Shown: positions 1-64,000 of the stretch, piece by piece
Layout: each line of letters starts with the position of its first letter
Position numbering within the stretch: the stretch's first letter is position 1
Sequence record: OQ939939
Reading direction: 5' to 3' (one strand)
Length of the DNA stretch: 64,000 nucleotides
Source of the DNA: Escherichia phage SUT_E1620
Notes under the pieces: generated by a model
Database searches by the model: none
What the model was told of the DNA's origin: nothing
Seen by the model: only the letters and a program-made list of their open reading frames with translations
Made by a program: the position numbers and the translations under genes

Positions 1-1
1 T

Positions 2-1054
2 ACTAATGAAACTACTTCAGGTATAGCGGTTTTTAGTAATAGAAATACGGAAGGGACTCAACTTTCCTATTCTAGAATGTACCATGAAATTCAGAGTGGT
101 GTTGGTAAAACTACTATTCAGACTACAAGAGAGGGCGGGGCGACTAACTATTTCCAAATTGATGAGTATGGTAATATTGGGAATATTAACTCAATTATTG
201 CATATGGATATATGGGATTAGGTGCTGCTAATGCTATGGGAAATGCCTCTATTGCGATTGGTGACTCTGACTCTGGGCTAAAATGGAATAGTGATGGTAA
301 CATAAGTACCATAGCAGATGGTGTAAAAATAGCCACATGGACACCTCATGGATTTTATACACATAAAATAATAAGCTCAGATGTTGCTAATACCGAAAGA
401 GGGATGTATGTAAACGGGGTTAGGACTACCGGTGCCTCCGCTCTTGTAGCTGGGGTTGTAGAAGCTGGATCTCATGTTGGTTGGAGAGATAGAGCTTCAG
501 GTATGCTTGTTGAATTGAATACTAGAGGAGCTGCTGCCAATATCTGGAAAGCAACTAGATGGGGTGATCAACATGCTGGTGCATCTGACATCGTTATTTA
601 TGATGATGGATCTCCTTATTATAGAACTCTTGTAGGCGGTGGTGAATTTGGGTTCAATGGCCTTGGACAAGCTACCTGTACTTCTTGGATTAGTACATCT
701 GATATTAGGCTTAAGGCACAGCTAAAAGAGATAGTATCTGCTAAAGATAAGGTAAAATCCCTACAGGGGTACACTTATTTTAAACGTAATAGTTTGGTTG
801 AAGATGAGCATTCTTTTTATTGTGAAGAGGCAGGATTAATCGCACAGGATGTTCAAACTGTACTACCGGAAGCTGTATATAAAATAGCTAACTCAGATCT
901 TCTCGGTGTTAATTACTCTGGTGTTACCGCATTATTGGCTAACGCAGTAAAAGAGATGTTGGCGGATGCGGAGGCTCAGGAAGCTCGTATCAGTAATCTA
1001 GAGGAAGAACTGGCAGAGTTAAAAGCTCTAGTAGCCACTCTGGTAAATAAGTAA
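2..1054 (+). CDS. Tail fibre protein, C-terminal part (5'-truncated by window edge) with C-terminal intramolecular chaperone (peptidase S74-like) domain
   Basis: Frame is open from window position 2 (track ORF 77..1054 is the in-window Met). Gly/Ala-rich fibre-like repeats; C-terminal coiled-coil tail (EEELAELKALVATLVNK) resembling autoproteolytic chaperone domains of L-shaped tail fibres. Confidence 0.7.
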   Translation, partial: TNETTSGIAVFSNRNTEGTQLSYSRMYHEIQSGVGKTTIQTTREGGATNYFQIDEYGNIGNINSIIAYGYMGLGAANAMGNASIAIGDSDSGLKWNSDGNISTIADGVKIATWTPHGFYTHKIISSDVANTERGMYVNGVRTTGASALVAGVVEAGSHVGWRDRASGMLVELNTRGAAANIWKATRWGDQHAGASDIVIYDDGSPYYRTLVGGGEFGFNGLGQATCTSWISTSDIRLKAQLKEIVSAKDKVKSLQGYTYFKRNSLVEDEHSFYCEEAGLIAQDVQTVLPEAVYKIANSDLLGVNYSGVTALLANAVKEMLADAEAQEARISNLEEELAELKALVATLVNK

Positions 1055-1097
1055 GAGTATAGGGGAGTAATTCTCCCCTATTTACTAAGGAAATACT

Positions 1098-3392
1098 ATG
1101 TCACGTAATTTAATGCCTAAATCTGGCGCAATGGCGCCATACATTGTAGTTAATAGAGACGCTGCTGTTGCTGGTGTTTTCTCTATTGACGGAGAAGCTG
1201 GCGCTGTTGTACTTACTTCTAAGTACTTACAAATCTCTAAATATAATTTAGATCAGCAAGCTCTAGCTACTCGTCTTACTGGAATAGATAGCTCTATTCA
1301 AAGTAATACTGAAGCTATTGGAAATATTAATACTGCAATTGGTAGTATTAATAGTAGTCTAAGTGCCAAAGCGGCTAAGGGTGCTAATAATGATATTACA
1401 GAATTAAATGCACTTACTAAGGCTATTACTGTATCTCAAGGTGGTACAGGTGCTACTTCTCCAGATGGAGCACGTTTAGCACTAGAATTAAATCATCTCA
1501 CTAAGTCAACAGATGTCTCATATATGGGATCTCCTGATGGTTCAAAGTTACTTTATATTAGTAATGAGGGGGCTTGGGGAGTTACTGCTGAGGGTGGTGG
1601 CACTAACTATGCACTACCTATTACTCAAGGTGGTACAGGTGCTTTAAGTGCAGCAGAGGCACTAGTTAAGCTAATGGATGGTAAACCATTACCATTAGCT
1701 GCAGATGGGCAAGCTCCTTATGATGCTGTAACTGTAAGGCAACTATCTAATATTTCTGGTGGCGGAAATGCTAGCATGAGTGGAGTTATGAATAACTTCA
1801 TAGGTGCTGTTGAGTGGTTTAATGGTAACCGTACTAAGCTACCTGCCGGCTATATACCAGCAGACGGTCAATTAGAAAGCCGTACCGATCCTAAGACTAG
1901 GGATCTATGGGCGGCAGTTTCAGGTGGATTATTCGTAAGTGTTAGTGATACAGAGTGGATAACTAACTCCTACGGTCAGGATTACCAAAAAACAGGGAAT
2001 AGAGGTGCATATTCTACAGGAGATGGCTCTACTAACTTCCGTGTACCTGATTTAAACGGCGTTAGAAGAAATGGGGATACTATGGATGGAATTCCTTTTG
2101 CAGGATATGATACCCCTTATGCAGCATTCCTTCGTGGTGACGGTGGTGGTAGTATTAATGGAGTATTTGCCTCTGGGGCGCTAAATATGAGTGCTGCCCC
2201 TAATATAATAGGTAACTTTTCTGTAAGAGTACCAAATAACCATGGAATGTACGCTACTGGTATTTTCTCGGGTATAAATCATACAGGATGGCCTGATGCT
2301 CCAGATGCTAGTTATTCTGGAGGAAGTGGAACAGCGGATTTTGTAGATACTCAGAAGTATGGATATTCTCTAAATGCTGCAGCAGGTAGCCCAGTATATG
2401 GAAGAGATGGTACATCAGAGGTACGCCCTACTGCTGTTACTGGTCTTTGGATTATCCGTGCTAACGGTTCTTTTAACGCTGCTGGTTCACAGTATCATGT
2501 TATTAATGGAGACTCTACACGCCCTGCTGATGGAACTACTACTTATGGTGGCTTTGCGTATAGTGACTACAGAATAGGGGAAACAGTTAATCACTCAGCT
2601 TTAATAGTAAGTGCCAAAAGATTTGGTAATCCTTATAGTGTTGCTGTTCTTCAGTCCTATAATGATGAGACAGGGGATCTTGCCAACCTAGAGGTACAAT
2701 CTAATGGTGTTGTTAACTTACCTACTTCGATTAATAATAAATCCTGGATACAAGCTTTTGGTGCCAACGGCCTGCATTTAGATGCTGCTACTACTGCTCA
2801 AGATCTACATACTATGCCTGGTGGAGGTTGTGGTGTATCTCAAGCAGAGAGAAATGCTATCGAGTTGAATAATAACCCAGGTGCTGTAGGTTCTGGTGGT
2901 TATGTTAACTGGCTGCAAGGATGGTGGTATGACGATAGGTTCCAGTTCGGTGCTATTCGTAGTGGTTCTACTGTATTGGATGCTGTAGCCTTATCTACAT
3001 ATTCTAATGCATTGGGGTTAAAACAGTGGTTCTTTAGGGCTAATGATGGTAGGATTGCTTCCACTGCAGGTACTATTGCTATTGAAGGTTCAGATATCAA
3101 ACTTAAGGAGAATATAGTTAGAGCACCAGAAGGGGCCTTAGATAGAATAACTAAAATCACCCCTAGAGAGTTTGACTGGAAAGCTGGAGGTAGGCATGAT
3201 AGAGGATATATTGCTCAGGAATTACGTGATGTAGATCCTACCTATGTATATTCATCAACTGTTGGGGAAGGAGAAGAGGTATTAAACGTTAGTACATCTG
3301 CTTTGATTTCTGACTTAATAGCTGCTGTTACAACTCTTAAACAAGAGTTGGATTCTGCCAAATTAGAAATTAAAAAGCTAAAAGCTAAATAA
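1098..3392 (+). CDS. Tail fibre protein (764 aa) with C-terminal intramolecular chaperone domain
   Basis: RBS AAGGAAA upstream; repeated QGGTGA motifs; C-terminal REFDWKAGGRHDRGYIAQEL plus coiled coil, similar to the end of the upstream ORF; strong terminator follows. Confidence 0.75.
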   Translation: MSRNLMPKSGAMAPYIVVNRDAAVAGVFSIDGEAGAVVLTSKYLQISKYNLDQQALATRLTGIDSSIQSNTEAIGNINTAIGSINSSLSAKAAKGANNDITELNALTKAITVSQGGTGATSPDGARLALELNHLTKSTDVSYMGSPDGSKLLYISNEGAWGVTAEGGGTNYALPITQGGTGALSAAEALVKLMDGKPLPLAADGQAPYDAVTVRQLSNISGGGNASMSGVMNNFIGAVEWFNGNRTKLPAGYIPADGQLESRTDPKTRDLWAAVSGGLFVSVSDTEWITNSYGQDYQKTGNRGAYSTGDGSTNFRVPDLNGVRRNGDTMDGIPFAGYDTPYAAFLRGDGGGSINGVFASGALNMSAAPNIIGNFSVRVPNNHGMYATGIFSGINHTGWPDAPDASYSGGSGTADFVDTQKYGYSLNAAAGSPVYGRDGTSEVRPTAVTGLWIIRANGSFNAAGSQYHVINGDSTRPADGTTTYGGFAYSDYRIGETVNHSALIVSAKRFGNPYSVAVLQSYNDETGDLANLEVQSNGVVNLPTSINNKSWIQAFGANGLHLDAATTAQDLHTMPGGGCGVSQAERNAIELNNNPGAVGSGGYVNWLQGWWYDDRFQFGAIRSGSTVLDAVALSTYSNALGLKQWFFRANDGRIASTAGTIAIEGSDIKLKENIVRAPEGALDRITKITPREFDWKAGGRHDRGYIAQELRDVDPTYVYSSTVGEGEEVLNVSTSALISDLIAAVTTLKQELDSAKLEIKKLKAK

Positions 3393-3396
3393 AATA

Positions 3397-3428
3397 AAAC
3401 CCCAGTGGACAATCCACTGGGGTTTTTT
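3397..3428. terminator. Bidirectional rho-independent terminator
   Basis: CCCCAGTGG-ACAATC-CCACTGGGG hairpin flanked by A-run upstream and TTTTTT downstream; sits between convergent genes. Confidence 0.85.
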
Positions 3429-3429
3429 A

Positions 3430-3702
3430 TTACTCTTTACTGCCTGCGATAATACCTAAGTTATATACGGCAAGCATAGCCCTAAGGGTAGGATCTTGAG
3501 ACTCAGAACACAGTTTAATAAAACCTTCTTCATCCCATTGCTCTACATTGCCAAACATATCCACTTTTAATACTACCTTATCAAGGGTAGGGGGTGCTAC
3601 AATCACATCATAGAAATTCGGGTGTTGATTAACATCAATCTCTATTTGATTAGGATCAGCAAAATTATTTACTTCCTGAGCTTCCAAAGCCGCCTTCTCC
3701 AC
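3430..3702 (-). CDS. Hypothetical protein (90 aa)
   Basis: Six-frame ORF; overlaps start of downstream dUTPase gene in operon-like fashion. Confidence 0.5.
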   Translation of the reverse strand: MEKAALEAQEVNNFADPNQIEIDVNQHPNFYDVIVAPPTLDKVVLKVDMFGNVEQWDEEGFIKLCSESQDPTLRAMLAVYNLGIIAGSKE

Positions 3703-4111
3703 GATTAGTCTCCTCTAGTTCGTCAACGATTTCAAAATGATGAGTTGAGTAGTGTGGTAGTACCACTAACTGACAAAGTCTCTCGAAATTCTCCAGAGTT
3801 TGCATTTCAGAACCATAGTTATAAAGGTTCATCTTAATAGTACCACGGTAGTCTGAGTCGATCACTCCTGCGGTGTTTGCGATCATTAGTTTACGCTTAC
3901 CTAAAGAGCTGCGAGGAACTACCAAACCAAACCAACCTCGCGGAATTTCCACCGCGACACCGGTGTCAATCATAAGGGATTTGCCTGGTGCAATAGCACG
4001 TAAATCTGCCGCAAGGTTAGTACCAAAGAATGCACGCAGATCCATACCTGCGGCATCATCAGAACCAATCCTCGGCATGCAATCTGGATGAGTTAGTTTA
4101 ATTTTAATCAT
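3665..4111 (-). CDS. dut: dUTP pyrophosphatase (dUTPase)
   Basis: 148 aa; dUTPase motifs AGMDLRA, PRSSLG, GVIDSDYRG, RGEGGFGSSG. Confidence 0.9.
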   Translation of the reverse strand: MIKIKLTHPDCMPRIGSDDAAGMDLRAFFGTNLAADLRAIAPGKSLMIDTGVAVEIPRGWFGLVVPRSSLGKRKLMIANTAGVIDSDYRGTIKMNLYNYGSEMQTLENFERLCQLVVLPHYSTHHFEIVDELEETNRGEGGFGSSGSK

Positions 4112-4983
4112 TGTCCTGCGATCTCCAAAATATCTTTCGTAAACTTATCTAATACGTCTTGACCCACAGCAGCAATAGCATCTACACAATAGGTCGGTAA
4201 ATCAACCAGAATCAGATTTCGGAAAAGCAACTCCTCCGATGCGTTCAGATTCTGTATATATTTCTGTTTCCCAGGCAGAGGGAGTTGATCAATAATATCC
4301 AGAACATTACCAAATTCACGGATAATATTATAACCACGTTTTGCACCGATGCCTTCAACACCACGGATGTTATCACCAAGATCTCCCATAATTGCTTTCA
4401 GAGAGATAAACTGATCTACATCGTCAACGTTATGATGTTCATACATATCACGAAGATGGTACTCACGACGTGTGGTGAAGGAGAAGCGAGAAACTCGATC
4501 AGTTAATAGAGTATCCCAGTCACCATCAGTAGAGATCAGCCAAACGTGATCATATAAATGACCAATGAGCTTAACAACATAAGCTGCCATATCGTCTGCT
4601 TCTACACCACGAATAGTGAAAGTTGGGAATGTGGTTTCACACAACTCGAAAGCATCACGAAGATACTCGAAGAACTGTTCATCTAGTGCTTTCTCTTCTT
4701 CTGTACGTTGAGCATACTTTTCATCACGGTTGCCCTTATAATCAGGAAGGTGCTCTAAACGGAATACAGACTTTCCTTTATCACCGAGAACGATTGTAGT
4801 TCTAGCTGAGTAGGATTTTGCGAGAGATTGAATTGTAGAAACATAACTTGAAGCGAAGGGTTTCTTACTATTATTATGTTTGAAGCGGAAGCCTAAGTTA
4901 GTTCCATCAACAATCATTAGGTTGCGACGAGAAGCCAGCTCAGCTTCTTCCTCTTCAATAAATTTTCCCCAGGATTTACTCAT
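4108..4983 (-). CDS. Flap endonuclease / 5'-3' exonuclease (T5 D15-like)
   Basis: 291 aa; PIN-like N-terminal and helix-3-turn-helix region (GIGAKRG); length and position match T5 D15. Confidence 0.85.
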   Translation of the reverse strand: MSKSWGKFIEEEEAELASRRNLMIVDGTNLGFRFKHNNSKKPFASSYVSTIQSLAKSYSARTTIVLGDKGKSVFRLEHLPDYKGNRDEKYAQRTEEEKALDEQFFEYLRDAFELCETTFPTFTIRGVEADDMAAYVVKLIGHLYDHVWLISTDGDWDTLLTDRVSRFSFTTRREYHLRDMYEHHNVDDVDQFISLKAIMGDLGDNIRGVEGIGAKRGYNIIREFGNVLDIIDQLPLPGKQKYIQNLNASEELLFRNLILVDLPTYCVDAIAAVGQDVLDKFTKDILEIAGQ

Positions 4984-5465
4984 TATTTAATTAAGTCCTC
5001 AACAGATGCGTGATGTAACCACGGTTCGAATAACCCGATTACGATTTCTATGTCTTTCTTATTTAACACCATATGGGTACGACTCATTAAGTTGTCGACC
5101 ATAGGGTCTGAGCTATCCAAAGCAATTAACCACTGTCCTCTGTCTTTCTTGAATATTAAGGCTGGTTTGGAGTTCATCTGTTCACCTTCACGGGAACACT
5201 GCTGCCACCACTTCTCTAGAGTGGATTCACCAACGTTAAATAAATTACTTGATATGTTATCATCTTTATACCACTTAACTTCGAAGCAGTATTTACTAAT
5301 GTGTCCGCTTTGTGGTGGAAGGTAGATGTCACCCTTCAGTCCATGGCTCTGGCCAAAAGCACCAGAACCTGGAACACGTTCCCACTCAAGACCTGTACGT
5401 TCACGTAGTATATCTCTTACCTGATATTCCCCACGTTTACCTTTCTCTCTACTATCTACGGCCAT
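4983..5465 (-). CDS. Hypothetical protein (T5 D14-like position)
   Basis: 160 aa ORF, start overlaps stop of upstream gene; synteny with T5 recombination cluster. Confidence 0.55.
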   Translation of the reverse strand: MAVDSREKGKRGEYQVRDILRERTGLEWERVPGSGAFGQSHGLKGDIYLPPQSGHISKYCFEVKWYKDDNISSNLFNVGESTLEKWWQQCSREGEQMNSKPALIFKKDRGQWLIALDSSDPMVDNLMSRTHMVLNKKDIEIVIGLFEPWLHHASVEDLIK

Positions 5466-5468
5466 GTT

Positions 5469-7307
5469 TTATTCTAAGTAGGAAAATCCTTCTGCATCTT
5501 TTTTAACAGTAATCTTATGGGCTAATGGATGCGTATGCCCATGAGAAACAATGATAGAATTCAGACTATCTTCCTCATTTAATAATTCAACGAGAGTATC
5601 AAGTCCTTTCGTATCAATAAAGCTAATAACTTCGTCAAGGAACAGAAGATTAATATTAACTTTACTAATAGATGTTAACAGCATTCGAATAGCTAACAGA
5701 GTTGCTAGGTTAATTCTACTCTGCTGACCAGTAGAGCAGTTCTCCATACTGGTACGGTTTCCATCATTGAAGATTACTACTTGTAATTTAGTTTCATCAA
5801 GCTCAAATCCAAGTGCGAACTTACCACCAGTCATAATAGAAAGATATTTATTAATCAATTCCTCAAATACTTTCACACTATGTTCTAGTTTATATCCTAC
5901 CAGATTTTTCAATGCAGCAATCAGAATATCAAGATCAGCAACAGCTTCTGATACTCCATCCAGTTTGGACGTTATCTCAGACATTTCTGCCTCAGCTTTT
6001 TCAATCTGTTCTAGTTTCGCTTTATACTTTGCATTGGCTAACTCGACATTTGCATTATGCTCTTTGGCAATTGCAACTTTAGAACGTCCATCAGCGATTT
6101 CCTGTTCTAATTGTCGGATTTGCACCTGTAGGATTTGCACATTGAGTTCTTCAAAAGAAGCGTCACTCATTGAATTTTTGAACTCGTCTCTAGCTGCTAC
6201 TGCCTTATCCAAAGCATCCTTAGCTCTAGTATACGCAGTGTACTCGACTTGTTCTTTCTTCAACTGCTCCAATGTAGCTTCAAGAGATTGTTTCTCTTTG
6301 AACAGAGGATCGTATTCTGTTCTAGCCATATCCATTGCTTTTTGAGCAGCAGTTGTATCAAGATGCGTACCACAAGTAGGACATTCAGTATTTGAAGCCT
6401 CTTGCTTAAACTTCTGATAACGTTTCTTGACTTCTCCCGCACGTGAGGTAACAATCGTTAAGTCACGCGTAACACTTGAGATCTCTTCAGATTGGTCAGT
6501 GGGCGCAGGGAAATTTTTGAAAGGCTCGAAAGATTGTTCGGCAACTTGTACAGCTTTGTCCAAATTACGGAGTTTAGTAATATTAGCCTCTTGTGACTTG
6601 GCTAATGCCGCCTTAATTTTCGATTCAGTAAGTTCTTGTGCTAACGGTTCTTCATCAAATTCTGGAACTTCAACTGGCTCCTGTAAACTTCCGAGATTAC
6701 CTTTTCCATTGAGGATCTTCGTAATTACGGCCATCTGGCCTTGCAAGTTACTTAACGTACTTGCCACTTCTTTACGATCAGCCTTAATAGTTTCTGACAT
6801 CTCTTTATACTGTTCCTGATTGAACAGATTAACAAGAAAAGCTTTACGTGTTGCATCAGTTGCTTTGAGGAAGTCTAGATTGGAACCAACAGATTGATAG
6901 ATTAGTTTAGTGAATGTTTGGAAGTCACCACCCATAATCTCTTCAATCATCTTGTACGTTTGAGTTGCTGTGTGTCCACTGATATCTTCTCCATTCTTAA
7001 TCAGTGTAACCTTAGCAGTTGATTTAACTACTTTATGCAATTCATACTCATCTTCATCTTTCGAGAAGTAAGCATGCATATCATACTCTTTCTTCGGAGA
7101 ACCCCAAGAGAATAGGGCGTCCTTCTTGATACCACGTGAGTTCTTGTTATAAAACAATTCCTCAATAACAGTAGCAATAGTGGACTTCCCTAGACCGTTT
7201 CCTCCGATTAACTGAGTAACTGGATTCTTATCGAAATGAATTACGATATCCTTACCGTAAGACATAACGTTGCTGAATTTTAGTGTCTTAATTATAATCT
7301 TTGACAT
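5469..7307 (-). CDS. SbcC/Rad50-like ATPase (recombination nuclease subunit)
   Basis: Walker A GGNGLGKST near N-terminus, long central coiled coil, C-terminal signature/D-loop region (LLFLDEVISFID). Start placed at internal Met (MSKIIIKTLKF) to avoid overlap with SbcD-like gene. Confidence 0.8.
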   Translation of the reverse strand: MSKIIIKTLKFSNVMSYGKDIVIHFDKNPVTQLIGGNGLGKSTIATVIEELFYNKNSRGIKKDALFSWGSPKKEYDMHAYFSKDEDEYELHKVVKSTAKVTLIKNGEDISGHTATQTYKMIEEIMGGDFQTFTKLIYQSVGSNLDFLKATDATRKAFLVNLFNQEQYKEMSETIKADRKEVASTLSNLQGQMAVITKILNGKGNLGSLQEPVEVPEFDEEPLAQELTESKIKAALAKSQEANITKLRNLDKAVQVAEQSFEPFKNFPAPTDQSEEISSVTRDLTIVTSRAGEVKKRYQKFKQEASNTECPTCGTHLDTTAAQKAMDMARTEYDPLFKEKQSLEATLEQLKKEQVEYTAYTRAKDALDKAVAARDEFKNSMSDASFEELNVQILQVQIRQLEQEIADGRSKVAIAKEHNANVELANAKYKAKLEQIEKAEAEMSEITSKLDGVSEAVADLDILIAALKNLVGYKLEHSVKVFEELINKYLSIMTGGKFALGFELDETKLQVVIFNDGNRTSMENCSTGQQSRINLATLLAIRMLLTSISKVNINLLFLDEVISFIDTKGLDTLVELLNEEDSLNSIIVSHGHTHPLAHKITVKKDAEGFSYLE

Positions 7308-8265
7308 ATTTAGCAGCTCTAGCCAAGATTCTATCAATGTCGTCTTGAGACAGCTTTTCAACTTCACGGAAGTAAAGCTCAAGCTCGCCTAACATATCAA
7401 GATCAACAAGATTTAACTTAGCATCTTTAGTAACTCGATGGTTAATCTTTTTATCTAAGAGATCAGAATCTTTAATAGACTTTAACTGAACGACGTCACC
7501 AGTGACTTCATAAATTACACGGTCATAGTCACTAGGCTCCATTTCCTCACCAACTCCGATTGTTTTACGAATCAGTTGTGGTAAGTCACCAAGTTCAATC
7601 CATTCTACTTTTAATGTGTCGGTATCAATGATAAAACAACCATTTGTACCTTTTGTTCGTTCTCTATGGAACGATGTAGTTAATGGAGATCCTGGATAAA
7701 GAAGTCTAGTAGAACCAACAGTTTGACTATTAGTATAAGAATGTAAATCGCCAGCAATTACAGTGTCATAACAGTTATACCTCGTTAGATCAATCTCTGG
7801 TTTTACATGTGGAGGGATTTCACCACGAACATGCGTGAAACATAGTTTTGATTCAGATGGTTTCCACTTTGGTTTGTGGATTTCATCATAAGGGATAATA
7901 TCAAATTCAGGAGAACGATATGGTTTAGTAATGACTTCCCAATTTCCGTTTGTTACTTTATTAATAACTCCTGCATAATGATACAGACATGAAATAGTTT
8001 TAGTTAACATTTCATGGTTCCCAGTGAAGATCTTGCCTGAATGGTCAAGTCTTGACATGAACTGTTCAAGAAGTTCTATTTCTTCCGACGATGGGTCGGC
8101 AACATCAAGAATATCACCACCAGCAATATGCAGATCACAGTTATGATTATGGAATATGTCATTTAACCGTTCTCCTAGCATCAGGAAGCGACGCTTCTGC
8201 CATTCCTTTGGAACTTTATCTTGTCCTAATTTGATATGATGATCAGCACTAAATAGTATTCTCAT
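7288..8265 (-). CDS. SbcD/Mre11-like metallophosphoesterase nuclease
   Basis: Calcineurin-like motifs ADHH, GGDILD, GNHE; adjacent to SbcC-like ATPase. Confidence 0.8.
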   Translation of the reverse strand: MRILFSADHHIKLGQDKVPKEWQKRRFLMLGERLNDIFHNHNCDLHIAGGDILDVADPSSEEIELLEQFMSRLDHSGKIFTGNHEMLTKTISCLYHYAGVINKVTNGNWEVITKPYRSPEFDIIPYDEIHKPKWKPSESKLCFTHVRGEIPPHVKPEIDLTRYNCYDTVIAGDLHSYTNSQTVGSTRLLYPGSPLTTSFHRERTKGTNGCFIIDTDTLKVEWIELGDLPQLIRKTIGVGEEMEPSDYDRVIYEVTGDVVQLKSIKDSDLLDKKINHRVTKDAKLNLVDLDMLGELELYFREVEKLSQDDIDRILARAAKYVKDYN

Positions 8266-8270
8266 AAGTT

Positions 8271-8296
8271 AAAAAGAAAGGGAGCCGTAGCTCCCC
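8271..8296 (-). terminator. Rho-independent terminator (minus strand)
   Basis: GGGAGCCGTAGCTCCC hairpin followed on minus strand by T-run (plus-strand AAAAAGAAA). Confidence 0.7.
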
Positions 8297-8304
8297 TTGG
8301 TTTA

Positions 8305-9078
8305 TTAGTCGTCCAGATCGCTAGCAGCTTCAGCGTCGATGCCTTTCTGAGAACCAGCATCACCACCAGACTTAGCGTCACCGCCGTCTTGCTTCTCACG
8401 ACCTTCCATGAAGGCGAGAATAGCTTCTTTCTGCTCTTCATAGGACGGAACCGGGTAGGTTTCTTCCAGAGAAGGAACTTTTTCGAACTTGATGAACTCA
8501 CCAGTATCATCACACATAGCTTCACCGAGGATATCAACATCAGCGGCGTGCAGTTTAGACTCAGCACTGGTAGGATCTTTCAGTTTCATCTGGAACTGCA
8601 TTGCTGCGATCTGCTGTACATCGTACTCAGTATCGAAGCCTTTACCTTTCTTCTCGATAGAAATATCGATATCGAATGGATCTGCCAGTTCAAGCTGCTT
8701 CATGATAGACTGGATGCCTTTCAGGATAGTAGCTTTAACTTCCATAACTTTCAGTTTGTTATCGGAACGGTCGATAACGAAAGCAATGTAGTTTTTCTTC
8801 GGTTTCAGCGGAACACGATTACCATCTTTGTCCAGCTCTTTCTCGAAGAAGCCCATTTCGTGAATCGGGTCAGCTTTACCGCGAACGAAGCTCTCTTTAG
8901 TACGGTTGAAACGCAGACACTCAAACGGAGCTGCATTACCATCTTTGTTAGTCAGCCAGTAGACATAACGTGGAAGAACACCAGAAACGATACGAACACG
9001 AGTTACACCGTTGTTGAATTTCAGGAAGTCGATTTTATCGTTAGAACCGCCAGTAGTTTCGCCCCAAGACTTAGCCAT
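8305..9078 (-). CDS. Putative abundant DNA-binding protein (possible ssDNA-binding protein), acidic C-terminal tail
   Basis: 257 aa; host-optimal codon usage (CTG, CGT, GGT, ACC) suggesting high expression; acidic C-terminus DAEAASDLDD as in SSB-type proteins. Functional call is inference. Confidence 0.45.
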   Translation of the reverse strand: MAKSWGETTGGSNDKIDFLKFNNGVTRVRIVSGVLPRYVYWLTNKDGNAAPFECLRFNRTKESFVRGKADPIHEMGFFEKELDKDGNRVPLKPKKNYIAFVIDRSDNKLKVMEVKATILKGIQSIMKQLELADPFDIDISIEKKGKGFDTEYDVQQIAAMQFQMKLKDPTSAESKLHAADVDILGEAMCDDTGEFIKFEKVPSLEETYPVPSYEEQKEAILAFMEGREKQDGGDAKSGGDAGSQKGIDAEAASDLDD

Positions 9079-9433
9079 ATTTTATTTCCTCTTTAAAGAT
9101 TATCTTCGATTTATTGATTGCAATTAGTGGGTTAGTGTCGATTACAGAACGTGGTATCCATATGGGGACATATTGCATGTCTAAACTCGGATCGTTTGTA
9201 AACTTATATTCGGCATAATTTCGTAGACTTAGAATTCCTAGATATTCTGCCAGTTGTCTATTAGACAATTTGTAAGGGTTATCAACAATAGTTGATTCAT
9301 TCAAGATGAATGAAGAACCGACCAGTAACTGGTGAGCATCAGGCTCTGCAAGCATTCTATTAAATAGCTTGACAATCAGGTCGGAGTTTCCTCTAGCTAA
9401 GAGGTAAATTCTCTCGTAATCAAAGAATTTCAT
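9071..9433 (-). CDS. Hypothetical protein (120 aa)
   Basis: ORF downstream of two consensus minus-strand promoters. Confidence 0.55.
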   Translation of the reverse strand: MKFFDYERIYLLARGNSDLIVKLFNRMLAEPDAHQLLVGSSFILNESTIVDNPYKLSNRQLAEYLGILSLRNYAEYKFTNDPSLDMQYVPIWIPRSVIDTNPLIAINKSKIIFKEEIKYG

Positions 9434-9449
9434 TTTTGTCTCTCATCAA

Positions 9450-9495
9450 TTTATGTATATATTATACATTAAATAGGGAGGATTTGACAAGTACA
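9450..9495 (-). promoter_or_regulatory. Sigma70-type early promoter (minus strand)
   Basis: Reverse complement reads TTGTCA-N18-TATAAT followed by conserved CATAAATTGATGAGAGA box and start codon. Confidence 0.6.
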
Positions 9496-9554
9496 ATTTT
9501 TATTTTTCTGCTTCGGACTTTCTTATCAATCCGAAACTTTCTCTCTCAAATTTA

Positions 9555-9595
9555 TGTGTATATTATACAATAATTATGAGCAGTTGCCAAATGCA
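9555..9595 (-). promoter_or_regulatory. Sigma70-type promoter embedded in 3' end of helicase gene (minus strand)
   Basis: Reverse complement TTGGCA-N17-TATAAT plus conserved downstream box; -35 lies in last codons of ORF 9574..10926. Confidence 0.55.
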
Positions 9596-10926
9596 ATTTT
9601 AGCTAATTGTACTGCTTTCTCCGGAGTCATAGTAATAGTTTTCCATGCATTATTGCGATACACGGCCATACGTCCAGAAGCCTGTCTTAAACCAGTACCT
9701 CCTTTCATAATTAAATCTACAACAATCGGATCTAGCTTTCCGTCAACAATACGTTGAACGCGGCCTGCTAACTGTTCTATGAGAGATTCATTATTAATGA
9801 GACTTCCCATTATTAAACAAGACAGCTCGTTAAGAGAAATACCTTCTGAGAAGATACTCTGAGCTGCTGCAAGCACACAGGGTCCGCCCTCCGCTACATC
9901 TTTCTGGATTCTCAATCGGTCATCCAAAGGAGTTGCACCTATAATCTCATAGGTTGTAACACCACGTTGAGCGAGAGCTTCTAGTATTGTTTGAATTAGT
10001 TCTGTTCTATCACTTACAAAGAGAACCTTATGCCCCATAGACACATATAAATGTGCTAAGTTTATAATAGTTTCCCGATATTCAGGATGATTATACACAT
10101 CGTTAGCACGTAATGCCCACGGTACGTTCTGGTTTCCTGATAATTCTACAGGCACGGAGTACCTATGGATTGTGGGTGGAACAGTATTATTAACCGGAGG
10201 ACTAAAGATCTTATATCCAAAGAAGTCTTTGAACATAACTTGTAGCCCATCTTTACGTTTTAATGTACCTGATAGACCGATCTTGTAGCGAGCACATGAG
10301 ATCTCTAGGAAATTAGTGAAAGTTGTAGCTACACAGTGGTGAACTTCATCAACTATAACAGTACCGAATACCTTAGAAAGATTATTCGCATGTTTGTTCA
10401 CTGTTTGTATATTACTGACCACGATTGGTGGATCAATGTTATACTTTCCAGAACCTATAATACCCGGCTCGAATCCAAACCATTTACGAACTTCTGCAGC
10501 CCACATTTCACGAATGGATGTGTTAGTGCAGATTACCAGAGTTTTCTGGCCAAACTTATATGCAAGAGCTAGAGCTAGGATAGTTTTACCAAATCCAGGC
10601 TTACCATTGATAATACAAGTATCATCGCACTCTTCATATATAGGAAGCTGATCTTCCTCACGTAGCTTGAACTGAGGTTCTGGTATTTCTACCGGAGCTA
10701 ACGTGCGTTTGTCAACTAATTCGTATTTTACTCCCTTAGCATCTAGTAAATCTAGACGCGTAATGGGAATCCACTTAATCTCTTTAGCAACAACACCACT
10801 ATTCTTATACATAATAGGGTATTTACTAGTCATTGTCTCGATGTGATAAGTGGTTTGTTTACTACAGTAATCCCAGAGTTCATCATCGGGCTTGAAATAG
10901 GCTTTATTAGATATAACAACCTTCAT
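9574..10926 (-). CDS. DNA helicase, superfamily 2 (T5 D10-like)
   Basis: Walker A GKPGFGKT, DEAH-like DEVHH, helicase C-terminal motifs (QLAGRVQR). Confidence 0.85.
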   Translation of the reverse strand: MKVVISNKAYFKPDDELWDYCSKQTTYHIETMTSKYPIMYKNSGVVAKEIKWIPITRLDLLDAKGVKYELVDKRTLAPVEIPEPQFKLREEDQLPIYEECDDTCIINGKPGFGKTILALALAYKFGQKTLVICTNTSIREMWAAEVRKWFGFEPGIIGSGKYNIDPPIVVSNIQTVNKHANNLSKVFGTVIVDEVHHCVATTFTNFLEISCARYKIGLSGTLKRKDGLQVMFKDFFGYKIFSPPVNNTVPPTIHRYSVPVELSGNQNVPWALRANDVYNHPEYRETIINLAHLYVSMGHKVLFVSDRTELIQTILEALAQRGVTTYEIIGATPLDDRLRIQKDVAEGGPCVLAAAQSIFSEGISLNELSCLIMGSLINNESLIEQLAGRVQRIVDGKLDPIVVDLIMKGGTGLRQASGRMAVYRNNAWKTITMTPEKAVQLAKIAFGNCS

Positions 10927-11420
10927 AATTTTATTCTAAGTCTAGGAATTTCAGGCTCCTCTTGATGGACTTGATAAATAACAGGGCTATTATTTACCAG
11001 AATATAGCTTATATAAGCTGGAACATAGGATAGCACGAATGGATACGGGACTTTAGCCACATAGCATTGATACTTTCCATTATAAATTCTTGCAGAATGC
11101 AGAACTTTAGATGTGCTAACATCATAGAACGTAGTTTTCTTCCAGTTAATGAGATTTCCATCAGAATCTATGAACTGGCTACGCTTTGACCCAACTAATT
11201 GGGACAACATTGATATTCTACCACGAATAGGATAGAGCTTATAAGGTAATTCTTTCCGCTTCTCAAATAAGGCTAACCTACGTTGAGAGAATGTGCCAGG
11301 CAACTCCCTGTTATCTAACACATATTTATTATATCTTGTTGTAATTATGGAATAATCACCTTCCTGCTCAATTGATACAAACGCCCGTAAAGCATATACG
11401 GGCAATTTGAAATCAAGCAC
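10923..11420 (-). CDS. Hypothetical protein (165 aa)
   Basis: ORF with start/stop overlaps to flanking replication genes. Confidence 0.55.
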   Translation of the reverse strand: MLDFKLPVYALRAFVSIEQEGDYSIITTRYNKYVLDNRELPGTFSQRRLALFEKRKELPYKLYPIRGRISMLSQLVGSKRSQFIDSDGNLINWKKTTFYDVSTSKVLHSARIYNGKYQCYVAKVPYPFVLSYVPAYISYILVNNSPVIYQVHQEEPEIPRLRIKL

Positions 11421-13980
11421 CTAAAATCCTTTTCACATTATCCAGATCTTTACATACAGCAATAAACTTATCATCCTTGTACTTGCTGTGGTCTGGATGC
11501 TCTTTATCCATTGCAGCTAACTTCTTATACTCGAAATCTGCATCGAGTAATACACCCTTAACATAACGAGTATACTCATCATCATCAATACAAGCGATTG
11601 ATGGGTGCTGTTTCTTCATCTTACCACAAGAGTAGTCACGAGAACCACCTTTCTCAGAATCAGAATCAATACCGATTGGGCAGCCAGGGATACTAATACC
11701 ACGATCCTTCTGGATGTTACGAATCAGAATCTCGTTATACTGATCGATCAGATCTTCACGTACAATGGCAACCACGGAGTCGTGAACCAACATGACGATC
11801 TTCATCTCTTTTCCTAGACCCAGGGACAGGATTTCTTCATCAGCATCAATAGCCCCTAACAGGAGACTATCAGAAGATGCAGACTGAATGATTGCGTTAA
11901 ATCCAGAACGGATTTCTTCACCCTGAACACCACGATCTTCGGAATGGATGTTATGCAGACGACGCTTACGACCAAAGTGACTATAGATGAATCCAAAGTT
12001 CTTGATCTGATCGTGGCACTTATCAATCCAACGCTTAAGCTGAGGGAACTGACCGAAGTAAGTTTCGATATAGTCCTTCGCATCTGCAACGGTACATTCA
12101 ACAAACGGTTCGCCTGTCTTAGCGGCCTGTTCCAGAAGAGCTTCGTTAACAGAGTGAGCGACTTTAGCTGGGCCAGAACCATACAGAATACCGAAGGTAA
12201 TTGCCTTAGCAGCCTGACGCAGAGCTGGGAACAACTTCTTAACATCACGCGGTTCACAGGTCAGTTTAAATACCATGTGTGCGATGTTTGAGTGGAAGTC
12301 AGGATATTTATCAGGTTCATTCTTCATGTTGATAAATACTTGTTGCATATTTCTGTCACCAGACAGAACAGCAGCATAGTAAACTTCCGCAGTTGTTAAG
12401 TCCCATGCAATTACACGATATCCAGGAGGAGCTACTACACAACCCTTGATAATAGATTCATCACGTGGTAACTGTTGTAGGTTCAGCTTACCAGAAGAAC
12501 TCAGACGACCAGAAGTAGTCATATGTTCGTGGAAACCGGTACGAATACAACCATCTGCATCGATGCTCAGAAGAATCTTCTCAACATATGTAGAGATCAG
12601 CTTAGTCAGCTTACGAATCTCTAGCAGAGTTTTAGCAATCGGATGCTGAGTAGCCAATTCATTCAGAGCTTCTGCGTTTGTAGAATCTGCACCTGTATCT
12701 GTCAGTTTACCAGTTGGAGTCAGACCAACATAATCAAACAGAAGAACACGAAGTTGCTTAACAGAGTTCGGGTTAAATGCTTCGTTCTGATCTTTCTCTA
12801 GCTGAACGACTTCTGGATAAGTATACAGCTTTTCACGAGCCTTGTTCAGGTTGTGAGTTAACTGATACTGAGCTTCTTTCAAGCGATCAACAGAAATCGG
12901 TACACCTCGATCTTCAACACGTTGAAGGAATACACAACCAGGCATCAGAACGTCATAGTACAGACTGCAAAGCTTTTCATTCTTCTCAATTTTTGGTAAG
13001 AAGAAGTTATGCAGACGCAGAGTAGCATCGGTATCTTTTGCAGCATATGGCCACATAATATCAAATGGAATCAGATCATAGCTGAAATCCTCTTTTTTGA
13101 TCTTATGTGCCTTGCAATAATCATCCTTGAACTTATCCAGTTCAAAGTCGTAATCGCCCATGTCAGTATACTTCATAGCCAGAGATTTCAGGCCGTGGGT
13201 ACCACGACGTTCATCGAGAACATAGTGTTGTAACATGGTATCGTGAAGTCTACGCTCTTTATGTGCTTTCTCGAAGGAAAGTCCTAGATGATAGGAATAA
13301 AAGTGCATATCGAACTTCAAGTTATGGAAAACGATCTGATGATTCTTGCTATCCAGAATTTTCTGGAGATAATGTACAGCTACTTCGGTGATACTGTCAG
13401 AATCAATATAGACACCCTGATACTCTTGGTGAGACATAGAAACACCAAGTAGATAACCATCACGAGCGTACAGAGCTGAGGTTTCGGAGTCGAATGCGAT
13501 AGGACCGATAACCATGTTATACACCATCTTGATGTATTCTTCAGCTTCATCTGGATCAGTAATAGGACGATAATCACCAGCTTTTGCAATCTTCTCACGA
13601 CCATTAATAATATCGTGAATACTTTCTACAGTTGCATCGAAAACTGGTTTCATTTCAGGTTTAAAGTGTAACTGAGCTGGACTAATACTTGCAATCCAAT
13701 TGGCATAGCCGCCATGCTCTACACGTTTACCAGTATAATCACCGATACCTTTCTTACCTGCGAAATACAGGAAAGGTTCAGCACCAACTAGTACAACAAA
13801 ATCGTAATCGTTCGGATCGAACGGGTTATCTGGAGTTCCGATTGTAATATGCTTTTTCAGCAAACGGCCAGATAACTTCTCGTTACACATATGGAATACA
13901 TCAACTTCCTCACCATAAAGCTGGAAGTGTTTATCATAACGAGTGTTATTTAGAGCTTTATCAACTACTGCAATTTTCAA
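11413..13980 (-). CDS. DNA polymerase, family A, with 3'-5' exonuclease domain
   Basis: 855 aa (same length as T5 DNA polymerase); exo motifs (FDSETSAL), polymerase motifs (RxxxKxxxFGxxYG-like KAITFGILYGSG; VHDS). Confidence 0.9.
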   Translation of the reverse strand: MKIAVVDKALNNTRYDKHFQLYGEEVDVFHMCNEKLSGRLLKKHITIGTPDNPFDPNDYDFVVLVGAEPFLYFAGKKGIGDYTGKRVEHGGYANWIASISPAQLHFKPEMKPVFDATVESIHDIINGREKIAKAGDYRPITDPDEAEEYIKMVYNMVIGPIAFDSETSALYARDGYLLGVSMSHQEYQGVYIDSDSITEVAVHYLQKILDSKNHQIVFHNLKFDMHFYSYHLGLSFEKAHKERRLHDTMLQHYVLDERRGTHGLKSLAMKYTDMGDYDFELDKFKDDYCKAHKIKKEDFSYDLIPFDIMWPYAAKDTDATLRLHNFFLPKIEKNEKLCSLYYDVLMPGCVFLQRVEDRGVPISVDRLKEAQYQLTHNLNKAREKLYTYPEVVQLEKDQNEAFNPNSVKQLRVLLFDYVGLTPTGKLTDTGADSTNAEALNELATQHPIAKTLLEIRKLTKLISTYVEKILLSIDADGCIRTGFHEHMTTSGRLSSSGKLNLQQLPRDESIIKGCVVAPPGYRVIAWDLTTAEVYYAAVLSGDRNMQQVFINMKNEPDKYPDFHSNIAHMVFKLTCEPRDVKKLFPALRQAAKAITFGILYGSGPAKVAHSVNEALLEQAAKTGEPFVECTVADAKDYIETYFGQFPQLKRWIDKCHDQIKNFGFIYSHFGRKRRLHNIHSEDRGVQGEEIRSGFNAIIQSASSDSLLLGAIDADEEILSLGLGKEMKIVMLVHDSVVAIVREDLIDQYNEILIRNIQKDRGISIPGCPIGIDSDSEKGGSRDYSCGKMKKQHPSIACIDDDEYTRYVKGVLLDADFEYKKLAAMDKEHPDHSKYKDDKFIAVCKDLDNVKRILGA

Positions 13981-14034
13981 ATTTAGTCTCCTTTTGGTAA
14001 GTAAGTATAACTTCAGTGTTTCTTCTCTAACTTA

Positions 14035-14080
14035 CCAATATATTATACCAAATCTTTGAGCGATTCGGCAACTAAAATTT
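14035..14080 (-). promoter_or_regulatory. Sigma70-type promoter for DNA polymerase gene (minus strand)
   Basis: Reverse complement TTGCCG-N18-TATAAT; -10 overlaps primase stop codon. Confidence 0.55.
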
Positions 14081-14933
14081 CAATACGTTGAGCCAACATA
14101 TCGATCTCTTCTTTATTTAAGTCACCTGGGTCTTTGCCTTCTGGAAGAAGGAAGTTACCAACTACAGGTGTTAAACGTGTTTTTGTACGAATTAGCTTCG
14201 CTAGTGCTTGGGCAGCTTTATTACCAGAGGCATCATTATCTAGCAAGATAACAACTACTCTTACTCCAGCAATAATGTAAGGACTGAACTTATCAGCAAT
14301 GTTATCAGATGTAAACTGATGTGTACCAAAGCAGCAAGAAGCATAATCCACACCGTTATCTTCTAGATTTAACATATCAAAGATACCTTCAACTAGAACA
14401 AGAACTGGTGTATTATATCGTACAGGGAAAATCGGTGGTGAAACTTGTTTTGGTTTTACTAAGTATTTAGGAGGGGCAGAACTGTTTATAGAACGTCCCA
14501 GAAATAGGATATTGCGTCCAACAGCATCTGTTATTGGGAATACAATTCTGCCTTCCCAGTCTGCTTGATGTTGGAAAGCAAAATATTTCTTCAAGGTCTT
14601 AGAACTGATACCTCGGAAATCACCTTCGAAAAGGTAAGCAGATTCAGGAATTGCAAGATTCGTAGATCCATTCCTAATCTCTGAAATCTTTTTACGTACT
14701 TGTGACAATCTTGGTGACTGTCTGTACTGAGTCTCATTAAAATAATGGTAAATGCTCGGTATTCCTCTACCGAAGCCACAACTCAAGCAGTGCATAATAC
14801 CTGATTCAGGATCAATACGCAAACTTGGGTGTTTATCATCATGATCTGGATTGAGACAACAGATGAGGATGTCCCCACCTGTGTCTTTGTATTCAATGCC
14901 TTTCAGATCAAGTAGTTCTGTTATTCTACTCAT
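14043..14933 (-). CDS. DNA primase (zinc-binding + Toprim domain)
   Basis: CHC2-like zinc motif (CCLNPDHDDKHPS...CLSCGF), Toprim acidic motif (VLVEGIFDMLNLED). Confidence 0.8.
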   Translation of the reverse strand: MSRITELLDLKGIEYKDTGGDILICCLNPDHDDKHPSLRIDPESGIMHCLSCGFGRGIPSIYHYFNETQYRQSPRLSQVRKKISEIRNGSTNLAIPESAYLFEGDFRGISSKTLKKYFAFQHQADWEGRIVFPITDAVGRNILFLGRSINSSAPPKYLVKPKQVSPPIFPVRYNTPVLVLVEGIFDMLNLEDNGVDYASCCFGTHQFTSDNIADKFSPYIIAGVRVVVILLDNDASGNKAAQALAKLIRTKTRLTPVVGNFLLPEGKDPGDLNKEEIDMLAQRIEILVAESLKDLV

Positions 14934-16402
14934 ATATCGCTGGCCTGTTCACCTGTTGAATTTTCAGCTTTGTCTTTCTTAGCACGTTTAGGTTGAGCTG
15001 GTTTATCCTTTTCAATAGGAATAACGAACTCAGCTTCCATTTGCGCAATATCTTCCATTGCTAGGTTGGTAGTGTTATCCATTCGTAGAGTTTCCCAGTT
15101 CATCTTAGGCATAAACTTCACACTATCAGAGGAACGAGTCTTAACGAAGTCAAACATAATAGCACCTTGACCGTTATCAGCTTTTGCAGCATTAAGATTA
15201 GCAGCCATATCTGCGGAATCAAGAATCCCTTTAGACATACGCGTTCTACCATCTTGGTCAATCTGGTAAGGGGCAACACCAGCCACGTTATGTTTCTGGC
15301 AGATAGATTTGAAAGATGAACTAACAACCATCTGTTCTTTCCAGTCATACATATCAATGGTCTTTGAATCTGGAAGTCTTGTTTGGTTAATATAGTCTAG
15401 AAGAGCTACAGTAACCTTATCACCATACTTAGCAACTAGTTTATTTAATTCTACGTCAACCGTCGTAATAGACAGTTCAGGATCGTAAACGATGATCATA
15501 GGAGTGTGAAGCTCATAGCCTTCAAGGAGTTTACTTTCCATATCATAGAAGTCACTCATTTTAGCCATAGTGTATTGCTTAACGAAGTTATCGAAAAGCT
15601 CTTCACCACCATTAAACATCCTAGCCCTAGTTCTGGCTAATCTCAACAGAGCAGCACCTTCAAGAGTGTTGTTACGCATTGCTAATGCAGATACTCCAGC
15701 TAACATAGCCAGATTACGTCTAAACACTTCGTGCTCTTTCATCTCAATTGAGAAATATGGAGCAATGTCTCCATTCAAATATTGCTGAACCTGTATGTTT
15801 GAACAGATAATGGATTTACCAGTACCACGCCAACCACCAAGCAGTAACGTTTCTGTGCGAGCTAAACCAATTTGAGCGTCGAACTCATTACAAATACCAA
15901 GAGCGATCAAGTTCAGTTTGGTATCTTCTTCTCTCTGGAAAATACGCATTGTGTCTGCGTTGAATACCTTTCCAGTATTCGTTACTTTCTCTTCTAATTT
16001 TAAGTGAAGGGAGGCAACTCGGTTGAGAATTTCTCCCTGATCCAGCATTGTTAAATCTTGAAGCACGTCTGTTTCTAGAAGCTTCAGGAATAGATCCTGT
16101 GTATATTCGGCTTCTAGGACTTCAAGCGCCTGTTCCATGCTCACTTCTGGAATTTGAGTGTTAGCTAAGACGACAAGAGCTTGAGAAAGGCGGGCGTTCC
16201 TATTGGCCTCAAGCATCAGTGCGTCAATGGACGGCATTGCGTTATATTTCTTATAATAATTCTGGACGGCTTGGTAAATTGAGGAGAAAGCGTCATTAAA
16301 ATGATCTTTATGCAGTTTTGAGAATGTTTCCAATGCTATTTGCTTCTGTTCAGAAGCGAGAAGCATCTTCAACACTACAGCTTGCACGTTAAACAAGGTC
16401 AT
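14930..16402 (-). CDS. Replicative helicase, DnaB-like (RecA-fold ATPase)
   Basis: Walker A GGWRGTGKS; start set at internal Met preceded by AAGGAG (track ORF extends to 16453). Confidence 0.75.
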   Translation of the reverse strand: MTLFNVQAVVLKMLLASEQKQIALETFSKLHKDHFNDAFSSIYQAVQNYYKKYNAMPSIDALMLEANRNARLSQALVVLANTQIPEVSMEQALEVLEAEYTQDLFLKLLETDVLQDLTMLDQGEILNRVASLHLKLEEKVTNTGKVFNADTMRIFQREEDTKLNLIALGICNEFDAQIGLARTETLLLGGWRGTGKSIICSNIQVQQYLNGDIAPYFSIEMKEHEVFRRNLAMLAGVSALAMRNNTLEGAALLRLARTRARMFNGGEELFDNFVKQYTMAKMSDFYDMESKLLEGYELHTPMIIVYDPELSITTVDVELNKLVAKYGDKVTVALLDYINQTRLPDSKTIDMYDWKEQMVVSSSFKSICQKHNVAGVAPYQIDQDGRTRMSKGILDSADMAANLNAAKADNGQGAIMFDFVKTRSSDSVKFMPKMNWETLRMDNTTNLAMEDIAQMEAEFVIPIEKDKPAQPKRAKKDKAENSTGEQASDI

Positions 16403-16435
16403 TCTCCTTTGCACGCTTTCGTGCCTTCTAAATGC

Positions 16436-16468
16436 AAAAAGGGGAAGGAGCATAGCCCCCTCCCCTTA
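16436..16468 (-). terminator. Rho-independent terminator (minus strand)
   Basis: GC-rich hairpin (GGGGAAGGAGCATAGCCCCCTCCCC) followed on minus strand by T-run. Confidence 0.6.
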
Positions 16469-16484
16469 GGTTTAATTTACCAGA

Positions 16485-17252
16485 TTATTCAGCAGCCGCA
16501 GCTTTTGCATCCAGTTTAGCACGCTTAGCGGCACCATCATAGTCCTTAGCAACCAGACCACGACGAGACAGCATAGATTTAACACCGCGCTCAGACTTAC
16601 CAGTTTTCTCAGCGATCTCAGCAACAGTCATGTTAGCCAGATCCAGACCTTCTAACAGATCTTCACGAGTTTTAGCACTTGAAGTTTCCTGTACCGGCAT
16701 AGCAGCGATACGACCTTCACGAAGCAGACTCAGAGCTTTACCACGGATCTGCTTAATATTGCGACCGAAGTGAGCAGCGATAGCTTCAATAGTAGCACCA
16801 GCAACAACCTGATTAACGAAATCAGTTTCTTCGTCAGGAGTGAAGGAACGAACAGCAGCAGCTTTTTCGGTTGGCTTAACAGAAGCAGTCATTTCCAGAC
16901 TCAGGATCTTACCCTGTACCTGCTTAGCACCGAACTGACCACCAGCTACAGCAGCAGCGATTTCAGCGTAAGTATACTGACCAGCATGAGCGTTCAGGAA
17001 ATCAACCAGTTCAGCTTCCTGCTCAGGAGTCCACGGGGATTTCTGTACTTCGTTTGCTTTCTGTACTTCGAAACCTTCTTTACGCAGCTTAGAGCCAACA
17101 GAGCGAGCGGTAACGTCTTTACCAGTCTCGGTAGCCAGTTCAGCAGCGATAGCAGCTACTTGTTCTTGAGAGATTACAGCAACACCCAGAGCAGTGGCTT
17201 TTGCTTTCAGAGACTCGGTTACACCTTCTACGTTCCAGTTCAGTTTAGACAT
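16485..17252 (-). CDS. Abundant DNA-binding protein (T5 D5-like position), Ala-rich with internal repeats
   Basis: 255 aa; host-optimal codon usage; duplicated GxKxLSL/HTH-like segments; synteny next to ligase genes. Confidence 0.55.
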   Translation of the reverse strand: MSKLNWNVEGVTESLKAKATALGVAVISQEQVAAIAAELATETGKDVTARSVGSKLRKEGFEVQKANEVQKSPWTPEQEAELVDFLNAHAGQYTYAEIAAAVAGGQFGAKQVQGKILSLEMTASVKPTEKAAAVRSFTPDEETDFVNQVVAGATIEAIAAHFGRNIKQIRGKALSLLREGRIAAMPVQETSSAKTREDLLEGLDLANMTVAEIAEKTGKSERGVKSMLSRRGLVAKDYDGAAKRAKLDAKAAAAE

Positions 17253-18027
17253 TATTATTTTTCTCCAATAGTTCTTTAATCGACAGGATTTCTATCCCAT
17301 TCGTTTCGGCTTTCTTATAAGATGAGGAAGAACGTTTTGATTCATCCTCACAGATTAGGTATTTGACGTCTTTGGTAACGGACTTCTTAACCGTATATCC
17401 TAGACTTTCTAAATAGTTTGTTGCATCCGTTCGATTTGCAAAATCTTGCAAAGATCCGGTAATACAGACCGTGATTCCATTTGGCTGGGCAACTAAATCA
17501 TCTGTAATGATGATATCAGCTTTAGCACCTCGAATACCAGTTGAGAATTTCCACGGTAATTCAATAACATCCTTGCCTTGTGGGGAATTTAGCCAGGTTT
17601 TGTAATTTTCTCCAGCCTTGCCGTCAGCCTTCACATCGTGGAAGCTAGTGCAATTTTGGGACAGTTTCTTTGCTGCAACCTCTCCAATAAGAGGAATTCC
17701 TAAAGAACCGAGAACCGAACCAAAGTCAATGTCTCCGCGAACCTTAGTATTTAACTCGCTAATCAACTTAGCGGCAACCTTGCTACCCACAGCTCCGACC
17801 AAATCTTCTTCGGTCAGGTAAAACAGTTCTGAGATCTTAGTCAGTTCCAGCTTCTCAATAGTTTTCGGGCCAAAGCCCTTTAACTTCATTTTTGTGCAGA
17901 AGTTCTCGATTAACTTACTTGATTGCGCTGGACAGTTGGACTTATTCCTACAGAATAATTGCCCGTTGACAAGATCTAGCTTAGAACCACAAGAGGGACA
18001 TTGTGTTGGAATTTCGATTTTCATCAA
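17245..18027 (-). CDS. NAD-dependent DNA ligase, subunit B (Zn-finger/HhH/BRCT part)
   Basis: Cys4 motif CPSCGSKL...CRNKSNC, HhH-like GIGPKT, C-terminal BRCT-like region. Confidence 0.75.
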   Translation of the reverse strand: MMKIEIPTQCPSCGSKLDLVNGQLFCRNKSNCPAQSSKLIENFCTKMKLKGFGPKTIEKLELTKISELFYLTEEDLVGAVGSKVAAKLISELNTKVRGDIDFGSVLGSLGIPLIGEVAAKKLSQNCTSFHDVKADGKAGENYKTWLNSPQGKDVIELPWKFSTGIRGAKADIIITDDLVAQPNGITVCITGSLQDFANRTDATNYLESLGYTVKKSVTKDVKYLICEDESKRSSSSYKKAETNGIEILSIKELLEKNNNV

Positions 18028-18044
18028 ATTTCTTCCTTATCAAT

Positions 18045-18095
18045 TTATATAAATATTATAGCAAGTATTTAAGCATTTAGCAACTACAATTTTAA
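18045..18095 (-). promoter_or_regulatory. Sigma70-type early promoter (minus strand)
   Basis: Reverse complement TTGCTA-N17-TATAAT plus conserved ATAAATTGATAAGG box immediately before ligase B start. Confidence 0.7.
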
Positions 18096-18226
18096 CTAAC
18101 TTTGCTTACCCTCGCCATAACTTTCTATCCCTCAACTGAATGATAATAGTATATACCTAAGCGGCGAAAATGTCAATAACCACTTTATAATTCCGACACG
18201 GTAAACGGGTAGCAAAGGGTTACGAA

Positions 18227-19198
18227 TTAGTCGTATACTCGCTCTACTATACAAGGGATTACACCACCAGCACGAATCACTCGAATCTGGCAACCGATCT
18301 CTAAATCGAGAGCGTTAATATAATCAACGTTATTAAGAGTTGCTTTAACGATTGTGGCATCATCAATAATCACCGGTTCGAAATAACCAACTGGAGTTAC
18401 TTTACCAGAAGCCCCTACTTGCCATTCAACTTTAACAAGTGTGGTAATTTCGCCTTCTTCATCCTCTTTAATAGCAAATGCACCACGAGGAAATTTATTA
18501 GTCCAACCTTCACGGAAGAATTTATTGTTGTCGTTAATACGAACAACTTTACCGTCCGTCGGAATCCATTTAAAAAAGGAACGAACATTAACAACTGTCA
18601 AGAAGTTCTCATTCTCTAGCCAAAGCATATCTTTTAAATAGGCTTCTGTAATACCGACTGTTTCCGCTGAACACTGGATACCATATGCAACGAAGATTAA
18701 ACCACCTTCACCAATACGTTGCATGAAATCATCACTATCTTTCAGGTTAATAGCACCCGAAGCGTAGTTACGTTTGTTCTCTACTTCTTTAGTAATGAGA
18801 ACTTCACCAGTGATTTGAGTTGGTACTTTTTGGGAAATAGTTTTGGGGATGTTTAGCATTTTAACATTATGCGTTACATCATTCCCTAGAATACCGTTAC
18901 CACGAGTTAACGCTTGAACAAATTCACCATTAATGTATAATAGAGAAATCGCACAACCATCTAACTTATCAGTTTCAACCTGACCTAATGGATTAAACGG
19001 AGCTTTATCACCACGATCGTAATAGACTTTCTGTAAAGAATACATACGATACAAATGAGGAATATCACCTTTCGGCCCGATTTCTTCCTCTAGCGGGAAT
19101 CTTTTAATCAGACGATCATATTCTTCATCGGAAATAAGACTCATTCCCTGGTAGTACGCTTCTTGACAACGTTTGATAAAGTCTTTTACATTATTCAT
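18227..19198 (-). CDS. NAD-dependent DNA ligase, subunit A (adenylation/OB part)
   Basis: KxDG adenylation motif (ETDKLDGC), NAD-ligase N-terminal region. Confidence 0.8.
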   Translation of the reverse strand: MNNVKDFIKRCQEAYYQGMSLISDEEYDRLIKRFPLEEEIGPKGDIPHLYRMYSLQKVYYDRGDKAPFNPLGQVETDKLDGCAISLLYINGEFVQALTRGNGILGNDVTHNVKMLNIPKTISQKVPTQITGEVLITKEVENKRNYASGAINLKDSDDFMQRIGEGGLIFVAYGIQCSAETVGITEAYLKDMLWLENENFLTVVNVRSFFKWIPTDGKVVRINDNNKFFREGWTNKFPRGAFAIKEDEEGEITTLVKVEWQVGASGKVTPVGYFEPVIIDDATIVKATLNNVDYINALDLEIGCQIRVIRAGGVIPCIVERVYD

Positions 19199-19409
19199 CG
19201 TCTGCGATTTCCATTTTGAGTTCTTTGTTATACTGAGCAGCCATACCAGCTAAATCAGCAGCTTCTTTCAACCACGCATCTTTGTACGCTTTCTGGTTTG
19301 GAGTGCCGATACTATCCTGGTAATTGATTCTTGCTATGGAGAGCAAATTAAGTTTTGCTTGAATCTTTGGAAGTGTTATTGTCATTGCCATAATTGATCC
19401 TCTCATCAA
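19191..19409 (-). CDS. Hypothetical protein (72 aa)
   Basis: ORF directly downstream of consensus minus-strand promoter. Confidence 0.6.
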   Translation of the reverse strand: MMRGSIMAMTITLPKIQAKLNLLSIARINYQDSIGTPNQKAYKDAWLKEAADLAGMAAQYNKELKMEIADDE

Positions 19410-19460
19410 TTTATATAAATATTATATATGAAAACTGAGTCGAAAGCAAGTACATTTATA
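19410..19460 (-). promoter_or_regulatory. Sigma70-type early promoter (minus strand)
   Basis: Reverse complement TTGCTT-N17-TATAAT plus ATAAATTGATGAGAGG box. Confidence 0.7.
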
Positions 19461-19476
19461 AAGAAAAAGCCAAGAA

Positions 19477-19785
19477 CTAGGCATTCTTGGCTTTGAGTTC
19501 TTCAGCTCGTTTCTGTACTTCATGCAAGACCTCGGATTCACTGAGGATTTGCGTAAAAGCGTAAAATAGCTGTGATGTAGTTTCTAGGGTATAAGGAAAA
19601 GAGAAGCCGGATTTCGTTGGAAACCACTCTCCAGTAATATCTTGGAGCCAGTAACGAATTCCCATGTATAGATTCCCACGAAATTCAGATACGGTTAGTC
19701 TTACTTGTTCCCCCTCCTTCTCCCAAAGCATGATGGACTGGTCGTCAACGTGTCCTTCATAGTTTTGATTTACCTGATCACTCAT
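19477..19785 (-). CDS. Hypothetical protein (102 aa)
   Basis: Six-frame ORF; terminator downstream of preceding gene. Confidence 0.55.
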   Translation of the reverse strand: MSDQVNQNYEGHVDDQSIMLWEKEGEQVRLTVSEFRGNLYMGIRYWLQDITGEWFPTKSGFSFPYTLETTSQLFYAFTQILSESEVLHEVQKRAEELKAKNA

Positions 19786-19794
19786 TTACATATC

Positions 19795-19826
19795 CCAAAT
19801 ACACAAAAAGCCCCATATAGGGGCTA
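19795..19826 (-). terminator. Rho-independent terminator (minus strand)
   Basis: AGCCCCATATAGGGGCT hairpin followed on minus strand by TTTTTGTGT. Confidence 0.7.
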
Positions 19827-19835
19827 ATTGGTTTC

Positions 19836-20132
19836 TTATCGGCCTACTGGAGAAGCACGATCTAACTCTGACTGGAGGCTCGTCACACGGCGAACTTTCG
19901 CAACAGGAATGAAACGGAAGCTATCATTAGTACGAGAGAAAACGAGGATTTCATCTTCTTTCGGCTTACGGATGTGCTCACGTTTAATACGCTCAGCCAG
20001 GTATTTATCCTGAGCTGGATCAAATTCCATCGTACCCTGAAGGTACGTGGTTCCTTTCTGACGAAGTTTTTCGTAATGAAGATAAAACTCACCAAATTTT
20101 TCGCATTGAGCAATAATTTCAGCTTTATTCAT
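19836..20132 (-). CDS. Hypothetical protein (98 aa)
   Basis: Six-frame ORF. Confidence 0.55.
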   Translation of the reverse strand: MNKAEIIAQCEKFGEFYLHYEKLRQKGTTYLQGTMEFDPAQDKYLAERIKREHIRKPKEDEILVFSRTNDSFRFIPVAKVRRVTSLQSELDRASPVGR

Positions 20133-20168
20133 AACTGTATTCCTTGTGTTGGTGGATTTATCTAAGAA

Positions 20169-20579
20169 TTACTTAGTGATAGCTCGGATAGCTTCTGCCA
20201 GATGAGCAGCTGCTTTACCGGTCAGCTTGTCGATGATTGCGTCGTCCAGGAAGTCCGGTGCTAAGCCAGCATCAGAGAATGCAGAGCGAAGATCGGAGTG
20301 AGCCTGAGCTTTGGAAGTACGAGAACCACCAGAAGCTTTTTCTCCAGTAGATACGCTTGATTTAGCAGTAGAGCCAGCAGCTTTCTTGATATACAGACCT
20401 GCTTTGGTCAGCTTCATACGGAAACCGTTCGGAGTTACACCATTTTCCTGAGCAATTTCGCTAACAATTTCCATGCTAACGCCCGGACGCTCATCTTCTG
20501 GGAATTGCTCCATACGAGCAACGTAGTCGGAAGACATTTTTTCGAACAGTTCATCAGTCCACTGAGTTGGAGTAGTCAT
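20169..20579 (-). CDS. Hypothetical protein (136 aa), likely highly expressed
   Basis: ORF after consensus promoter; host-optimal codon usage. Confidence 0.6.
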   Translation of the reverse strand: MTTPTQWTDELFEKMSSDYVARMEQFPEDERPGVSMEIVSEIAQENGVTPNGFRMKLTKAGLYIKKAAGSTAKSSVSTGEKASGGSRTSKAQAHSDLRSAFSDAGLAPDFLDDAIIDKLTGKAAAHLAEAIRAITK

Positions 20580-20629
20580 ATTTTTCGATTTCCTTAATTA
20601 AGAATTAAACAGAATAGTTCTTTCAAACT

Positions 20630-20675
20630 ATGAGAATATTATATCAAGAATTATAGGATTAAGCAACTGAAATTT
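20630..20675 (-). promoter_or_regulatory. Sigma70-type early promoter (minus strand)
   Basis: Reverse complement TTGCTT-N17-TATAAT. Confidence 0.65.
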
Positions 20676-20686
20676 TTCAGTAACTG

Positions 20687-20941
20687 CTACACATCTAGTT
20701 CAACGATCTCCCAATCGTCGGCCAGAGCTTCGTCTAGAGTTAGCTCAGTGGTTTTCCACGATGCATCGTCTAGCGTGAGTTTAGTGCGTCCATCTTTAGA
20801 CCACCACCAAGTAAATTCTATGATGTCATTATTATAAACATCTACTTTGATAATAGTGGTAGAATAGGTATTATTTTCCCAGCTATCTCGCTGGAGATAT
20901 TTTACGTCTCCAGCTTTTAACAGATCAGTTAGTTTACTCAC
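20687..20941 (-). CDS. Hypothetical acidic protein (84 aa)
   Basis: Six-frame ORF, stop overlaps upstream gene. Confidence 0.5.
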   Translation of the reverse strand: MSKLTDLLKAGDVKYLQRDSWENNTYSTTIIKVDVYNNDIIEFTWWWSKDGRTKLTLDDASWKTTELTLDEALADDWEIVELDV

Positions 20942-21638
20942 GGCGTTTTCCTTTCTCTTTATCGAGTTTCAAGGCAGCTTTAACAGCTTCATTAACCAAT
21001 GTGATAACTTCTTCACGACTCCACTTAAAGCCTAGAGCTTTAACATCAACTCCCAGCTTTTCCAGATGTTTAACAGAAGCTAATTCGTAGTGCATATAGT
21101 GAACGTTCTGTTGTTTACCTTCTGATAACAACCAGACACGATAACAACCAACTGGGTTAGTCATTGCTTTCTTGATTTCACCAATACACTGATAGCCAGG
21201 AACCCAAACAAGTTCACCAACTTCAAATTCTTCTGCCATTGCATCATCAGGAATCAACGGAGGATTCAATGGATCAACAATATCGTTTAAACGAAGCAGA
21301 GCACCATAACGTTCCAGAACAGATTTAATCATCGCTACAGAACGATAGTTACGATCAGCAATTTCTTCAAAAGAATCACCAGAAAGATACTGTTCAATTA
21401 CGTTTGCAAGCTCAACACCTTCAATCAGTGTTCCACGCTTCTTCTTTTTCATTTCCGCAACCTGAACCTGACGATCTCTCCATTCTTCAATCATTCGTTC
21501 CATAGTTGGGTTAGAAGAAACACCGAGCATTTCACATGCTGCTTTCTTAGTACCACCATTCTCCAAATGTTCAATAACCTTTTTAAAGGTTTCATCAGGG
21601 ATTTCATGGATAAGTTTCTTTCTACGAGAACCAGCCAT
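20934..21638 (-). CDS. Hypothetical protein (234 aa), possible HTH regulator
   Basis: ORF after consensus promoter; basic C-terminus. Confidence 0.55.
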   Translation of the reverse strand: MAGSRRKKLIHEIPDETFKKVIEHLENGGTKKAACEMLGVSSNPTMERMIEEWRDRQVQVAEMKKKKRGTLIEGVELANVIEQYLSGDSFEEIADRNYRSVAMIKSVLERYGALLRLNDIVDPLNPPLIPDDAMAEEFEVGELVWVPGYQCIGEIKKAMTNPVGCYRVWLLSEGKQQNVHYMHYELASVKHLEKLGVDVKALGFKWSREEVITLVNEAVKAALKLDKEKGKRRE

Positions 21639-21654
21639 ATTTAAACTCCTCTCT

Positions 21655-21710
21655 CAAATTTATGAATCTATTATACAGAAAATTTTTGCATAAAGCAAGA
21701 AAATTTTTAA
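21655..21710 (-). promoter_or_regulatory. Sigma70-type early promoter (minus strand)
   Basis: Reverse complement TTGCTT-N17-TATAAT plus CATAAATTTGAGAGAG box. Confidence 0.7.
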
Positions 21711-22165
21711 ACTGGATACAGTTCAGCTTTGAAAGCGGCTCTAACCTCTATGGCCTCTTCTAGAGAACTGCACTGTTGGTACTTACGAACACCATGCTTC
21801 TGCATCAACACACAGTATTTTTCACCGCGCATGTAGATATTGGGTTCACCTAACTTATTATCTTTCCGCACGTCTATGTTGTGCATTTGATCAGATCTAT
21901 TGGAATCTTCTAGGTTCTCAATAAAATTACAGTCTTTTATTCTATTCTTGTGGTCTATTTCTTCGGGAATATAGCCCTTATGATATAGAAATACTAGCTG
22001 ATGCTCTCCCCAATGACGACGTTTGAATCCAATTCTGATATACCCTTTGTGCTTACCGCCAGCAAATTGACCTATTAGTCTCTTCTGTGTGGTTTTCTTC
22101 CATTTAAGATGTCCGGTTTCAGGATCATACTCAAAGGCTTCTCTAACTTCCTCTTGAGTTATCAT
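21707..22165 (-). CDS. HNH homing endonuclease
   Basis: Motif LVFLYHKGYIPEEIDHKNRIKDCNFIENL shared with other HNH ORFs in the window. Confidence 0.8.
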   Translation of the reverse strand: MITQEEVREAFEYDPETGHLKWKKTTQKRLIGQFAGGKHKGYIRIGFKRRHWGEHQLVFLYHKGYIPEEIDHKNRIKDCNFIENLEDSNRSDQMHNIDVRKDNKLGEPNIYMRGEKYCVLMQKHGVRKYQQCSSLEEAIEVRAAFKAELYPV

Positions 22166-22377
22166 TTTCTTTAATAAGTTCCCCTAATTCTCTATAAACT
22201 TGGTCGAGTTCAAACCCTATTCGTAAGGATATCCGCACCTTCCGTTGTTTTAGTAACCAAATAGACACATTTGGGATACCTGCTAACCTCGGAGGAACTA
22301 CACGACATAGTTTCTCCGCAGTATCGTAAACAGAAGTTTTACGTTCTTTTATGGGAAACTTCCTTGTTTCCCACTTT

Positions 22378-25290
22378 TTATTCTTCACTATCATTTCTAG
22401 CTCCCAATTCAGCAAGAGCTTCCTCATGCATCTGACGTTCTTCGTCTGTCATAAACTTAACTGGAATCGGCATACATTCGATCTTACAGTAAGTTCTGTA
22501 CCAGTCCACAATCTTTTCCGTATCCAGATCTTTACCGATACCCATCATGCCAAGATACATACGAGCATATTTTGGGTTAGCACTCTGACCTGTCTTAAGG
22601 AAGAAATCCTTCTTCTTATTCTTAAGAGCTTCGATAAACGGTTTGATTGTTACATTTGAACACTTCTTAATATCTTCCCAGAACATGTCGTGCATCTTAT
22701 GGAAGAATGCAGCTCTATCGTTTGGTTTATCCTTGATATACTGTTCAACGTGTTCCACTGTTACATCTTTAATAGAATCCAGATGATAATAGCGAACCAG
22801 AAGTAACTTGGCTTCATAGGCATCTGCATGACGTGGTGCGCAATATTCAGGAGTTGAGTGCAAAATAGCTTTGATTCGCTCTTCTGTATACTCTTTGCCT
22901 GCACCTTCGATAGTCCCCCAGCTTTCACTGAAGATATCAATAGTTGCACCTTGATCGAGAAGATAATAACGCAAAGTACTGGTATAGTTTCTAGATTCCA
23001 GCTCACGACGGCGTGCGTACAGTTGCTGAGCTAACTCAATCCAACCCTCGTCAATATTATATTGCTCGGAACCCGCAGAGAATCCACTCGTAGATTTATC
23101 AATAAAATAATAAATGTTCTGAGCACCACGGTCGCGCCTGATTGCTTGAAAACGCATGTTTGGCGCTTGGTTTGAGGTTCTAGTGATTACGAATACGTTA
23201 TCAAAATAGTTAAAGTCAACACCACTCGTTACAGATGGACTACATAACAAACAATCAATCTGTTGATCAATTAGCTCATTAGTTGTATAATCCAGAATAC
23301 GTCGGATATCTACATCAGACGTAGAGTTTGAGTGAATTTCTTTAACTAACGCACCAGTATTACGACGTAATGCCATTCCTTTTTCATTCAGTTCATCCGG
23401 TCCACAGTCAGATACTAGGATTGACTTCTCACCCATCTCTAGAGATGTTTGAAGTGCAACCCAAATACTGGATTCGTCAGGGAATTCATAAGCGTGAGCT
23501 TTCGCCAGCATTTTACGGTGATGATTATAGAATGCAACTGGTTTATCAAAATCAATCAAAGAACCATAGGCTTCAATCGTTTCTGCACTGATATCACCAT
23601 CAGATAAGATAACAGTTTTAGCAGTAATAAGGATATCACGAAGAACCTGAATACATTCACGACGGTTTTTAACAACCGGAGCGAATAACAGATCATTCAT
23701 TACTGCGTCACATTCATCAATAAAGATCGTATCAATCTGACCCACAAAGCTCTTGAACTTATGGATAGAGTGAATAGTTGAAGACATACGATCAATAGCA
23801 CCACGTTTGAAGTTCAGCATATCAACTGACTTATCATACTGGCCAGCACCGAATTTCTTCGCGTTAGAAGATACAAGTGCCCTAGTATTTGTGATTGCAA
23901 TAAAGTTTCCTGGAAGAACACCTGCATCTAGCCACTTAGTTACTGCTGTAGTTTTACCCGTACCAAGACTTGCCTTAACAAATGTTAAATGTCCTTTTGG
24001 GGGTACAATGTTAATCTTCAGGTATGGAACTTCGGGAGGTGAATCTGTATCCAGACGTTTTAATGGTACGCCTTTTAAGTTGGGCGGAATCTCACGTTTG
24101 GAGTTATTTACAAATGCTTTGAGAGCCTGCTTACGACCGTTATTAAAGTAATCTTGAATATTACGACTATTATCTTTAGTTGCAATATATTCAGATAAAG
24201 CTGGTTTAATCTCACGTTCTAACCACGTAAAGTCAACACCATCTTCTAACGCTCTGTGATAAAGTTTTGGGATAATACGCAGGTACACTCCATCCTCAGC
24301 TTCTTCTAGCTCGCTGATGGTTTCTTCCACTTTATCAGATGCAGCCTTCTTGCCTTTAATTTGGTCAAGTAAGGAGTAGAATTCTTCTTTGAACTCACCT
24401 CTAGTTGTTTCAAAGTCAACTAGGTTATTAGGTAGATTCACCTTCGAACCCTTAACATACACAAGACGTGGTTTATTCTCCGCTTTAAACGGATCGACTA
24501 TACCATCATCAAATAGGGGATCTGCAAAATAGTGAAGCTGAACAGAAGAATAATAAGCTAAGTCAGCAATATCAAAGCCATACTTTTGCTTACTACTGTC
24601 ATTTATAGATGTAAATAAGAACTTTAACTGTCCCTGCGTTACCTTGACATTAGATTCTAGCATTAAGTGCATTCGGATACCTGGTTTTAATCCAGCCGAA
24701 GACGATGCATGGGCAATAAACCCTGCATCAAGAGGAAACATATCCTCACTAATACTATTCAACATCTTAATAATATGACGTGCCATGCCAACAAGATTAA
24801 ACTTGTCATAGCCCCCAGTATCTACAATACCATCCACGTCCATAGCAATAATATGACTAGGATTGGATACGTTAAAGTTTCCTCTGGTACGACGCACATT
24901 ATCTTTTGGAGCTAAACATTTACCACGAATAGCTACAATATGCGGGTCTTTGGTAAGACGACGCATGATAGGTAACATTTCAGCAAGGTTTTGCGGGTCA
25001 AGTTCTTCAAGTACATCAAATTTGAAGGGCATGGAAGCTGGTTTACCTTCTGGATGCTCTTTAGAGAATCGCTTTGCAAAGGTGTAATCTTCCACTTTGA
25101 TCTCTTTCCAGATGCCAGTGGCTTTATCTCTGGAAAATCCTGCGTGACCTTGTAGGATTGAGAACACAACAATACTCCTATGTTGGTTATTCGGATATCT
25201 TTCTTTAGGACTATTCAAAAGAATAGAACAACTATTACTACCATTTACACAAACATTAATCATCATCAAGCAGTATGAATAAGTTATCAT
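22378..25290 (-). CDS. Replication-origin-binding-protein-like ATPase/helicase (large, ~900+ aa); true start uncertain
   Basis: Walker A LGTGKTT, Walker B-like FIDECDA; large size and position as in T5. The first ~60 codons of the track ORF look non-coding. Confidence 0.6.
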   Translation of the reverse strand: MITYSYCLMMINVCVNGSNSCSILLNSPKERYPNNQHRSIVVFSILQGHAGFSRDKATGIWKEIKVEDYTFAKRFSKEHPEGKPASMPFKFDVLEELDPQNLAEMLPIMRRLTKDPHIVAIRGKCLAPKDNVRRTRGNFNVSNPSHIIAMDVDGIVDTGGYDKFNLVGMARHIIKMLNSISEDMFPLDAGFIAHASSSAGLKPGIRMHLMLESNVKVTQGQLKFLFTSINDSSKQKYGFDIADLAYYSSVQLHYFADPLFDDGIVDPFKAENKPRLVYVKGSKVNLPNNLVDFETTRGEFKEEFYSLLDQIKGKKAASDKVEETISELEEAEDGVYLRIIPKLYHRALEDGVDFTWLEREIKPALSEYIATKDNSRNIQDYFNNGRKQALKAFVNNSKREIPPNLKGVPLKRLDTDSPPEVPYLKINIVPPKGHLTFVKASLGTGKTTAVTKWLDAGVLPGNFIAITNTRALVSSNAKKFGAGQYDKSVDMLNFKRGAIDRMSSTIHSIHKFKSFVGQIDTIFIDECDAVMNDLLFAPVVKNRRECIQVLRDILITAKTVILSDGDISAETIEAYGSLIDFDKPVAFYNHHRKMLAKAHAYEFPDESSIWVALQTSLEMGEKSILVSDCGPDELNEKGMALRRNTGALVKEIHSNSTSDVDIRRILDYTTNELIDQQIDCLLCSPSVTSGVDFNYFDNVFVITRTSNQAPNMRFQAIRRDRGAQNIYYFIDKSTSGFSAGSEQYNIDEGWIELAQQLYARRRELESRNYTSTLRYYLLDQGATIDIFSESWGTIEGAGKEYTEERIKAILHSTPEYCAPRHADAYEAKLLLVRYYHLDSIKDVTVEHVEQYIKDKPNDRAAFFHKMHDMFWEDIKKCSNVTIKPFIEALKNKKKDFFLKTGQSANPKYARMYLGMMGIGKDLDTEKIVDWYRTYCKIECMPIPVKFMTDEERQMHEEALAELGARNDSEE

Positions 25291-25654
25291 ACCTCAGTGC
25301 TGCGCTCTCTTAACTCTTATCCAGATCAGAACCTAGGTCATTGGCCGCTAAGCCGATTCTGATTGCCCTCACTATCCTATTGGTAGGTGGCTACTGGACG
25401 TGTCACCATTCGCTGCTCTTTTCGTTCGCACCCCCATATAAAGCTCTGCCTATATAACGAGCTAAATATGCACGGTTTGGATTTACCTTTCCGAATTCAG
25501 GGTACGCAGATCACTTAATTGATAATTAACTAATGCAGTATAAACACTAGTAATAGTTAAAACAACCCTTAATGGGGCAGCCTAACTGTTCCGTATTGCG
25601 GATTGTAAACAAGAAAAATTAGCAAAATCAATTTTTACTAATGTCTCTCATTTA

Positions 25655-25700
25655 TGGGAATATTATACTATAAAATAATACTCCCTTGCAAATGAAATTT
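25655..25700 (-). promoter_or_regulatory. Sigma70-type promoter (minus strand) with ~350-nt leader before origin-binding-protein gene
   Basis: Reverse complement TTGCAA-N17-TATAAT plus CCCATAAATGAGAGA box. Confidence 0.6.
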
Positions 25701-26152
25701 TACTGGATTGATTCCCTACCGTATAATTGACCTCTAAACATCTTGGCCATAGAACATGCAACCTCATAGTTGTCATATGTTCCTTTAACTATACGTTTAC
25801 GGTTAATAGTAAATACTACTTGCCAATTCTTACTACCAGAAGGGTAAACATGCATTCCTTTCTTATATTTGATATTTCTTAGATTACCGGATACTGTTTG
25901 CTCTCTAAGATTTTCAATACGATCATCACCTTTTATAGTATTCACATGATCTACTAAATCAGGTAAGTATCCATGATGCATTAAAAATATTGCTCTATGC
26001 CGAAGCATAGTCCTATTCCCTAGAGATATACGATAATATCCGTTACCCGTAGAAACACAACATTCTTTCCCTGCATTTCTTCCTGTAGTTCTAAATAACT
26101 TACCATCTTCATATCGGAAGTTATCTAAAAGTTCTTGCTGTGTGAATGACAT
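25700..26152 (-). CDS. HNH homing endonuclease
   Basis: Motif HRAIFLMHHGYLPDLVDHVNTIKGDDRIENL; start set at internal Met MSFTQQ. Confidence 0.75.
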   Translation of the reverse strand: MSFTQQELLDNFRYEDGKLFRTTGRNAGKECCVSTGNGYYRISLGNRTMLRHRAIFLMHHGYLPDLVDHVNTIKGDDRIENLREQTVSGNLRNIKYKKGMHVYPSGSKNWQVVFTINRKRIVKGTYDNYEVACSMAKMFRGQLYGRESIQ

Positions 26153-26291
26153 CCTCACCTCCAATACATATATTATTACATAATCCATCCAAATTGTCAA
26201 CGACAATTTATTTTGACTGTCAATCGACTGGAAAGATTACGTAATAATCCGAGCACTAATAGCCCGGATTACAAATTTCAGCTAATAAAAA

Positions 26292-26687
26292 TCATTCATC
26301 ATTTAAGCCCGAAACATAAATCCCAACACGATTTAATTGTTCTTTAGCTTCTGCGAGAATATTTGGAGTGTACTCCCAAATATCATCTTCCACCTGTAAA
26401 AGATGGGGCGAACAACCGTCATCAGGCACACGACATATGGCCAAACCACGTGGATGGAATATAGAGAAGTTTAGGGCAACAATCAAGCCCATGCTGGACA
26501 ATTCATTCCAGTCAGCTTCCCAACCATCATCTTCATTTTCGTCCACAAAGACACCTACACTAGGGTCTGTTACAGAAGTAAACGGAAATGTTACACTAAC
26601 CTTGTCAACCCCCCACCAACGTGCAAGGAGCCCCTCAGCACGCTCTACCAAACTAGGATCTATCTGACGCCAAAATACTTGTTCCAT
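26292..26687 (-). CDS. Hypothetical acidic protein, paralog A of tandem pair
   Basis: Shares DWxELxxMGLxxALNxxxFxP and C-terminal WxYxP...LxRxG motifs with adjacent ORF. Confidence 0.6.
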   Translation of the reverse strand: MEQVFWRQIDPSLVERAEGLLARWWGVDKVSVTFPFTSVTDPSVGVFVDENEDDGWEADWNELSSMGLIVALNFSIFHPRGLAICRVPDDGCSPHLLQVEDDIWEYTPNILAEAKEQLNRVGIYVSGLNDE

Positions 26688-26696
26688 TCTGCCTCC

Positions 26697-27125
26697 TTAA
26701 GCAGTTAAACCTGGGATCATATACCCGAAACGACGAAGTTTCTGAATTCCCTCATTTACTTCCTCGGGCGAATATGACCAGCCCTCACGTTCATTTACCT
26801 GGAAAGCAGGAGCTTCACCAGTGCGATAATTTACAATAAGACGGTGATTTGCAGGCATAAACAGCTTATGGTTCAAGGCAAAAACCAGACCCATTTCATC
26901 GAGTTCTTTCCAGTCTACAATCTCTTCTACTCCCTCCCCTAAATCCACGCTAACTCCAATACACGGAGCTTCCTCTAGCGGGCCTTTAAAGGATAAGAAG
27001 ATATCGTTATTCTCACACCAAATCTTGAGCAGATTGATGGTTTCATTATACATACCATTAGGGAGAGAGCGCCAGAAGTTGAGAAGCATAGGATTTACCT
27101 CTTTCATGAAAATATTATTGAACAT
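26697..27125 (-). CDS. Hypothetical protein, paralog B of tandem pair
   Basis: See paralog A; tandem duplication. Confidence 0.6.
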   Translation of the reverse strand: MFNNIFMKEVNPMLLNFWRSLPNGMYNETINLLKIWCENNDIFLSFKGPLEEAPCIGVSVDLGEGVEEIVDWKELDEMGLVFALNHKLFMPANHRLIVNYRTGEAPAFQVNEREGWSYSPEEVNEGIQKLRRFGYMIPGLTA

Positions 27126-27127
27126 GC

Positions 27128-27667
27128 TTATACCTTAAGTTTCTGAAGAGCCTTACACATTTCAAGATCTGGACTAAATTCCAGCATATAGCTGATAGCA
27201 TTTAAATCTTGAAGGTTTATTCCAGTCCTACCATTTACAATAACAGTAGGAAATTGGTACATCATAGCACCAGCATCATCTAGGACGCACCAATGCTTGA
27301 GCTTATGTTTTTCTACGAAACGTAAGACAGAATTACCTCGAGATAAACCACCTCCAGTAAAATCTGTTGTACCAAGGAAACGATCGATCAAACCGAGCCC
27401 GGTCATAATCTGAACGTTCTCCATCTCGTTTCGTACAGAAAACCATGAAGATACCCCAACAATCATTATTGGAGAAGGTTTAAGGAAGTTCTGAAAAGCC
27501 TGGAGTAATGGCTTATAAACCCAATCACTACCAAAGAATAGCTTTTCACTATCTGGAGCATGATGGTGAGAGATGCTCGAATTGAGCACCCCATCAATAT
27601 CCAGGAAAATTATAGGAGTATTACTTATTTCCACCAGTAGCATCCCACGTCCAGACTTTAACTTCAT
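27128..27667 (-). CDS. HAD-superfamily hydrolase (phosphatase/nucleotidase-like)
   Basis: N-terminal FLDIDGVLN matches HAD motif I (DxDGxx); 179 aa. Confidence 0.65.
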   Translation of the reverse strand: MKLKSGRGMLLVEISNTPIIFLDIDGVLNSSISHHHAPDSEKLFFGSDWVYKPLLQAFQNFLKPSPIMIVGVSSWFSVRNEMENVQIMTGLGLIDRFLGTTDFTGGGLSRGNSVLRFVEKHKLKHWCVLDDAGAMMYQFPTVIVNGRTGINLQDLNAISYMLEFSPDLEMCKALQKLKV

Positions 27668-27806
27668 CAGTAAAAGGAACTGGAACCTTCAGCTCACCTT
27701 TACCCCACATAACAGATAGGAACAGAGAATAAATGGTAATCATACCGATTAGGTTGACAAACCATACTAGACCTTTCCAGATACCCTTAAAAATCTTCTT
27801 TATCAT
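27621..27806 (-). CDS. Small membrane protein (61 aa)
   Basis: Hydrophobic helix WKGLVWFVNLIGMITIYSLFLSVMW; overlaps neighbours in operon fashion. Confidence 0.45.
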   Translation of the reverse strand: MIKKIFKGIWKGLVWFVNLIGMITIYSLFLSVMWGKGELKVPVPFTDEVKVWTWDATGGNK

Positions 27807-28018
27807 TCGTTCTCCTCTAGGAACGCTTTATGTTCCGGTGTGTCGATATAGATTACACAGAAATCATCTGACATATAATCCATTTCCCACAACTCTTCAC
27901 GATAGCACCATGTTTTATCTGGCCATACAATTATATCATCAGGGTGTCTTTTAGGTGATTTGTAAAATCGGGGATCTGATCCCATATCTCCCATTTTACC
28001 CTTATTAGGATGCGACAT
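27803..28018 (-). CDS. Hypothetical protein (71 aa)
   Basis: Six-frame ORF in operon. Confidence 0.45.
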   Translation of the reverse strand: MSHPNKGKMGDMGSDPRFYKSPKRHPDDIIVWPDKTWCYREELWEMDYMSDDFCVIYIDTPEHKAFLEENE

Positions 28019-28847
28019 AAATAGTTCCTTCCATAAAGGCTTCTACTTGACCAATGAAATGCTTGTTACCAAAAACTTCGGCAGCTCCAGCACGCCATAC
28101 AGTAACACCACGTTTCTCATACTCAAGCTGTTCGTCATAACGAACTTGTGGGTTAACAACCATCATCTTAGTTCCACGACATACAGCAGGAAATAGCTCC
28201 CAGTTGAAGTCGATTACTTGGTTGCTACAACCTACTACAATAACCATATCATTGCTAGTAAGTGTATCAAACAGGTTAATCTGACCCATATACCACGGAG
28301 CCGTCTCACCAAAGAATGTTACGTTTGGTTTTACCCATTCGTAATCCTCAGGGGCAATCGCAGTATACCCAACATCTTCGATGATTTGGTTGCGACCCTG
28401 ACGATAGATCACCTCTTTCAAGTACCCGTGAGCGTGAATGATTTCATCACGAGGGATACCAGCACGTTCCAGAAGGTCATCAACGTTAGTAGTGAAGTTC
28501 TTCACGCTATCCGCACCATAACGCTGGAACCATTCTGCAATTCGCAGATGGGCAATGTTAGGCTCAACAGTCTGTAATTCCTGACGACGCATATTGTAGA
28601 ACTCATGAGTCTTGAGATACAGATCGTTACCATCTTCATCAATGCCATGGAAACGAGCACTGAAGTAGTTAGGGTCATCTTCACCACAGAAGCGACGGAA
28701 GCCAGCTTCAAAGTTAGGCAAGCTACATACTTCCTCTAGATCGTACTCATCCCACAAGGATTTCCCACTAGCAGTATCAGTACGGAAAGCACGAACACCA
28801 CTATCTACACTCAAACCTGCACCACTAACAACGATTAGTCTACGCAT
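28005..28847 (-). CDS. Sir2-like (sirtuin-fold) NAD-binding protein lacking the zinc-ribbon module
   Basis: GAGxSxxSGxxxFR (VSGAGLSVDSGVRAFR), TTNVD (cf. TQNID), catalytic-type HG (HAHGY), VVVGCS (cf. VVVGTS); no CxxC pairs. Confidence 0.7.
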   Translation of the reverse strand: MRRLIVVSGAGLSVDSGVRAFRTDTASGKSLWDEYDLEEVCSLPNFEAGFRRFCGEDDPNYFSARFHGIDEDGNDLYLKTHEFYNMRRQELQTVEPNIAHLRIAEWFQRYGADSVKNFTTNVDDLLERAGIPRDEIIHAHGYLKEVIYRQGRNQIIEDVGYTAIAPEDYEWVKPNVTFFGETAPWYMGQINLFDTLTSNDMVIVVGCSNQVIDFNWELFPAVCRGTKMMVVNPQVRYDEQLEYEKRGVTVWRAGAAEVFGNKHFIGQVEAFMEGTIYVAS

Positions 28848-29041
28848 TATACGATTCCTTGCTTGAATCCTTCGATGATATTTTGGAGCAGAATTGCTTC
28901 TTCTGGGCGAACCTTCTCTTGCTTAATAAGCATATCCAAACCAGCAATACAAGTAGCTACCCCAGCATTATATCCAGCATTCCACTGCTCCATGAGCATA
29001 TTTTCTAAATTACTTTTTAGATTCTGATTCAAGAAGTCCAT
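28847..29041 (-). CDS. Hypothetical protein (64 aa)
   Basis: Start at internal ATG (MDFLNQ) preceded by GGAGG. Confidence 0.45.
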   Translation of the reverse strand: MDFLNQNLKSNLENMLMEQWNAGYNAGVATCIAGLDMLIKQEKVRPEEAILLQNIIEGFKQGIV

Positions 29042-29214
29042 AAAGTTTTTCCTCCAATTCCATAATACGATTTTCGTAAGAAGCACGCAGCTTCTCGATG
29101 GACAAAGCACGAACTGTAACTTCATCTGAATTGATCGCTAGCTGAGCTAGATCTTCTGTTTCCATACGTCCGTTGTAAATTAAGCGATACTTAAGATGTT
29201 TTACGTTTTTCATA
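29010..29214 (-). CDS. Hypothetical protein (68 aa)
   Basis: ATG (MKNVKH) preceded by GAGAGGAG directly downstream of promoter. Confidence 0.5.
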
Positions 29215-29229
29215 TTTTCTCCTCTCAAA

Positions 29230-29280
29230 TTTATGAGAATATAATATCAAATAAAAGCGATATAAGCAAGTACTTTATTT
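29230..29280 (-). promoter_or_regulatory. Sigma70-type early promoter (minus strand) for accessory operon
   Basis: Reverse complement TTGCTT-N17-TATTAT plus CATAAATTTGAGAGG box. Confidence 0.65.
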
Positions 29281-29965
29281 ATTTTTCTACCTTCACACAC
29301 CCATTATTAATTAAATACTCTTCCGCGACTGTAGCAGATATATCGAAGAATTCAGTACATCCAGCAAATCCTGTATACTTTAACCTATATCCTGAAAAGT
29401 ATTCATGAGCCTGCTTCTCAATAGCTCTACTTTTAGACTTGGTACCTATATCTACTGAATAGACACCAAAAATATACAAATCCATTATATTGGAACTTTT
29501 AACTATCTCTTTCCTTCGTCTTTCAGGAGAGACACTAATTCCTATTTTAGTTCCCATATTACTACACATAATGTATATAAAACCAGGAACACTCCAATCA
29601 GTATCACATACAGGACATCCAGAATTCTTATTCTTTACATTACCTACTGTAGCTTCCCACGTATGCCCATACTCACATTCAAAAAGGGTTTTAGTAGCAT
29701 TATTTTTATACTCTCCAATAAGGGTTATACCTCTGCCACGTAACTCTTCGTTCACCGAATCTTTGGTAAGCTTTAAAGTACCTGAGCATATTGGACAGCC
29801 AGATTTGCTGTTCCTTACATTATTAACCGTAGCTTCCCACGTATGACCTATATTACATCTGAACGTACCCTTACTAAGGATTCCTGAATACTCGCTTACT
29901 AGCTTAATTCTTCTAGGCTCTAAATCTTTATTGATAGTATCTTTATCTAACTTCCTTCGTACCAT
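29279..29965 (-). CDS. Duplicated zinc-ribbon protein with C-terminal T5orf172-like (GIY-YIG-related) domain
   Basis: Two repeats of GHTWEATVxNVxNxxSGCPxC; C-terminal GFIYIMCSNMGTKIGIS resembles T5orf172 domain core. Confidence 0.6.
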   Translation of the reverse strand: MVRRKLDKDTINKDLEPRRIKLVSEYSGILSKGTFRCNIGHTWEATVNNVRNSKSGCPICSGTLKLTKDSVNEELRGRGITLIGEYKNNATKTLFECEYGHTWEATVGNVKNKNSGCPVCDTDWSVPGFIYIMCSNMGTKIGISVSPERRRKEIVKSSNIMDLYIFGVYSVDIGTKSKSRAIEKQAHEYFSGYRLKYTGFAGCTEFFDISATVAEEYLINNGCVKVEK

Positions 29966-29974
29966 TTAGTCCTC

Positions 29975-30020
29975 CTTATACTATTATACACAAATTTTTA
30001 GCTCGAAAGCAAATAAAATA
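29975..30020 (-). promoter_or_regulatory. Sigma70-type promoter (minus strand)
   Basis: Reverse complement TTGCTT-N18-TATAAT. Confidence 0.55.
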
Positions 30021-30047
30021 AAAGCCAGGTCGACTAGCAACCTGGCT
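30011..30047 (-). terminator. Rho-independent terminator after nrdD (minus strand)
   Basis: GCCAGGT...ACCTGGC hairpin followed on minus strand by TTTTATTTTATTT. Confidence 0.75.
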
Positions 30048-30053
30048 GATTCA

Positions 30054-31928
30054 TTATTTAGCGCGAATGTCCTGATGTTTCACTCGACCCATAACCTCAT
30101 GTTGTTTACCTGGGTTAAACGGACGAGCACCTGGATTTCCAAGATATCCACAAACTCGACGAGTTACCTCAAGAGTCTCAGGATCATGATTGCCACAAAT
30201 TGGGCATTTGAAACCATCCTCAGAAGCTATAGTTTCACCCAAGAACCCACATTCCCCACAAGAGTCTACTGGAGTATTAATACCGAAGTAATGAACTTTA
30301 CTTGCAGCATAGTTAATAACCCATTCCAGTGCATCAGGGAATCGTTTCATATCCGGTAATTCCACATAGGAAATGCACCCACCAGAAGCAATAGGAGTAA
30401 AGTTAGACTCATAATCAAACTTCACATTTGGAGCAACCTTACGTTCTACATCAAGGTGATGGGAATTAGTGTAATATCCTTTAGCCAGAATATCTTCATG
30501 CTCTGGGAAATACTCACGGTCTAGGCGACAGAAGCGATCACATAGAGATTCAGATGGTGTAGCATACAGACTATACCCTAATTGAGTCTCTTCCTTCTTC
30601 TGATCAGCACGATCACGCATGTATTGTAGCACACGTTGAACGAACTTGATACAAGACTCAGACATTGTATCTACATCTTTACCAAACATGAGTTGCAACA
30701 TTTCGTGGCAGCCAATATATCCTAGGGATACAGAAGCACGCTTGTAGAAATGATCAAATACATATTCATCTGGCCCCAGACGTAATCCAAAGGCTCCTGA
30801 CATATAGAGGATGGGCGCAGCTTTAGCTTGAATGTATTTTAAGCGATCAACCCTCCACTCCAATGCTTTTAACGCGGTATCCACACGCAGCTCAAGCAGA
30901 TCGAAGAATAGATCAATATTTCCTTCCGCTTCGATAGCGATTCGAGGAAGGTTTACGGAAACAACGCCTAAGTTGTTACGACCAGAAGTTTCACCATCTT
31001 CCGCAGCAGCCAGGAATGAACGACAGCCCATAGAGACTTTGTAGTCCCCCGTAACTTCTACAACCTTATCATAACTGATGTAGTCAGGATACATACGTTC
31101 AGCAGTACATTTCATAGCTAACTTCTTGATATCATAGTTAACATCACCAGGTTTCATGTTTACGCCCTCACGCAAAACAAATACCAGTTTAGGGAAGATA
31201 GCTGTACGTTTATTGATACCCAAACCATCCATACGTACTTCTAGTATTGCTTTCTGTACAAGACGTGCTTCCCAAGAAGTTCCTAGACCAAAACCAAAGG
31301 TAATAAACGGACTTTGACCATTAGAGTTGAACATCGTATTGATTTCATACTCCAGGCCCTGACAGGCATCGTAAACTTCTTTCTCAGTCATTTCCGTAGC
31401 CATTACAGATGCTTTAGCTTCATCCTTAGTCCAACGCTTTGCAAACGCATGATTCTTATCATAAGACTTACGAACATAAGGAGCCAATACTTCATCTAAT
31501 CGGTCTACAGAAGTACCCCCATATTGATGTGAACTAACCTGAGTGATAATCTGAGCTGTGATAGCAGCCGCAGTAGTAATAGAGTTTGGTGTACTGATTT
31601 CAGCATTACCAACCTTCATACCATTCTTCAACATATCTTCCAAAGCAACCAGGCAACAGTTAGTCATACCTAACGCAGCGTAATCAGCATCATGGAAGTG
31701 AATATCACCAATCATGTGAGCATTTCGAATCTGGATTGGCATTTCTTCCAGAATCAGATATTTACTCAATTCCCCTGCAAGCATATCCCTTTGTGTAGGG
31801 AAACGTTCTGAGGGCTTATTGGCATTATTAAACAGCAGCTCTTCATCTGCTGAACCTTCGATAATTTCTTTGCAGTTTCGAATCAAGGACTGCATTCCTT
31901 TATACTTTAGTTCTTCATTGCGATTCAT
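30054..31928 (-). CDS. nrdD: Anaerobic ribonucleoside-triphosphate reductase (class III RNR)
   Basis: 624 aa; C-terminal zinc site CGECGF...CPICG and glycyl-radical motif RVCGYLG. Confidence 0.9.
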   Translation of the reverse strand: MNRNEELKYKGMQSLIRNCKEIIEGSADEELLFNNANKPSERFPTQRDMLAGELSKYLILEEMPIQIRNAHMIGDIHFHDADYAALGMTNCCLVALEDMLKNGMKVGNAEISTPNSITTAAAITAQIITQVSSHQYGGTSVDRLDEVLAPYVRKSYDKNHAFAKRWTKDEAKASVMATEMTEKEVYDACQGLEYEINTMFNSNGQSPFITFGFGLGTSWEARLVQKAILEVRMDGLGINKRTAIFPKLVFVLREGVNMKPGDVNYDIKKLAMKCTAERMYPDYISYDKVVEVTGDYKVSMGCRSFLAAAEDGETSGRNNLGVVSVNLPRIAIEAEGNIDLFFDLLELRVDTALKALEWRVDRLKYIQAKAAPILYMSGAFGLRLGPDEYVFDHFYKRASVSLGYIGCHEMLQLMFGKDVDTMSESCIKFVQRVLQYMRDRADQKKEETQLGYSLYATPSESLCDRFCRLDREYFPEHEDILAKGYYTNSHHLDVERKVAPNVKFDYESNFTPIASGGCISYVELPDMKRFPDALEWVINYAASKVHYFGINTPVDSCGECGFLGETIASEDGFKCPICGNHDPETLEVTRRVCGYLGNPGARPFNPGKQHEVMGRVKHQDIRAK

Positions 31929-31949
31929 TATACCCTCCTTCTCTAACTA

Positions 31950-31995
31950 AGACTACTATTATAACTCATTCGAAGGCGGATGTCAACAATATTTT
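31950..31995 (-). promoter_or_regulatory. Sigma70-type promoter for nrdD (minus strand)
   Basis: Reverse complement TTGACA-N17-TATAAT. Confidence 0.6.
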
Positions 31996-32169
31996 ACTAT
32001 AAAGTTCTGTAACATGATCTGAGTCAAAAAATTTTATTTGCCAACCTCTACTAAAAATAGTATAATCACGCATCCGTGTACGCGATATAAAATGATTATC
32101 TAGTACCATACATCTCCCAATAAAAGCAAGCAAATTTTTTATTTAAATGCAATATCATAGGCTTATTTA

Positions 32170-32215
32170 AAATTGTAGTTGCTTTCTCCCGTATATATTG
32201 GTATAATATATTTGT
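32170..32215 (+). promoter_or_regulatory. Sigma70-type early promoter
   Basis: TTGCTT (32179-32184), 17-bp spacer, TATAAT (32202-32207); second TTGCCA-N17-TATAAT at ~32040-32069. Confidence 0.65.
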
Positions 32216-32280
32216 AAGTTGATAAACAAGATCTTTTTGTTGATCCTCTGTTAGCGAAGTACACTATAGGAGTGTTATTT

Positions 32281-33033
32281 ATGGGAAAAGCACGTCAAAA
32301 AAGAGAGAACCGCAATGGTTCAAGAAAGCGTGGCAACAAGTATGAGAGTAACGTAATTCAAGCAGATTTCTCTGGTGATTACGCCAATCCAGTTGCTAAA
32401 TCCCTAGTTGGTAAAAACCGTGAGCAAAAATCATATATCAATATGATCAAGAACAACACAGTGACTGTGGGTATTGGTGAACCAGGTACTGGTAAAACCT
32501 TTATTCCGTCCGTTCTTGCAGCTCAGGAACTCGTAGACATTCACTCAGATATTGAGCAAGTGATCCTCGTGCGTCCGAACGAACCTCTAGGTAAATCTCT
32601 TGGTATGCTCCCAGGTGATCTGGCAGAAAAGCTAGAGCCTTGGTTGGAACCAATAGCCGATGGCATGAAATGGGCAATCGGTGATCACGCCTACAAAGGA
32701 TATGTCGAACGTCAGAAAATTAAATTCCTGGCTATCGAACATGCCCGTGGCCGAACTTTCAACAACTCCTATGTAATTGTCGATGAAGCTCAGAATATCT
32801 CCGTTGAAGCAATGATCTGTCTTTTGACTCGTGTAGGACAAGATTGTCGTTTAATTATCTGTGGAGATATAGCTCAGAAAGACATCAAGGGTGATTCAGG
32901 TCTAGCACTTCTTATGGAAGTCTATGAGAAGTACGAAAACTCTCCTTTCTCTATGATCGAACTGATCGACAACGTTCGCTCACCAGAGTCTAAAGCATTC
33001 TACGATATCTTTAAGGATATGGGGAAGGTGTAA
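32281..33033 (+). CDS. phoH: PhoH-like ATPase
   Basis: Walker A GEPGTGKT, Walker B VIVDEAQ; ATG at 32281 preceded by AGGAG (track ORF uses upstream GTG). Confidence 0.85.
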   Translation: MGKARQKRENRNGSRKRGNKYESNVIQADFSGDYANPVAKSLVGKNREQKSYINMIKNNTVTVGIGEPGTGKTFIPSVLAAQELVDIHSDIEQVILVRPNEPLGKSLGMLPGDLAEKLEPWLEPIADGMKWAIGDHAYKGYVERQKIKFLAIEHARGRTFNNSYVIVDEAQNISVEAMICLLTRVGQDCRLIICGDIAQKDIKGDSGLALLMEVYEKYENSPFSMIELIDNVRSPESKAFYDIFKDMGKV

Positions 33034-33034
33034 T

Positions 33035-33277
33035 ATGGGAAACGTCGTACATCTGCACCGCAAAACTAAGATCCACCGTACTTCATTGAGTGCTGCTAAT
33101 ATGATTACACGTAAGGAAGGGGAAGAAAGTCCTAAGACTACCCTAGCGTGGAAAATTGTAGCCTCTAATCCAAATCGGCCTTTCAACTATAATGAACTGA
33201 GTACTTCTATAGACATTCTTATGGCTAAGGAAATACGACAGAAACTAACTGATATGACCGATAAACTTAAATGGTAA
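33035..33277 (+). CDS. Hypothetical protein (80 aa)
   Basis: ORF overlapping phoH stop; terminator follows. Confidence 0.5.
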   Translation: MGNVVHLHRKTKIHRTSLSAANMITRKEGEESPKTTLAWKIVASNPNRPFNYNELSTSIDILMAKEIRQKLTDMTDKLKW

Positions 33278-33285
33278 GACAGACG

Positions 33286-33318
33286 AGCCTGGGTATGAAA
33301 ATATCCGGGCTCTTTTTA
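33286..33318 (+). terminator. Rho-independent terminator
   Basis: GAGCCTGG...CCGGGCTC hairpin followed by TTTTT. Confidence 0.7.
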
Positions 33319-33400
33319 TCTGTAAAATTGTACTTGCAAAATGACTCAAAACAAAGTAGAATATCTCCTAAATCCTGATAACTACAAAAAGGAAAGCCAA

Positions 33401-35731
33401 ATGAGCCATCGTATAGAAAAAGTAATTAAACGTGACGGTACTGTTCAGGACTTTGCTCCTGAAAAACTCAATGATTGGGCTGCATGGGCATGTAAAGATA
33501 CTGACGTAAGTTGGTCTGCCGTAGTTATGGCTGCCCTGAAAAATCTACCCAAAGGTGTTGTAGACTCCGATACACTCCAAGATGTGTTAATTAAAGCCGC
33601 TGAAGGTCTTATCAAAGACAACCCAGCATATGATACTGTAGCAAAGGAATTACGTCTTGCGCAGATGCGTAAACGCCTATACGATTCCTTTGAACCTCCT
33701 TCTCTGCGTTTCTTCCACGATCATATGGTTCGTGTTGGCGCCTGGGAAGACATGAGTGCATGGATTAGCGATGATCAGTTTGATGCTCTGAATCAAGTTA
33801 TTGATCATGATCGCGATCGTTTATTCACCAGTGGTGGGCTGAAACAGTTCTTCGACAAGTATTCCCGTCGTAATATTGCAACTGGTGAAATTTATGAAAC
33901 CCCGCAGTTTGCTTACATGGGTATGGCAATGGCGATGTTATCTCAACCTAACTGGACAATTCTAGATGCAATCGACCTCTACAATGCAATGTCGCTCCAC
34001 AAAATCAACGTTCCTACGCCGCCACTGGTTGGCCTGCGCTCTAGTGACCGTGGATTTGCTAGTTGCTGTCTCGTGGATTCCACTGACACGCTGGATTCAA
34101 TCGACACAGCCGAGCACATCGTCTTCAAAATGGTCGCAGCCAGAGCGGGAATCGGGTATCATCTTGAAAGCCGATCAATTGCTGATCCGGTGCGAAATGG
34201 GGCATTCCCGCATTCCGGAAAACTGCCATATTATCGACACATTGACCGATCAGTAAAAGCTAACACTCAGCAAACCCGTGGCGGTTCTGCTACTGTGTCT
34301 TATCCATACTTCGATCCTGAAATCATTCAGTTGATGCAGGTTAAGCAGCAACGTGCTACAGACGAGAATAAAATCGATAAGATGGATTACTCTCTGAGCT
34401 TTAACAACCTTCTATTAAAACGTTACCTGAAAAACGAAGATATTACGCTAATGTCCTACTTCTACGCACCAGAAGTTCATGAAGCGTTTTATGGCGAAGA
34501 TGAGGCTAAGTTTGAAGAAATCTACGTGGCAGCGGAGAAACGTGTGGCTTCTCTTACAAAGATCGACCACGAAGGAAAAACAATTCCAGCAGCTCCTAGA
34601 ATCTCTGCAAAAGAAATCCTAGATACTTGGTTACGTATCCGTATGGAAACAGGGCGTATGTATGCTCATCACATTGGTGAATCTAACCGTCATGGTAACT
34701 TCCTTGACCCGATTCGTATGACCAACCTTTGTGTTGAAATTACTCAGCCAACCCGTCCATTCCATCACATTACGGAGCTGTATAAGACCCAAGATCAGTT
34801 AGACGATATGCGTCCAGAAGATATTGGTGAAGTATCTCTGTGTAACTTAGGTGGTGTTGTACTAGGTCGTATGGAATCTCTGGCTGAATGGGAGAAAACT
34901 TGCTACATTCTTCTGAAATTCGTTGATACAATCATCGAGATTCAGGATTACCCATTCCCAACTATGGAGTACACGGCTAAGAAACGTCGTAACGTTGGTA
35001 TTGGTCTGATGAACGCAGCAGGTGCAATGGCAGCAGAAGGTTTGGCTTACGAAGGTGTTGAAGCCCGTAACTGGATTCACCGTGAAGCTGAAAAGCTGTC
35101 CTACTTCCTACATAAAGCCTCTGTACGTCTGGCTAAAGAACAAGGTGCATGTGACTGGTTTAATCGTACTAAGCCTTCGCAAGGAACTCTGGTAATCGAC
35201 ACGTACAAGAAAACTGTTGATGAACTGGTAACTGTAGGTCTAGAAATGGATTGGGAATCTCTGCGTGCAGATATTCTGAAATATGGTATGCGCAACTCTG
35301 TTCTTACTGCTCAGATGCCAGGTGAAAGTTCCTCTGTACTGCTAGGTGTTACTAACTCTATCGAACCGCCCCGTAAGATCGTATCTATCAAGGGTAGTGC
35401 AGTGAATAAAGTAATTGCAATTGCTCCAGGTGCAACTGATTGGGATACATTAATGAGCTATAAACTGGCTTATGATGTAGATCGTATCGAGTGGATCAAA
35501 TGGGTAGCAACCATGCAGAAATTCTTCAGCCAGTCTATCAGTACGAATATGTACTATGACTACACCAAGTTCGAGAATGAAATCATTCCCGGCCCAGTAG
35601 TAGTTCGTGACTTTATGACTGCTGTTAAGTACGGTTGGAAAACTTGGTACTACGCTAACTTCAACACTGAAAATGGTGGTGGAGCTGGTGAAGAAGCAGC
35701 AGGTTGTGCATCAGGTGGTTGTAACCTATAA
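33401..35731 (+). CDS. nrdA: Ribonucleoside-diphosphate reductase large subunit (class Ia)
   Basis: ATP-cone N-terminus (VIKRDGT), active-site NLCVEI, C-terminal Cys pair; start at MSHRIEK with RBS AAGGAAA (track start 33341 lies in promoter). Confidence 0.9.
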   Translation: MSHRIEKVIKRDGTVQDFAPEKLNDWAAWACKDTDVSWSAVVMAALKNLPKGVVDSDTLQDVLIKAAEGLIKDNPAYDTVAKELRLAQMRKRLYDSFEPPSLRFFHDHMVRVGAWEDMSAWISDDQFDALNQVIDHDRDRLFTSGGLKQFFDKYSRRNIATGEIYETPQFAYMGMAMAMLSQPNWTILDAIDLYNAMSLHKINVPTPPLVGLRSSDRGFASCCLVDSTDTLDSIDTAEHIVFKMVAARAGIGYHLESRSIADPVRNGAFPHSGKLPYYRHIDRSVKANTQQTRGGSATVSYPYFDPEIIQLMQVKQQRATDENKIDKMDYSLSFNNLLLKRYLKNEDITLMSYFYAPEVHEAFYGEDEAKFEEIYVAAEKRVASLTKIDHEGKTIPAAPRISAKEILDTWLRIRMETGRMYAHHIGESNRHGNFLDPIRMTNLCVEITQPTRPFHHITELYKTQDQLDDMRPEDIGEVSLCNLGGVVLGRMESLAEWEKTCYILLKFVDTIIEIQDYPFPTMEYTAKKRRNVGIGLMNAAGAMAAEGLAYEGVEARNWIHREAEKLSYFLHKASVRLAKEQGACDWFNRTKPSQGTLVIDTYKKTVDELVTVGLEMDWESLRADILKYGMRNSVLTAQMPGESSSVLLGVTNSIEPPRKIVSIKGSAVNKVIAIAPGATDWDTLMSYKLAYDVDRIEWIKWVATMQKFFSQSISTNMYYDYTKFENEIIPGPVVVRDFMTAVKYGWKTWYYANFNTENGGGAGEEAAGCASGGCNL

Positions 35732-35740
35732 TAAAAACAA

Positions 35741-35768
35741 GGAGATCTTCGGGTCTCCTTTTTTCTTT
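35741..35768 (+). terminator. Rho-independent terminator
   Basis: GGAGATC-TTCG-GGTCTCC hairpin + TTTTTTCT. Confidence 0.8.
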
Positions 35769-35771
35769 GAA

Positions 35772-35815
35772 ATTTTACTTGCTAATCGCTACCAGATTTG
35801 CTATAATATTCCTGA
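35772..35815 (+). promoter_or_regulatory. Sigma70-type early promoter
   Basis: TTGCTA (35779-35784), N18, TATAAT (35803-35808). Confidence 0.65.
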
Positions 35816-35838
35816 AATAGTGAGAAAGAGGAAAATCA

Positions 35839-36984
35839 ATGACTACTTTACTAAACCTGAATTGGGATCATACTAACGCTGACCTTTTCCTGGGCGATTC
35901 TCTTGGTATCGCAGATTACGTTCGTGTAGCACATCCTGAACTTGAGCGTCTAGCACTTCTGCAACGTTCTCAATTTTGGACTGAAACTGAAATCAGTCTG
36001 GAAGCCGATAAGAAACAATGGCCAAACCTTCCGCGTGATATTCAGGAAATTACTCTCCTGAACTTAGCATGGCAGACCCAAACAGATTCTTTCATTAGCC
36101 GTGCTCCTGAAGCAGCTATTATGCCGCTTGTAAGCCGTCCTGAATTGGAGGGTATGCTCAAGCAGTGGAGCTACTTCGAAGATCTGCACAGCCGTGCGTA
36201 TAGTAATATTATTCGTAACGTTCTGACTGATCCAGCAGAATTTATTGATTCTGTAACTAAAAACCAAGAAGCATTTGCACGTATCGCAGATTCTGTTGAA
36301 CTGTTTGATGAATTGTATCTGTTAGGTCAGTATTTCCTTGCAGTACGTAATCATCGTGGTGATAATACTTATCCAGAAACTGAGTTCCCTGAAGTTAAAC
36401 GTGAAACTCAGGCTAAGCTGTTAGATGCTTACTTTGCAATCTACGGTCTGGAAGCAATGCAGTTCTACGCATCCTTTGCATGTACCTTTGCTCTAGCAGA
36501 GAACGATATTCTGCAAGGTATTGCTAAGAACCTGCAATTAATCGCTAAAGATGAAGCTCTACATACTCAAATGTCTAAAGCTATCATCCAGATTATGTTC
36601 CAGCAGTTTGATAAAGATCTGGTAGACGAAGCATTAGCTAAAGCACCAGCACAACTCCTAAAAACTCTGAAAACTGAGATTGAATGGGGCCACTTTATCT
36701 TTAAAGGCCGCAGTCTGATTGGTTTGAACGCAGAATTGCTTGAAGAATACCTTTACTTTGTAGGACGTAACGCATTTATGCACATTGGTGTAGAATGGCC
36801 AAACCACTTACCTGTAATTACTAAGAATCCGATTCCGTGGATCATGAACTGGTTGGATACTACTTCTCTACAACCTGCTCCGCAAGAGATTCAGATTGGT
36901 GCAGCCTACCGCGTAGGTCAAGTCACAGAAACCTCTGCTGATACTCTGAAAGATCTTGGCAACGAATTTGAGGGTATGTTCTAA
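35839..36984 (+). CDS. nrdB: Ribonucleoside-diphosphate reductase small subunit
   Basis: 381 aa; di-iron ligand motifs (ExxH pairs), directly downstream of nrdA. Confidence 0.85.
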   Translation: MTTLLNLNWDHTNADLFLGDSLGIADYVRVAHPELERLALLQRSQFWTETEISLEADKKQWPNLPRDIQEITLLNLAWQTQTDSFISRAPEAAIMPLVSRPELEGMLKQWSYFEDLHSRAYSNIIRNVLTDPAEFIDSVTKNQEAFARIADSVELFDELYLLGQYFLAVRNHRGDNTYPETEFPEVKRETQAKLLDAYFAIYGLEAMQFYASFACTFALAENDILQGIAKNLQLIAKDEALHTQMSKAIIQIMFQQFDKDLVDEALAKAPAQLLKTLKTEIEWGHFIFKGRSLIGLNAELLEEYLYFVGRNAFMHIGVEWPNHLPVITKNPIPWIMNWLDTTSLQPAPQEIQIGAAYRVGQVTETSADTLKDLGNEFEGMF

Positions 36985-37514
36985 TGATAGCAGCAATCTA
37001 TGCAACTGGGCCGAATGGGGAGTTCGGCCTCAATGGTAAACTCCCTTGGGGTTCTTTCAAAGAAGAACTAAATACTTTTTATGCTACTTTGGATTCTCTA
37101 GCACCTGATAATATTATTGTAGGAGCAGGAACTTGGTTAGCCTTCCCTGAGACTCTGCAAAAAAGAATACTAGGAGATTCTGACCTATTTATTTATGCAA
37201 ATAGACCACTACCTAACTCTGTAGGATCAGCTACACGCATAAGCAACATTGGATACCGTCTGCCTGATTTTCTCAAGGAAGAGGTAACTGTAGTATTAGG
37301 GGGAGCAACTCTGCTTCTTGAAATGTATGTCAAAAATCATCTAGATATGGCGTATATCTCTACTATTACTTCAGCCACACCATTATCTGCTGATGTACAT
37401 CTACATCATCATATTACTTTAACTAATTCAATGGCAACTAGAATGGACTATGTGGCAGGACAGAATGCAGATAAAACGCTTTCATTCTTACAAGAATTGG
37501 TGATATTTAAATGA
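36984..37514 (+). CDS. Dihydrofolate reductase
   Basis: 176 aa; N-terminal IAAIxxxGxxG...LPW motif; precedes thymidylate synthase. Confidence 0.75.
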
Positions 37515-38365
37515 AGCAATATATTGAAACTGGAAAACGTATTCTTGAAGAGGGTGTATGGGTAACGAATCCTAGAACAGGGGTTCGTTGCCTAACCATT
37601 ATTGATGCAGACTTTACCTTTAACGTAGGAGCAGGAGAACTGCCGCTAGTAACTACTCGTAAAGCATTTGCTAAACAAGCAATAATGGAAATGATCGGAT
37701 ATCTCCGTGGGTACGACTCAGCAGCACAATTCCGCGCTATTGGTGTTAATACATGGAATGCTAATGCAAATGAAAATATTGCTTGGCTAGGTAATCCATT
37801 CCGTAAAGGCGAGGATGATATGGGACGAGTCTATGGTGTTCAAGGACGTCATTGGACTAATTCTGATGGTATGGTATTTGATCAGTTAGCCAAAGTCTAT
37901 CATAATTTGAAAAGAGGGATTGACGATCGTGGAGAAATTTTAACTTTTTGGAACCCTGGGGAATTTCGTAAAGGATGCCTACGTCCGTGTATGCATACCC
38001 ATCAATTCTCTATTTTAGGTGATACACTATACCTAAACTCTTTCCAGAGGTCTAATGATTTCTTGCTGGGCCAAGTATTTAATATGGTGCAATGCTATGC
38101 ACTTCTAGCTATTATGGCACAGATTACAGGTCTTAAGCCAGGTATTGCTCGTCAAAAGATTATTAATCTTCATATCTATGAAGATCAGTATAATGTTCTG
38201 ATGGAGCACAAGCAATTCGATCGTGAACCTTTTGCATCTCCTACTTTAGAAATCAATCCAAATATTAGAACTTTGGATGATGTATTAACGTGGGTAAGTA
38301 AGGATGATTTTACTGTTCGTGGCTATGAACACCATCCTGCTATTGCATATCCATTTACGGTGTAA
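37511..38365 (+). CDS. thyA: Thymidylate synthase
   Basis: 284 aa; catalytic-Cys region [10 protein letters not shown], conserved N-terminal region. Confidence 0.85.
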
Positions 38366-38368
38366 CAT

Positions 38369-38722
38369 ATGTTAATTATACTATTATTTGTCATATTCTT
38401 TCTAAAACATTTTATGGCCGATTATCCACTCCAAACACCATATATGCTAGGAAAGACGCATAAAATAGGGTGGAAACTTCCATTATTAACCCATTCGCTA
38501 GTACATGCTGGATTAACATTTGCAATTCTAATCCTATTCACATCACCAGGAATGTCTATAGCTTTAGCTATTATGGAATTAATTCTACACTTTATTATAG
38601 ATTATTGGAAAGCACAACGCTGCAAATACGCTATAAGCGATGCTAAGTTTTGGATAGCTTTAGGATTTGATCAGTTACTGCATTATCTGACATACGCCCT
38701 AATAATCTTGATTATAATCTAA
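38369..38722 (+). CDS. Small integral membrane protein (117 aa)
   Basis: Multiple hydrophobic helices; terminator follows. Confidence 0.55.
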   Translation: MLIILLFVIFFLKHFMADYPLQTPYMLGKTHKIGWKLPLLTHSLVHAGLTFAILILFTSPGMSIALAIMELILHFIIDYWKAQRCKYAISDAKFWIALGFDQLLHYLTYALIILIII

Positions 38723-38726
38723 TTCA

Positions 38727-38755
38727 AATAGCCCTTCGGGGCTATTATATTTAAA
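38727..38755 (+). terminator. Rho-independent terminator
   Basis: TAGCCC-TTCG-GGGCTA hairpin followed by TTATATTT. Confidence 0.7.
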
Positions 38756-38800
38756 TTTCATTTGCTTACTGAGTGAAATTCAAATATAATATACTTCTAA
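38755..38800 (+). promoter_or_regulatory. Sigma70-type early promoter
   Basis: TTGCTT (38762-38767), N17, TATAAT (38785-38790). Confidence 0.7.
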
Positions 38801-38820
38801 TTTGACAGAAGGATTTAATA

Positions 38821-39399
38821 ATGACAGCCATAGTAGCATTTAAATATAAAGATAAAGTATACTTAGCTGGTGATCGTATGGGTTCTAATGGCTATACGAA
38901 ACTGCTGGTTAAAAATCCGAAAGTATTCAAAATCTCTGATGATTTGTACTTCGGATACACTAGTTCCTTCTACATGGGACAATTACTAGAGCATAGCTTT
39001 ACTGTACCACCACGTTTAGCAGATATTTCCGATGATAAATATTTATATACGGAAATAGTACCTAAATTACGTGATATGTTTAACCAGAAAGATTTTGGCG
39101 AAAAGAAAAATGAAAAATATGCTGAACCTAATCTGGGACAATTTATTATGCTCTACAAAGGAAGAATCTTTATTTTCCAATCTAATGCTTCTATTCTAGA
39201 AGTTGAACATGCCGGTGTAGGCTGTGGAGGAGAAGATGTACTTTCCAGTATTCGTACAGGTTTAGCTATTGCGGATTGTCGAGCCACAGATTTAGATGTA
39301 GATGATATATTTGAAATCATTGATCTGGCTTTTACGCATTGTGCAGATTATATGTGTGGTGTATCTTCTCAACATGATGTTTTAGTAATTGGAGAATAA
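38821..39399 (+). CDS. Putative Ntn-hydrolase (HslV/proteasome beta-subunit-like peptidase)
   Basis: N-terminus MTAIVAFKYKDKVYLAGDRMGSNG parallels HslV [24 protein letters not shown] (Thr after initiator Met, AGD motif). Confidence 0.5.
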   Translation: MTAIVAFKYKDKVYLAGDRMGSNGYTKLLVKNPKVFKISDDLYFGYTSSFYMGQLLEHSFTVPPRLADISDDKYLYTEIVPKLRDMFNQKDFGEKKNEKYAEPNLGQFIMLYKGRIFIFQSNASILEVEHAGVGCGGEDVLSSIRTGLAIADCRATDLDVDDIFEIIDLAFTHCADYMCGVSSQHDVLVIGE

Positions 39400-39401
39400 A
39401 T

Positions 39402-39671
39402 ATGTCTATTCTTTTATCTGCTTTAGAAGCAAAACAAAATACTATTGCTAGCATTAAAAAGGAAGTAATTGACCTAGAATCACTTATTGCCGTAGAGATT
39501 GACAAAGCTATTAAAGATAAAGAATTTAATTGTCACATCCAGGGATTAACTGAATACTCAGAAAACGCTAGAAATAGCGTCATGCAAAAACTTAGCAAAC
39601 TAGGTTATGTTGTAGAAGCTAAGTATGAACAGCGTGAAGGTTTTTGGCTTGAAATTGATTGGAGCAAATAA
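39402..39671 (+). CDS. Hypothetical protein (89 aa)
   Basis: ORF tightly packed between neighbours. Confidence 0.5.
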   Translation: MSILLSALEAKQNTIASIKKEVIDLESLIAVEIDKAIKDKEFNCHIQGLTEYSENARNSVMQKLSKLGYVVEAKYEQREGFWLEIDWSK

Positions 39672-40147
39672 TGTCGGTTTTCCACATATATACAGATGGT
39701 GCATGTAAAGGCAATCCTGGTTTAGGTGCGTGGGGATTCGTTGTCTATAATGATAATGATGATCGTATTGGCTCTAAATCTGGCTTCAGCCCTAAAACTA
39801 CTAATAACGAAATGGAACTTACTGCAATTGTAGAAGTTCTTCGTTGGTCTACTAAGAAAGATAATCGTCCAGTAATTATCTACACTGATTCTGCTTACTG
39901 CAAAAATGGTATGGAAAGCTGGATGTGGTCTTGGCAGAAGAAAGGCTGGAAGAAGGGAGATGGTGAAACTCCTCTTAATCTAGAACTCTGGCAAGAAGCA
40001 TTTAAACTAACTCAACAGTATATTAACTTCCATGATACCAATCCAACCTTTGTTAAGGTTAAAGGTCACTCAGGTATTCGTGGTAATGAAGAAGTTGATG
40101 CTCTATGCAATACTGTAATTACTGAGCAAGAACTTGCTGAGATGTAA
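39659..40147 (+). CDS. Ribonuclease H
   Basis: HIYTDGACKGNPG, MELTAIVEVL, IYTDSAY and C-terminal GNEEVDAL motifs of RNase HI. Confidence 0.85.
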   Translation: MEQIMSVFHIYTDGACKGNPGLGAWGFVVYNDNDDRIGSKSGFSPKTTNNEMELTAIVEVLRWSTKKDNRPVIIYTDSAYCKNGMESWMWSWQKKGWKKGDGETPLNLELWQEAFKLTQQYINFHDTNPTFVKVKGHSGIRGNEEVDALCNTVITEQELAEM

Positions 40148-40157
40148 TAAATAATTT

Positions 40158-40205
40158 AAAAATTCACTTGCTTAAAGCCCTCGAATTTAGTATAATATTC
40201 GTATT
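40158..40205 (+). promoter_or_regulatory. Sigma70-type early promoter
   Basis: AAAAATTCACTTGCTT (-35 at 40168-40173), N17, TATAAT (40191-40196). Confidence 0.75.
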
Positions 40206-40223
40206 GAAAGTGAGGAGGGCTTT

Positions 40224-40502
40224 ATGCGAATTTACAACTCAAATTCATTAGGATTTAAACCTTTGAGAAAACGCGCACAATCTCCGCGTCAGATCAGAAA
40301 GGCAAATATTGGTGAGCCAGAAACTAGGCTTCCACCACCTCCGGAGCAGCGTCTAGTTTATCTAGATGAAGAATTAGCCGAAAGGGAACGCAAAGCTCAA
40401 GAAGAAATTGAGCGCAAGAAACTGTGTACTGCTCCTGCATATAACAAGGGTGGTTATCAGTACGTTTCCAGTGAGGAACAAGCTAAGATGATCGGCAGAT
40501 AA
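40224..40502 (+). CDS. Hypothetical protein (92 aa)
   Basis: ORF after consensus promoter and GAGGAGGG RBS. Confidence 0.6.
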   Translation: MRIYNSNSLGFKPLRKRAQSPRQIRKANIGEPETRLPPPPEQRLVYLDEELAERERKAQEEIERKKLCTAPAYNKGGYQYVSSEEQAKMIGR

Positions 40503-40509
40503 TTTTTAA

Positions 40510-40560
40510 AAAATTCATTTGCTAAACGCTTCAAAATTTCGTATAATATATCTCATAAAT
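40510..40560 (+). promoter_or_regulatory. Sigma70-type early promoter
   Basis: TTGCTA (40519-40524), N17, TATAAT (40542-40547), downstream CATAAATTGATCAAC box. Confidence 0.75.
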
Positions 40561-40585
40561 TGATCAACAAAAAGGAAAACAAATA

Positions 40586-41101
40586 ATGGCTAAGCAGAAA
40601 AACGCAAAAACTCAGGCAGCTCCGGCAGTTAAAACTTTCGCTCAGACCGAAGCCAATCGTAAGGCTCGTCTGGAACGTCATCTGCGTAAGCATCCTACTG
40701 ATGCTCAGGCTCAGACTGCCCTGAAGTCTGCGGCTCCGGTTCGCCAGAAGCCGAAGGCCAAGAACTCTACTCGCGCAACTGCTAAGCAGGTTGTGTTCAT
40801 CAAGGGTGAAGGTCATAAGTCTGTACCGGTAACTCTGAGCTTTAACGGCGGTGCTGAGATGTTCGCCCGCAACGGTATGGCTCTGAAAGACTACGAAAAA
40901 GCAGTCAATCAGAAGCGTAAGCCAATGGCTGACGTAATGCGTGAATCCCGTGGACAGTTTGGCTCCGTTAAACCGAATATCTTCGGTGTAGAGTACAGCC
41001 GTGACAACGTTCGCGCTCTGTGCTATGGTATCGGTATTAAGTTTACTGGTGCTTCTGATCGTAAATCCGCTAAACCTGCTCGTAAGCGTAAAGCGAAGTA
41101 A
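40586..41101 (+). CDS. Lysine/alanine-rich basic protein, likely highly expressed (unknown function)
   Basis: 171 aa; strong RBS AAAGGAAAAC; host-optimal codons; the 190-aa minus-strand ORF over the same DNA is judged antisense artefact. Confidence 0.65.
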   Translation: MAKQKNAKTQAAPAVKTFAQTEANRKARLERHLRKHPTDAQAQTALKSAAPVRQKPKAKNSTRATAKQVVFIKGEGHKSVPVTLSFNGGAEMFARNGMALKDYEKAVNQKRKPMADVMRESRGQFGSVKPNIFGVEYSRDNVRALCYGIGIKFTGASDRKSAKPARKRKAK

Positions 41102-41107
41102 TGATTG

Positions 41108-41125
41108 ATGGGGCGAAAGCCCCAT
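41108..41125 (+). terminator. GNRA-tetraloop hairpin (weak terminator or processing site)
   Basis: TGGGGC-GAAA-GCCCCA hairpin, weak T-tract; motif recurs at ~41388 and ~43337. Confidence 0.4.
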
Positions 41126-41162
41126 ATATTAACTCTTTCTCTGACTAATTAAGGATATTTTT

Positions 41163-41378
41163 ATGTTCTCTAAGAAACCACGTTCCGTTACTGAAATCGT
41201 TGCTTCCTTTACCACTATTACTGATGAACTTCAAGCTCGTATTGAAGCTGACCAGAAAACTGCTGCTGATATTCAGAAACAGCAAGAAGAACTCGCTCTG
41301 AAACTGGCTGAAACCAATAAGAGTGAAAAATCTGCTCAAACTATTAAGGAAAATATCCTTAAACTGCTGGGCAAGTAA
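41163..41378 (+). CDS. Hypothetical protein (71 aa)
   Basis: ORF with host-optimal codons. Confidence 0.55.
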   Translation: MFSKKPRSVTEIVASFTTITDELQARIEADQKTAADIQKQQEELALKLAETNKSEKSAQTIKENILKLLGK

Positions 41379-41419
41379 TTTAAATCAGGGGGCGAAAGCC
41401 ACTCTTATTTGGAGAAACT

Positions 41420-41632
41420 ATGCGTAACTTCGTTGCAAAGAATGATTTTAACCGTGCTAGCACTCACAAGTCTGCTAGAGACTACACTCGTCTTTCTAAA
41501 CATGAGCTTCTAGAAGAAATCATGGAAGAAAACTGGGATGTTAGTGAAAATGGAACAGACCTGTTTGAAGAAGAGGAACTTCCTCTGAAAGACCCCAAAC
41601 AGTGGGAGTCTATTAAAGAGACAGCTCTTTAA
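41420..41632 (+). CDS. Hypothetical acidic protein (70 aa)
   Basis: ORF with RBS GGAGAAA. Confidence 0.55.
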   Translation: MRNFVAKNDFNRASTHKSARDYTRLSKHELLEEIMEENWDVSENGTDLFEEEELPLKDPKQWESIKETAL

Positions 41633-41662
41633 TAGTTTTCTACAACAATAAAGGACATAATT

Positions 41663-42364
41663 ATGAAATTCAAGCCCTTTGGTATGCTGGACATTGAATC
41701 TCTAGGTACTCCAGGAAATTGCGGTACTACTCATATTGCAATGCCTTCTTTCGCTTTTGTAGCGATGCACGGAATTGATAAAGATCCTGATCTGGTATTC
41801 GTTACTCTAGACGTTCAAGATCAGCTTAATGCGGGTGCTAAGGTAACTGCCTCTACTATTGCATTCTGGATGGATCAAGCTAAAAACAGTCCATCTGCGC
41901 TCCATATTATGGAGGCTCTAAATGGTCGTAATCCTAAACTGATTGCCTTCCGTGATGGTAAGCATCACTGCACTAATGACGTAGGCTCTAATTATGCTGC
42001 CTTCTCTATGGCTCAGAACATTATGGAATTGTCTCTAGGAGATAATGCTCTGTATTACGGCAATGGCCCAGAGTTTGATATGACAATCTACTCTGCAAAT
42101 ACGTTCCATGCCGGAACCAATGAAGAAATAGTTCCGTGGAAATTCTGGAACTTAGGTAACGTTCGATCTTTCCGTAATCAGTGGATGCAAGCTGGTTATA
42201 GCTATAAAGATCTAGAAGCCGAAGGTGCTAGCTGGGCAAAAGCTAAAATGGAAAAAATGGACACCATTCGTTATGGAATCTACCCTGTGAAGCATGATCC
42301 AGCATTCGATGCTTTAGTTGAAAGTTATTGTGTAGCCGTCATGATCGAAAAAATCAAAATTTGA
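41663..42364 (+). CDS. Putative DEDDh-type 3'-5' exonuclease
   Basis: N-terminal MLDIESLG (exo motif I-like DxE), C-terminal HDPAFDAL (motif III-like H...D); weak, by eye. Confidence 0.4.
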   Translation: MKFKPFGMLDIESLGTPGNCGTTHIAMPSFAFVAMHGIDKDPDLVFVTLDVQDQLNAGAKVTASTIAFWMDQAKNSPSALHIMEALNGRNPKLIAFRDGKHHCTNDVGSNYAAFSMAQNIMELSLGDNALYYGNGPEFDMTIYSANTFHAGTNEEIVPWKFWNLGNVRSFRNQWMQAGYSYKDLEAEGASWAKAKMEKMDTIRYGIYPVKHDPAFDALVESYCVAVMIEKIKI

Positions 42365-42410
42365 TTTGCTTTCAGCTCCAAAATTCTGTATAATATATTC
42401 ATAAATTTGA
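42360..42410 (+). promoter_or_regulatory. Sigma70-type early promoter
   Basis: TTGCTT (42366-42371), N17, TATAAT (42389-42394), CATAAATTTGAGAGAAC box. Confidence 0.75.
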
Positions 42411-42434
42411 GAGAACAACAAAAGGAAAACAATT

Positions 42435-42617
42435 ATGCCAGTATCTAAAAACGTCCGTAAAAATGGTAAAGTAGCAAAACGTAACCTGGGTCTACGTCGT
42501 ATGGCTGAACGTCAGTCCGGCATCCAGAAAATCTTTAACGTACTGAATCGCGCCAATCCGAATATTGATAACAGTTCTGATACTGTTCTGCGCACTCTGC
42601 TCGCAATCGGTCTGTAA
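42435..42617 (+). CDS. Hypothetical basic protein (60 aa)
   Basis: ORF after promoter with RBS AAAGGAAAAC. Confidence 0.55.
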   Translation: MPVSKNVRKNGKVAKRNLGLRRMAERQSGIQKIFNVLNRANPNIDNSSDTVLRTLLAIGL

Positions 42618-42668
42618 TAGACCGTTTTTAAAACAAATTCAAATCTCAAACTTCATATAAGGAAGCAA

Positions 42669-43310
42669 ATGATGACTACTCGTATCTCTAAAACTCGTGC
42701 TCTGGCAACTATCAAGTCTCTGGAAGCTAAAATCCGTAAAGCTACTGAACAACAGCTTTTGATTGCTGTTGGTGAAGGTAAAGACAAGAATCAAGTTGTC
42801 GTTGGTGCTGCAATCGAAGTAGATGCTCTGTCTACTCGTATTAAAACTGATTTCCAGTCTCTGCTGGATATGATGACCCAGCGTGATCATCTGAAAGCAG
42901 CGCTGATCAAGAGCAATGCTGAAACTGTTGTAGAGATCGGTTCCCGCTCTATGACTGTTGCGGAAGCAATCGAAGCTAAGCGTTCTATGGAACTCAAAGC
43001 TCAGTTGCTGGCTAACATGCGTAAGCAGTTCCATGCTGCTACTGTTAAGTTTAACACTCAGAAGGCTCAGTTTGATGCCAAGTATGAGCGTTTGCAGGAT
43101 ACCATGGCTACCCGCGATAAGAAGACTTCCGAGGATGAAGTTAAGATGCAGCTTAACCTGCTGGAACTCAAGAACACTCCGTTCCTGATCGATCCGCTGG
43201 AGCTGGAAAAGCTGATCAAGCAACACGACGAAGAATACCAGGACTTTGCAACCAACGTTGACTTTGTTCTGTCTGAGTCCAACGCCTCTACTTTTATCGA
43301 AGTAGAGTAA
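42669..43310 (+). CDS. Hypothetical coiled-coil protein (213 aa), likely highly expressed
   Basis: Host-optimal codon usage; overlapping minus-strand ORFs judged antisense artefacts. Confidence 0.6.
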   Translation: MMTTRISKTRALATIKSLEAKIRKATEQQLLIAVGEGKDKNQVVVGAAIEVDALSTRIKTDFQSLLDMMTQRDHLKAALIKSNAETVVEIGSRSMTVAEAIEAKRSMELKAQLLANMRKQFHAATVKFNTQKAQFDAKYERLQDTMATRDKKTSEDEVKMQLNLLELKNTPFLIDPLELEKLIKQHDEEYQDFATNVDFVLSESNASTFIEVE

Positions 43311-43684
43311 TAATTTAAAAGACTAGTAAATCGGTAGACGAAAGCCCAAGCATCTTACCTCGCAGCAGCGGTTGAAATACGAGGTTAAATAAGACCGCTG
43401 ACCATACTATAAGGTATAATCTATTGGAGATTATGTTTATTACATCAGACATTTAATCTGACACGTAAAAACAAAAGGTCGTTGGTAGTACCAACACAAC
43501 TTCAAAGATCAACGCTCAAGTATGAAAGCTGAAAAGTTAAAAGCACTCAAACTTCTAACCTTCTAAAGCTAAAAGATGCAAAGTATTCGTTGATGATTCA
43601 AACCCTAGATCAAAGGTACATGGCTCATAAGATATGGCCTGTGGCGCCTCTAGGCTGTTTATCGGTTTACTAGTCTCTCAATTT

Positions 43685-43730
43685 AAAAATGTATTTGCTA
43701 ATTAGTTTAGTTTTCTGTATAATATATTTT
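43685..43730 (+). promoter_or_regulatory. Sigma70-type early promoter
   Basis: TTGCTA (43695-43700), N17, TATAAT (43718-43723). Confidence 0.7.
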
Positions 43731-43753
43731 TAAATTGATGAGACGAGGCTCCT

Positions 43754-44071
43754 ATGACTTTACATATTTTGTTTGATGATGTACGTGACTTAAATGGAAT
43801 GGATATCATCATCAGAAACCCTGATGTAGCGTACGAAATGCTCTATCAGTTACAACTCCAGGGTAATTATCTTTATTTAGATAATGACATGGGTAGTAAA
43901 GTAGAAGGCCACCATTTGTTAAGTCGTATCCTAGAAGATAAAGATTTGTACCCTAAAAAGGTGGTTTTAGTCACCAGCAATTCTGTTGCTGCAGAAAATA
44001 TGCGCCAACAGTTAAAAACAGCTGGTTATCAAGAAAACCCCAATCGTATTGAGTACGATTGGCAGGAGTAA
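43754..44071 (+). CDS. Hypothetical protein (105 aa)
   Basis: ORF after consensus promoter. Confidence 0.55.
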   Translation: MTLHILFDDVRDLNGMDIIIRNPDVAYEMLYQLQLQGNYLYLDNDMGSKVEGHHLLSRILEDKDLYPKKVVLVTSNSVAAENMRQQLKTAGYQENPNRIEYDWQE

Positions 44072-44075
44072 ATAA

Positions 44076-44600
44076 ATGGAAATAACCCAGGAAAACCTAT
44101 TATCCTTATTTCACTACAATAGTGAGGAAGGTAGATTGTACTGGAAAGCTAATCCCAATAAAGCCCCTGCATGGAATGCCAAATGGGCGGATAAGCCTGC
44201 TGGGGCTAAAGATGGGAAATCAATAGTAGTGTCCATTGATAATAAATCATACAGACACCATAGATTAGTATTTTTATATCATAAAGGATACTTACCAGTA
44301 CAAGTTGATCATAAAGATAGGACTAGGCATGACACTAATCCTTTCTGCGATAAAATAGAAAATCTCAGAGACGCCACTCATTCACAAAATAATGCTAATA
44401 AAGATATTGGGAAGGCCAATACTTCTGGCTATAAAAATGTGTATAAAACACATCAAGGGTGGAGGGTTATTGTAAAGAAAGATAAAAAGCCTATAGAGGG
44501 CGGAACCTTTCTTAGTCTAAAAGAAGCGGTAGATGTAGCAAATGATTTAAGGTTTGACCTATTCGGTGAATTTGCACTATACCAGCCGTATAAGGAGTGA
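44076..44600 (+). CDS. HNH homing endonuclease
   Basis: Motif HRLVFLYHKGYLPVQVDHKDRTRHDTNPFCDKIENL. Confidence 0.8.
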   Translation: MEITQENLLSLFHYNSEEGRLYWKANPNKAPAWNAKWADKPAGAKDGKSIVVSIDNKSYRHHRLVFLYHKGYLPVQVDHKDRTRHDTNPFCDKIENLRDATHSQNNANKDIGKANTSGYKNVYKTHQGWRVIVKKDKKPIEGGTFLSLKEAVDVANDLRFDLFGEFALYQPYKE

Positions 44601-44604
44601 TACT

Positions 44605-45054
44605 ATGTTGAAAGTATTACTCCTGCTGGCCACTACTATAAGTAGCTTACCTGCTTATGCCACACATGATGCTAAAGAGATAGACTGTATTGCAAAAAAC
44701 ATCTATTTTGAGAGTCGTGGTGAGGGCACTAAAGGAATGATCGCAGTTGCACAGGTTACTAAAAACCGTGTTAACTCTGGTACTTTTCCTGATTCTTACT
44801 GTAAAGTAGTATATCAGTCTAACCAGTTCTCTTGGGTGGCCAAGAGACCAAAAGTTGATAAAACCGATGAGGCTTGGCAAGTTGCTAAGAATTTAGCTAG
44901 AGTGATATACTACGTTGATTTACCACAAGATCCAACACATGGAGCGTTATACTTCCATAGTGGTAAAGATAAACCGTACTGGACAAAGAAGTTTAAGAAA
45001 ACAACGAAGATTCAAGGCCATACGTTCTACAAGCCTGTGGTTAAGAAAACTTAA
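44605..45054 (+). CDS. Secreted cell-wall hydrolase (SleB-like)
   Basis: Signal peptide MLKVLLLLATTISSLPAYA; motif NIYFESRGEGTKGMIAVAQVTKNRV; start set at internal ATG after AAGGAG. Confidence 0.7.
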   Translation: MLKVLLLLATTISSLPAYATHDAKEIDCIAKNIYFESRGEGTKGMIAVAQVTKNRVNSGTFPDSYCKVVYQSNQFSWVAKRPKVDKTDEAWQVAKNLARVIYYVDLPQDPTHGALYFHSGKDKPYWTKKFKKTTKIQGHTFYKPVVKKT

Positions 45055-45100
45055 AAATTCGATTGCTTAAAGCCTTAAATTTCTGTATAATACTTTCATA
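45055..45100 (+). promoter_or_regulatory. Sigma70-type early promoter
   Basis: TTGCTT (45063-45068), N17, TATAAT (45086-45091). Confidence 0.7.
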
Positions 45101-45122
45101 AATTAATGAGAGGAAGCGAAAT

Positions 45123-45293
45123 ATGAAATCAGTTGTAATTATTGGTGTTAATACTCGTGGTATCCGTACTACGAAAACAGTTAAAACTACTAACGTTGCT
45201 GAAATTACTACAAACCCTAAGAAGTTTGATTTCGCTAAAGTCTCGGCAGTTATGACAGAACAATCTTTTAACCAAGCACTGGGAATTAAATAA
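45123..45293 (+). CDS. Small hypothetical protein (~56 aa)
   Basis: ATG after GAGAGGAAG RBS downstream of promoter; below track size cut-off. Confidence 0.35.
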   Translation: MKSVVIIGVNTRGIRTTKTVKTTNVAEITTNPKKFDFAKVSAVMTEQSFNQALGIK

Positions 45294-45736
45294 TGGAAGA
45301 GAATATTCTAGATGTTTTGCGTAGGGCTTTGCAGGAATCTAAGGTTGATGGTTCTGATAAAGAAGTAGCTAAAAGCTACCAGACCATAATCGGAGATCTT
45401 CAGCGTGTTGATAAAGACTTCATTACTTCTGAACAGTTTGTATCTTATCTAAAAGCTCAACTGAAAAGCATTAATCAGACGAAAGCTAAACTTCACGGTC
45501 AAGACCTTGATAATTATAGCTTGCAGTCTGCTCAGTATGAGTATATACTGAACAAATGGCTACAACAGTATCTGCCGCCTCAGTTATCTGATTCTGAGAT
45601 TCGCAAATACTTTGCAGAATTAGTTAAGTTGAACCCTGGGATTACAAAAGGTATGCTGATGAAAGCGATTAAGGAAGAGTTTCCTGGTCGTTACGACGGT
45701 GGCATTGCTGCTCAGGTTGCTGGCGAATTTAATTAA
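45293..45736 (+). CDS. GatB/YqeY-domain protein
   Basis: 147 aa; pattern YLPxQLSxxEI...GITKGMLMKAIKEEFPGRYDGGIAAQVAGE parallels YqeY C-terminal region. Confidence 0.55.
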   Translation: MEENILDVLRRALQESKVDGSDKEVAKSYQTIIGDLQRVDKDFITSEQFVSYLKAQLKSINQTKAKLHGQDLDNYSLQSAQYEYILNKWLQQYLPPQLSDSEIRKYFAELVKLNPGITKGMLMKAIKEEFPGRYDGGIAAQVAGEFN

Positions 45737-45780
45737 AAATTGATTTGCTAAACGCCTCAAAATTCTGTATAATAGATTCA
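45733..45780 (+). promoter_or_regulatory. Sigma70-type early promoter driving ORF-free tract
   Basis: TTGCTA (45745-45750), N17, TATAAT (45768-45773), CATAAATTAGAGAAC box; no ORF for ~830 nt downstream. Confidence 0.7.
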
Positions 45781-46621
45781 TAAATTAGAGAACAGCGAGC
45801 CGATTACGCTGAGTGAGTTTAGTGATTCCTACTAGGATAGCTATTCCACTGAATAGAGTCGGTGAGTTGGAGACTAGTAAGTACTCTGAGAGAGGCTACG
45901 AGCTAACGCTTATTGCTATTGATAGGGAACTGAAAATCTGCGGAAAACTCGGGAGCTGTCCCGAAATCTCGTAAACTCTTCTCTAGTTTATGTTAGTGGG
46001 GTGTCGAACTGACTTATGTGATAACACTGCCGTCCTAGTATAAACGGTAATATCAAACCGTAACTGGTGGAAGATGCAGGTTCGAATCCTGCGGTCGGAA
46101 AGAATCAGATAACTCGGGCTTATACCGGATAAGCATTCGCTGCTGGAGTACATACTATGACGGTTCAGGAGGTACGCCGCCTGATCAGTATTAGGTTAGA
46201 ATCGAAACAGCTAAACCACGAGGAAACCTGACGGCCTCAACCAAACTCGGAACTCGGGATCACTGCCTAGTGTGTGCCCCGTTTAACATAGAGACTAGGC
46301 ATCGAAAATCGGAGGTGTGATTCTACCAGACCGCGTGAATATGAGAGTGGGAAATGCTGGCATGAGAGATGTCACTAATGGTGCCCAATAGTACAGGTAA
46401 TTCGCGATAATTCCTGTTGAGTGGCAGCAGTAGGCTGGGAGTCATGACCTAAGCCTAACCGAGTTCTTCACATACGGAGAACATAACCACAAAGTCACCC
46501 TGACTTAAACTGGAGGATATTGTCTGACGGAAGGGCTGCAGAGCTTAATCTGAGGGGGCTGACCCTACCTACCGTCGGGTATCTTTAAGAGCTTTTATAA
46601 GAGTTCTTAAAAATACCTAAA

Positions 46622-46693
46622 CGGGGTGTAGTCTAAGGGATAGGCAGGAGTCTTCTAAATTCCTTTATGCAGGTTCGAATCCTGTCACCTCGG
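46622..46693 (+). tRNA. tRNA-Arg (anticodon TCT)
   Basis: Hand-folded cloverleaf: acceptor CGGGGTG/CACCTCG, anticodon loop CTTCTAA, T-loop GGTTCGAATCC, 3' GCCA. Confidence 0.75.
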
Positions 46694-46722
46694 CCAATTT
46701 TATTAACTGTTAGGAAAATAAA

Positions 46723-46923
46723 ATGAAAACACGATATATAGTAAAAGTAGTAGGTGAACATTCACAAGTAAATACCACCGATGTTACAGCACTAGCATTT
46801 GAGGTAATCTCCGGTATAGTCATATTTCATAATGGAGATATCAAAGCTCCTGAATTTGCTGTGGATGCTAGCCTGTTTATTTCTGCAACTAAAGTAACTG
46901 TAGTAGCTAACTCTTCTAAATAA
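46723..46923 (+). CDS. Hypothetical protein (66 aa)
   Basis: ORF with RBS AGGAAAA. Confidence 0.5.
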   Translation: MKTRYIVKVVGEHSQVNTTDVTALAFEVISGIVIFHNGDIKAPEFAVDASLFISATKVTVVANSSK

Positions 46924-46934
46924 TAAGGAAATAT

Positions 46935-47879
46935 ATGTTTACTAAAAACACTAAAGAACTGACTTCCGATCAAAAAGTAATTCGTACTATTAAACGTTGG
47001 GGTGTTGGTGCTGTAGTTGGTCTTGGCGCTCTTATTCTGGCTCTCAATTCCTATACAGTTGTTCAGGACGGTACGGTTAAAACTCAGACTTTCCTGGGTA
47101 AAGTTAGTCCTAATCCTGTATTGCCGGGGTTCCATATTGTTAACCCATTTGCTTCTTTTGATACTTTTAGTACGAAAGATATTTCCATGAAACTGGATAA
47201 ACTTCAGGTTCCTAGCCAGGATAAGTTTAAGTCTACTGTTGACATTACCGTTATGTTGCAGTTTGATGGTGCTAAAGCTCCTATGAACCGTGTTAACGCA
47301 GGTACTCAGGATCAAGCTCTGAACAAGTACGTTGAAGAGAAGATGCTGTCTACGATTCGTGAGTTTGGTAAGTCTGTACCAAAAGCACAAGATCTGTTCG
47401 ACGCTAAGATTCAGGCTCAACTGCAAACCGCTATTCAGCAAGAAGTAGAAGAGTACGCGCGCCCTTATGGTTACACCGTTAAGCAAGTATTCCTTCAGGA
47501 TATTACTCTGCCACCGGTAATTATGGAACAGGTACAGAACACCAAAGTTCGTGAAGAACAAGTTAACGCTGCAAAAGCTGAACTGGCTCGTGTTGAACAA
47601 GAAGCACAGCAGAAAGTTAAGCAAGCTGAGGCAGATCGTTCCGCTCGTGAAAATATGGCAGTAGCTAACGAACGTGACGCAGATGCTAAACTGTACGCAG
47701 CTAAGAAAGAAGCTGAAGCTAACGCCGCTCTGCAACGTACCATTACTCCTGAAATGATTCGTTGGAAGCAGCTGGAAGTTGAAATGCTTCGTGCTGAAAA
47801 ATACCAAGGTGGTGTACCGCAGACTGTTGTCGGTACTGGCTACGATGGTCAAATGATCATGGATATGCGTAACAAGTAA
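46935..47879 (+). CDS. SPFH/band-7 (prohibitin-like) membrane protein
   Basis: N-terminal TM helix (WGVGAVVGLGALILAL), SPFH-like core, C-terminal coiled coil; 341-aa minus-strand ORF here judged antisense artefact. Confidence 0.7.
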   Translation: MFTKNTKELTSDQKVIRTIKRWGVGAVVGLGALILALNSYTVVQDGTVKTQTFLGKVSPNPVLPGFHIVNPFASFDTFSTKDISMKLDKLQVPSQDKFKSTVDITVMLQFDGAKAPMNRVNAGTQDQALNKYVEEKMLSTIREFGKSVPKAQDLFDAKIQAQLQTAIQQEVEEYARPYGYTVKQVFLQDITLPPVIMEQVQNTKVREEQVNAAKAELARVEQEAQQKVKQAEADRSARENMAVANERDADAKLYAAKKEAEANAALQRTITPEMIRWKQLEVEMLRAEKYQGGVPQTVVGTGYDGQMIMDMRNK

Positions 47880-47902
47880 TAGTTACACGTAATCTTCGAA
47901 CC

Positions 47903-47938
47903 AAGCCCGCGTTTCCTCCGAGAGCGCGGGCTTTTCTG
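47903..47938 (+). terminator. Rho-independent terminator (first of tandem pair)
   Basis: AAGCCCGCG...CGCGGGCTT hairpin followed by TTCTG. Confidence 0.75.
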
Positions 47939-47954
47939 TATTTAAGGCAAAAGA

Positions 47955-47992
47955 AAAAGCCCCTTACCTTTCGGCAGGGGCTTTTGTTTTTT
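47955..47992 (+). terminator. Rho-independent terminator (second of tandem pair)
   Basis: AAAAGCCCCT...AGGGGCTTTT hairpin followed by GTTTTTT. Confidence 0.8.
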
Positions 47993-48053
47993 GGTTTAGA
48001 ACCATACTCTTGGTGTACAGCAACCACCCATACGGGAGAGAGAGGAATCAAAC

Positions 48054-48350
48054 ATGAAACGCATTGTACTTGCATTGACTCTAGTATCTACTTCTGTATT
48101 TGCTGCTCCGCAACAGGAACTTTGTCAAGTTCAGGTTTGTAATAAGTTAGAACGATTTACTTTGGATATTTGGTCACACATTAAAGATAATATGGGTGAA
48201 CAGTGTTTTGATATTGTTCTGCCAAAAGAGCAGGCTGTTCCTGGTGCTGTTCTTAGCTCAGAGTCACGTTGGTGGCAGGGTTCTTCTATCAACCCAACTA
48301 AGAAGTCAGTGACACGTATCAAACAAGTATATCAGTGCAACGTTCAGTAA
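48054..48350 (+). CDS. Secreted small protein (signal peptide)
   Basis: 98 aa; N-terminal MKRIVLALTLVSTSVFAAPQ signal-peptide-like; RBS GAGAGAGG. Confidence 0.6.
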   Translation: MKRIVLALTLVSTSVFAAPQQELCQVQVCNKLERFTLDIWSHIKDNMGEQCFDIVLPKEQAVPGAVLSSESRWWQGSSINPTKKSVTRIKQVYQCNVQ

Positions 48351-48351
48351 A

Positions 48352-48398
48352 ATTTCACTTGCTTAATGCCGAAATTTTCTGTATAATATATTCATAAA
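48352..48398 (+). promoter_or_regulatory. Sigma70-type early promoter directly upstream of tRNA-Ser
   Basis: TTGCTT (48359-48364), N17, TATAAT (48382-48387); tRNA starts ~15 nt after -10. Confidence 0.75.
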
Positions 48399-48401
48399 TT
48401 T

Positions 48402-48492
48402 GGAAGATTAACCCTAAAGGTAAGGGAGCTGTTTGCTAAACAGCCAGTAGCTGTGGAGACACGGTGTGCCAGTTCGAATCTGGCATCTTCCT
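48402..48492 (+). tRNA. tRNA-Ser (anticodon GCT), long variable arm
   Basis: Acceptor GGAAGAT/ATCTTCC, anticodon stem-loop GCTGT-TTGCTAA-ACAGC, T-loop GCCAGTTCGAATCTGGC, CCA encoded. Confidence 0.75.
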
Positions 48493-48500
48493 CCAAATTT

Positions 48501-48575
48501 GGTTCTCAAGCTCATTTGGTATGAGCCGTCGCCTCATAAGCGAAAGGTAGGTAGGTTCGAATCCTCCGGGAGCCA
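48501..48575 (+). tRNA. tRNA with CAT anticodon (Met, fMet or Ile-lysidine)
   Basis: Acceptor GGTTCTC/GGGAGCC, anticodon loop CTCATAA, T-loop TTCGAAT, CCA encoded. Confidence 0.7.
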
Positions 48576-48595
48576 CCAATTAACTAGGAGACTAT

Positions 48596-48781
48596 ATGTC
48601 TAGATTCTATGAAATGAAGAAAGCATTAGAAGAATGTCGGTGTAAGGATTGTCATGGTGGTGGTAGGCAGGATGATGCAGAACCTGGGGATATTTTCTAT
48701 AGAGAATGGGAATGTCCTACATGTAAAGGTACTGGTATCAACCCTGAATATGCAATTTGTCTAGACATTGAGCGAGGCTAA
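48596..48781 (+). CDS. Small zinc-ribbon protein (61 aa)
   Basis: CxCxxC...CPTC cysteine pairs; RBS AGGAG. Confidence 0.5.
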   Translation: MSRFYEMKKALEECRCKDCHGGGRQDDAEPGDIFYREWECPTCKGTGINPEYAICLDIERG

Positions 48782-48782
48782 G

Positions 48783-49121
48783 ATGGATATTTTTACTACT
48801 CCGGCAATAAACCTTTTAGGTGTTGGCTTGTTCCAAGCTACGGTGTATCGTACTGATGATTCTACTGATGTGGTAACGTTCATCGTACCTGAGTTCTTCC
48901 TAGAAAAGTTCTTTGAAGAGTTTGAGCAGTTCCGTGAAGAACACAATGCTCATTCCGATATGGAAGATCTAGCAGCTATGTTCCCTGCGGTTTACGGCTA
49001 TATCTTTGAAGGTAATGGCCTAGATCTTAATAAATCTGAACTCGTTGAACTTAACTGGGGCATCAATTTTGAAGTTGGCTCTCCATTCCCTCGATATTTC
49101 CAGGGTTTAGAGATTCGCTAA
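48783..49121 (+). CDS. Hypothetical acidic protein (~112 aa)
   Basis: ATG (MDIFTT) immediately after upstream stop; acidic composition. Confidence 0.55.
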   Translation: MDIFTTPAINLLGVGLFQATVYRTDDSTDVVTFIVPEFFLEKFFEEFEQFREEHNAHSDMEDLAAMFPAVYGYIFEGNGLDLNKSELVELNWGINFEVGSPFPRYFQGLEIR

Positions 49122-49129
49122 GATTACAT

Positions 49130-49203
49130 GGGGGTGTAATCGAATTGGCATAGGTACTGGACTTAAAATTCAGGTTTTGTGGGTTCGAATCCCACCACCC
49201 CTA
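49130..49203 (+). tRNA. tRNA with TAA anticodon (Leu-type decoding UUA) but short variable loop
   Basis: Acceptor GGGGGTG/CACCCCT, anticodon stem-loop CTGGA-CTTAAAA-TTCAG, T-loop GTGGGTTCGAATCCCAC, A73, CCA. Confidence 0.6.
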
Positions 49204-49357
49204 CCAAATTAAGGAAATAAAATGAAAGCTATTAAGAAAGCACTACGTAAATTTATGTACTGTCGTTTTCATAGCATCAAGGCTTCAACTAATGGTACGA
49301 CTTACGATCGCTATGATCCTAAGTTTGGCTTACATTCTAAATAACTGGAGATAATAA

Positions 49358-49564
49358 ATGGCTAATCCTGAAATTACGGCACAACGCTTTATGCTGAAAG
49401 GAATTATTGCTGAAGCAGGCATGACAGAAGAAGTTGCAGATTTTCAAAAGCAGTTCCTAAATATTCTCACTCAAGCCAAAGAGCTAGGAGAGAAAGAACA
49501 TGGCGCGGCTATTATGGCAATCACATTGGTTGGGCTTGATCTGGCAGAAGAATCAGGAGTTTAA
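49358..49564 (+). CDS. Hypothetical protein (68 aa)
   Basis: Six-frame ORF with RBS GGAGATAA. Confidence 0.5.
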   Translation: MANPEITAQRFMLKGIIAEAGMTEEVADFQKQFLNILTQAKELGEKEHGAAIMAITLVGLDLAEESGV

Positions 49565-49577
49565 CTCCTCCAAGCAG

Positions 49578-49625
49578 AAATTTTAAAAATGTACTTGCTT
49601 TTTACTTAAGATTTCTGCTATAATA
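49578..49625 (+). promoter_or_regulatory. Sigma70-type early promoter
   Basis: TTGCTT (49595-49600), N18, TATAAT (49619-49624). Confidence 0.65.
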
Positions 49626-49654
49626 GTTATATAAATTGATGAAGGAGTTAACGA

Positions 49655-49930
49655 ATGTCAAAACGTGTTACTGCAACTGGTGTTGAAAGTGCTGTTTGTA
49701 AATCCTGGGGTGGCTGGGAAGGTGAGATTGAATGGCTTTATTTCTACGATGTAGAACTTCTGCCGGAAGTCAAAGCTAAATGTGTGGAAGCTGGTATGGC
49801 TCCTGATGCAAAGGCTGATATCGAAATCACCATGACTAAGCTAGAAGGTCGTGTAATTACGCTCAATGATGATTATGAAGAAGTGTTCGAGCTTCCATTC
49901 AAACTGAGTGTCACTCCTAGCTTCGAGTAA
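49655..49930 (+). CDS. Hypothetical acidic protein (91 aa)
   Basis: ORF after promoter with RBS GAAGGAG. Confidence 0.55.
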   Translation: MSKRVTATGVESAVCKSWGGWEGEIEWLYFYDVELLPEVKAKCVEAGMAPDAKADIEITMTKLEGRVITLNDDYEEVFELPFKLSVTPSFE

Positions 49931-49957
49931 CTGATATAGCACTGAGCAAGTTCTTTA

Positions 49958-50000
49958 AAATTTGACTTGCTCAGTCCTTCAAAACTTGATATAATATTTA
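49958..50000 (+). promoter_or_regulatory. Sigma70-type early promoter upstream of tRNA cluster
   Basis: TTGCTC (49967-49972), N17, TATAAT (49990-49995). Confidence 0.65.
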
Positions 50001-50118
50001 TCTAATTTGGAAACATATCTGAATGAGAAGTAATTAAGCGAGTTGCTTTTAGGGGTAAAGTCAGGAAATCCTGAAATATTCCACCTTGAGTTTAACCGAC
50101 TTACTTTTCATTCAAATA

Positions 50119-50196
50119 TGGGGGATTGGCTCAGTGGCGACGGCGCCTGGCTGTAGACCGGGTATATCACGCGGAGGTTCGAGTCCTCCATCCCCC
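50119..50196 (+). tRNA. tRNA-Tyr (anticodon GTA)
   Basis: Acceptor GGGGGAT/ATCCCCC, anticodon stem-loop CCTGG-CTGTAGA-CCGGG, extended variable region, T-loop GGAGGTTCGAGTCCTCC, CCA. Confidence 0.7.
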
Positions 50197-50207
50197 ACCA
50201 AATTTAA

Positions 50208-50279
50208 TGCACCTATCGTCTAATGGTTAGGACATCAGGATTTCAATCTGAGAATCGGAGTTCAATTCTCCGTGGGTGT
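50208..50279 (+). tRNA. tRNA-Glu (anticodon TTC), isotype tentative
   Basis: Acceptor GCACCTA/TGGGTGT, anticodon stem-loop TCAGG-ATTTCAA-TCTGA, T-loop CGGAGTTCAATTCTCCG, GCCA end. Confidence 0.6.
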
Positions 50280-50291
50280 GCCAATTAATAA

Positions 50292-50359
50292 TTGGGGTAC
50301 GCATAGGTTGCTAGTGGGCCTCCAAAACCCATGAAAAGGTTTCGAATACCTTTACCCCT
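50292..50359 (+). tRNA. tRNA-Trp (anticodon CCA), 5' boundary uncertain
   Basis: Anticodon loop CTCCAAA, T-arm AAGGTTTCGAATACCTT, 3' TACCCCT-G-CCA; short D-arm, position-1 mismatch. Confidence 0.5.
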
Positions 50360-50377
50360 GCCAGATAAGAAAATAGT

Positions 50378-50941
50378 ATGTTTAAGACAATACCTGAATT
50401 TCCTATGTATAAAATTTCTGAAACAGGCAAAGTTTACTCATTGCATGTTAACAGAGAAATAGCTACTTATCTTAACAATAAAGGTTATCCATGTGTTAAG
50501 CTAAGTAAAAATGGTGTTGAGCATACTCTTTTAATATCTAGACTATTATGCAGAGTATTTAAAGATTTAGAAGATCTTTATTCCTCTAAAGAAGTAGACC
50601 ATAAAGATAGAAATCCGGCAAATTTTGAACTAAGCAACCTACAAGTTCTTAGTAAAGAAGAGCACGTAATAAAAACATGTTCTGATAACAATATTAGTAG
50701 AAGAACGGATGTTTGTCCTATTTGTGGTGATACTAAGCATAAATCCTCAAAAGCCTGCTTAAAGTGTACTGCTTCGGCTAGGATTAAGAGTAGAGATATT
50801 ACAAAAGAAGATATAGAGTATTGGGTACGAAACTTCTCCTGGGCTAGAGCTTCAAGAGAACTTGGACTATCTGATAATGGACTCCGAAAGAGATATAAGG
50901 CTCTTGGGGGAGACCCTAAAAATATTTGCACCTTTAGCTGA
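50378..50941 (+). CDS. HNH homing endonuclease with C-terminal DNA-binding module
   Basis: HNH core (EVDHKDRNPANFELSNL), Cys cluster, C-terminal LSDNGLRKRYKALGG shared with ORF 52201..52782. Confidence 0.75.
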   Translation: MFKTIPEFPMYKISETGKVYSLHVNREIATYLNNKGYPCVKLSKNGVEHTLLISRLLCRVFKDLEDLYSSKEVDHKDRNPANFELSNLQVLSKEEHVIKTCSDNNISRRTDVCPICGDTKHKSSKACLKCTASARIKSRDITKEDIEYWVRNFSWARASRELGLSDNGLRKRYKALGGDPKNICTFS

Positions 50942-50999
50942 GATGGATTAGCGCTTGCCTGAAGAGCTTGAGAGGTTGGATCGTTACCAACGGGGTGCA
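50928..50999 (+). tRNA. Candidate tRNA-Phe (anticodon GAA) with non-canonical T-loop and weak anticodon stem
   Basis: 7/7 acceptor pairing GCACCTT/GGGGTGC, D-stem GCTG/TAGC, anticodon loop CTGAAGA, T-stem GTTGG/CCAAC with loop ATCGTTA (54/58 swapped), A73-CCA; anticodon stem has two U-U mismatches. Confidence 0.45.
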
Positions 51000-51019
51000 C
51001 CAATTTGAAGGAGATGCTG

Positions 51020-51292
51020 ATGCATCCTGAAAACTTCTTTATTTACTGTGCGGATAAGTCGCTGAAACGTAGAATTAACAAAGTCTATCATTATCGTGCC
51101 AGTCAACAGCCTTATGTTTACGCTTTTGACGGAGATCACATTCCACTAGATCAATTAGCGTGTGATTACATGGTATTGAAGAACTTTGATGAGACAAAGA
51201 TCTCAAGCGTTCATAATCGACAGAATCCACTAACGTGGAAGTATAAGAAGAAAAAGAAAGGCATCATATTTCTGAAAAATGTAGTTGCTTAA
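51020..51292 (+). CDS. Hypothetical protein (~90 aa)
   Basis: ATG after AAGGAG RBS (track ORF starts at upstream TTG). Confidence 0.5.
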   Translation: MHPENFFIYCADKSLKRRINKVYHYRASQQPYVYAFDGDHIPLDQLACDYMVLKNFDETKISSVHNRQNPLTWKYKKKKKGIIFLKNVVA

Positions 51293-51320
51293 CCGCTTAA
51301 AGTTCTGTATAATTATTACA
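51280..51320 (+). promoter_or_regulatory. Sigma70-type early promoter
   Basis: TTGCTT (51285-51290), N16, TATAAT (51307-51312). Confidence 0.6.
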
Positions 51321-51342
51321 TAAATTGAACTGGAGAAGCAAC

Positions 51343-51567
51343 ATGACTGAACAAGAACTGAAAGAACGTAAGCTGGTAATGCTTCGTTTACTAAACATTT
51401 TCTCTGGTATGGATGGTGGAATTGACTTCATTAATCTACGTTGCTTTGTAGAAGAAGCAGAAGGCGAATCTATCACTAAAATTCTTAAACATATGGGATT
51501 ACTTTTAGATGCTGCTGGTGTAGCTACTGAATATAAACTAGAAGATTTGCCGGAGCGTGTTAAATGA
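51343..51567 (+). CDS. Hypothetical protein (~74 aa)
   Basis: ATG (MTEQELK) after GGAGAAG RBS; track start 51325 lies at the transcription start. Confidence 0.5.
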   Translation: MTEQELKERKLVMLRLLNIFSGMDGGIDFINLRCFVEEAEGESITKILKHMGLLLDAAGVATEYKLEDLPERVK

Positions 51568-51755
51568 AAAAGTTAGTCAAATTTAAGTGTTGTGGTTCTG
51601 AACATATCTTCACACGTTTGCGTGAATTTAAAATGTGTAAGTGTGGTAAATCAGGCTATGATGCTGGAGACGGTTATTACTCCCGTACTCTAGGAGATTT
51701 CAACGATTTAGAATTCGTTGATCTCGAAAAACAAGATAAATCGACCGTTGGCTGA
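51564..51755 (+). CDS. Small Cys-rich protein (63 aa)
   Basis: CCGSEH...CKCGKSG zinc-ribbon-like; 3' end overlaps tRNA-Cys. Confidence 0.5.
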   Translation: MKKLVKFKCCGSEHIFTRLREFKMCKCGKSGYDAGDGYYSRTLGDFNDLEFVDLEKQDKSTVG

Positions 51756-51814
51756 ATGGCTTAGGCGGAGGCCTGCAAAACCTCCTTATGTGAGTTCGAA
51801 TCTCATGCGGTCGT
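51742..51814 (+). tRNA. tRNA-Cys (anticodon GCA)
   Basis: Acceptor CGACCGT/GCGGTCG, anticodon stem-loop GAGGC-CTGCAAA-ACCTC, T-loop GTGAGTTCGAATCTCAT, T73, CCA. Confidence 0.7.
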
Positions 51815-51825
51815 CCAAATTTTTA

Positions 51826-51905
51826 GGGTCGTTAGCCAAGCGGTTTGGCGGTGGACTGTTAATCCATGTCGAAAGACAACGTAGGTTCGAATCCTACACG
51901 GCCCG
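51826..51905 (+). tRNA. tRNA with GTT (Asn) anticodon and a 13-nt hairpin variable arm
   Basis: Acceptor GGGTCGT/ACGGCCC, D-stem GCCA/TGGC, anticodon stem-loop GTGGA-CTGTTAA-TCCAT, variable arm GTCGAAAGACAAC, T-loop GTAGGTTCGAATCCTAC, G73, CCA. Confidence 0.6.
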
Positions 51906-52011
51906 CCATATTCTGTGTAGAGTTAAGTAAACCGGTAGCCAACCAGTTATCATTGCTGATATCGAATTCAGTCACAGATACCATTTTTCATTAACAACTG
52001 AGGAAATAGAT

Positions 52012-52197
52012 ATGACAACTCGTGCAATTGCTCGACTAGAAGCTGATCGTGATAGTCTGATTAATAATATTAAGGTTCGTGATAATATTATTAAGGCTCT
52101 GAAAGCTGAACTTCTTGAAGAACTTCAAGGTCAAGTAGAGCGTCGTGAAGCTCTAAAAGAGGTTGAGGAAGCTATCGAAAAACTCAAAGCTGAGTAA
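52012..52197 (+). CDS. Small coiled-coil protein (61 aa)
   Basis: ORF with RBS GAGGAAATAG. Confidence 0.5.
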   Translation: MTTRAIARLEADRDSLINNIKVRDNIIKALKAELLEELQGQVERREALKEVEEAIEKLKAE

Positions 52198-52200
52198 ATT

Positions 52201-52782
52201 ATGCACGGAATATCCTTACCCATTCCAGGGTTTGAGGAGTACTTAGTAAGTTTGGATGGGTTAGTATTTAGTATCAAATCAAACAAAATACTAACCCCAA
52301 TAACCAGTAATTACGGATACTTATCTATACGTCTCCATAAAAATGGTCAACAGAGAAATACCGGTGTACATAGGATTTTAGCATGTGCATTTAAGAAATT
52401 ACCAAGTCTAGACTCTGAACTAGAAGTTGACCATATTAACACAGACATTACTTATTGGGGTCTTAATAACTTACAAGTGCTCACAAAAGAGCAGCATCTA
52501 GAAAAGACTTTAAAAGATAAAGGATTTAGTAAACTAAACCATGATAATTGTTGTAAGGATTGTGGTAAAGCTATTTCTTTAAAAGCTGAAAAATGTCAGG
52601 AGTGCTCTTCACATAAACCAAAAGATATCTCTATAACTAAAGAAATAATCGAGGTTACAGTAAGAGAGCTAGGCTGGTCAGGTGCAGGGAGAAAGTTAAG
52701 TTATTCAGATAATGGGTTGCGTAAAAGATACACTTCTTTAGGAGGCAATCCTAAAGAACTTAAAAAGTTAAAGGTACTATAG
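52201..52782 (+). CDS. HNH homing endonuclease (paralog of 50378..50941)
   Basis: HNH core (EVDHINTDITYWGLNNL), Cys cluster, C-terminal LSYSDNGLRKRYTSLGG. Confidence 0.75.
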   Translation: MHGISLPIPGFEEYLVSLDGLVFSIKSNKILTPITSNYGYLSIRLHKNGQQRNTGVHRILACAFKKLPSLDSELEVDHINTDITYWGLNNLQVLTKEQHLEKTLKDKGFSKLNHDNCCKDCGKAISLKAEKCQECSSHKPKDISITKEIIEVTVRELGWSGAGRKLSYSDNGLRKRYTSLGGNPKELKKLKVL

Positions 52783-52844
52783 TCTAACGGTTAGGATACT
52801 CCCCTGTCACGGGAGAGGTAGGGTTTCGATTACCCTTAGTACCG
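52773..52844 (+). tRNA. tRNA-Asp (anticodon GTC)
   Basis: Acceptor GGTACTA/TAGTACC, anticodon stem-loop CTCCC-CTGTCAC-GGGAG, T-loop AGGGTTTCGATTACCCT, G73, CCA; first 10 nt overlap HNH gene stop. Confidence 0.75.
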
Positions 52845-52853
52845 CCAAATTAT

Positions 52854-52926
52854 ACATCCATAGCTCAATGGTTAGAGCTACCGCCTCTTAAGCGGAGGGT
52901 TCTAGGTTCAAGTCCTAGTGGGTGTA
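52854..52926 (+). tRNA. tRNA-Lys (anticodon CTT)
   Basis: Acceptor ACATCCA/TGGGTGT, D-stem GCTC/GAGC, anticodon loop CTCTTAA, T-loop CTAGGTTCAAGTCCTAG, A73, CCA. Confidence 0.65.
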
Positions 52927-53141
52927 CCAAACATCAGAGCAGCGTGATGTACTGCAAAGACCCAAAGTCCGGGGGGACTTCTTGATTCAAAGGAGCAGGC
53001 ATTAATTATCATTCTAGCGTGGTGGAGAGGGGACACCAGCTTGCCGAGGGTAGAAGCTCGTTCGATTCGAGTGAAAGAATGGTTCTCGTAAATCCGCACA
53101 AGTGATAGCAGGTTCAAGTCCTGCCTAGATTGACTTATTAT

Positions 53142-53212
53142 GCGTTCGTAGTTAAAAGGTATAATTTTTGGTTGCCAACCAGAAGTTGAGGGTTCGATTC
53201 CCTCCGACCGCA
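53142..53212 (+). tRNA. tRNA-Gly (anticodon GCC)
   Basis: Acceptor GCGTTCG/CGACCGC (one mismatch), anticodon stem-loop TTTGG-TTGCCAA-CCAGA, 4-nt variable loop, T-loop GAGGGTTCGATTCCCTC, A73, CCA. Confidence 0.65.
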
Positions 53213-53459
53213 CCAAATTTAGGTTTCTGCTTCCTAGAGAACGGACTCCTAGATAAACAAGGCGATGAGTTTCCGGCCGGTTCTAGTCGCTGAAAATCCT
53301 CCCGACCAGGTAGGTGTAGGTAAACGAAAGTTTACTTATTGAGTAGGTTCCGATAGATCGGCGGATCTATTCTGGCATTTAAGAGAAGTCTCGCAAACTT
53401 CTTTGTCAGCAGAGCGTTTGAAGCGTGAGGTGGCCTACACAATAAGTAAATTTATTAAA

Positions 53460-53505
53460 AACTCATTTGCTATTTCACTTAATTCTCTGTATAATATATC
53501 TTATA
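53460..53505 (+). promoter_or_regulatory. Sigma70-type early promoter upstream of tRNA-Pro
   Basis: TTGCTA (53466-53471), N18, TATAAT (53490-53495). Confidence 0.7.
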
Positions 53506-53527
53506 AAGTGAGTTAACAAAGAATATT

Positions 53528-53602
53528 CTCCGTGTAGCTCAGTTTGGCCAGAGCGTTCCGTTTGGGGCGGTAGGGTCGGGGGTTCAAATCCTCCCACGGA
53601 GA
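53528..53602 (+). tRNA. tRNA-Pro (anticodon TGG)
   Basis: Acceptor CTCCGTG/CACGGAG, D-stem GCTC/GAGC, anticodon loop TTTGGGG, T-loop GGGGGTTCAAATCCTCC, A73, CCA. Confidence 0.75.
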
Positions 53603-53611
53603 CCAAACAAT

Positions 53612-53686
53612 TGCGGGTTAGATCTCTGGTAGAGATCGCTAGTCTCATAAGCTAGAAAGAGGTAGGTTCGATTCCTACACCCGCTT
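53612..53686 (+). tRNA. tRNA with CAT anticodon (Met, fMet or Ile-lysidine)
   Basis: Anticodon stem-loop CTAGT-CTCATAA-GCTAG, T-loop GTAGGTTCGATTCCTAC, 3' ACCCGCT-T-CCA; 1:72 U-U mismatch. Confidence 0.65.
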
Positions 53687-53710
53687 CCAATTTAATAGAA
53701 GGATTTCGAA

Positions 53711-53874
53711 ATGAAATTATTTCGTTTAAAAGTAAGTGACCTGCGATCTAGCAAAGATCGTAAGAAGTATCCACTAGCCCATTACGGTAAAGATGAAAAC
53801 GAAGTGATGGCGGAATTTGGTATTAATCATCCTTACTTGAAAGTCTACTCTATTAAGGAAGTCTATGCTAATTA
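53711..53874 (+). CDS. Small hypothetical protein (~54 aa)
   Basis: ATG after AAGGA RBS; below track size cut-off; stop overlaps next ORF start. Confidence 0.35.
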
Positions 53875-54338
53875 ATAAAGTTTTAGCTGCCTTAAACCTT
53901 CCTGATAACTTCATTATAGATGATAAGCTCATAAGAGCTTATATGAGCAAATATAACGAAATTTCGGGTAAAGAAGGTAAGTTAAAAACTTCAGAGTTTA
54001 GATTCTGTTATCGAATGGCAGCCTTAAATCTCTTAAAGTATAAAAGGGAGCATAAAATACCTATAACGGAAGGTTTTGTATATGTAATTGGTAATCCAGC
54101 ATGGCCAGGCATGTATAAAATAGGTATGACTATAGATGTGAATGAGAGGTTAGCAAGTTATCAAACTTATTCACCTAATAGAGACTACAAGCTATACCAT
54201 TTCAGATTTTCGTCGGATAAAAGACGTACAGAGAAAGAATTACATAATCTTCTTAAAGATTATAGAGTATCTGGAGAGTGGTTTGAAGTACCTATACTAG
54301 ATGCTTTTAAATTATTAGTAGAAAAATTGGATTGCTAG
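53865..54338 (+). CDS. T5orf172-domain (GIY-YIG-related) protein
   Basis: Core GFVYVIGNPAWPGMYKIGMTIDVNERL; 3' end overlaps tRNA-Lys. Confidence 0.6.
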   Translation: MLINKVLAALNLPDNFIIDDKLIRAYMSKYNEISGKEGKLKTSEFRFCYRMAALNLLKYKREHKIPITEGFVYVIGNPAWPGMYKIGMTIDVNERLASYQTYSPNRDYKLYHFRFSSDKRRTEKELHNLLKDYRVSGEWFEVPILDAFKLLVEKLDC

Positions 54339-54403
54339 CTCAACTGGATAAGAGTAGCGGACCTTTAATCCGTCAGTTCTGGGTTCGAATCCCAGGCAAT
54401 CCA
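54329..54403 (+). tRNA. tRNA-Lys (anticodon TTT)
   Basis: Acceptor GGATTGC/GCAATCC, anticodon stem-loop GCGGA-CCTTTAA-TCCGT, T-loop CTGGGTTCGAATCCCAG, A73, CCA; first 10 nt overlap upstream ORF end. Confidence 0.7.
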
Positions 54404-54410
54404 CCAAACT

Positions 54411-54481
54411 GCTCGGTTAGTTTAATGGGAGAACCCCGTCTTTACACGGCGGTTGCGATAGTTCGATTCTATCACCGAGTA
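54411..54481 (+). tRNA. tRNA-Val (anticodon TAC)
   Basis: Acceptor GCTCGGT/ACCGAGT, D-stem GTTT/GAAC, anticodon stem-loop CCGTC-TTTACAC-GGCGG, T-loop GATAGTTCGATTCTATC, A73, CCA. Confidence 0.7.
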
Positions 54482-54503
54482 CCAATTAACTCAAAATAAG
54501 GAA

Positions 54504-54866
54504 TTGCAAATGCAATTATCAAGCAAGGTTCAAGGCTATTTCGGTCATGTAACAATGGAGTTCGCTATCTCTAAAGGTTGGGATTTCGAGCAAGATCTAG
54601 CTGAGTTCTACAAAGATATTGATCTGAACGTACCATACATGGGACTCTCCACTGGTCAAGTGATCACAGAAGGCGATGTGTTCAAGGCAAGTCAAGGTGA
54701 GGTAACACCTAGTTTTGCCAAGTTCTGGTTAGGACTTACTTTGAAGGAAGATGCACCAGAGGATGGTGTGGTTATACAGAGTATGCACTCTGGAAGCTCT
54801 GATTACTACCTTTTCGTTAGCGACGTTAAGGAACTACAAGAAATCGCTAAAAATGTACTTGCTTGA
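54504..54866 (+). CDS. Hypothetical protein (120 aa)
   Basis: ORF with RBS AAGGAATTG. Confidence 0.55.
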   Translation: MQMQLSSKVQGYFGHVTMEFAISKGWDFEQDLAEFYKDIDLNVPYMGLSTGQVITEGDVFKASQGEVTPSFAKFWLGLTLKEDAPEDGVVIQSMHSGSSDYYLFVSDVKELQEIAKNVLA

Positions 54867-54900
54867 TGCTTAATTTCTTGTTATAATATTTATATAAATT
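54855..54900 (+). promoter_or_regulatory. Sigma70-type early promoter (overlaps 3' end of upstream ORF)
   Basis: TTGCTT (54859-54864), N17, TATAAT (54882-54887), ATAAATTGATGAGGAG box; ~250-nt untranslated leader before tRNA-Ala. Confidence 0.7.
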
Positions 54901-55149
54901 GATGAGGAGAAATCCTCATCAAAGTTCACTAAGGTATTAGCTCGACCTAGGACTGGCTGCCAAAAAGCACAATTGCAATTAGACCCCTAATGGCGGGGGA
55001 TACTTTGCAATAAGTTCTAGATTAGTCCACTAGATTCAGCGGCAACTGAATAGTGTATCGGGTTTGTGAAGAGCGGTTATCCTCTACTGGCTAATGTCTG
55101 AGGGTAATACGCACACCGAGCTAATAGCCTTAGTAAACTTAAAGATTTT

Positions 55150-55220
55150 GGGGATATAGTTTAATGGTAGAACATCTGCTTTGCACGCAGAAGACGAGGG
55201 TTCAACTCCCTCTTTCTCCA
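55150..55220 (+). tRNA. tRNA-Ala (anticodon TGC)
   Basis: Acceptor GGGGATA/TTTCTCC with G3-U70 pair, anticodon stem-loop TCTGC-TTTGCAC-GCAGA, T-loop GAGGGTTCAACTCCCTC, A73, CCA. Confidence 0.7.
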
Positions 55221-55228
55221 CCAAATTC

Positions 55229-55301
55229 GGGGTCATAGGTTATTTGGTTAAACTTACTGCCTTGCAAGCAGTGGAACTCAGTTCAATTCTGAGTGGCTCC
55301 A
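55229..55301 (+). tRNA. tRNA with TGC anticodon (second Ala-type; isotype tentative)
   Basis: Acceptor GGGGTCA/TGGCTCC (G3-U70 present), anticodon stem-loop ACTGC-CTTGCAA-GCAGT, T-loop CTCAGTTCAATTCTGAG, A73, CCA. Confidence 0.55.
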
Positions 55302-55323
55302 CCAAACAAATTAAGGAAATAAT

Positions 55324-55542
55324 ATGGTATTCTTAGCAACCTCTGTAGTTCTTGCAGCTTTAGCACTAGCTATCTATTTTAGAACTGCTAAAGATTTAGC
55401 TAAAGAAAAGAAAACTTTCTTTACTGATTATTCTTGGGGCGCTCCATATACTGTCCGCTTTATCAGCTTAGAAGCTATGCTGATAATGGTATTCAGTGGC
55501 GTAGGTTCCATTGTTGCGGGATTATTATTTATTTCTAACTAA
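55324..55542 (+). CDS. Small membrane protein (72 aa)
   Basis: Two hydrophobic helices; RBS AAGGAAATAA. Confidence 0.55.
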   Translation: MVFLATSVVLAALALAIYFRTAKDLAKEKKTFFTDYSWGAPYTVRFISLEAMLIMVFSGVGSIVAGLLFISN

Positions 55543-55549
55543 ATAAAAT

Positions 55550-55627
55550 GGGGATGTGGCGAAATTGGCAGACGCGCTAGATTTAGGTTCTAGTCTTCGG
55601 GTGTGGGTTCGAGTCCCTCCATCCCTA
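55550..55627 (+). tRNA. tRNA-Leu (anticodon TAG)
   Basis: Acceptor GGGGATG/CATCCCT, anticodon stem-loop CTAGA-TTTAGGT-TCTAG, extended variable region, T-loop GTGGGTTCGAGTCCCTC, A73, CCA. Confidence 0.7.
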
Positions 55628-55646
55628 CCAAACATTGGATTAACTC

Positions 55647-55859
55647 ATGATGAAAACTCCTATAACTGATATCTGGTTAGCTGTTAATACATTAACTAAA
55701 GAGTATGTGTTTATAGAGTATGGTCAGAGGTATGACCAAAAGATGTATAATCTCATACTTCCAGTATCCGCTAATGAAGTTTATGATTTAATCCTGAGAT
55801 CTACGGAAGAGCAAATCGACTTGGTGACGAAAACCGCTTGGAAAGTGGCTGACTTGTGA
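55647..55859 (+). CDS. Hypothetical protein (70 aa); 3' third overlaps tRNA-Ser
   Basis: Six-frame ORF; last ~55 nt coincide with tRNA-Ser(GGA), so coding status uncertain. Confidence 0.4.
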   Translation: MMKTPITDIWLAVNTLTKEYVFIEYGQRYDQKMYNLILPVSANEVYDLILRSTEEQIDLVTKTAWKVADL

Positions 55860-55894
55860 AAGCAGGCTTGAGAGTTCGAATCTCTCTTCTTCCG
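55805..55894 (+). tRNA. tRNA-Ser (anticodon GGA), long variable arm
   Basis: Acceptor GGAAGAG/TTCTTCC, anticodon loop TTGGAAA, ~20-nt variable arm, T-loop GAGAGTTCGAATCTCTC, G73, CCA. Confidence 0.65.
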
Positions 55895-55904
55895 CCAAAC
55901 AACT

Positions 55905-55991
55905 GGAAGGTAGGACATAGTGGTATGTAACAGGTCTTGAAAACCTGCCCGCTGTAGCGATATGGTGATGGTTCGACTCCATTACCTTCTG
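55905..55991 (+). tRNA. tRNA-Ser (anticodon TGA), long variable arm
   Basis: Acceptor GGAAGGT/ACCTTCT, anticodon stem-loop CAGGT-CTTGAAA-ACCTG, ~19-nt variable arm, T-loop GATGGTTCGACTCCATT, G73, CCA. Confidence 0.7.
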
Positions 55992-56359
55992 CCAAATCTT
56001 GAAGTATGCCGGAATCGGTAGACGGGGCTTCCTAAAGGGCGTAAGGGGAACATCCACTCCTCATAAGATACCCGAAAACGAGGCTGAGATAAATGGTCTA
56101 TCTCGTGAAGGTTCAAGTCCTTCTGCTTCTTGATATTCAATGGCTCAAAGAGTAACGGTGCTATTTGATGCTCTTAGTAAGACTTTCCCGACATGCGTTC
56201 GGGAGTAAGCTGCTAAGGCTAGAGTAGAAGAGTTTCGGAGAGCCGCCACAATTGAAAATTCGTACTCGTCTTGAGCTGCGTGCAATAGGAGATAACTTGA
56301 TTAGTATTCTAGAAAATGCTATTTGAGGATGGTTTCGCTAATCCTGCGAGTTTTCAATT

Positions 56360-56433
56360 GTGGCTATATCATAATTGGTTAATGATCCTGATTGTGAATC
56401 AGGCCTATGTGGATTCGAATTCCACTAGCCACC
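56360..56433 (+). tRNA. tRNA-His (anticodon GTG)
   Basis: Acceptor GTGGCTA/TAGCCAC, D-stem TCAT/ATGA, anticodon stem-loop CCTGA-TTGTGAA-TCAGG, T-loop GTGGATTCGAATTCCAC, C73, CCA. Confidence 0.75.
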
Positions 56434-56442
56434 CCAAATATT

Positions 56443-56514
56443 GCGTCCTTATTTCAATGGAAAGAATGTAAAGCTACGAACTTTACGATCGGGGTTCGAT
56501 TCCCTGAGGATGCA
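56443..56514 (+). tRNA. tRNA-Arg (anticodon ACG)
   Basis: Acceptor GCGTCCT/AGGATGC, anticodon stem-loop TAAAG-CTACGAA-CTTTA, T-loop CGGGGTTCGATTCCCTG, A73, CCA. Confidence 0.7.
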
Positions 56515-56541
56515 CCAATTAACTTATATAGGAACTAAAAT

Positions 56542-56742
56542 ATGGCTGATTTCTGCAAAGAATGCTCTATCGATATGTGGGGCAAAGATACTGGTGATCT
56601 TTCTGGTCTGATTACAGAAGCCGAAGTTAAAGAAGGCTATGGTGCTGTTGTAATCTGTGAAGGTTGTGGTATTATTCGTGTTGATCATAATGGTAAACGT
56701 CTAGAAGAACCAGATCCAATTGCCACGGTTCCTGTAGAATAA
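56542..56742 (+). CDS. Small zinc-ribbon protein (66 aa)
   Basis: CKEC...CEGC cysteine pairs; RBS TAGGAACT. Confidence 0.5.
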   Translation: MADFCKECSIDMWGKDTGDLSGLITEAEVKEGYGAVVICEGCGIIRVDHNGKRLEEPDPIATVPVE

Positions 56743-56749
56743 AAATTAT

Positions 56750-56822
56750 CGGGATGTAGATCAATTGGCAGATCGTCGGCCTCTGACTCCGAAGGTTCCA
56801 CGTTCGATCCGTGGCATCCCAG
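56750..56822 (+). tRNA. tRNA-Gln (anticodon CTG)
   Basis: Acceptor CGGGATG/CATCCCA (C1-A72 mismatch), D-stem GATC/GATC, anticodon loop CTCTGAC, T-loop CCACGTTCGATCCGTGG, G73, CCA. Confidence 0.7.
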
Positions 56823-56831
56823 CCAAACAAT

Positions 56832-56904
56832 TGGAGAGTAGTGTAACGGTTAGCACAACGGCCTTTGACTCCGTTAATGGTAGGTTCGATTCCTCCTTCT
56901 CCAG
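56832..56904 (+). tRNA. tRNA-Gln (anticodon TTG)
   Basis: Acceptor TGGAGAG/TTCTCCA (U1-A72), anticodon loop CTTTGAC, T-loop GTAGGTTCGATTCCTCC, G73, CCA. Confidence 0.7.
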
Positions 56905-56913
56905 CCAATTTAT

Positions 56914-56985
56914 GCGTGATTAGTTCAGTGGCTAGAATAACTGGCTTCCAACCAGTAGACACGAGTTCGACTCTCGTATCCCGCA
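56914..56985 (+). tRNA. tRNA-Gly (anticodon TCC)
   Basis: Acceptor GCGTGAT/ATCCCGC (one mismatch), anticodon stem-loop ACTGG-CTTCCAA-CCAGT, 4-nt variable loop, T-loop ACGAGTTCGACTCTCGT, A73, CCA. Confidence 0.7.
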
Positions 56986-57004
56986 CCAAATATAAGGAAA
57001 CGTT

Positions 57005-57226
57005 ATGGACGTTTTTGAGTTTCGTAATAAAAACCCCAATAGACGAGTTTTAATTATTGGTGAAACATATCGAGCTTATGAGCAAGAAGATGGTTCGGTT
57101 TTATTAAATGATGAAAAACAAGGCTATAGCTTTCATCCAGAAGAAACATATGAAGAATTTCGTACTAAGTTTCTTTTACCAGACTGGCTAGCAATAGCTG
57201 AGCAAAGAGAATCCGAAGATGGCTGA
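57005..57226 (+). CDS. Hypothetical acidic protein (73 aa)
   Basis: ORF with RBS AAGGAAACG. Confidence 0.5.
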   Translation: MDVFEFRNKNPNRRVLIIGETYRAYEQEDGSVLLNDEKQGYSFHPEETYEEFRTKFLLPDWLAIAEQRESEDG

Positions 57227-57383
57227 TAATCTAAAGCTAAAAGTAGATAAACGAATGAAGTGCGTTGAGGTTGAGTTAGGAGAAGAACGTTTAAAACTCT
57301 CATTCGAATTTCTACAGCAGTTGGCTATGACAGTAATGTCTGATAAGTCCCCTATATTTGAAAAAGAAATCCCGTTGAAATAA
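57219..57383 (+). CDS. Small hypothetical protein (~54 aa)
   Basis: ATG overlapping upstream stop; below track cut-off; coordinates approximate. Confidence 0.3.
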   Translation: MADNLKLKVDKRMKCVEVELGEERLKLSFEFLQQLAMTVMSDKSPIFEKEIPLK

Positions 57384-57392
57384 TGGGTTTAT

Positions 57393-57464
57393 TGCTCCTA
57401 AAGCATTGCTGGCGATGCAGTTGCCTTGTAAGCATCTGAACCGGGTTCGATTCCTGGTGGGAGC
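57393..57464 (+). tRNA. tRNA-Thr (anticodon TGT)
   Basis: Acceptor GCTCCTA/TGGGAGC, D-stem GCAT/ATGC, anticodon loop CTTGTAA, T-loop CCGGGTTCGATTCCTGG, A73, CCA. Confidence 0.7.
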
Positions 57465-57474
57465 ACCAAATTTA

Positions 57475-57525
57475 AAAAATTCATTTGCCTTCTCTCTTAT
57501 TTCTTGTTATAATATTTATATAAAT
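57475..57525 (+). promoter_or_regulatory. Sigma70-type early promoter
   Basis: TTGCCT (57484-57489), N17, TATAAT (57507-57512), ATAAATTAATGAGAGGG box. Confidence 0.7.
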
Positions 57526-57543
57526 TAATGAGAGGGAAACCAA

Positions 57544-57837
57544 ATGAAACGTTATCTTTCTGTCGTGTTCCAAACTGGTGGTCAACGCTACACTTATGAA
57601 TTTCCTGAGTCCTGGAAAATTAAAGAAGGTGATCAAGTTGTTGTATTAACACCTCGTGAAGGCTTCAAAGTAGTAACGGTTAAACAAGTATTTCCAAAAG
57701 ATCACGAACCATCTAAGTCTATTCAGTACAAGATGATTCATGGTCTAGTTCGTAAAGTACCACGAACTGAGGTAGAAGTAGATAAGACTGGTGAAGCTAA
57801 ATACCAGTATACTTCTTACTTAGATGAAATGATGTAA
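57544..57837 (+). CDS. Hypothetical protein (97 aa)
   Basis: ORF after consensus promoter, RBS GAGGGAAAC. Confidence 0.6.
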   Translation: MKRYLSVVFQTGGQRYTYEFPESWKIKEGDQVVVLTPREGFKVVTVKQVFPKDHEPSKSIQYKMIHGLVRKVPRTEVEVDKTGEAKYQYTSYLDEMM

Positions 57838-57838
57838 T

Positions 57839-57911
57839 GCTCTGATAGTTCAACAGGTTAGAACAGGCGACCGATAATCGTCAAATCTTGGTTCGATCCC
57901 AAGTCGGAGTA
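57839..57911 (+). tRNA. tRNA-Ile (anticodon GAT)
   Basis: Acceptor GCTCTGA/TCGGAGT, D-stem GTTC/GAAC, anticodon stem-loop GGCGA-CCGATAA-TCGTC, T-loop CTTGGTTCGATCCCAAG, A73, CCA; begins 2 nt after upstream stop. Confidence 0.7.
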
Positions 57912-57920
57912 CCAAATTAT

Positions 57921-57993
57921 AGTTAGTTGGCAGAGTGGTTATGCACCTCCTTCATACGGAGCGACTACAGTGGTTCAAATCCACTACTAACTA
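57921..57993 (+). tRNA. tRNA with CAT anticodon (third CAT tRNA)
   Basis: Acceptor AGTTAGT/ACTAACT, anticodon loop TTCATAC, T-loop AGTGGTTCAAATCCACT, A73, CCA. Confidence 0.7.
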
Positions 57994-58033
57994 CCATTAA
58001 AAGAGCTAGAGATAGCTAAATATAGGAGCAGTT

Positions 58034-58228
58034 ATGTTAACAGTTAAAGTAATGGCCACTAATGGTGGTGAAGAAATTCATGATGGTACTAGTGTAGGAT
58101 TTAATCCCAAAAATAAAAGTATTCATATTTCAGGGTTAGATCAACCAATTTTCTTAAAGGAGAATGAAGTCGCCTACGTTATGAACCAAAACGGTAAAAC
58201 TGTTTCCGTTTACCACGGAAAGCAGTAA
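58034..58228 (+). CDS. Hypothetical protein (64 aa)
   Basis: ORF with RBS TAGGAGCAG. Confidence 0.5.
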   Translation: MLTVKVMATNGGEEIHDGTSVGFNPKNKSIHISGLDQPIFLKENEVAYVMNQNGKTVSVYHGKQ

Positions 58229-58599
58229 AGAACAGAGGATTAGGTCTTTGCACCAGATCCTGCTGAGAAGAGAGCCCACATTCTATAAATGGCCGGGCGT
58301 GACAGCAGGAAGTAGACTGCAACTCCATGCTATCCAGGAGTATAAATGTAGAAGCTAAGACTTTAGATAGCCATTGTCTTAGCGTGAGCAATCACGTAGT
58401 TGCAACAGACCTGGAAGATCGCAACGTTAAAATCAAAGTTCCAGTGCTTATTTATCTAATCGAGACCATCAATCTCACCGGAATGCTAGCACCCCAACAG
58501 TAGCTAGTGATTAGATAGTAAGCAAGCCTGCCTTCCAGTTTTTATCTTGCTTCTGGGTTAACAAAAAGCTGAGCCAAATTCTAACATCAGGGAGATCTA

Positions 58600-58968
58600 A
58601 TGAAAGCATATCAAAGTCTTAAGTCTGGCGTAATTAACATTGTTCATAACAATCAGATCATTCAACTATATTCTAAAGATGGTGAACTTAAACAGAAAGT
58701 TCTAGTCGAAGATCTAGAAGGTATCACACCTCACTTTGACCCTGAGGCCTTTCGCATTGTAGATGTGGAAGTGGTTCCTCAAGTCGAGGGTGGTCAGCAC
58801 CTAAATGTCAATGTGTTAAGCCGTGATCAGCTTTTGGATGCACAGAAACATCCTGAAAAATATCCTCAGTTGACCATCCGTGTCTCTGGCTATGCTGTTC
58901 GATTTAACGCATTGACGCGTGAACAACAGAACGACGTTATTAGTCGTACATTTACTCAGGCGATATAA
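58600..58968 (+). CDS. grcA: Autonomous glycyl-radical cofactor (GrcA/YfiD-like) protein
   Basis: C-terminal ~70 aa ([12 protein letters not shown]...[23 protein letters not shown]...RTFTQ) closely matches GrcA/PFL C-terminus as I recall it, including RVSGYAV glycyl-radical motif. Confidence 0.75.
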
Positions 58969-59049
58969 TGGGGTTTGGATACGATTTCTCCCAGCTACGC
59001 AAGGTAGTCGAGCAAACTCCATTTATCTCCCAAGTTTTAGGAGAAATGT

Positions 59050-59343
59050 GTGGATCGAGCATTAAGACGCCATCACCGGCAACGTGTGAAAAACAATCGC
59101 AAAAAGTATTGGACAGTCTTCCCACATGAAGAAAGCCCTAAGCGGTTAGGCATTATCACTACCACTCCTTGCATCTGTTCTTGTTGGATGTGTGGGAATC
59201 CTCGCAAATACTATAAGAATAGTAAAGCAGGCATGAAAATCTCGGAGATTAAAAAGATGGATGCAATGATCTTAGGTATCGGATACGGCGAAGGTATTTC
59301 AAATGATGAATTTGATGGCTTCGTAGGTTTCGGTAAAGGTTAA
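59050..59343 (+). CDS. Basic Cys-cluster protein (97 aa)
   Basis: Motif PCICSCWMCGNP (CxCxCxxC), basic N-terminus; function unknown. Confidence 0.5.
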   Translation: MDRALRRHHRQRVKNNRKKYWTVFPHEESPKRLGIITTTPCICSCWMCGNPRKYYKNSKAGMKISEIKKMDAMILGIGYGEGISNDEFDGFVGFGKG

Positions 59344-59352
59344 TTAATAATA

Positions 59353-59388
59353 AACCCCAGCTATTGAATAAGTAGTCTGGGGTTTTCT
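59353..59388 (+). terminator. Rho-independent terminator
   Basis: AACCCCAG...CTGGGGTT hairpin (large loop) followed by TTTCTTG. Confidence 0.6.
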
Positions 59389-59407
59389 TGTATATAGGAT
59401 TTTCGAA

Positions 59408-59593
59408 ATGAAAATTTTTAAAGTGAACTATAGCGGCCTGTGGTTAAGTGGTACAGCTATTGTTGTTGCGGAAACTGCGGAAGAAGCAATCGAACTGGCT
59501 AGAAATCATAGAAGTTCTATAGAATTCGAGAATGTGACAGTAGAAGAACTCCCTAGCAGTGGGGTAGTATACAACGACAACGGAGATTACTAA
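59408..59593 (+). CDS. Hypothetical protein (61 aa)
   Basis: Six-frame ORF. Confidence 0.45.
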   Translation: MKIFKVNYSGLWLSGTAIVVAETAEEAIELARNHRSSIEFENVTVEELPSSGVVYNDNGDY

Positions 59594-59651
59594 TGTTATA
59601 TTTTGAAGTTCGTCCACATTAAGTTAATTTAAAAGACTTAATGGAGGTAAT

Positions 59652-59999
59652 ATGAGCCGTACATATCGTAAACAATCTGGTGATCAGTGGTGGAAATCTA
59701 AAGCTAAGTATATTCAGGAGTACACGTTCCTTAAAGGGAGTGGCTACTGGATTCGGGTTACTTACGCTAAATCCTGGGATGAAATAGAGCAGGAAATGAA
59801 GGAAGCAACTATCCACAACGAGAAAAAGGATGGTTACAACTGGGATTCTGTTAGCAAGAATGTTAAGTGGCATTCTAACAAAATGGTTCGTCAGGGAAAC
59901 CGTCGTGAGCTTCACCGTGTGATGAAAGATCCAGAAAATTACGACTATAATCGCGATCATGACCTGCGTAAGCGTGGGTTGTGGTGGTGCTACGACTAA
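59652..59999 (+). CDS. Hypothetical basic protein (115 aa)
   Basis: ORF with RBS GGAGGTAA. Confidence 0.55.
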   Translation: MSRTYRKQSGDQWWKSKAKYIQEYTFLKGSGYWIRVTYAKSWDEIEQEMKEATIHNEKKDGYNWDSVSKNVKWHSNKMVRQGNRRELHRVMKDPENYDYNRDHDLRKRGLWWCYD

Positions 60000-60005
60000 G
60001 GAAAT

Positions 60006-60503
60006 ATGGAAACCTGGAAAGACATAACAGGTTTTGAGGGTAAATACCAGATATCTAATAATGGGAATGTCTCTAGTTATTTATCTGGTAAAATTCTCAA
60101 ACCCCAAGTAAATAGACAAGGGTATCTTGTCGTCAACCTATATTATGAAGTAGGTAAAGCTAGAAAATTTAGGATACACAGACTTGTAGCTGAGCACTTT
60201 ATACCTAATCCAGATAATAAACCCTTCGTTAATCATCTGGATGGTGATAAGTCAAATAATGACGAGGATAACCTAGAATGGAGCACCTCGGAAGAGAATA
60301 ATAGACATGCCCGTGAAAATGGTTTAGCTAATTGGGCGAAAGGGGAACAGCATGGTAGGTGTAAACTATCTGATGCAGATATCTTTTGGATAAGAAGTCA
60401 TTATCAGCCAAGAAACCGAGAATTTGGTCAAGCTGCTTTAGCTAGGATGTTCGGTGTAAGTCAACCTCACATATCGTATATAATTAACGGGCATAAAAGG
60501 TAA
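60006..60503 (+). CDS. HNH homing endonuclease with C-terminal HTH
   Basis: N-terminal ITGFEGKYQISNNGNV motif, HNH-like HRLVAEHFIPN...NHLDGDKSNN, C-terminal HTH-like segment. Confidence 0.7.
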   Translation: METWKDITGFEGKYQISNNGNVSSYLSGKILKPQVNRQGYLVVNLYYEVGKARKFRIHRLVAEHFIPNPDNKPFVNHLDGDKSNNDEDNLEWSTSEENNRHARENGLANWAKGEQHGRCKLSDADIFWIRSHYQPRNREFGQAALARMFGVSQPHISYIINGHKR

Positions 60504-60509
60504 AAATGA

Positions 60510-60560
60510 AATAATTCATTTGCTAAAGAACCTCTTTATTGATATAATATTTATATAAAT
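60510..60560 (+). promoter_or_regulatory. Sigma70-type early promoter
   Basis: TTGCTA (60519-60524), N18, TATAAT (60543-60548), ATAAATTGATAGAGAGGG box. Confidence 0.7.
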
Positions 60561-60579
60561 TGATAGAGAGGGCTTTGAA

Positions 60580-60861
60580 ATGAAAACTCGCCTAGACTGT
60601 GCTGTTCATGTACTTGAGCATGATATTATTGGGACTTGTATGTCCTATCATGAAGCAGGCAGAATGATTGTTAAACGTGTTGCTGATGTTTGTAGTTTGA
60701 AAATCACAGAAGATGAAGCAGACGAACTGCTTGGACAGGCAATAGAGAAAACAGAAATTTTCTTATGTGATTCTTGTTCTTGGTGGTGTGAAGCTCACGA
60801 ACATTCTTTCAATGATTATGACATATGCCGTGACTGTAAAGAGGACGATGAAGATGAATAA
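60580..60861 (+). CDS. Hypothetical Cys-rich acidic protein (93 aa)
   Basis: ORF after consensus promoter; CDSCSWWC...CRDC motifs. Confidence 0.55.
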   Translation: MKTRLDCAVHVLEHDIIGTCMSYHEAGRMIVKRVADVCSLKITEDEADELLGQAIEKTEIFLCDSCSWWCEAHEHSFNDYDICRDCKEDDEDE

Positions 60862-61150
60862 GTTTATTATTGCTCTAGTAATTTCAGCAGTTAGTTTCGG
60901 TTCTCTGGCATCTACCAAAGTTTCTATGAAAAATAATAATGTTAGAGTTCAGCAGAACGGTATTACCACTGAATACGGTAAAGTTAGGTCGGTAAAGGAA
61001 CGTAATGGTAATATAGAAATTATGACCAATAAAAATTTCTCAACGCCAGCAGTAACTATTCACCGTAATGGTAATATTACTACTCAACGTTCTAATAACT
61101 CCGATTCCTTCACTTGTCGTTACGACTGTGATGTTGAGATGGAAGAATGA
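60848..61150 (+). CDS. Secreted small protein (signal peptide)
   Basis: Start at MKMNKFIIALVISAVSFGSLAS after AAGAGG RBS (track ORF starts further upstream in overlap). Confidence 0.55.
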   Translation: MKMNKFIIALVISAVSFGSLASTKVSMKNNNVRVQQNGITTEYGKVRSVKERNGNIEIMTNKNFSTPAVTIHRNGNITTQRSNNSDSFTCRYDCDVEMEE

Positions 61151-61671
61151 TTACCCAGGAAAGATTAAAAGAATTACTGATATATGATCCGGAAACAGGA
61201 TTATTCTATAGACGCCTAAAAAGCGGTAGAATAAAACCCATAAATAATAAACCTAATAACTATGGGTATATTCAGATTAGGGTTGGGAATGGATATAGGG
61301 AATTAGCACATAGATTAGCCTTCTTATACATGGAAGGGTATATTCCTGAATTTGTTGATCATATCAATAGAATTAGAGATGATAATCGATGGAGTAACCT
61401 TAGGGATAGTTCTAGACAGGAAAATAACAGGAATAGAGCTGCTACTAGCAACTCAGGATACTTAGGAGTATCTTGGGATATTCACCTCCAGAAATGGAGG
61501 GTTTATACTAATAATGATGAGGGTGCAAGAGTTTATGGTGGTCTCTTCAATCATGAAGACTTAGAATCTGCGGTATACAAAGCCAATGGGCTGCGTCTAG
61601 AACTGCACGGTACTCTCGCAGTTATTGAAGAATTTACAGGCTTTCCAAAAGAAATGGAGAGAAGAACGTGA
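61147..61671 (+). CDS. HNH homing endonuclease
   Basis: Motif HRLAFLYMEGYIPEFVDHINRIRDDNRWSNL and AP2-like segment (YLGVSWD...KWRV). Confidence 0.8.
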   Translation: MITQERLKELLIYDPETGLFYRRLKSGRIKPINNKPNNYGYIQIRVGNGYRELAHRLAFLYMEGYIPEFVDHINRIRDDNRWSNLRDSSRQENNRNRAATSNSGYLGVSWDIHLQKWRVYTNNDEGARVYGGLFNHEDLESAVYKANGLRLELHGTLAVIEEFTGFPKEMERRT

Positions 61672-61961
61672 AAGAGCTAAATCTCAACAGTCTAGTACAG
61701 ATTCCAGCAACTGATGCTGTACTAGAATATCTTAGAAAGGATCATGTTAAATTCTGGACTGATTATAGCTACGAGCATAACTCAGATTTAGCTACTGATT
61801 TTGCAAATAAACGAATAGCTGAGTATACAGATCCTAGAGTTAAGAATGGTGTGATTACTTTACCACTTTGGGATGTGATGGAAAAGTTTGGTAAAGATTT
61901 GTGCCCAGGTTGTGTACCATTGTTTGTTACTATTCTAATTGATGAAAAGGATCTTAAATGA
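61668..61961 (+). CDS. Hypothetical protein (97 aa)
   Basis: ORF overlapping neighbours by 4 nt. Confidence 0.5.
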   Translation: MKELNLNSLVQIPATDAVLEYLRKDHVKFWTDYSYEHNSDLATDFANKRIAEYTDPRVKNGVITLPLWDVMEKFGKDLCPGCVPLFVTILIDEKDLK

Positions 61962-62242
61962 TTATCTCTCCATTTGCTTTGTGGTTTGTTATTGGTGCAG
62001 TTGTCGCGATTTACAGCCTGATTGATGATCTGTATATCTCTAAAAATAAAGATGTTATTCTTTATGTAATAAATAAATATCGTCCGCCAGAGTTAGCAGA
62101 ATTTGATGATGAAAAGATGTTCAAATTCATCATGTCTGGCATGCTTATTATGGACACCTTGTTCGGGCCGGTAGCTACTTATTTCTTCTTCCGTAAAACT
62201 CGTAAGATGAAAAAGTTTCGTGCTGAAATGCAGAGCAAGTAA
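61958..62242 (+). CDS. Small membrane protein (94 aa)
   Basis: Two hydrophobic helices. Confidence 0.5.
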   Translation: MIISPFALWFVIGAVVAIYSLIDDLYISKNKDVILYVINKYRPPELAEFDDEKMFKFIMSGMLIMDTLFGPVATYFFFRKTRKMKKFRAEMQSK

Positions 62243-62358
62243 AGAACTCGCGTAGGACCGAGTTGCGTCACCTGCAACTGTTACGGATAAGGGAGTCGTG
62301 CCCCTTAATGCGGTAAGTGGTGAGTTGGTCGCTGACCTCAACTTTAACTGGAGATATC

Positions 62359-62706
62359 ATGAGCTTTATTTTATTCTTTGTAGCAGCATGGTTTATTATT
62401 GGTTTAGGCTATGCTATTGCAGTTATTCGTCATCTGGATGAATATTCTGCTGAATGGTTTATTAAGTACCTACGTTTAGACGATCAAGAACACGAGTTCG
62501 ACAGTGCTGAGGAAAGACAGGCTGTCCAGTCAATGACTCCCAAAGAATGCTTGCTTTACATGCGTGTAATTGGTTTCTTTGGACTGTTGGTAGCGGGGCC
62601 GCTAGGTCTTACTATTGCTCCCTACAAAGAAGTTGTTGACGACATTAAACTATGGAGAACTGCTGGATCGCTACGTCGTGCTAGAGAATTAAGTAAACAA
62701 GAGTGA
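62359..62706 (+). CDS. Small membrane protein (~115 aa)
   Basis: Start at MSFILFF after GGAGAT RBS; hydrophobic helices. Confidence 0.5.
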   Translation: MSFILFFVAAWFIIGLGYAIAVIRHLDEYSAEWFIKYLRLDDQEHEFDSAEERQAVQSMTPKECLLYMRVIGFFGLLVAGPLGLTIAPYKEVVDDIKLWRTAGSLRRARELSKQE

Positions 62707-62740
62707 TGATAATCACCTCCTAGCAAGAATAATAATGACA

Positions 62741-62777
62741 AAGCCCAGCCTGCAATTTTGCGACTGGGCTATTTTTG
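62741..62777 (+). terminator. Rho-independent terminator
   Basis: AAGCCCAG...CTGGGCT hairpin followed by ATTTTTG. Confidence 0.7.
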
Positions 62778-62784
62778 TAATAAA

Positions 62785-62830
62785 ATTTCAGTTGCTCAGA
62801 TGCCACAAGTATTGTATAATATGTTTATAG
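62785..62830 (+). promoter_or_regulatory. Sigma70-type early promoter
   Basis: TTGCTC (62792-62797), N17, TATAAT (62815-62820). Confidence 0.7.
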
Positions 62831-62851
62831 ATTGAGGCAAAAGGATAATTT

Positions 62852-63550
62852 ATGAGAATCATTTCAAAGTTCAATGATGTATACGATTTGCAGAATAGTT
62901 TATTTGATCCAGATCGTGTCTGGGAGCGTAAAACTGAAGAGCTGCTAGTAAAAGTAACCGACGATGTAGAAAAGAATATTGTTCATAATCGTCAGGTGTT
63001 TCGTGAAGGTTCCTTATCCTTCCGTGGTGATTTCGAATACTCAGTAAATCCGCTGTTTATTGCAGGTGAAGTTTACTGGTTACATGAGCTGTCCTGCTGG
63101 CATCCGGCATTCAGTTTCAAAACGTTCAACATCGATGCTGTATTTGATAAAATGGAAGAAATGGGATTACATGCCCGTTCTTACTTACTAGACAAGAATC
63201 GTGGTGATGTTCGTGAAACCATGCGAGATATGTTGGTTGAAGCAAAACCTAAAGCAGAACGTATCTTATCTGAACTGCGCGTACCAATTGCATATGTGAA
63301 AGGTATTAAGAAGAACGATAACGATGATGTTCGTAACTTCGTAATTCAGACAAACATTCGTTTCCACCAGTCAGGTATTCCGTGGCAGGAAATTGAAAGT
63401 AACTTATACCGTTTACACCAAGTTCTCGAACAGTATATCTTCGGTGTACTAGGAACTGGTGAGCCTGATATGATTACCGTATCAGATAAAGACAGGTTAG
63501 CAGCACATGGATTTGATACAAAAACTTCTTTCAGGAATATGGCAAGGTAA
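62852..63550 (+). CDS. Hypothetical protein (232 aa)
   Basis: ORF after consensus promoter, RBS AAAGGATAA. Confidence 0.6.
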   Translation: MRIISKFNDVYDLQNSLFDPDRVWERKTEELLVKVTDDVEKNIVHNRQVFREGSLSFRGDFEYSVNPLFIAGEVYWLHELSCWHPAFSFKTFNIDAVFDKMEEMGLHARSYLLDKNRGDVRETMRDMLVEAKPKAERILSELRVPIAYVKGIKKNDNDDVRNFVIQTNIRFHQSGIPWQEIESNLYRLHQVLEQYIFGVLGTGEPDMITVSDKDRLAAHGFDTKTSFRNMAR

Positions 63551-63956
63551 GTGGTATATCCTGGGAGCAGGTCTAGCGATAGGCATCGGATTCGGTGCTT
63601 ATCACTTAGTAAATAAGGTTGAGACTCTAGCAGGTGATCTTGCAGTAGCTACTAAAAAGATTACGTCCCTAGAGACTTCCCTTAATAATGTGAAAGCTGA
63701 GAGTGAACTTCGTGAAACTCGTATGAATCAGTATTTCACAATGAATAATGTTTCCCAAGCAGATCTAGACAAGAAAATTAGTCAGCTTGATAAAGCACTT
63801 AGTCGTCAAGACATTATAGCTGCAAAGCCTGGATTGGTTACATTAATTGCTAAAAAGCAGAGTAAGGAGTTCGAGGAAAGATTAGCATGTTTAACTGGAA
63901 ACTTGGAGTACTGCTCGCAGCCGCAATCACAATCACAGGCTGTGCAGAAGAAATAA
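63507..63956 (+). CDS. Hypothetical membrane-anchored coiled-coil protein (149 aa)
   Basis: N-terminal hydrophobic segment then coiled coil; start uncertain (overlaps upstream ORF by 44 nt). Confidence 0.45.
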   Translation: MDLIQKLLSGIWQGKWYILGAGLAIGIGFGAYHLVNKVETLAGDLAVATKKITSLETSLNNVKAESELRETRMNQYFTMNNVSQADLDKKISQLDKALSRQDIIAAKPGLVTLIAKKQSKEFEERLACLTGNLEYCSQPQSQSQAVQKK

Positions 63957-64000
63957 AACCAGAGCCTTCACATGAGTTAAAGCAAGCCCATGTTGACTGG

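What the first reader, a model, noticed from the sequence alone, without database searches (positions are those of the whole stretch)
45733..46700. Promoter-driven ~830-nt ORF-free tract ending in tRNA-Arg: candidate structured ncRNA or multi-element precursor
A canonical early promoter (TTGCTA-N17-TATAAT at 45745-45773) fires into ~830 bp with no ORF of 60 aa or more on either strand. The only clean tRNA is at the 3' end (tRNA-Arg TCT, 46622-46693). Inside are GC-rich self-complementary segments and an orphan, perfectly canonical T-arm (GCAGGTTCGAATCCTGC, ~46076-46092) with no pairable acceptor stem. In a genome this tightly packed, a transcribed non-coding stretch this long is unexpected; it could be a novel stable RNA, a tRNA-like decoy/processing scaffold, or decayed tRNA genes.
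Basis: seen in the sequence. Interest (0 to 1): 0.65.

Follow-up and report, generated by a model that had tools for sequence, protein, structure and literature searches.

The report
Large folded phage RNA (T5 RNAX)
The gene-free stretch is this phage's copy of "RNAX", a long-annotated but never explained stable RNA of phage T5; it proves to be a large, intricately folded, modular RNA with a built-in tRNA look-alike and loop features that suggest it sticks to copies of itself.

Summary
In detail: a promoter (45745-45773) reads into the longest ORF-free tract of the window, which ends at tRNA-Arg(UCU). It is not a new gene. It is the orthologue of rnaX, which GenBank records of T5, BF23 and DT57C annotate as a stable RNA of unknown function. 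About 520 phage records carry it, all T5-like (Demerecviridae). It has no Rfam family, and no paper in the searchable library mentions it. Comparative analysis shows a modular, heavily base-paired RNA of about 835 nt (45787-46621). It has an optional 5' domain with a covarying pseudoknot and a long covarying stalk capped by a tRNA-like cloverleaf (46029-46100). A variable middle follows, then a conserved 3' domain (five-way junction, three-way junction, 3' hairpin). Compensatory changes far exceed the controls, and no ORF is conserved. Two 3'-domain loops are self-complementary in nearly every lineage. One is near-invariant (AGUCAUGA). The other switches between six different palindromes, the signature used to argue for symmetric kissing loops in GOLLD and OLE. 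My best reading is a stable RNA released by RNase P that probably self-associates. Function is unknown, and the T5 st0 deletion shows it is dispensable in the laboratory.

The parts
45745..45773 (+). Early sigma-70 promoter (-35 TTGCTA 45745-45750, -10 TATAAT 45768-45773), homologue of T5 promoter P16-17
   Evidence: Consensus scan. T5 annotation. Alignment with T5, My1 and KEY shows the block CTAAAAATTCATTTGCT...CTGTATAATAGATTCATAAATTAGAGA conserved.
45787..46621 (+). RNAX orthologue as a whole, about 835 nt. The 5' end is placed by homology to the annotated T5 rnaX start. The 3' end is the base before tRNA-Arg and is the inferred RNase P cut.
   Evidence: blastn to T5 rnaX and about 520-580 T5-like phage records. 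MFE -267 kcal/mol, z = -5.08. No Rfam family apart from tRNA.
45785..45986 (+). Domain I, an optional 5' module closed by the helix UUAGAGAA (45785-45792) / UUCUCUAG (45979-45986). It is absent from T5, where only the closing stem remains, capped by UAAU.
   Evidence: Alignment of 18 variants. T5 reads UUAGAGAG-UAAU-UCUUCUCUAA. KEY loses one base pair on both strands. ORFs here differ in frame and length (53, 44, 42, 36 aa or none), and indels are not multiples of 3.
45793..45862 (+). Hairpin CAGCG-AGCCGAUUA-CGCUG (45793-45811), whose loop pairs with AGUCGG (45857-45862): a candidate pseudoknot
   Evidence: The loop and its partner covary in four lineages: CCGA/UCGG (window), CUGA/UCAG (KEY), CAGA/UCUG (My1, DU_PP_V), CAUA/UAUG (PR1). 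The stem changes CAGCG/CGCUG to CAGCA/UGCUG in My1.
45994..46008 (+). Near-invariant segment UAGUGGGGUGUCGAA at the start of the core; its pairing partner is unresolved
   Evidence: 96% column identity. RNAalifold and MFE propose different long-range partners, and none can be tested by covariation.
46009..46117 (+). Long stalk (5' strand 46009-46022, 3' strand 46104-46117) with conserved internal loops AACACUG and AAAGA, capped by the tRNA-like domain
   Evidence: On alignment A1, 96.9% of cells are paired against 29-43% in slid controls. 16 of 29 pairs carry changes on both sides against 0-4 in controls.
46029..46100 (+). Embedded tRNA-like cloverleaf (T-arm 46076-46092). The 'anticodon' is not conserved, and the anticodon-like stem has only about 3 bp.
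   Evidence: Rfam tRNA 29.3 bits here, 38 in T5, 50 in KEY, 26-33 elsewhere. ARAGORN calls give ACT, CGA, TGG and TCA, and the My1 record annotates tRNA-Leu. A short hairpin replaces it in PSa2, L004 and PR1, with a compensating stem. The anticodon-like stem covaries: ACC/GGU against GGC/GCC.
46118..46134 (+). Hairpin GCUUAU-ACCGG-AUAAGC
   Evidence: Compensatory variants are GCUUUU/AAAAGC, GCUUC/GAAGC, GGUUC/GAACC and GGUUA/UAACC.
46135..46343 (+). Variable middle domain. It is replaced by unrelated sequence in Tequintavirus and contains the conserved block GCAUCGAAAAUCGGAGGUGUGAUUCUACCAGACCGCGUGA (46299-46338).
   Evidence: blastn finds no similarity to the T5 group for query positions 402-614. 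The block is 90-92% identical in Klebsiella and Yersinia phages.
46346..46490 (+). 3' domain part a: a five-way junction closed by GUGG (46347-46350) / CCAC (46487-46490), with arms Ha (46358-46374), Hc enclosing Hb, Hd and He (46463-46482)
   Evidence: On A3, 89.4% paired against 37-49%, and 12 of 37 pairs compensatory against 0-4. After realignment of 26 sequences with model R1, 88.5% against 28-50%, and 24 of 37 against 4-9. Independent MFE folds of each lineage give the same junction.
46393..46417 (+). Hairpin Hb (ACAGG...CCUGU) whose loop carries the palindrome UCGCGA (46402-46407): candidate symmetric kissing loop 1
   Evidence: The stem covaries: ACAGG/CCUGU, CUAGGAAG/CUUCCUAG, GUAUAC/GUAUAC, UAUGC/GCAUA, ACAUGU/ACAUGU. 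The loop stays self-complementary under six sequences: UCGCGA, CGCGCG, CUCGAG, CCGCGG, GUGCGCAC, GUGCAC. Three lineages keep only CGCG.
46431..46457 (+). Hairpin Hd with the loop AGUCAUGA (46440-46447), where GUCAUGAC is an 8-nt palindrome: candidate symmetric kissing loop 2
   Evidence: The loop is identical in every homologue that has the 3' domain, across Markadamsvirinae, Sugarlandvirus, KEY and DU_PP_V. My1 has AGUCAUGC. The stem beneath it covaries.
46493..46519 (+). Hairpin AGUCA-CCC-UGACU followed by the conserved single strand UAAACUGGAGGAUA
   Evidence: Near-invariant, so covariation says nothing. The motif is duplicated around an 87-nt insertion in T5.
46524..46578 (+). 3' domain part b: a three-way junction. 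The outer helix CUGACGG/CCGUCGG encloses two hairpins and the conserved linker GCUUAAU.
   Evidence: Most of 17 sequence variants fold to the same architecture with different outer helices: AGACG.UUACC/GGUA.CGUCU, CAGUAG/CUACUG, GACAG/CUGUC, GACUG/CAGUC. L004, L022 and L081 fold differently in part.
46578..46617 (+). Terminal hairpin of about 16 bp (GGUAUCUUUAAGAGC...GUUCUUAAAAAUACC) at the 3' end of RNAX, with no U-tract
   Evidence: Conserved from Klebsiella phages to My1 with G-U and A-U exchanges. It stays with the RNA when an ORF is inserted before tRNA-Arg. No terminator-like site is found.
46622..46696 (+). tRNA-Arg(UCU), co-transcribed. Its 5' processing would create the RNAX 3' end.
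   Evidence: ARAGORN. Rfam 49.3 bits. T5 has the same arrangement, with rnaX ending one base before tRNA-Arg.

Best explanation
The tract is the orthologue of phage T5 rnaX. It is a non-coding, multi-domain RNA of about 835 nt, made from a conserved early promoter as one transcript with tRNA-Arg(UCU). Shown here: homology and synteny with the annotated T5 gene, no conserved reading frame, and a conserved architecture supported by many compensatory changes. That architecture comprises an optional 5' domain with a pseudoknot, a stalk capped by a tRNA-like cloverleaf, a swappable middle, and a 3' domain of a five-way and a three-way junction plus a terminal hairpin. Inferred: RNase P cutting at the 5' end of tRNA-Arg releases the RNA. 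The 16-bp terminal hairpin then shields its 3' end, which would explain why the T5 record calls it 'stable'. The tRNA-like cap acts as a structural or recognition module rather than a decoding tRNA. Two self-complementary loops of the 3' domain (AGUCAUGA and the UCGCGA-type loop) form symmetric kissing contacts between copies, so the RNA would work as a homodimer or higher-order assembly, as GOLLD, ROOL and OLE do. The biological role is accessory and probably concerns tRNA or translation biology, or host takeover. That last step is a guess.
For: Identity: blastn to T5, where the stretch is annotated 'rnaX, stable RNA with unknown functions' between promoter P16-17 and tRNA-Arg. rnaX is also annotated in BF23 and DT57C. 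Conservation: 528 phage records match the core, and homologues occur in Sugarlandvirus, KEY, phiR2-01, My1 and DU_PP_V. Structure: covariation counts are far above the slid and shuffled controls. Separate lineages fold the same way. The fold is more stable than shuffles, z = -5.1. The pseudoknot has four covarying versions. T5 removes the 5' domain cleanly and keeps its capped closing stem. Non-coding: ORFs are short and conserved in neither frame nor length, and the 53-aa ORF has no Pfam hit. Self-association: the Hd loop is near-invariant and palindromic, and the Hb loop switches among six palindromes while its stem covaries. Kretsch et al. 2025 used the same argument for OLE L9.3 and GOLLD L21a (PMC12286853). 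Context matches GOLLD and ROOL: phage-encoded, next to a tRNA island, and GOLLD sometimes holds tRNAs inside.
Against: No experiment is available here, and 'stable RNA' rests only on the wording of the T5 GenBank record. Each palindrome taken alone is weak against loop shuffles (P = 0.007-0.56). Three lineages keep only CGCG, and My1 keeps only CAUG in Hd. The lineages are related, so the palindrome switches represent few independent events. There is no sequence or structure match to the GOLLD, ROOL or OLE models. PR1 keeps the 5' half but lacks the 3' domain at this locus, and Vibrio phage pVp-1 shows none of the motifs in the 50 kb searched. The T5 st0 deletion removes rnaX without killing the phage, so any function is conditional. 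Whether the tRNA-like cap is cut out by RNase P is unknown.
Confidence: 0.6

Rival explanations
1. A monomeric tRNA-mimic ribonucleoprotein or decoy. The tRNA-like cap on its stalk is the working part. It would bind tRNA-recognising proteins: the weak YqeY-like protein encoded just upstream, host modification or processing enzymes, or tRNA-cleaving defence nucleases. The rest of the RNA would be scaffold.
For: The cloverleaf is conserved in acceptor stem and T-arm (89-93% column identity) while the 'anticodon' varies. The upstream ORF 45293-45736 has a YqeY-like match (E = 1.7e-5), and this synteny holds across Markadamsvirinae. Other T5 tRNAs are known to counter tRNA-targeting defences (PMC11464382; PMC10644984).
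Against: A plain hairpin replaces the tRNA-like cap in PSa2, L004 and PR1 while the rest of the RNA is kept, so the cap is dispensable for whatever the RNA does. The YqeY score is below Pfam's cut-off (25.4 against 27), and the gene is not adjacent in Sugarlandvirus. This reading does not explain the near-invariant palindromic loops or the conserved 3' domain.
Confidence: 0.2
2. A cis-acting leader. The tract would exist only to control transcription, processing or stability of tRNA-Arg and the downstream genes (46723-47879), with no function as a free RNA.
For: One promoter and no terminator before tRNA-Arg or the next genes. The RNA is physically fused to the tRNA precursor in most phages.
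Against: About 835 nt with more than 15 covarying helices is far more than any known tRNA leader. In many phages an ORF separates the RNA from tRNA-Arg, yet the RNA and its terminal hairpin are unchanged. The T5 record describes it as a stable RNA species.
Confidence: 0.1
3. A DNA-level element or decaying spacer: remnants of tRNA genes, a recombination hotspot for homing endonucleases, or a protein-binding or nicking region where the palindromes are DNA sites.
For: Homing-endonuclease genes sit at module borders (HNH_3 in L035, T5orf172 in My1_076). The region is mosaic. The CG-rich palindromes resemble restriction-type sites, and T5 nick sites contain GCGC according to the T5 annotation.
Against: Compensatory double changes that preserve strand-specific pairing, including G-U pairs, fit an RNA and not duplex DNA. 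The palindromes lie exactly in the loops of covarying stems. Only one 70-nt piece is tRNA-like.
Confidence: 0.05
4. Several small protein genes, as annotated in some GenBank records (Seabear, Sugarland, IrmaTschudi).
For: Automatic annotations place 33- to 107-aa 'hypothetical proteins' over the homologous DNA.
Against: No ORF of 60 aa or more is present here. Frames and lengths are not conserved and indels break the frames. There is no Pfam hit. Substitutions follow base-pairing rather than codon structure.
Confidence: 0.03

Closest known systems
Phage T5 rnaX (RNAX), misc_RNA in NC_005859 and AY734508, also annotated in BF23 and DT57C
   Same: Homologous sequence over the core. Same promoter (P16-17), same position after the YqeY-like gene, and the same direct fusion to tRNA-Arg(UCU).
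   Different: The window's copy is about 835 nt against 719 nt. It carries a 200-nt 5' domain that T5 has reduced to a capped stem, has an unrelated middle domain, and lacks T5's 87-nt insertion with its duplicated motif. The records state no structure or function for RNAX.
GOLLD RNA (Rfam RF01998)
   Same: Phage-encoded, next to a tRNA island, 600-900 nt, with many covarying helices. Both have a better-conserved 3' part and a variable 5' part, a tRNA or tRNA-like element inside some members, and loops that covary between palindromes (PMC12286853).
   Different: No hit to the GOLLD covariance model at E up to 10 in the window or in 7 homologues. Hosts differ (Enterobacterales phages). Oligomerisation of RNAX is untested.
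ROOL RNA (Rfam RF03087)
   Same: Phage or prophage RNA of about 600 nt near tRNA islands, with pseudoknots, no known protein partner and unknown function. ROOL has a symmetric kissing loop (L18) that is highly conserved, as Hd is here.
   Different: No model hit. The secondary structure is unrelated.
HIV-1 dimerisation initiation site, and OLE loop L9.3
   Same: A hairpin loop carrying a 4-8 nt self-complementary sequence that can change to another palindrome without losing self-pairing (OLE; HIV-1 from general knowledge).
   Different: Those contacts have been shown experimentally. Here they are inferred from sequence alone.
Bacterial Y RNA YrlA, and other tRNA-like modules in larger RNAs (tmRNA, plant-virus TLS, mascRNA) - recalled from general knowledge
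   Same: A tRNA-shaped module with a canonical T-arm, built into a longer non-coding RNA and not used for decoding.
   Different: No Rfam hit to those families. In RNAX the acceptor stem, not the anticodon stem, continues into the carrier helix. A Ro/Rsr partner was not looked for.
Small stable RNAs in phage tRNA clusters (T5 RNA3; T4 species 1 and 2 RNAs from general knowledge)
   Same: Non-tRNA stable RNAs co-transcribed and processed with phage tRNAs, function unknown (rna3).
   Different: Those are 70-140 nt. RNAX is five to ten times larger and multi-domain.

Membership tests
T5 RNAX (rnaX) | Sequence homology to the annotated T5 rnaX | tested here: met
   blastn blocks at 79-94% identity across the core, and every conserved motif is shared.
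T5 RNAX (rnaX) | Same genomic setting: P16-17-type promoter upstream and tRNA-Arg(UCU) immediately downstream | tested here: met
T5 RNAX (rnaX) | Accumulates as a stable RNA in infected cells | not testable with these tools
tRNA (RF00005), for 46029-46100 | Covariance-model score at or above gathering | tested here: met
   29.3 against 29 bits, which is marginal. Homologues score 26-50 bits.
tRNA (RF00005), for 46029-46100 | Conserved anticodon and a 5-bp anticodon stem, as expected of a decoding tRNA | tested here: not met
   Anticodon calls differ between phages: ACT, CGA, TGG and TCA by ARAGORN, and tRNA-Leu in the My1 record. ARAGORN does not call the element in the window. The stem has about 3 bp.
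tRNA (RF00005), for 46029-46100 | Free acceptor end that can be processed and charged | tested here: inconclusive
   The acceptor stem continues into a covarying stalk, and a hairpin replaces the element in some phages. Processing itself cannot be tested here.
GOLLD / ROOL / OLE (ornate large RNAs) | Match to the family covariance model | tested here: not met
   No hit at E up to 10 in the window or in 7 homologues.
GOLLD / ROOL / OLE (ornate large RNAs) | Large (over 500 nt), many covarying helices, phage-encoded near a tRNA island | tested here: met
   This concerns how it works, not family membership.
GOLLD / ROOL / OLE (ornate large RNAs) | Symmetric intermolecular kissing loops supported by palindrome-to-palindrome covariation | tested here: inconclusive
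   Six palindromes in the Hb loop and a near-invariant palindromic Hd loop, but the per-loop shuffle tests are weak.
GOLLD / ROOL / OLE (ornate large RNAs) | Forms a defined homo-oligomer without protein | not testable with these tools
   Needs native gels, mass photometry or cryo-EM.
HEARO / IscB-type guide RNA | Obligate pairing with an adjacent HNH nuclease gene | tested here: not met
   HNH or T5orf172 ORFs flank the RNA in only a minority of phages. The window and T5 have none adjacent. There is no Rfam hit.
Protein-coding gene(s) | A reading frame conserved among homologues | tested here: not met

The most novel reading that the evidence does not exclude
RNAX is a third, independent class of phage 'ornate' RNA that self-assembles through two symmetric kissing loops into a dimer, ring or cage. 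It would carry or display a tRNA-shaped module, as GOLLD and ROOL may do, but in T5, a genetically tractable E. coli phage for which a viable deletion mutant (st0) already exists.
Probability: 0.3. Interest if true: 0.9.

Novelty: new member of a known kind. Interest (0 to 1): 0.68.

Why it matters
GOLLD and ROOL, the large RNAs that phages encode beside their tRNA genes, were recently shown to form RNA-only nanocages, yet their function is still unknown and their hosts are hard to manipulate. RNAX sits in the same genomic niche and has comparable size and complexity. It shows the same kind of palindromic-loop covariation. It lives in T5-like phages of E. coli and Salmonella, which are model phages, members of the BASEL collection and phage-therapy candidates. 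If it behaves the same way, the question of what such RNAs do becomes directly testable by phage genetics. There is also an immediate practical point. Hundreds of deposited T5-like genomes annotate this locus wrongly, as hypothetical proteins or as tRNA-Sec, -Ser, -Pro, -Leu or 'OTHER', and the family has no Rfam model.

Tried and rejected
Rfam at permissive thresholds on the window and on 7 homologues gave only tRNA hits.

Pattern scans for GGAGTCATGACC...ATAACC(AC) in IMG/VR, JGI metagenomes and 185,579 species genomes returned only T5-like or Sugarland-like contigs with the full motif set. Nearly all other hits lay inside long open frames; the few that did not lacked the other motifs and any nearby tRNA. 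All were counted as chance. There was no match in 5,426 E. coli genomes or in PLSDB plasmids.

I looked for an intramolecular partner for the Hb loop, the CCGCGU in block 46299-46338. I rejected it because Tequintavirus lacks that block and the phiR2-01 loop cannot pair with it.

The long-range partner of the invariant 5' segment UAGUGGGGUGUCGAA stays unresolved. RNAalifold and MFE give different answers, and KEY lacks one of the candidate partners.

Model R1 (3' domain part a) finds only the Hd hairpin in My1 at 8.6 bits. Homology there was established by eye from motifs.

The per-loop palindrome shuffle tests were weak. MAFFT alone misaligned several helices, and mafft-qinsi was not available.

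Literature searches for RNAX and T5 stable RNA found no paper that mentions it. One 2026 preprint could not be opened.

The idea that the RNA is tied to HNH nucleases was rejected, because the association is sporadic.
Full report
WHAT IS THERE

The window is a T5-like (Epseptimavirus) genome, about 98% identical to Salmonella phage Seabear across this region. It carries 27 tRNA genes downstream of the finding. TTGCTA-N17-TATAAT lies at 45745-45773. No ORF of 60 aa or more lies on either strand between 45737 and 46722, which is the longest such gap in the 64-kb window. tRNA-Arg(UCU) lies at 46622-46696, and the T-arm sequence lies at 46076-46092.

One detail is wrong. The T-arm is not orphan. 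It belongs to a complete tRNA-like cloverleaf at 46029-46100 that just reaches Rfam's tRNA threshold (29.3 against 29 bits).

IDENTITY

blastn against 50,697 phage records finds the tract in 580 records, and the 631-nt core in 528. Nearly all are phages of Salmonella, Escherichia, Klebsiella, Shigella, Citrobacter, Yersinia, Erwinia and Pectobacterium.

In T5 itself (NC_005859 and AY734508) the homologous stretch is annotated as misc_RNA 'rnaX / RNAX, stable RNA with unknown functions'. It is 719 nt long, starts in promoter P16-17 and ends one base before tRNA-Arg. The same feature is annotated in BF23 and DT57C. The promoter block is conserved among the window, T5, My1 and KEY. By homology, the window's RNAX runs from 45787 to 46621.

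So the gene is not new. However, no Rfam family matches it, and no paper in the searchable library mentions it.

DISTRIBUTION

- Homologues occur across Markadamsvirinae, Sugarlandvirus, Erwinia phage KEY, and Mccorquodalevirinae (Pectobacterium phages My1 and DU_PP_V).
- Providencia phage PR1 keeps the 5' half only.
- The 50-kb stretch of Vibrio phage pVp-1 that holds its tRNA cluster shows none of the motifs.
- Pattern scans of IMG/VR, JGI metagenomes and one genome per bacterial species recover only T5-like contigs. Nearly all other matches lie inside long open frames, and none of them carries the other motifs.
- E. coli genomes and plasmids have nothing similar.

The RNA is therefore confined to lytic T5-like phages.

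NOT CODING, NOT DECAYED tRNAs

The short ORFs in the tract (53 aa at most) change frame and length between close relatives. Indels are not multiples of three, and the longest ORF has no Pfam match. Only one 70-nt piece resembles a tRNA.

ARCHITECTURE

Alignments show near-invariant motifs separated by helices whose sequences differ between lineages while pairing is kept.

1. Domain I (45785-45986) is closed by UUAGAGAA/UUCUCUAG. It contains the hairpin CAGCG-AGCCGAUUA-CGCUG, whose loop pairs with a downstream AGUCGG. That loop contact exists in four covarying versions: CCGA/UCGG, CUGA/UCAG, CAGA/UCUG and CAUA/UAUG. T5 lacks the whole domain but keeps its closing stem capped by UAAU. That is the way structured RNAs typically lose peripheral domains.

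2. A long stalk (46009-46022 with 46104-46117) carries the tRNA-like cloverleaf at its tip. On alignment A1, 96.9% of cells are paired, against 29-43% when partners are slid. 16 of 29 pairs have changes on both sides, against 0-4 in the controls. The 'anticodon' differs between phages and the anticodon-like stem is short, although it covaries. In PSa2, L004 and PR1 a plain hairpin replaces the cloverleaf, with a compensating stem. In KEY the element scores 50 bits and looks like a real tRNA-Pro.

3. The middle domain (46135-46343) is swapped for unrelated sequence in Tequintavirus.

4. The 3' domain starts with a five-way junction closed by GUGG/CCAC (46346-46490). On A3, 89.4% of cells are paired against 37-49%, and 12 of 37 pairs are compensatory against 0-4. 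After realigning 26 sequences with covariance model R1, 24 of 37 pairs are compensatory against 4-9. That alignment leans towards the model. However, independent single-sequence folds of each lineage give the same junction.

5. A three-way junction (46524-78) follows. Most of its 17 sequence variants fold alike, with different outer helices. The RNA ends in a 16-bp terminal hairpin (46578-46617) that is conserved as far as My1.

The whole RNA folds at -267 kcal/mol, z = -5.1 against shuffles.

THE MOST INTERESTING FEATURE

Two loops of the five-way junction are self-complementary.

- The Hd loop AGUCAUGA (46440-47; GUCAUGAC is an 8-nt palindrome) is identical in every homologue examined that has the 3' domain, while its stem varies. 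Only My1 differs, with AGUCAUGC.
- The Hb loop differs by lineage but stays palindromic: UCGCGA (window), CGCGCG (T5), CUCGAG (L004, L038), CCGCGG (Sugarlandvirus), GUGCGCAC (phiR2-01, IrmaTschudi, CitS1) and GUGCAC (My1, DU_PP_V). Three lineages keep only CGCG.

A gap-free palindrome cannot pair within one loop. Kretsch et al. used exactly this pattern, palindrome switching to palindrome, as evidence for symmetric intermolecular kissing loops in OLE and GOLLD (PMC12286853).

The caveats are real. Shuffle tests of single loops are weak (P = 0.007-0.56), and the lineages are not independent. An intramolecular partner was looked for and is not conserved.

HOW IT PROBABLY WORKS

Shown: the RNA is transcribed from a conserved promoter together with tRNA-Arg, with no terminator in between. 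It has a conserved multi-domain fold.

Inferred:
- RNase P cleavage at the tRNA's 5' end makes the RNAX 3' end, and the terminal hairpin protects it.
- The tRNA-like cap is a structural or recognition module.
- The two palindromic loops join copies into a dimer or larger assembly.

The function is unknown and accessory. AY734508 is the 8.2-kb segment missing from the viable T5 st0 mutant, and it contains rnaX.

The setting parallels GOLLD and ROOL. Both are phage RNAs next to tRNA islands, and GOLLD sometimes holds tRNAs inside and has a conserved 3' part with a variable 5' part. Membership in those families was tested with their models and is not met. The resemblance concerns how the RNA may work, not its ancestry.

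RIVALS

- A monomeric tRNA-mimic RNP or decoy. The upstream gene has a sub-threshold YqeY match. Against this, the cap is dispensable in some phages.
- A purely cis-acting leader. This is unlikely, given the size and the phages in which an ORF separates the RNA from the tRNA.
- A DNA-level element. The strand-specific covariation argues against it.
- Small proteins. No frame is conserved.

VERDICT

The feature is real and strongly supported as a large structured non-coding RNA. As a gene it is already catalogued as T5 RNAX, so it is a new member of a known kind. That kind has never been characterised, is absent from Rfam, and is widely mis-annotated. The evidence here adds a domain map, family-wide covariation and a testable self-association hypothesis.

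Noticed in passing
window 50928-50999 (+): Rfam tRNA hit of 33.4 bits (gathering 29) that ARAGORN does not call. It may be another degenerate or tRNA-like element in the tRNA cluster.
   Followed up: no
L035 715-1197; L080 315-797; L083 1014-1496; L038 1954-2463; L085 19821-20366 (My1_076): Homing-endonuclease-type ORFs (Pfam HNH_3; T5orf172/MUG113) and a recurrent 169-aa ORF with no Pfam match are inserted exactly at RNAX module borders: promoter/core, or core/tRNA-Arg. The RNA modules themselves are exchanged mosaically between phages, which suggests endonuclease-driven shuffling.
   Followed up: partly
L001 (T5) about 2050-2160: T5 carries an 87-nt insertion flanked by a tandem duplication of the motif AGUCACCUUGAC(U/A)UAAACUGGAA. 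The insert itself is a long hairpin (AUACUUACUU.../...AAGUAAGUAU).
   Followed up: no
L002 (Seabear), L030 (Sugarland), L080 (IrmaTschudi), L033; tRNA calls in L038, L082, L083, L085: Public records annotate 'hypothetical proteins' across the RNAX DNA. They label its tRNA-like cap variously as tRNA-Sec, -Ser, -Pro, -Leu or 'OTHER'. These are likely systematic mis-annotations across hundreds of T5-like genomes.
   Followed up: partly
window 46437-46449: The invariant GGGAGUCAUGACC reads like a Shine-Dalgarno sequence followed 2 nt later by AUG. The spacing is too short for normal initiation, and GGG is paired in the Hd stem, so the resemblance is unexplained. A chance pattern hit of the same sequence (L050) lies in a short intergenic gap just upstream of a 401-aa ORF.
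   Followed up: no
L096 (Providencia phage PR1) minus strand, about 22900-22150: PR1 keeps the promoter, the 5' domain with its pseudoknot, an extra tRNA-like T-arm, the stalk (with a hairpin in place of the tRNA-like cap) and the following hairpin. The 3' domain is missing, and ORFs PR1_87 and PR1_86 follow before tRNA-Arg. The two halves of RNAX can therefore exist apart.
   Followed up: partly
window 43311-43753, 25291-25699, 31929-32271: Other stretches of 340-440 nt with no ORF of 60 aa or more and no tRNA call. They may hold further regulatory or RNA elements.
   Followed up: no
L094 (T5 AY734508) 197-269; window near tRNA-Asn 51826-51908: T5 annotates a second non-tRNA stable RNA, rna3 (73 nt), directly beside tRNA-Asn. 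Whether the window has the homologue next to its own tRNA-Asn was not checked.
   Followed up: no
window 45123-45293 and 45293-45736: The two ORFs upstream of the promoter are a DUF7616 protein (116 bits) and a protein with a sub-threshold YqeY-like match. YqeY is a tRNA-binding-type domain, and GenBank calls the protein 'tRNA amidotransferase' or 'recombination-related exonuclease'. The pair is syntenic with RNAX across Markadamsvirinae.
   Followed up: partly

What the first reader, a model, noticed from the sequence alone, without database searches (positions are those of the whole stretch)
45780..58000. Large tRNA island (about 30 genes) covering nearly all amino acids
I hand-folded about 30 tRNAs: Arg x2, Ser x3, three CAT anticodons (consistent with fMet, Met and Ile-lysidine), Leu x2, Tyr, Glu, Trp, Cys, Asn, Asp, Lys x2, Gly x2, Pro, Val, Ala x2, His, Gln x2, Thr, Ile and a Phe candidate. 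Several sit immediately behind consensus early promoters, with the tRNA 5' end ~15 nt after the -10. This is a near-complete translation supplement, which is a known feature of T5-like phages but notable in size and composition here.
Basis: partly seen in the sequence, partly recalled or inferred. Interest (0 to 1): 0.45.

Follow-up and report, generated by a model that had tools for sequence, protein, structure and literature searches.

The report
T5-type phage tRNA island, 30 genes
This is the standard early-gene tRNA island of a T5-like (Epseptimavirus) phage: 30 tRNA genes covering all 20 amino acids, real and correctly read but already known, mixed with homing-endonuclease genes and poorly studied stable RNAs.

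Summary
ARAGORN at default settings finds 27 tRNAs, all on the + strand between 46622 and 57996. Shuffled sequence and the other 51.8 kb of the window give none. Each is orthologous to a tRNA annotated in T5 or Wa28, and Phe and Ser-GGA keep their helices through compensatory changes.

The window is 95-97% identical to Epseptimavirus phages. Wa28 carries the same 30 anticodons, so size and composition are typical. Gene order matches T5, which has 25. Eight T5-type early promoters drive the island, but only Ser-GCU starts about 15 nt after a -10 box.

By wobble rules the set reads 55 of 61 sense codons, or 97% of phage codons. The six unread codons are all depleted in the phage. Published T5 work shows that such tRNAs also replace host tRNAs cut by defence nucleases.

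The ORF-free stretches match T5's annotated "stable RNAs of unknown function". The largest, RNAX (45780-46621), has a covariation-supported fold with a tRNA-like domain and matches no other Rfam family.

Verdict: already known; low interest.

The parts
45745..45773 (+). T5-type early promoter (TTGCTA-N17-TATAAT) driving RNAX and tRNA-Arg; corresponds to T5 promoter P16-17
45780..46621 (+). RNAX homolog: 842-nt ORF-free structured RNA. It starts about 7 nt after the -10 box and ends at the 5' end of tRNA-Arg
   Evidence: T5 misc_RNA rnaX; blastn; covarying helices
46029..46100 (+). tRNA-like domain inside RNAX. It has an acceptor stem, D-arm and canonical T-arm, a 4-bp/UAAC hairpin in place of the anticodon arm, and no CCA. 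It sits on a 12-bp stem, 46009-46022:46104-46117
   Evidence: Rfam tRNA 29.3 bits
46622..46696 (+). tRNA-Arg (TCT)
   Evidence: 99% identical to T5
47903..47933 (+). strong intrinsic terminator after the SPFH/Band-7 gene (46935-47879); separates the RNAX-Arg unit from the main island
48359..48387 (+). early promoter; tRNA-Ser(GCT) begins 15 nt after the -10 box
48402..48495 (+). tRNA-Ser (GCT)
48501..48578 (+). tRNA with CAT anticodon, probable Ile2 (lysidine)
   Evidence: 86% identical and syntenic to T5 tRNAI2(CAU)
49130..49206 (+). tRNA-Leu (TAA); absent from T5
49595..49624 (+). early promoter leading into ORF 49655-49930
49967..49995 (+). early promoter upstream of the Tyr leader
50003..50119 (+). 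117-nt long-hairpin leader between the promoter and tRNA-Tyr
   Evidence: fold z = -4.86, 0 of 200 shuffles as stable
50120..50200 (+). tRNA-Tyr (GTA); allele unrelated to those of T5 and Wa28 (67-68% identity)
50209..50283 (+). tRNA-Glu (TTC); allele differs from Wa28 (60% identity)
50293..50363 (+). atypical tRNA-Trp (CCA): U1:U72 mismatch, 3-bp D-stem, C-A closing the anticodon loop
   Evidence: ARAGORN at -ps90 only; 92% identical to annotated T5 tRNA-Trp; cloverleaf is the minimum-energy fold
50378..50941 (+). HNH homing endonuclease (NUMOD4 + HNH_3); its 3' end overlaps tRNA-Phe by 14 nt
   Evidence: absent at this site in Wa28
50928..51002 (+). tRNA-Phe (GAA) with two U-U mismatches in the anticodon stem
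   Evidence: Rfam 33.4 bits; ARAGORN -ps95; 91-93% identical to annotated T5/Wa28 Phe; compensatory T-stem change
51285..51313 (+). early promoter
51742..51817 (+). tRNA-Cys (GCA)
51826..51908 (+). tRNA-Asn (GTT)
51911..51983 (+). homolog of T5 rna3 (putative tRNA-like RNA), 96% identity
52201..52782 (+). HNH homing endonuclease (NUMOD4 + HNH_3); overlaps tRNA-Asp by 10 nt
52773..52847 (+). tRNA-Asp (GTC)
52854..52929 (+). tRNA-Lys (CTT); absent from T5
53010..53134 (+). homolog of T5 rna2 (tRNA-like stable RNA), 90% identity
53142..53215 (+). tRNA-Gly (GCC); absent from T5
53343..53441 (+). homolog of T5 rnaIV stable RNA, 89% identity
   Evidence: fold z = -2.4
53467..53495 (+). early promoter; tRNA-Pro begins 33 nt after the -10 box
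53528..53605 (+). tRNA-Pro (TGG)
53612..53689 (+). tRNA with CAT anticodon, probable initiator fMet (U1:U72 mismatch)
   Evidence: 99% identical to T5 tRNAfM
53865..54338 (+). T5orf172/MUG113 (GIY-YIG-like) homing-endonuclease-type ORF; overlaps tRNA-Lys by 10 nt
54329..54406 (+). tRNA-Lys (TTT) with C33 instead of U33
54411..54484 (+). tRNA-Val (TAC)
54859..54887 (+). early promoter driving the rna2H-like RNA and the two Ala tRNAs
54935..55069 (+). homolog of T5 rna2H stable RNA, 79% identity; the ORF-free transcript spans about 54894-55149
   Evidence: fold z = -3.2
55150..55223 (+). tRNA-Ala (TGC), copy 1
55229..55304 (+). tRNA-Ala (TGC), copy 2; different sequence from copy 1
55550..55630 (+). 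tRNA-Leu (TAG)
55805..55897 (+). tRNA-Ser (GGA) with a weak D-arm; its 5' part overlaps ORF 55647-55859
   Evidence: ARAGORN at -ps90 only; ortholog of T5 tRNAS2(GGA), with compensatory changes in the acceptor, anticodon and T stems
55905..55994 (+). tRNA-Ser (TGA)
   Evidence: tRNA-Sec model 36.5 bits
55998..56141 (+). homolog of T5 rna1 (tRNA-like stable RNA), 81% identity
56142..56248 (+). homolog of T5 rnaI stable RNA, 91% identity; paired ends followed by GCCA
56253..56358 (+). homolog of T5 rnaIII stable RNA, 97% identity
56360..56436 (+). tRNA-His (GTG)
56443..56517 (+). tRNA-Arg (ACG); absent from T5
56750..56825 (+). tRNA-Gln (CTG)
56832..56907 (+). tRNA-Gln (TTG)
56914..56988 (+). 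tRNA-Gly (TCC)
57394..57468 (+). tRNA-Thr (TGT)
57485..57513 (+). early promoter leading into ORF 57544-57837, then Ile and Met
57839..57914 (+). tRNA-Ile (GAT) with C33
57921..57996 (+). tRNA with CAT anticodon, elongator Met
   Evidence: 100% identical to T5 tRNAM(CAU)

Best explanation
This is the early-region tRNA and stable-RNA island of an Epseptimavirus, a T5-like phage of the Demerecviridae.

Transcription and processing. Host sigma-70 RNA polymerase transcribes the island rightward from eight strong T5-type early promoters. The transcripts are mixed: small ORFs, tRNA dimers or trimers separated by 4-9 nt, and non-coding stable RNAs. Host RNase P and 3' processing enzymes release the tRNAs. 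This step is inferred from E. coli and T4 biology. All 30 genes encode their own CCA end.

Function. The 30 tRNAs cover all 20 amino acids plus the initiator. They give the phage a largely self-sufficient decoding set matched to its AT-rich codon usage. They also keep phage translation going when host tRNAs are depleted or cut by defence nucleases.

Plasticity. HNH and GIY-YIG-type homing-endonuclease genes sit against the 5' ends of tRNA genes, and individual tRNA alleles are swapped between relatives.
For: Identity of the island:
- It is 95-97% identical to Epseptimavirus genomes.
- tRNA order is collinear with the annotated T5 region.
- Wa28 has the same 30 anticodons.

Genes: 27 default ARAGORN calls, with none in shuffles. 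Trp, Phe and Ser-GGA are orthologous to annotated T5 tRNAs, and Phe and Ser-GGA show compensatory substitutions.

Promoters: the pattern TTGCT-N18-TATAAT occurs 21 times in the window against 0.08 expected. Eight T5-type promoters lie in the island (seven match this exact pattern; the eighth has a one-base-longer spacer), all on the + strand.

Codon match:
- The set reads 55 of 61 sense codons. That is 97.0% of 15,030 phage codons, against 91.2% for average E. coli genes.
- The six unread codons (ACC, CCC, CGG, CTC, GCC, GTC) are each 2.5-9 times depleted in the phage.
- The most phage-enriched codons are all read: AGA 4.8x, CTA 4.6x, AGG 3.2x, ACT 3.1x, ATA 3.0x.

Counter-defence, from published experiments:
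- T5 tRNA-Lys neutralises the PARIS system (PMC11464382).
- T5 tRNA-Tyr protects against the PtuAB toxin of retron Eco7 (cited; retron Eco7 paper PMC12673091 listed).
- The anticodon-loop escape hypothesis is set out in PMC10264068.

This phage's Lys-UUU has C33 in place of the near-universal U33.

Homing endonucleases: Pfam hits. One is at a different site from its Wa28 counterpart, and the neighbouring Tyr, Glu and Trp alleles are only 60-68% identical to Wa28's.
Against: - There are no expression, processing or aminoacylation data for this phage.
- The T5 record notes that many T5 tRNAs could not be turned into amber suppressors. It also flags Gln-CUG as a pseudogene.
- Trp, Phe and Ser-GGA fall below default ARAGORN thresholds and have structural oddities.
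- In T5, large parts of the island can be deleted without loss of viability on laboratory hosts.
- The codon comparison uses a small host sample (one 49-kb E. coli region) and assumes expanded wobble by modified U34.
Confidence: 0.9

Rival explanations
1. Counter-defence is the main reason the island is kept. On this view the tRNAs are nuclease-resistant replacements for host tRNAs that immune systems destroy, and the codon match is a side effect of AT-rich composition.
For: Published rescue of T5 by its own tRNA-Lys against PARIS and by tRNA-Tyr against retron Eco7. C33 in Lys-UUU and Ile-GAU. Unrelated Tyr alleles at the same position in the window, T5 and Wa28.
Against: The set covers nearly every codon family, not only known nuclease targets. 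The unread codons are exactly the ones the phage avoids, which a pure defence model does not predict. No defence assay exists for this phage's alleles.
Confidence: 0.35
2. Much of the island is drifting or selfish cargo. Homing endonucleases spread tRNA cassettes, and several genes (Trp, Phe, Ser-GGA, Gln-CUG) are decaying pseudogenes of no use to the phage.
For: Three homing-endonuclease ORFs abut tRNA 5' ends. Three tRNAs score below threshold. T5 notes report failed suppressor conversion and a pseudo Gln-CUG. The region is dispensable in the laboratory.
Against: Phe and Ser-GGA keep their stems through compensatory changes between the window, T5 and Wa28. The same 30 anticodons are retained in Wa28. 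All 30 genes keep an encoded CCA.
Confidence: 0.1
3. The hand-folded cloverleaves are largely chance structures in AT-rich DNA.
For: None beyond the three sub-threshold calls.
Against: 27 default ARAGORN hits against 0 in 40 shuffles and 0 in the other 51.8 kb of the window. 26 of the 27 also pass the Rfam gathering score.
Confidence: 0.01

Closest known systems
Bacteriophage T5 tRNA gene region (NC_005859, about 28.0-41.6 kb; 25 tRNAs, 8 annotated stable RNAs, heg genes, promoters P11 to P16-17)
   Same: tRNA order matches. RNAX-Arg forms the first unit. Ser(GCU)-Ile2, Tyr-Glu-Trp-Phe, Cys-Asn-rna3, Pro-fMet, Lys-Val, rna2H-Ala, Ser-Ser-rna1-rnaI-rnaIII-His, Gln-Gln-Gly, Thr and Ile-Met follow in the same sequence. 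Promoter type is the same, and HNH genes overlap tRNA 5' ends. Nine tRNAs are 91-100% identical.
   Different: The window has five extra tRNAs: Leu-UAA, Lys-CUU, Gly-GCC, a second Ala-UGC and Arg-ACG. About ten tRNAs with the same anticodon are below 70% identical, so they are replaced alleles. Homing endonucleases sit at different sites. RNAX has an extra variable 5' domain of about 190 nt.
Epseptimavirus islands (Wa28, Stitch, EPS7, Sw2, GRNsp8)
   Same: 95-97% nucleotide identity. Wa28 has the identical set of 30 anticodons, and 26 of 30 tRNAs are at least 90% identical.
   Different: The Tyr-Glu-Trp cassette and Ala copy 1 are different alleles (60-73% identity). The homing endonuclease lies between Trp and Phe here but between Tyr and Glu in Wa28. 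Wa28 carries nadR-pnuC between the SPFH gene and Ser-GCU; the window does not.
Phage T4 tRNA cluster with stable RNAs 'species 1 and 2' (from my own knowledge, not checked here)
   Same: Phage tRNA genes are co-transcribed with small stable RNAs of unknown function that have tRNA-like 3' parts. Host RNase P processes dimeric precursors.
   Different: T4 has only 8 tRNAs and two small RNAs, and no large RNA of about 800 nt.
GOLLD and ROOL large ornate phage RNAs (comparison applies to RNAX only)
   Same: Both are encoded by phages next to tRNA islands and are 600-800+ nt long. GOLLD has a conserved 3' region and a variable 5' region, and can carry tRNAs in its linker (PMC12286853). RNAX is 640-1300 nt, has a conserved 3' core and a variable 5' domain, and has a tRNA-like domain between them.
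   Different: There is no match to the GOLLD or ROOL covariance models even at E <= 10. Whether RNAX forms oligomers is unknown. The embedded element is a tRNA mimic without an anticodon, not a tRNA.

Membership tests
T5-like (Demerecviridae) early-region tRNA island | More than 20 tRNA genes clustered on one strand within about 10-13 kb | tested here: met
   27 default plus 3 relaxed calls, all on the + strand, 46622-57996
T5-like (Demerecviridae) early-region tRNA island | Nucleotide homology and gene order shared with T5 and Epseptimavirus genomes | tested here: met
   95-97% identity to Wa28, Stitch and EPS7; order collinear with NC_005859
T5-like (Demerecviridae) early-region tRNA island | T5-type strong early promoters (A-rich upstream region, TTGCTT, N17, TATAAT, ATAAATT) | tested here: met
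   8 in the island; the strict pattern occurs 21 times in the window against 0.08 expected
T5-like (Demerecviridae) early-region tRNA island | Interspersed homing-endonuclease genes abutting tRNA genes | tested here: met
   Two NUMOD4+HNH_3 ORFs and one T5orf172/MUG113 ORF, each overlapping the next tRNA by 10-14 nt
T5-like (Demerecviridae) early-region tRNA island | Accompanying stable RNA genes (rnaX, rna1, rna2, rna3, rnaI, rnaIII, rnaIV, rna2H) | tested here: met
   All eight have homologs at 79-97% identity in syntenic positions
T5-like (Demerecviridae) early-region tRNA island | tRNAs expressed early, processed and aminoacylated | not testable with these tools
   Needs tRNA-seq, Northern blots or charging assays
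Canonical elongator tRNA (applied to Trp 50293, Phe 50928, Ser-GGA 55805) | Passes default automated detection | tested here: inconclusive
   Phe passes the Rfam gathering score (33.4 against 29) but not ARAGORN at default. Trp and Ser-GGA appear only at -ps90
Canonical elongator tRNA (applied to Trp 50293, Phe 50928, Ser-GGA 55805) | Cloverleaf helices kept by compensatory change in orthologs | tested here: met
   Phe T-stem, and the Ser-GGA acceptor, anticodon and T stems, covary between the window, T5 and Wa28. Trp is 92% identical to T5 Trp, too close to test
Initiator, Ile2 (lysidine) and elongator Met assignment of the three CAT tRNAs | Orthology to the functionally annotated T5 genes | tested here: met
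   99% to fMet, 86% to Ile2, 100% to Met, each with the same neighbours. fMet has a 1:72 mismatch
Initiator, Ile2 (lysidine) and elongator Met assignment of the three CAT tRNAs | Lysidine modification by TilS; formylation and use at the ribosomal P site | not testable with these tools
   Biochemical
GOLLD / ROOL (for RNAX) | Match to the Rfam covariance model | tested here: not met
   No hit at E <= 5 (13.2-kb scan of the island) or E <= 10 (RNAX alone)
GOLLD / ROOL (for RNAX) | Large covariation-supported structure, phage-encoded, next to a tRNA island | tested here: met
GOLLD / ROOL (for RNAX) | Homo-oligomeric RNA cage | not testable with these tools
   Needs cryo-EM or native gels

The most novel reading that the evidence does not exclude
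RNAX (45780-46621) may be an unrecognised class of large ornate phage RNA. The same may hold for the smaller tRNA-like stable RNAs. RNAX is 640-1300 nt long and is conserved in at least three Demerecviridae lineages. It is built around a tRNA mimic that lacks an anticodon and a CCA end. It could work like GOLLD or ROOL, or as a decoy or sponge for proteins that recognise tRNA shape, such as defence nucleases or modification and processing enzymes. Because it sits in the model phage T5, it would be genetically tractable in E. coli.
Probability: 0.2. Interest if true: 0.65.

Novelty: already known. Interest (0 to 1): 0.25.

Why it matters
For the finding as stated, little is new. It confirms that hand-folding recovered a textbook T5-like tRNA island and places the window in Epseptimavirus.

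The practical value is in annotation:
- Default tools miss three real tRNAs (Trp, Phe, Ser-GGA).
- Most GenBank records of T5-like phages leave the stable RNAs unannotated or call spurious small ORFs there.
- The allele swaps and the C33 variants are candidates for escape from anticodon nucleases.

The one item with research potential is RNAX. It is a conserved, structured RNA of 640-1300 nt with a tRNA mimic, it is absent from Rfam, and no function is known.

Tried and rejected
- The generic sigma-70 scan was not enriched: 28 sites against 32.9 in shuffles. The strict T5 promoter pattern was needed instead.
- Rfam gave nothing for RNAX apart from the embedded tRNA-like hit, even at E <= 10. 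By eye I considered RNase P RNA, tmRNA and YrlA/Y-RNA resemblance. No model supports any of them.
- The sub-threshold 'tmRNA_permuted' hit (25.8 bits, 55166-55362) is the Ala-Ala pair. The 'tRNA-Sec' hits are the long-arm Ser tRNAs.
- The minus-strand ORF 45983-46153 (56 aa) inside RNAX was considered. I rejected it because compensatory base changes define RNA helices there, and T5 annotates the stretch as RNA.
- Literature searches for RNAX and the T5 stable RNAs found no paper.
- A conserved RNAX motif found 0 matches in 185,579 bacterial and archaeal species genomes and 11 metagenome contigs, several about 110 kb, the size of a T5-like phage genome.
- IMG/VR added little diversity beyond known isolates.

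Full report
**Observation**

ARAGORN at default settings reports 27 tRNA genes in the 64-kb window. All are on the + strand, between 46622 and 57996. Rfam's tRNA covariance model gives 28 hits at or above the gathering score. Of these, 26 are shared with ARAGORN. The other two are a Phe-GAA candidate at 50928-50999 (33.4 bits) and a borderline tRNA-like element at 46029-46100 (29.3 bits). Ser-UGA at 55905 is picked up only by the tRNA-Sec model, as expected for a long-arm Ser tRNA.

Running ARAGORN locally at 90% of its thresholds adds Trp-CCA (50293-50363), Phe-GAA (50928-51002) and Ser-GGA (55805-55893). It also adds two tRNA-like domains, at 46028-46101 and 53008-53080.

Forty dinucleotide-preserving shuffles of 45780-58000 gave no default hits and 0.1 relaxed hits on average. 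The other 51.8 kb of the window has no default hit.

**Are the three weak calls real genes?**

- Trp is 92% identical to the tRNA-Trp annotated in T5.
- Phe is 91% identical to the tRNA-Phe annotated in T5, and 93% to the one annotated in Wa28.
- Both fold into a cloverleaf as the minimum-energy structure.
- Phe keeps two U-U mismatches in its anticodon stem in all three phages. Its T-stem differs from the T5 and Wa28 alleles by a compensatory C-G to G-C change.
- Ser-GGA is the ortholog of T5 tRNAS2(GGA). It differs from it by compensatory changes in the acceptor, anticodon and T stems.
- Trp is atypical. It has a U1:U72 mismatch, a 3-bp D-stem, and either a 9-nt anticodon loop or a C-A closing pair.

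I treat all three as genuine but unusual tRNA genes. Whether they function is untested.

**What the window is**

The region is 95-97% identical to Epseptimavirus phages such as Wa28, Ace, Stitch, EPS7 and Sw2 (Demerecviridae, T5-like). Wa28 annotates 29 tRNAs here. With relaxed ARAGORN it has the same 30 anticodons. The size and composition are therefore typical of the genus.

The T5 reference record (NC_005859) has 25 tRNAs in the same order. The window adds Leu-UAA, Lys-CUU, Gly-GCC, a second Ala-UGC and Arg-ACG.

By position and identity, the CAT tRNAs are assigned as follows:
- The one after Ser-GCU is T5 Ile2(CAU), 86% identical.
- The one after Pro is the initiator, 99% identical, with a U1:U72 mismatch.
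- The one after Ile-GAU is elongator Met, 100% identical.

All 30 genes encode CCA.

**Layout**

The strict T5 early-promoter pattern TTGCT-N18-TATAAT occurs 21 times in the window against 0.08 expected. Eight such T5-type promoters lie in the island, one of them with a spacer one base longer than the strict pattern. All point rightward, with -35 boxes starting at 45745, 48359, 49595, 49967, 51285, 53467, 54859 and 57485.

- Only Ser-GCU begins about 15 nt after a -10 box, and Pro begins at +33.
- The other promoters lead into small ORFs, into a 117-nt long-hairpin leader before Tyr (z = -4.9), or into stable RNAs.

tRNAs come as dimers or trimers with 4-9 nt spacers. tRNA genes take up 2.3 kb of the 12.2 kb and stable-RNA homologs take up 1.6 kb.

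Three homing-endonuclease-type ORFs each run 10-14 nt into the next tRNA. Two are NUMOD4+HNH_3, at 50378-50941 and 52201-52782. One is T5orf172/MUG113, at 53865-54338.

Compared with Wa28, 26 of 30 tRNAs are at least 90% identical. Tyr, Glu, Trp and Ala copy 1 are only 60-73% identical. The endonuclease sits between Trp and Phe here but between Tyr and Glu in Wa28. Compared with T5, about ten tRNAs with the same anticodon are below 70% identical. The island is therefore a mosaic of exchangeable alleles.

**Function**

I compared 15,030 codons from 57 window ORFs with 8,362 codons from 23 ordinary genes and 4,939 codons from 27 highly expressed genes in one E. coli K-12 region.

- Under standard wobble rules the 30 tRNAs read 55 of 61 sense codons. 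That is 97.0% of phage codons, against 91.2% of average host codons.
- The six unread codons (ACC, CCC, CGG, CTC, GCC, GTC) are each 2.5-9 times depleted in the phage.
- The most phage-enriched codons are all read: AGA, CTA, AGG, ACT, ATA, GGA, GCT, AAG, CCT.

This supports the codon-supply role. The host sample is small and the wobble assumptions are inferred.

Published experiments add a second role:
- T5's tRNA-Lys is not cut by the PARIS nuclease AriB and rescues infection.
- T5 strains with large deletions in the tRNA region are viable but PARIS-sensitive (PMC11464382).
- T5 tRNA-Tyr protects against the PtuAB toxin of retron Eco7 (cited; the retron Eco7 paper PMC12673091 appears).
- Anticodon-loop changes in phage tRNAs have been proposed as nuclease escape (PMC10264068).

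In this window Lys-UUU and Ile-GAU carry C33 instead of the near-universal U33, whereas T5's Lys has U33. I take the island to serve both roles. The balance between them is open.

**The ORF-free stretches**

The T5 record annotates eight 'stable RNAs with unknown functions'. All have homologs here:

| T5 RNA | Window coordinates |
|---|---|
| rnaX | 45780-46621 |
| rna3 | 51911-51983 |
| rna2 | 53010-53134 |
| rnaIV | 53343-53441 |
| rna2H | 54935-55069 |
| rna1 | 55998-56141 |
| rnaI | 56142-56248 |
| rnaIII | 56253-56358 |

I followed RNAX further.

Distribution and size:
- It starts about 7 nt after a promoter's -10 box and ends exactly at tRNA-Arg.
- 526 phage records match it, and most leave it unannotated.
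- Its length is 643-853 nt in Tequintavirus and Epseptimavirus. It is about 1,280 nt in Klebsiella Sugarlandvirus and about 1,000 nt in Pectobacterium phage DU_PP_V, which belongs to a different subfamily.
- Three variants carry 160-169-aa ORF insertions. One variant lacks the tRNA-like domain.

Structure:
- An E-INS-i alignment of 19 sequences with RNAalifold gives about 176 pairs.
- They include a 13-bp helix closing the variable 5' domain, a long-range helix closing the core, and several covarying hairpins in the conserved 3' core.
- 46 of the 176 pairs exceed the 95th percentile of random column pairs, where 8.8 are expected. 20 exceed the 99th percentile, where 1.8 are expected. This test has some selection bias, because the structure came from the same alignment.

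The tRNA-like domain and its 12-bp carrier stem were tested with the pair-counting tool:
- 90.5% of cells were paired, against 31-48% when partners were slid.
- 15 pairs changed on both sides, against 0-2 in the slid controls.
- 0 of 500 shuffles reached the observed values.
- Adding DU_PP_V gives 7 of 12 stem pairs with double changes and 99% pairing.

The domain has a canonical T-arm, U8-A9 and a GG D-loop. It has a 4-bp/UAAC hairpin, or in other lineages longer hairpins, where the anticodon arm should be. It has no CCA.

No other Rfam family matches RNAX. A conserved RNAX motif is absent from 185,579 bacterial and archaeal species genomes. I found no paper on it in the held library.

It resembles GOLLD in context and layout: phage-encoded, next to a tRNA island, with a conserved 3' part, a variable 5' part and tRNA material in between (PMC12286853). 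It is not a detectable homolog.

**Verdict**

The finding is real and correctly interpreted, and it is already known for T5-like phages. Interest is low. The stable RNAs, RNAX above all, are the only part that might repay further work.

Noticed in passing
window 45780-46621: RNAX homolog: an 842-nt ORF-free RNA with many covarying helices and an embedded tRNA mimic. It is conserved in at least three Demerecviridae lineages at 640-1300 nt. It is annotated only in the T5 record, matches no other Rfam family, and no paper on it was found.
   Followed up: yes
window 51911-51983, 53010-53134, 53343-53441, 54935-55069, 55998-56358: Homologs of seven small T5 'stable RNAs of unknown function'. rna1 and rna2 carry T-arm-like hairpins. 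rnaI has paired ends followed by GCCA, like an acceptor stem.
   Followed up: partly
window 50003-50119: The 117-nt leader between an early promoter and tRNA-Tyr folds into one long hairpin (z = -4.9; 0 of 200 shuffles as stable). It may be a processing signal or another stable RNA.
   Followed up: partly
window 54329-54406 and 57839-57914: tRNA-Lys(UUU) and tRNA-Ile(GAU) have C33 instead of the near-universal U33. T5's Lys has U33; Wa28 shares C33. This is a possible escape from anticodon nucleases.
   Followed up: partly
window 50120-50941: The Tyr-Glu-Trp cassette is only 60-68% identical to Wa28, although the flanks are 96-100% identical. An HNH homing endonuclease sits between Trp and Phe here but between Tyr and Glu in Wa28. 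This is consistent with endonuclease-linked allele replacement.
   Followed up: partly
window 50974-50990: The tRNA-Phe T-loop reads AUCGUUA, against UUCGAUA in Wa28. The usual T54-A58 pair appears swapped to A54-U58, alongside a compensatory T-stem change.
   Followed up: no
window 58229-58599: A 371-nt ORF-free stretch lies downstream of the last tRNA, one small ORF further on, before the grcA-like gene. It is present over at least 80% of its length in 148 T5-like records and absent from others such as Wa28. It is unannotated, and its fold z-score is -2.2.
   Followed up: partly
window 45293-45736: The ORF directly upstream of RNAX has a weak YqeY/GatB-type domain (E = 1.7e-5, below the Pfam cut-off). 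Its T5 ortholog is labelled 'tRNA amidotransferase'. It is a tRNA-related neighbour of the tRNA mimic.
   Followed up: no
loci L005, L007, L029 and L004 (RNAX region): Some RNAX variants carry 160-169-aa ORF insertions, likely homing endonucleases. One Epseptimavirus variant (L004) has the tRNA-like domain replaced while keeping the carrier stem.
   Followed up: partly
window 47880-48053 compared with L001 3612-5723: Wa28 has nadR-pnuC (NAD salvage genes) between the SPFH gene and the Ser-GCU promoter. The window lacks them and has only a bidirectional terminator there.
   Followed up: no
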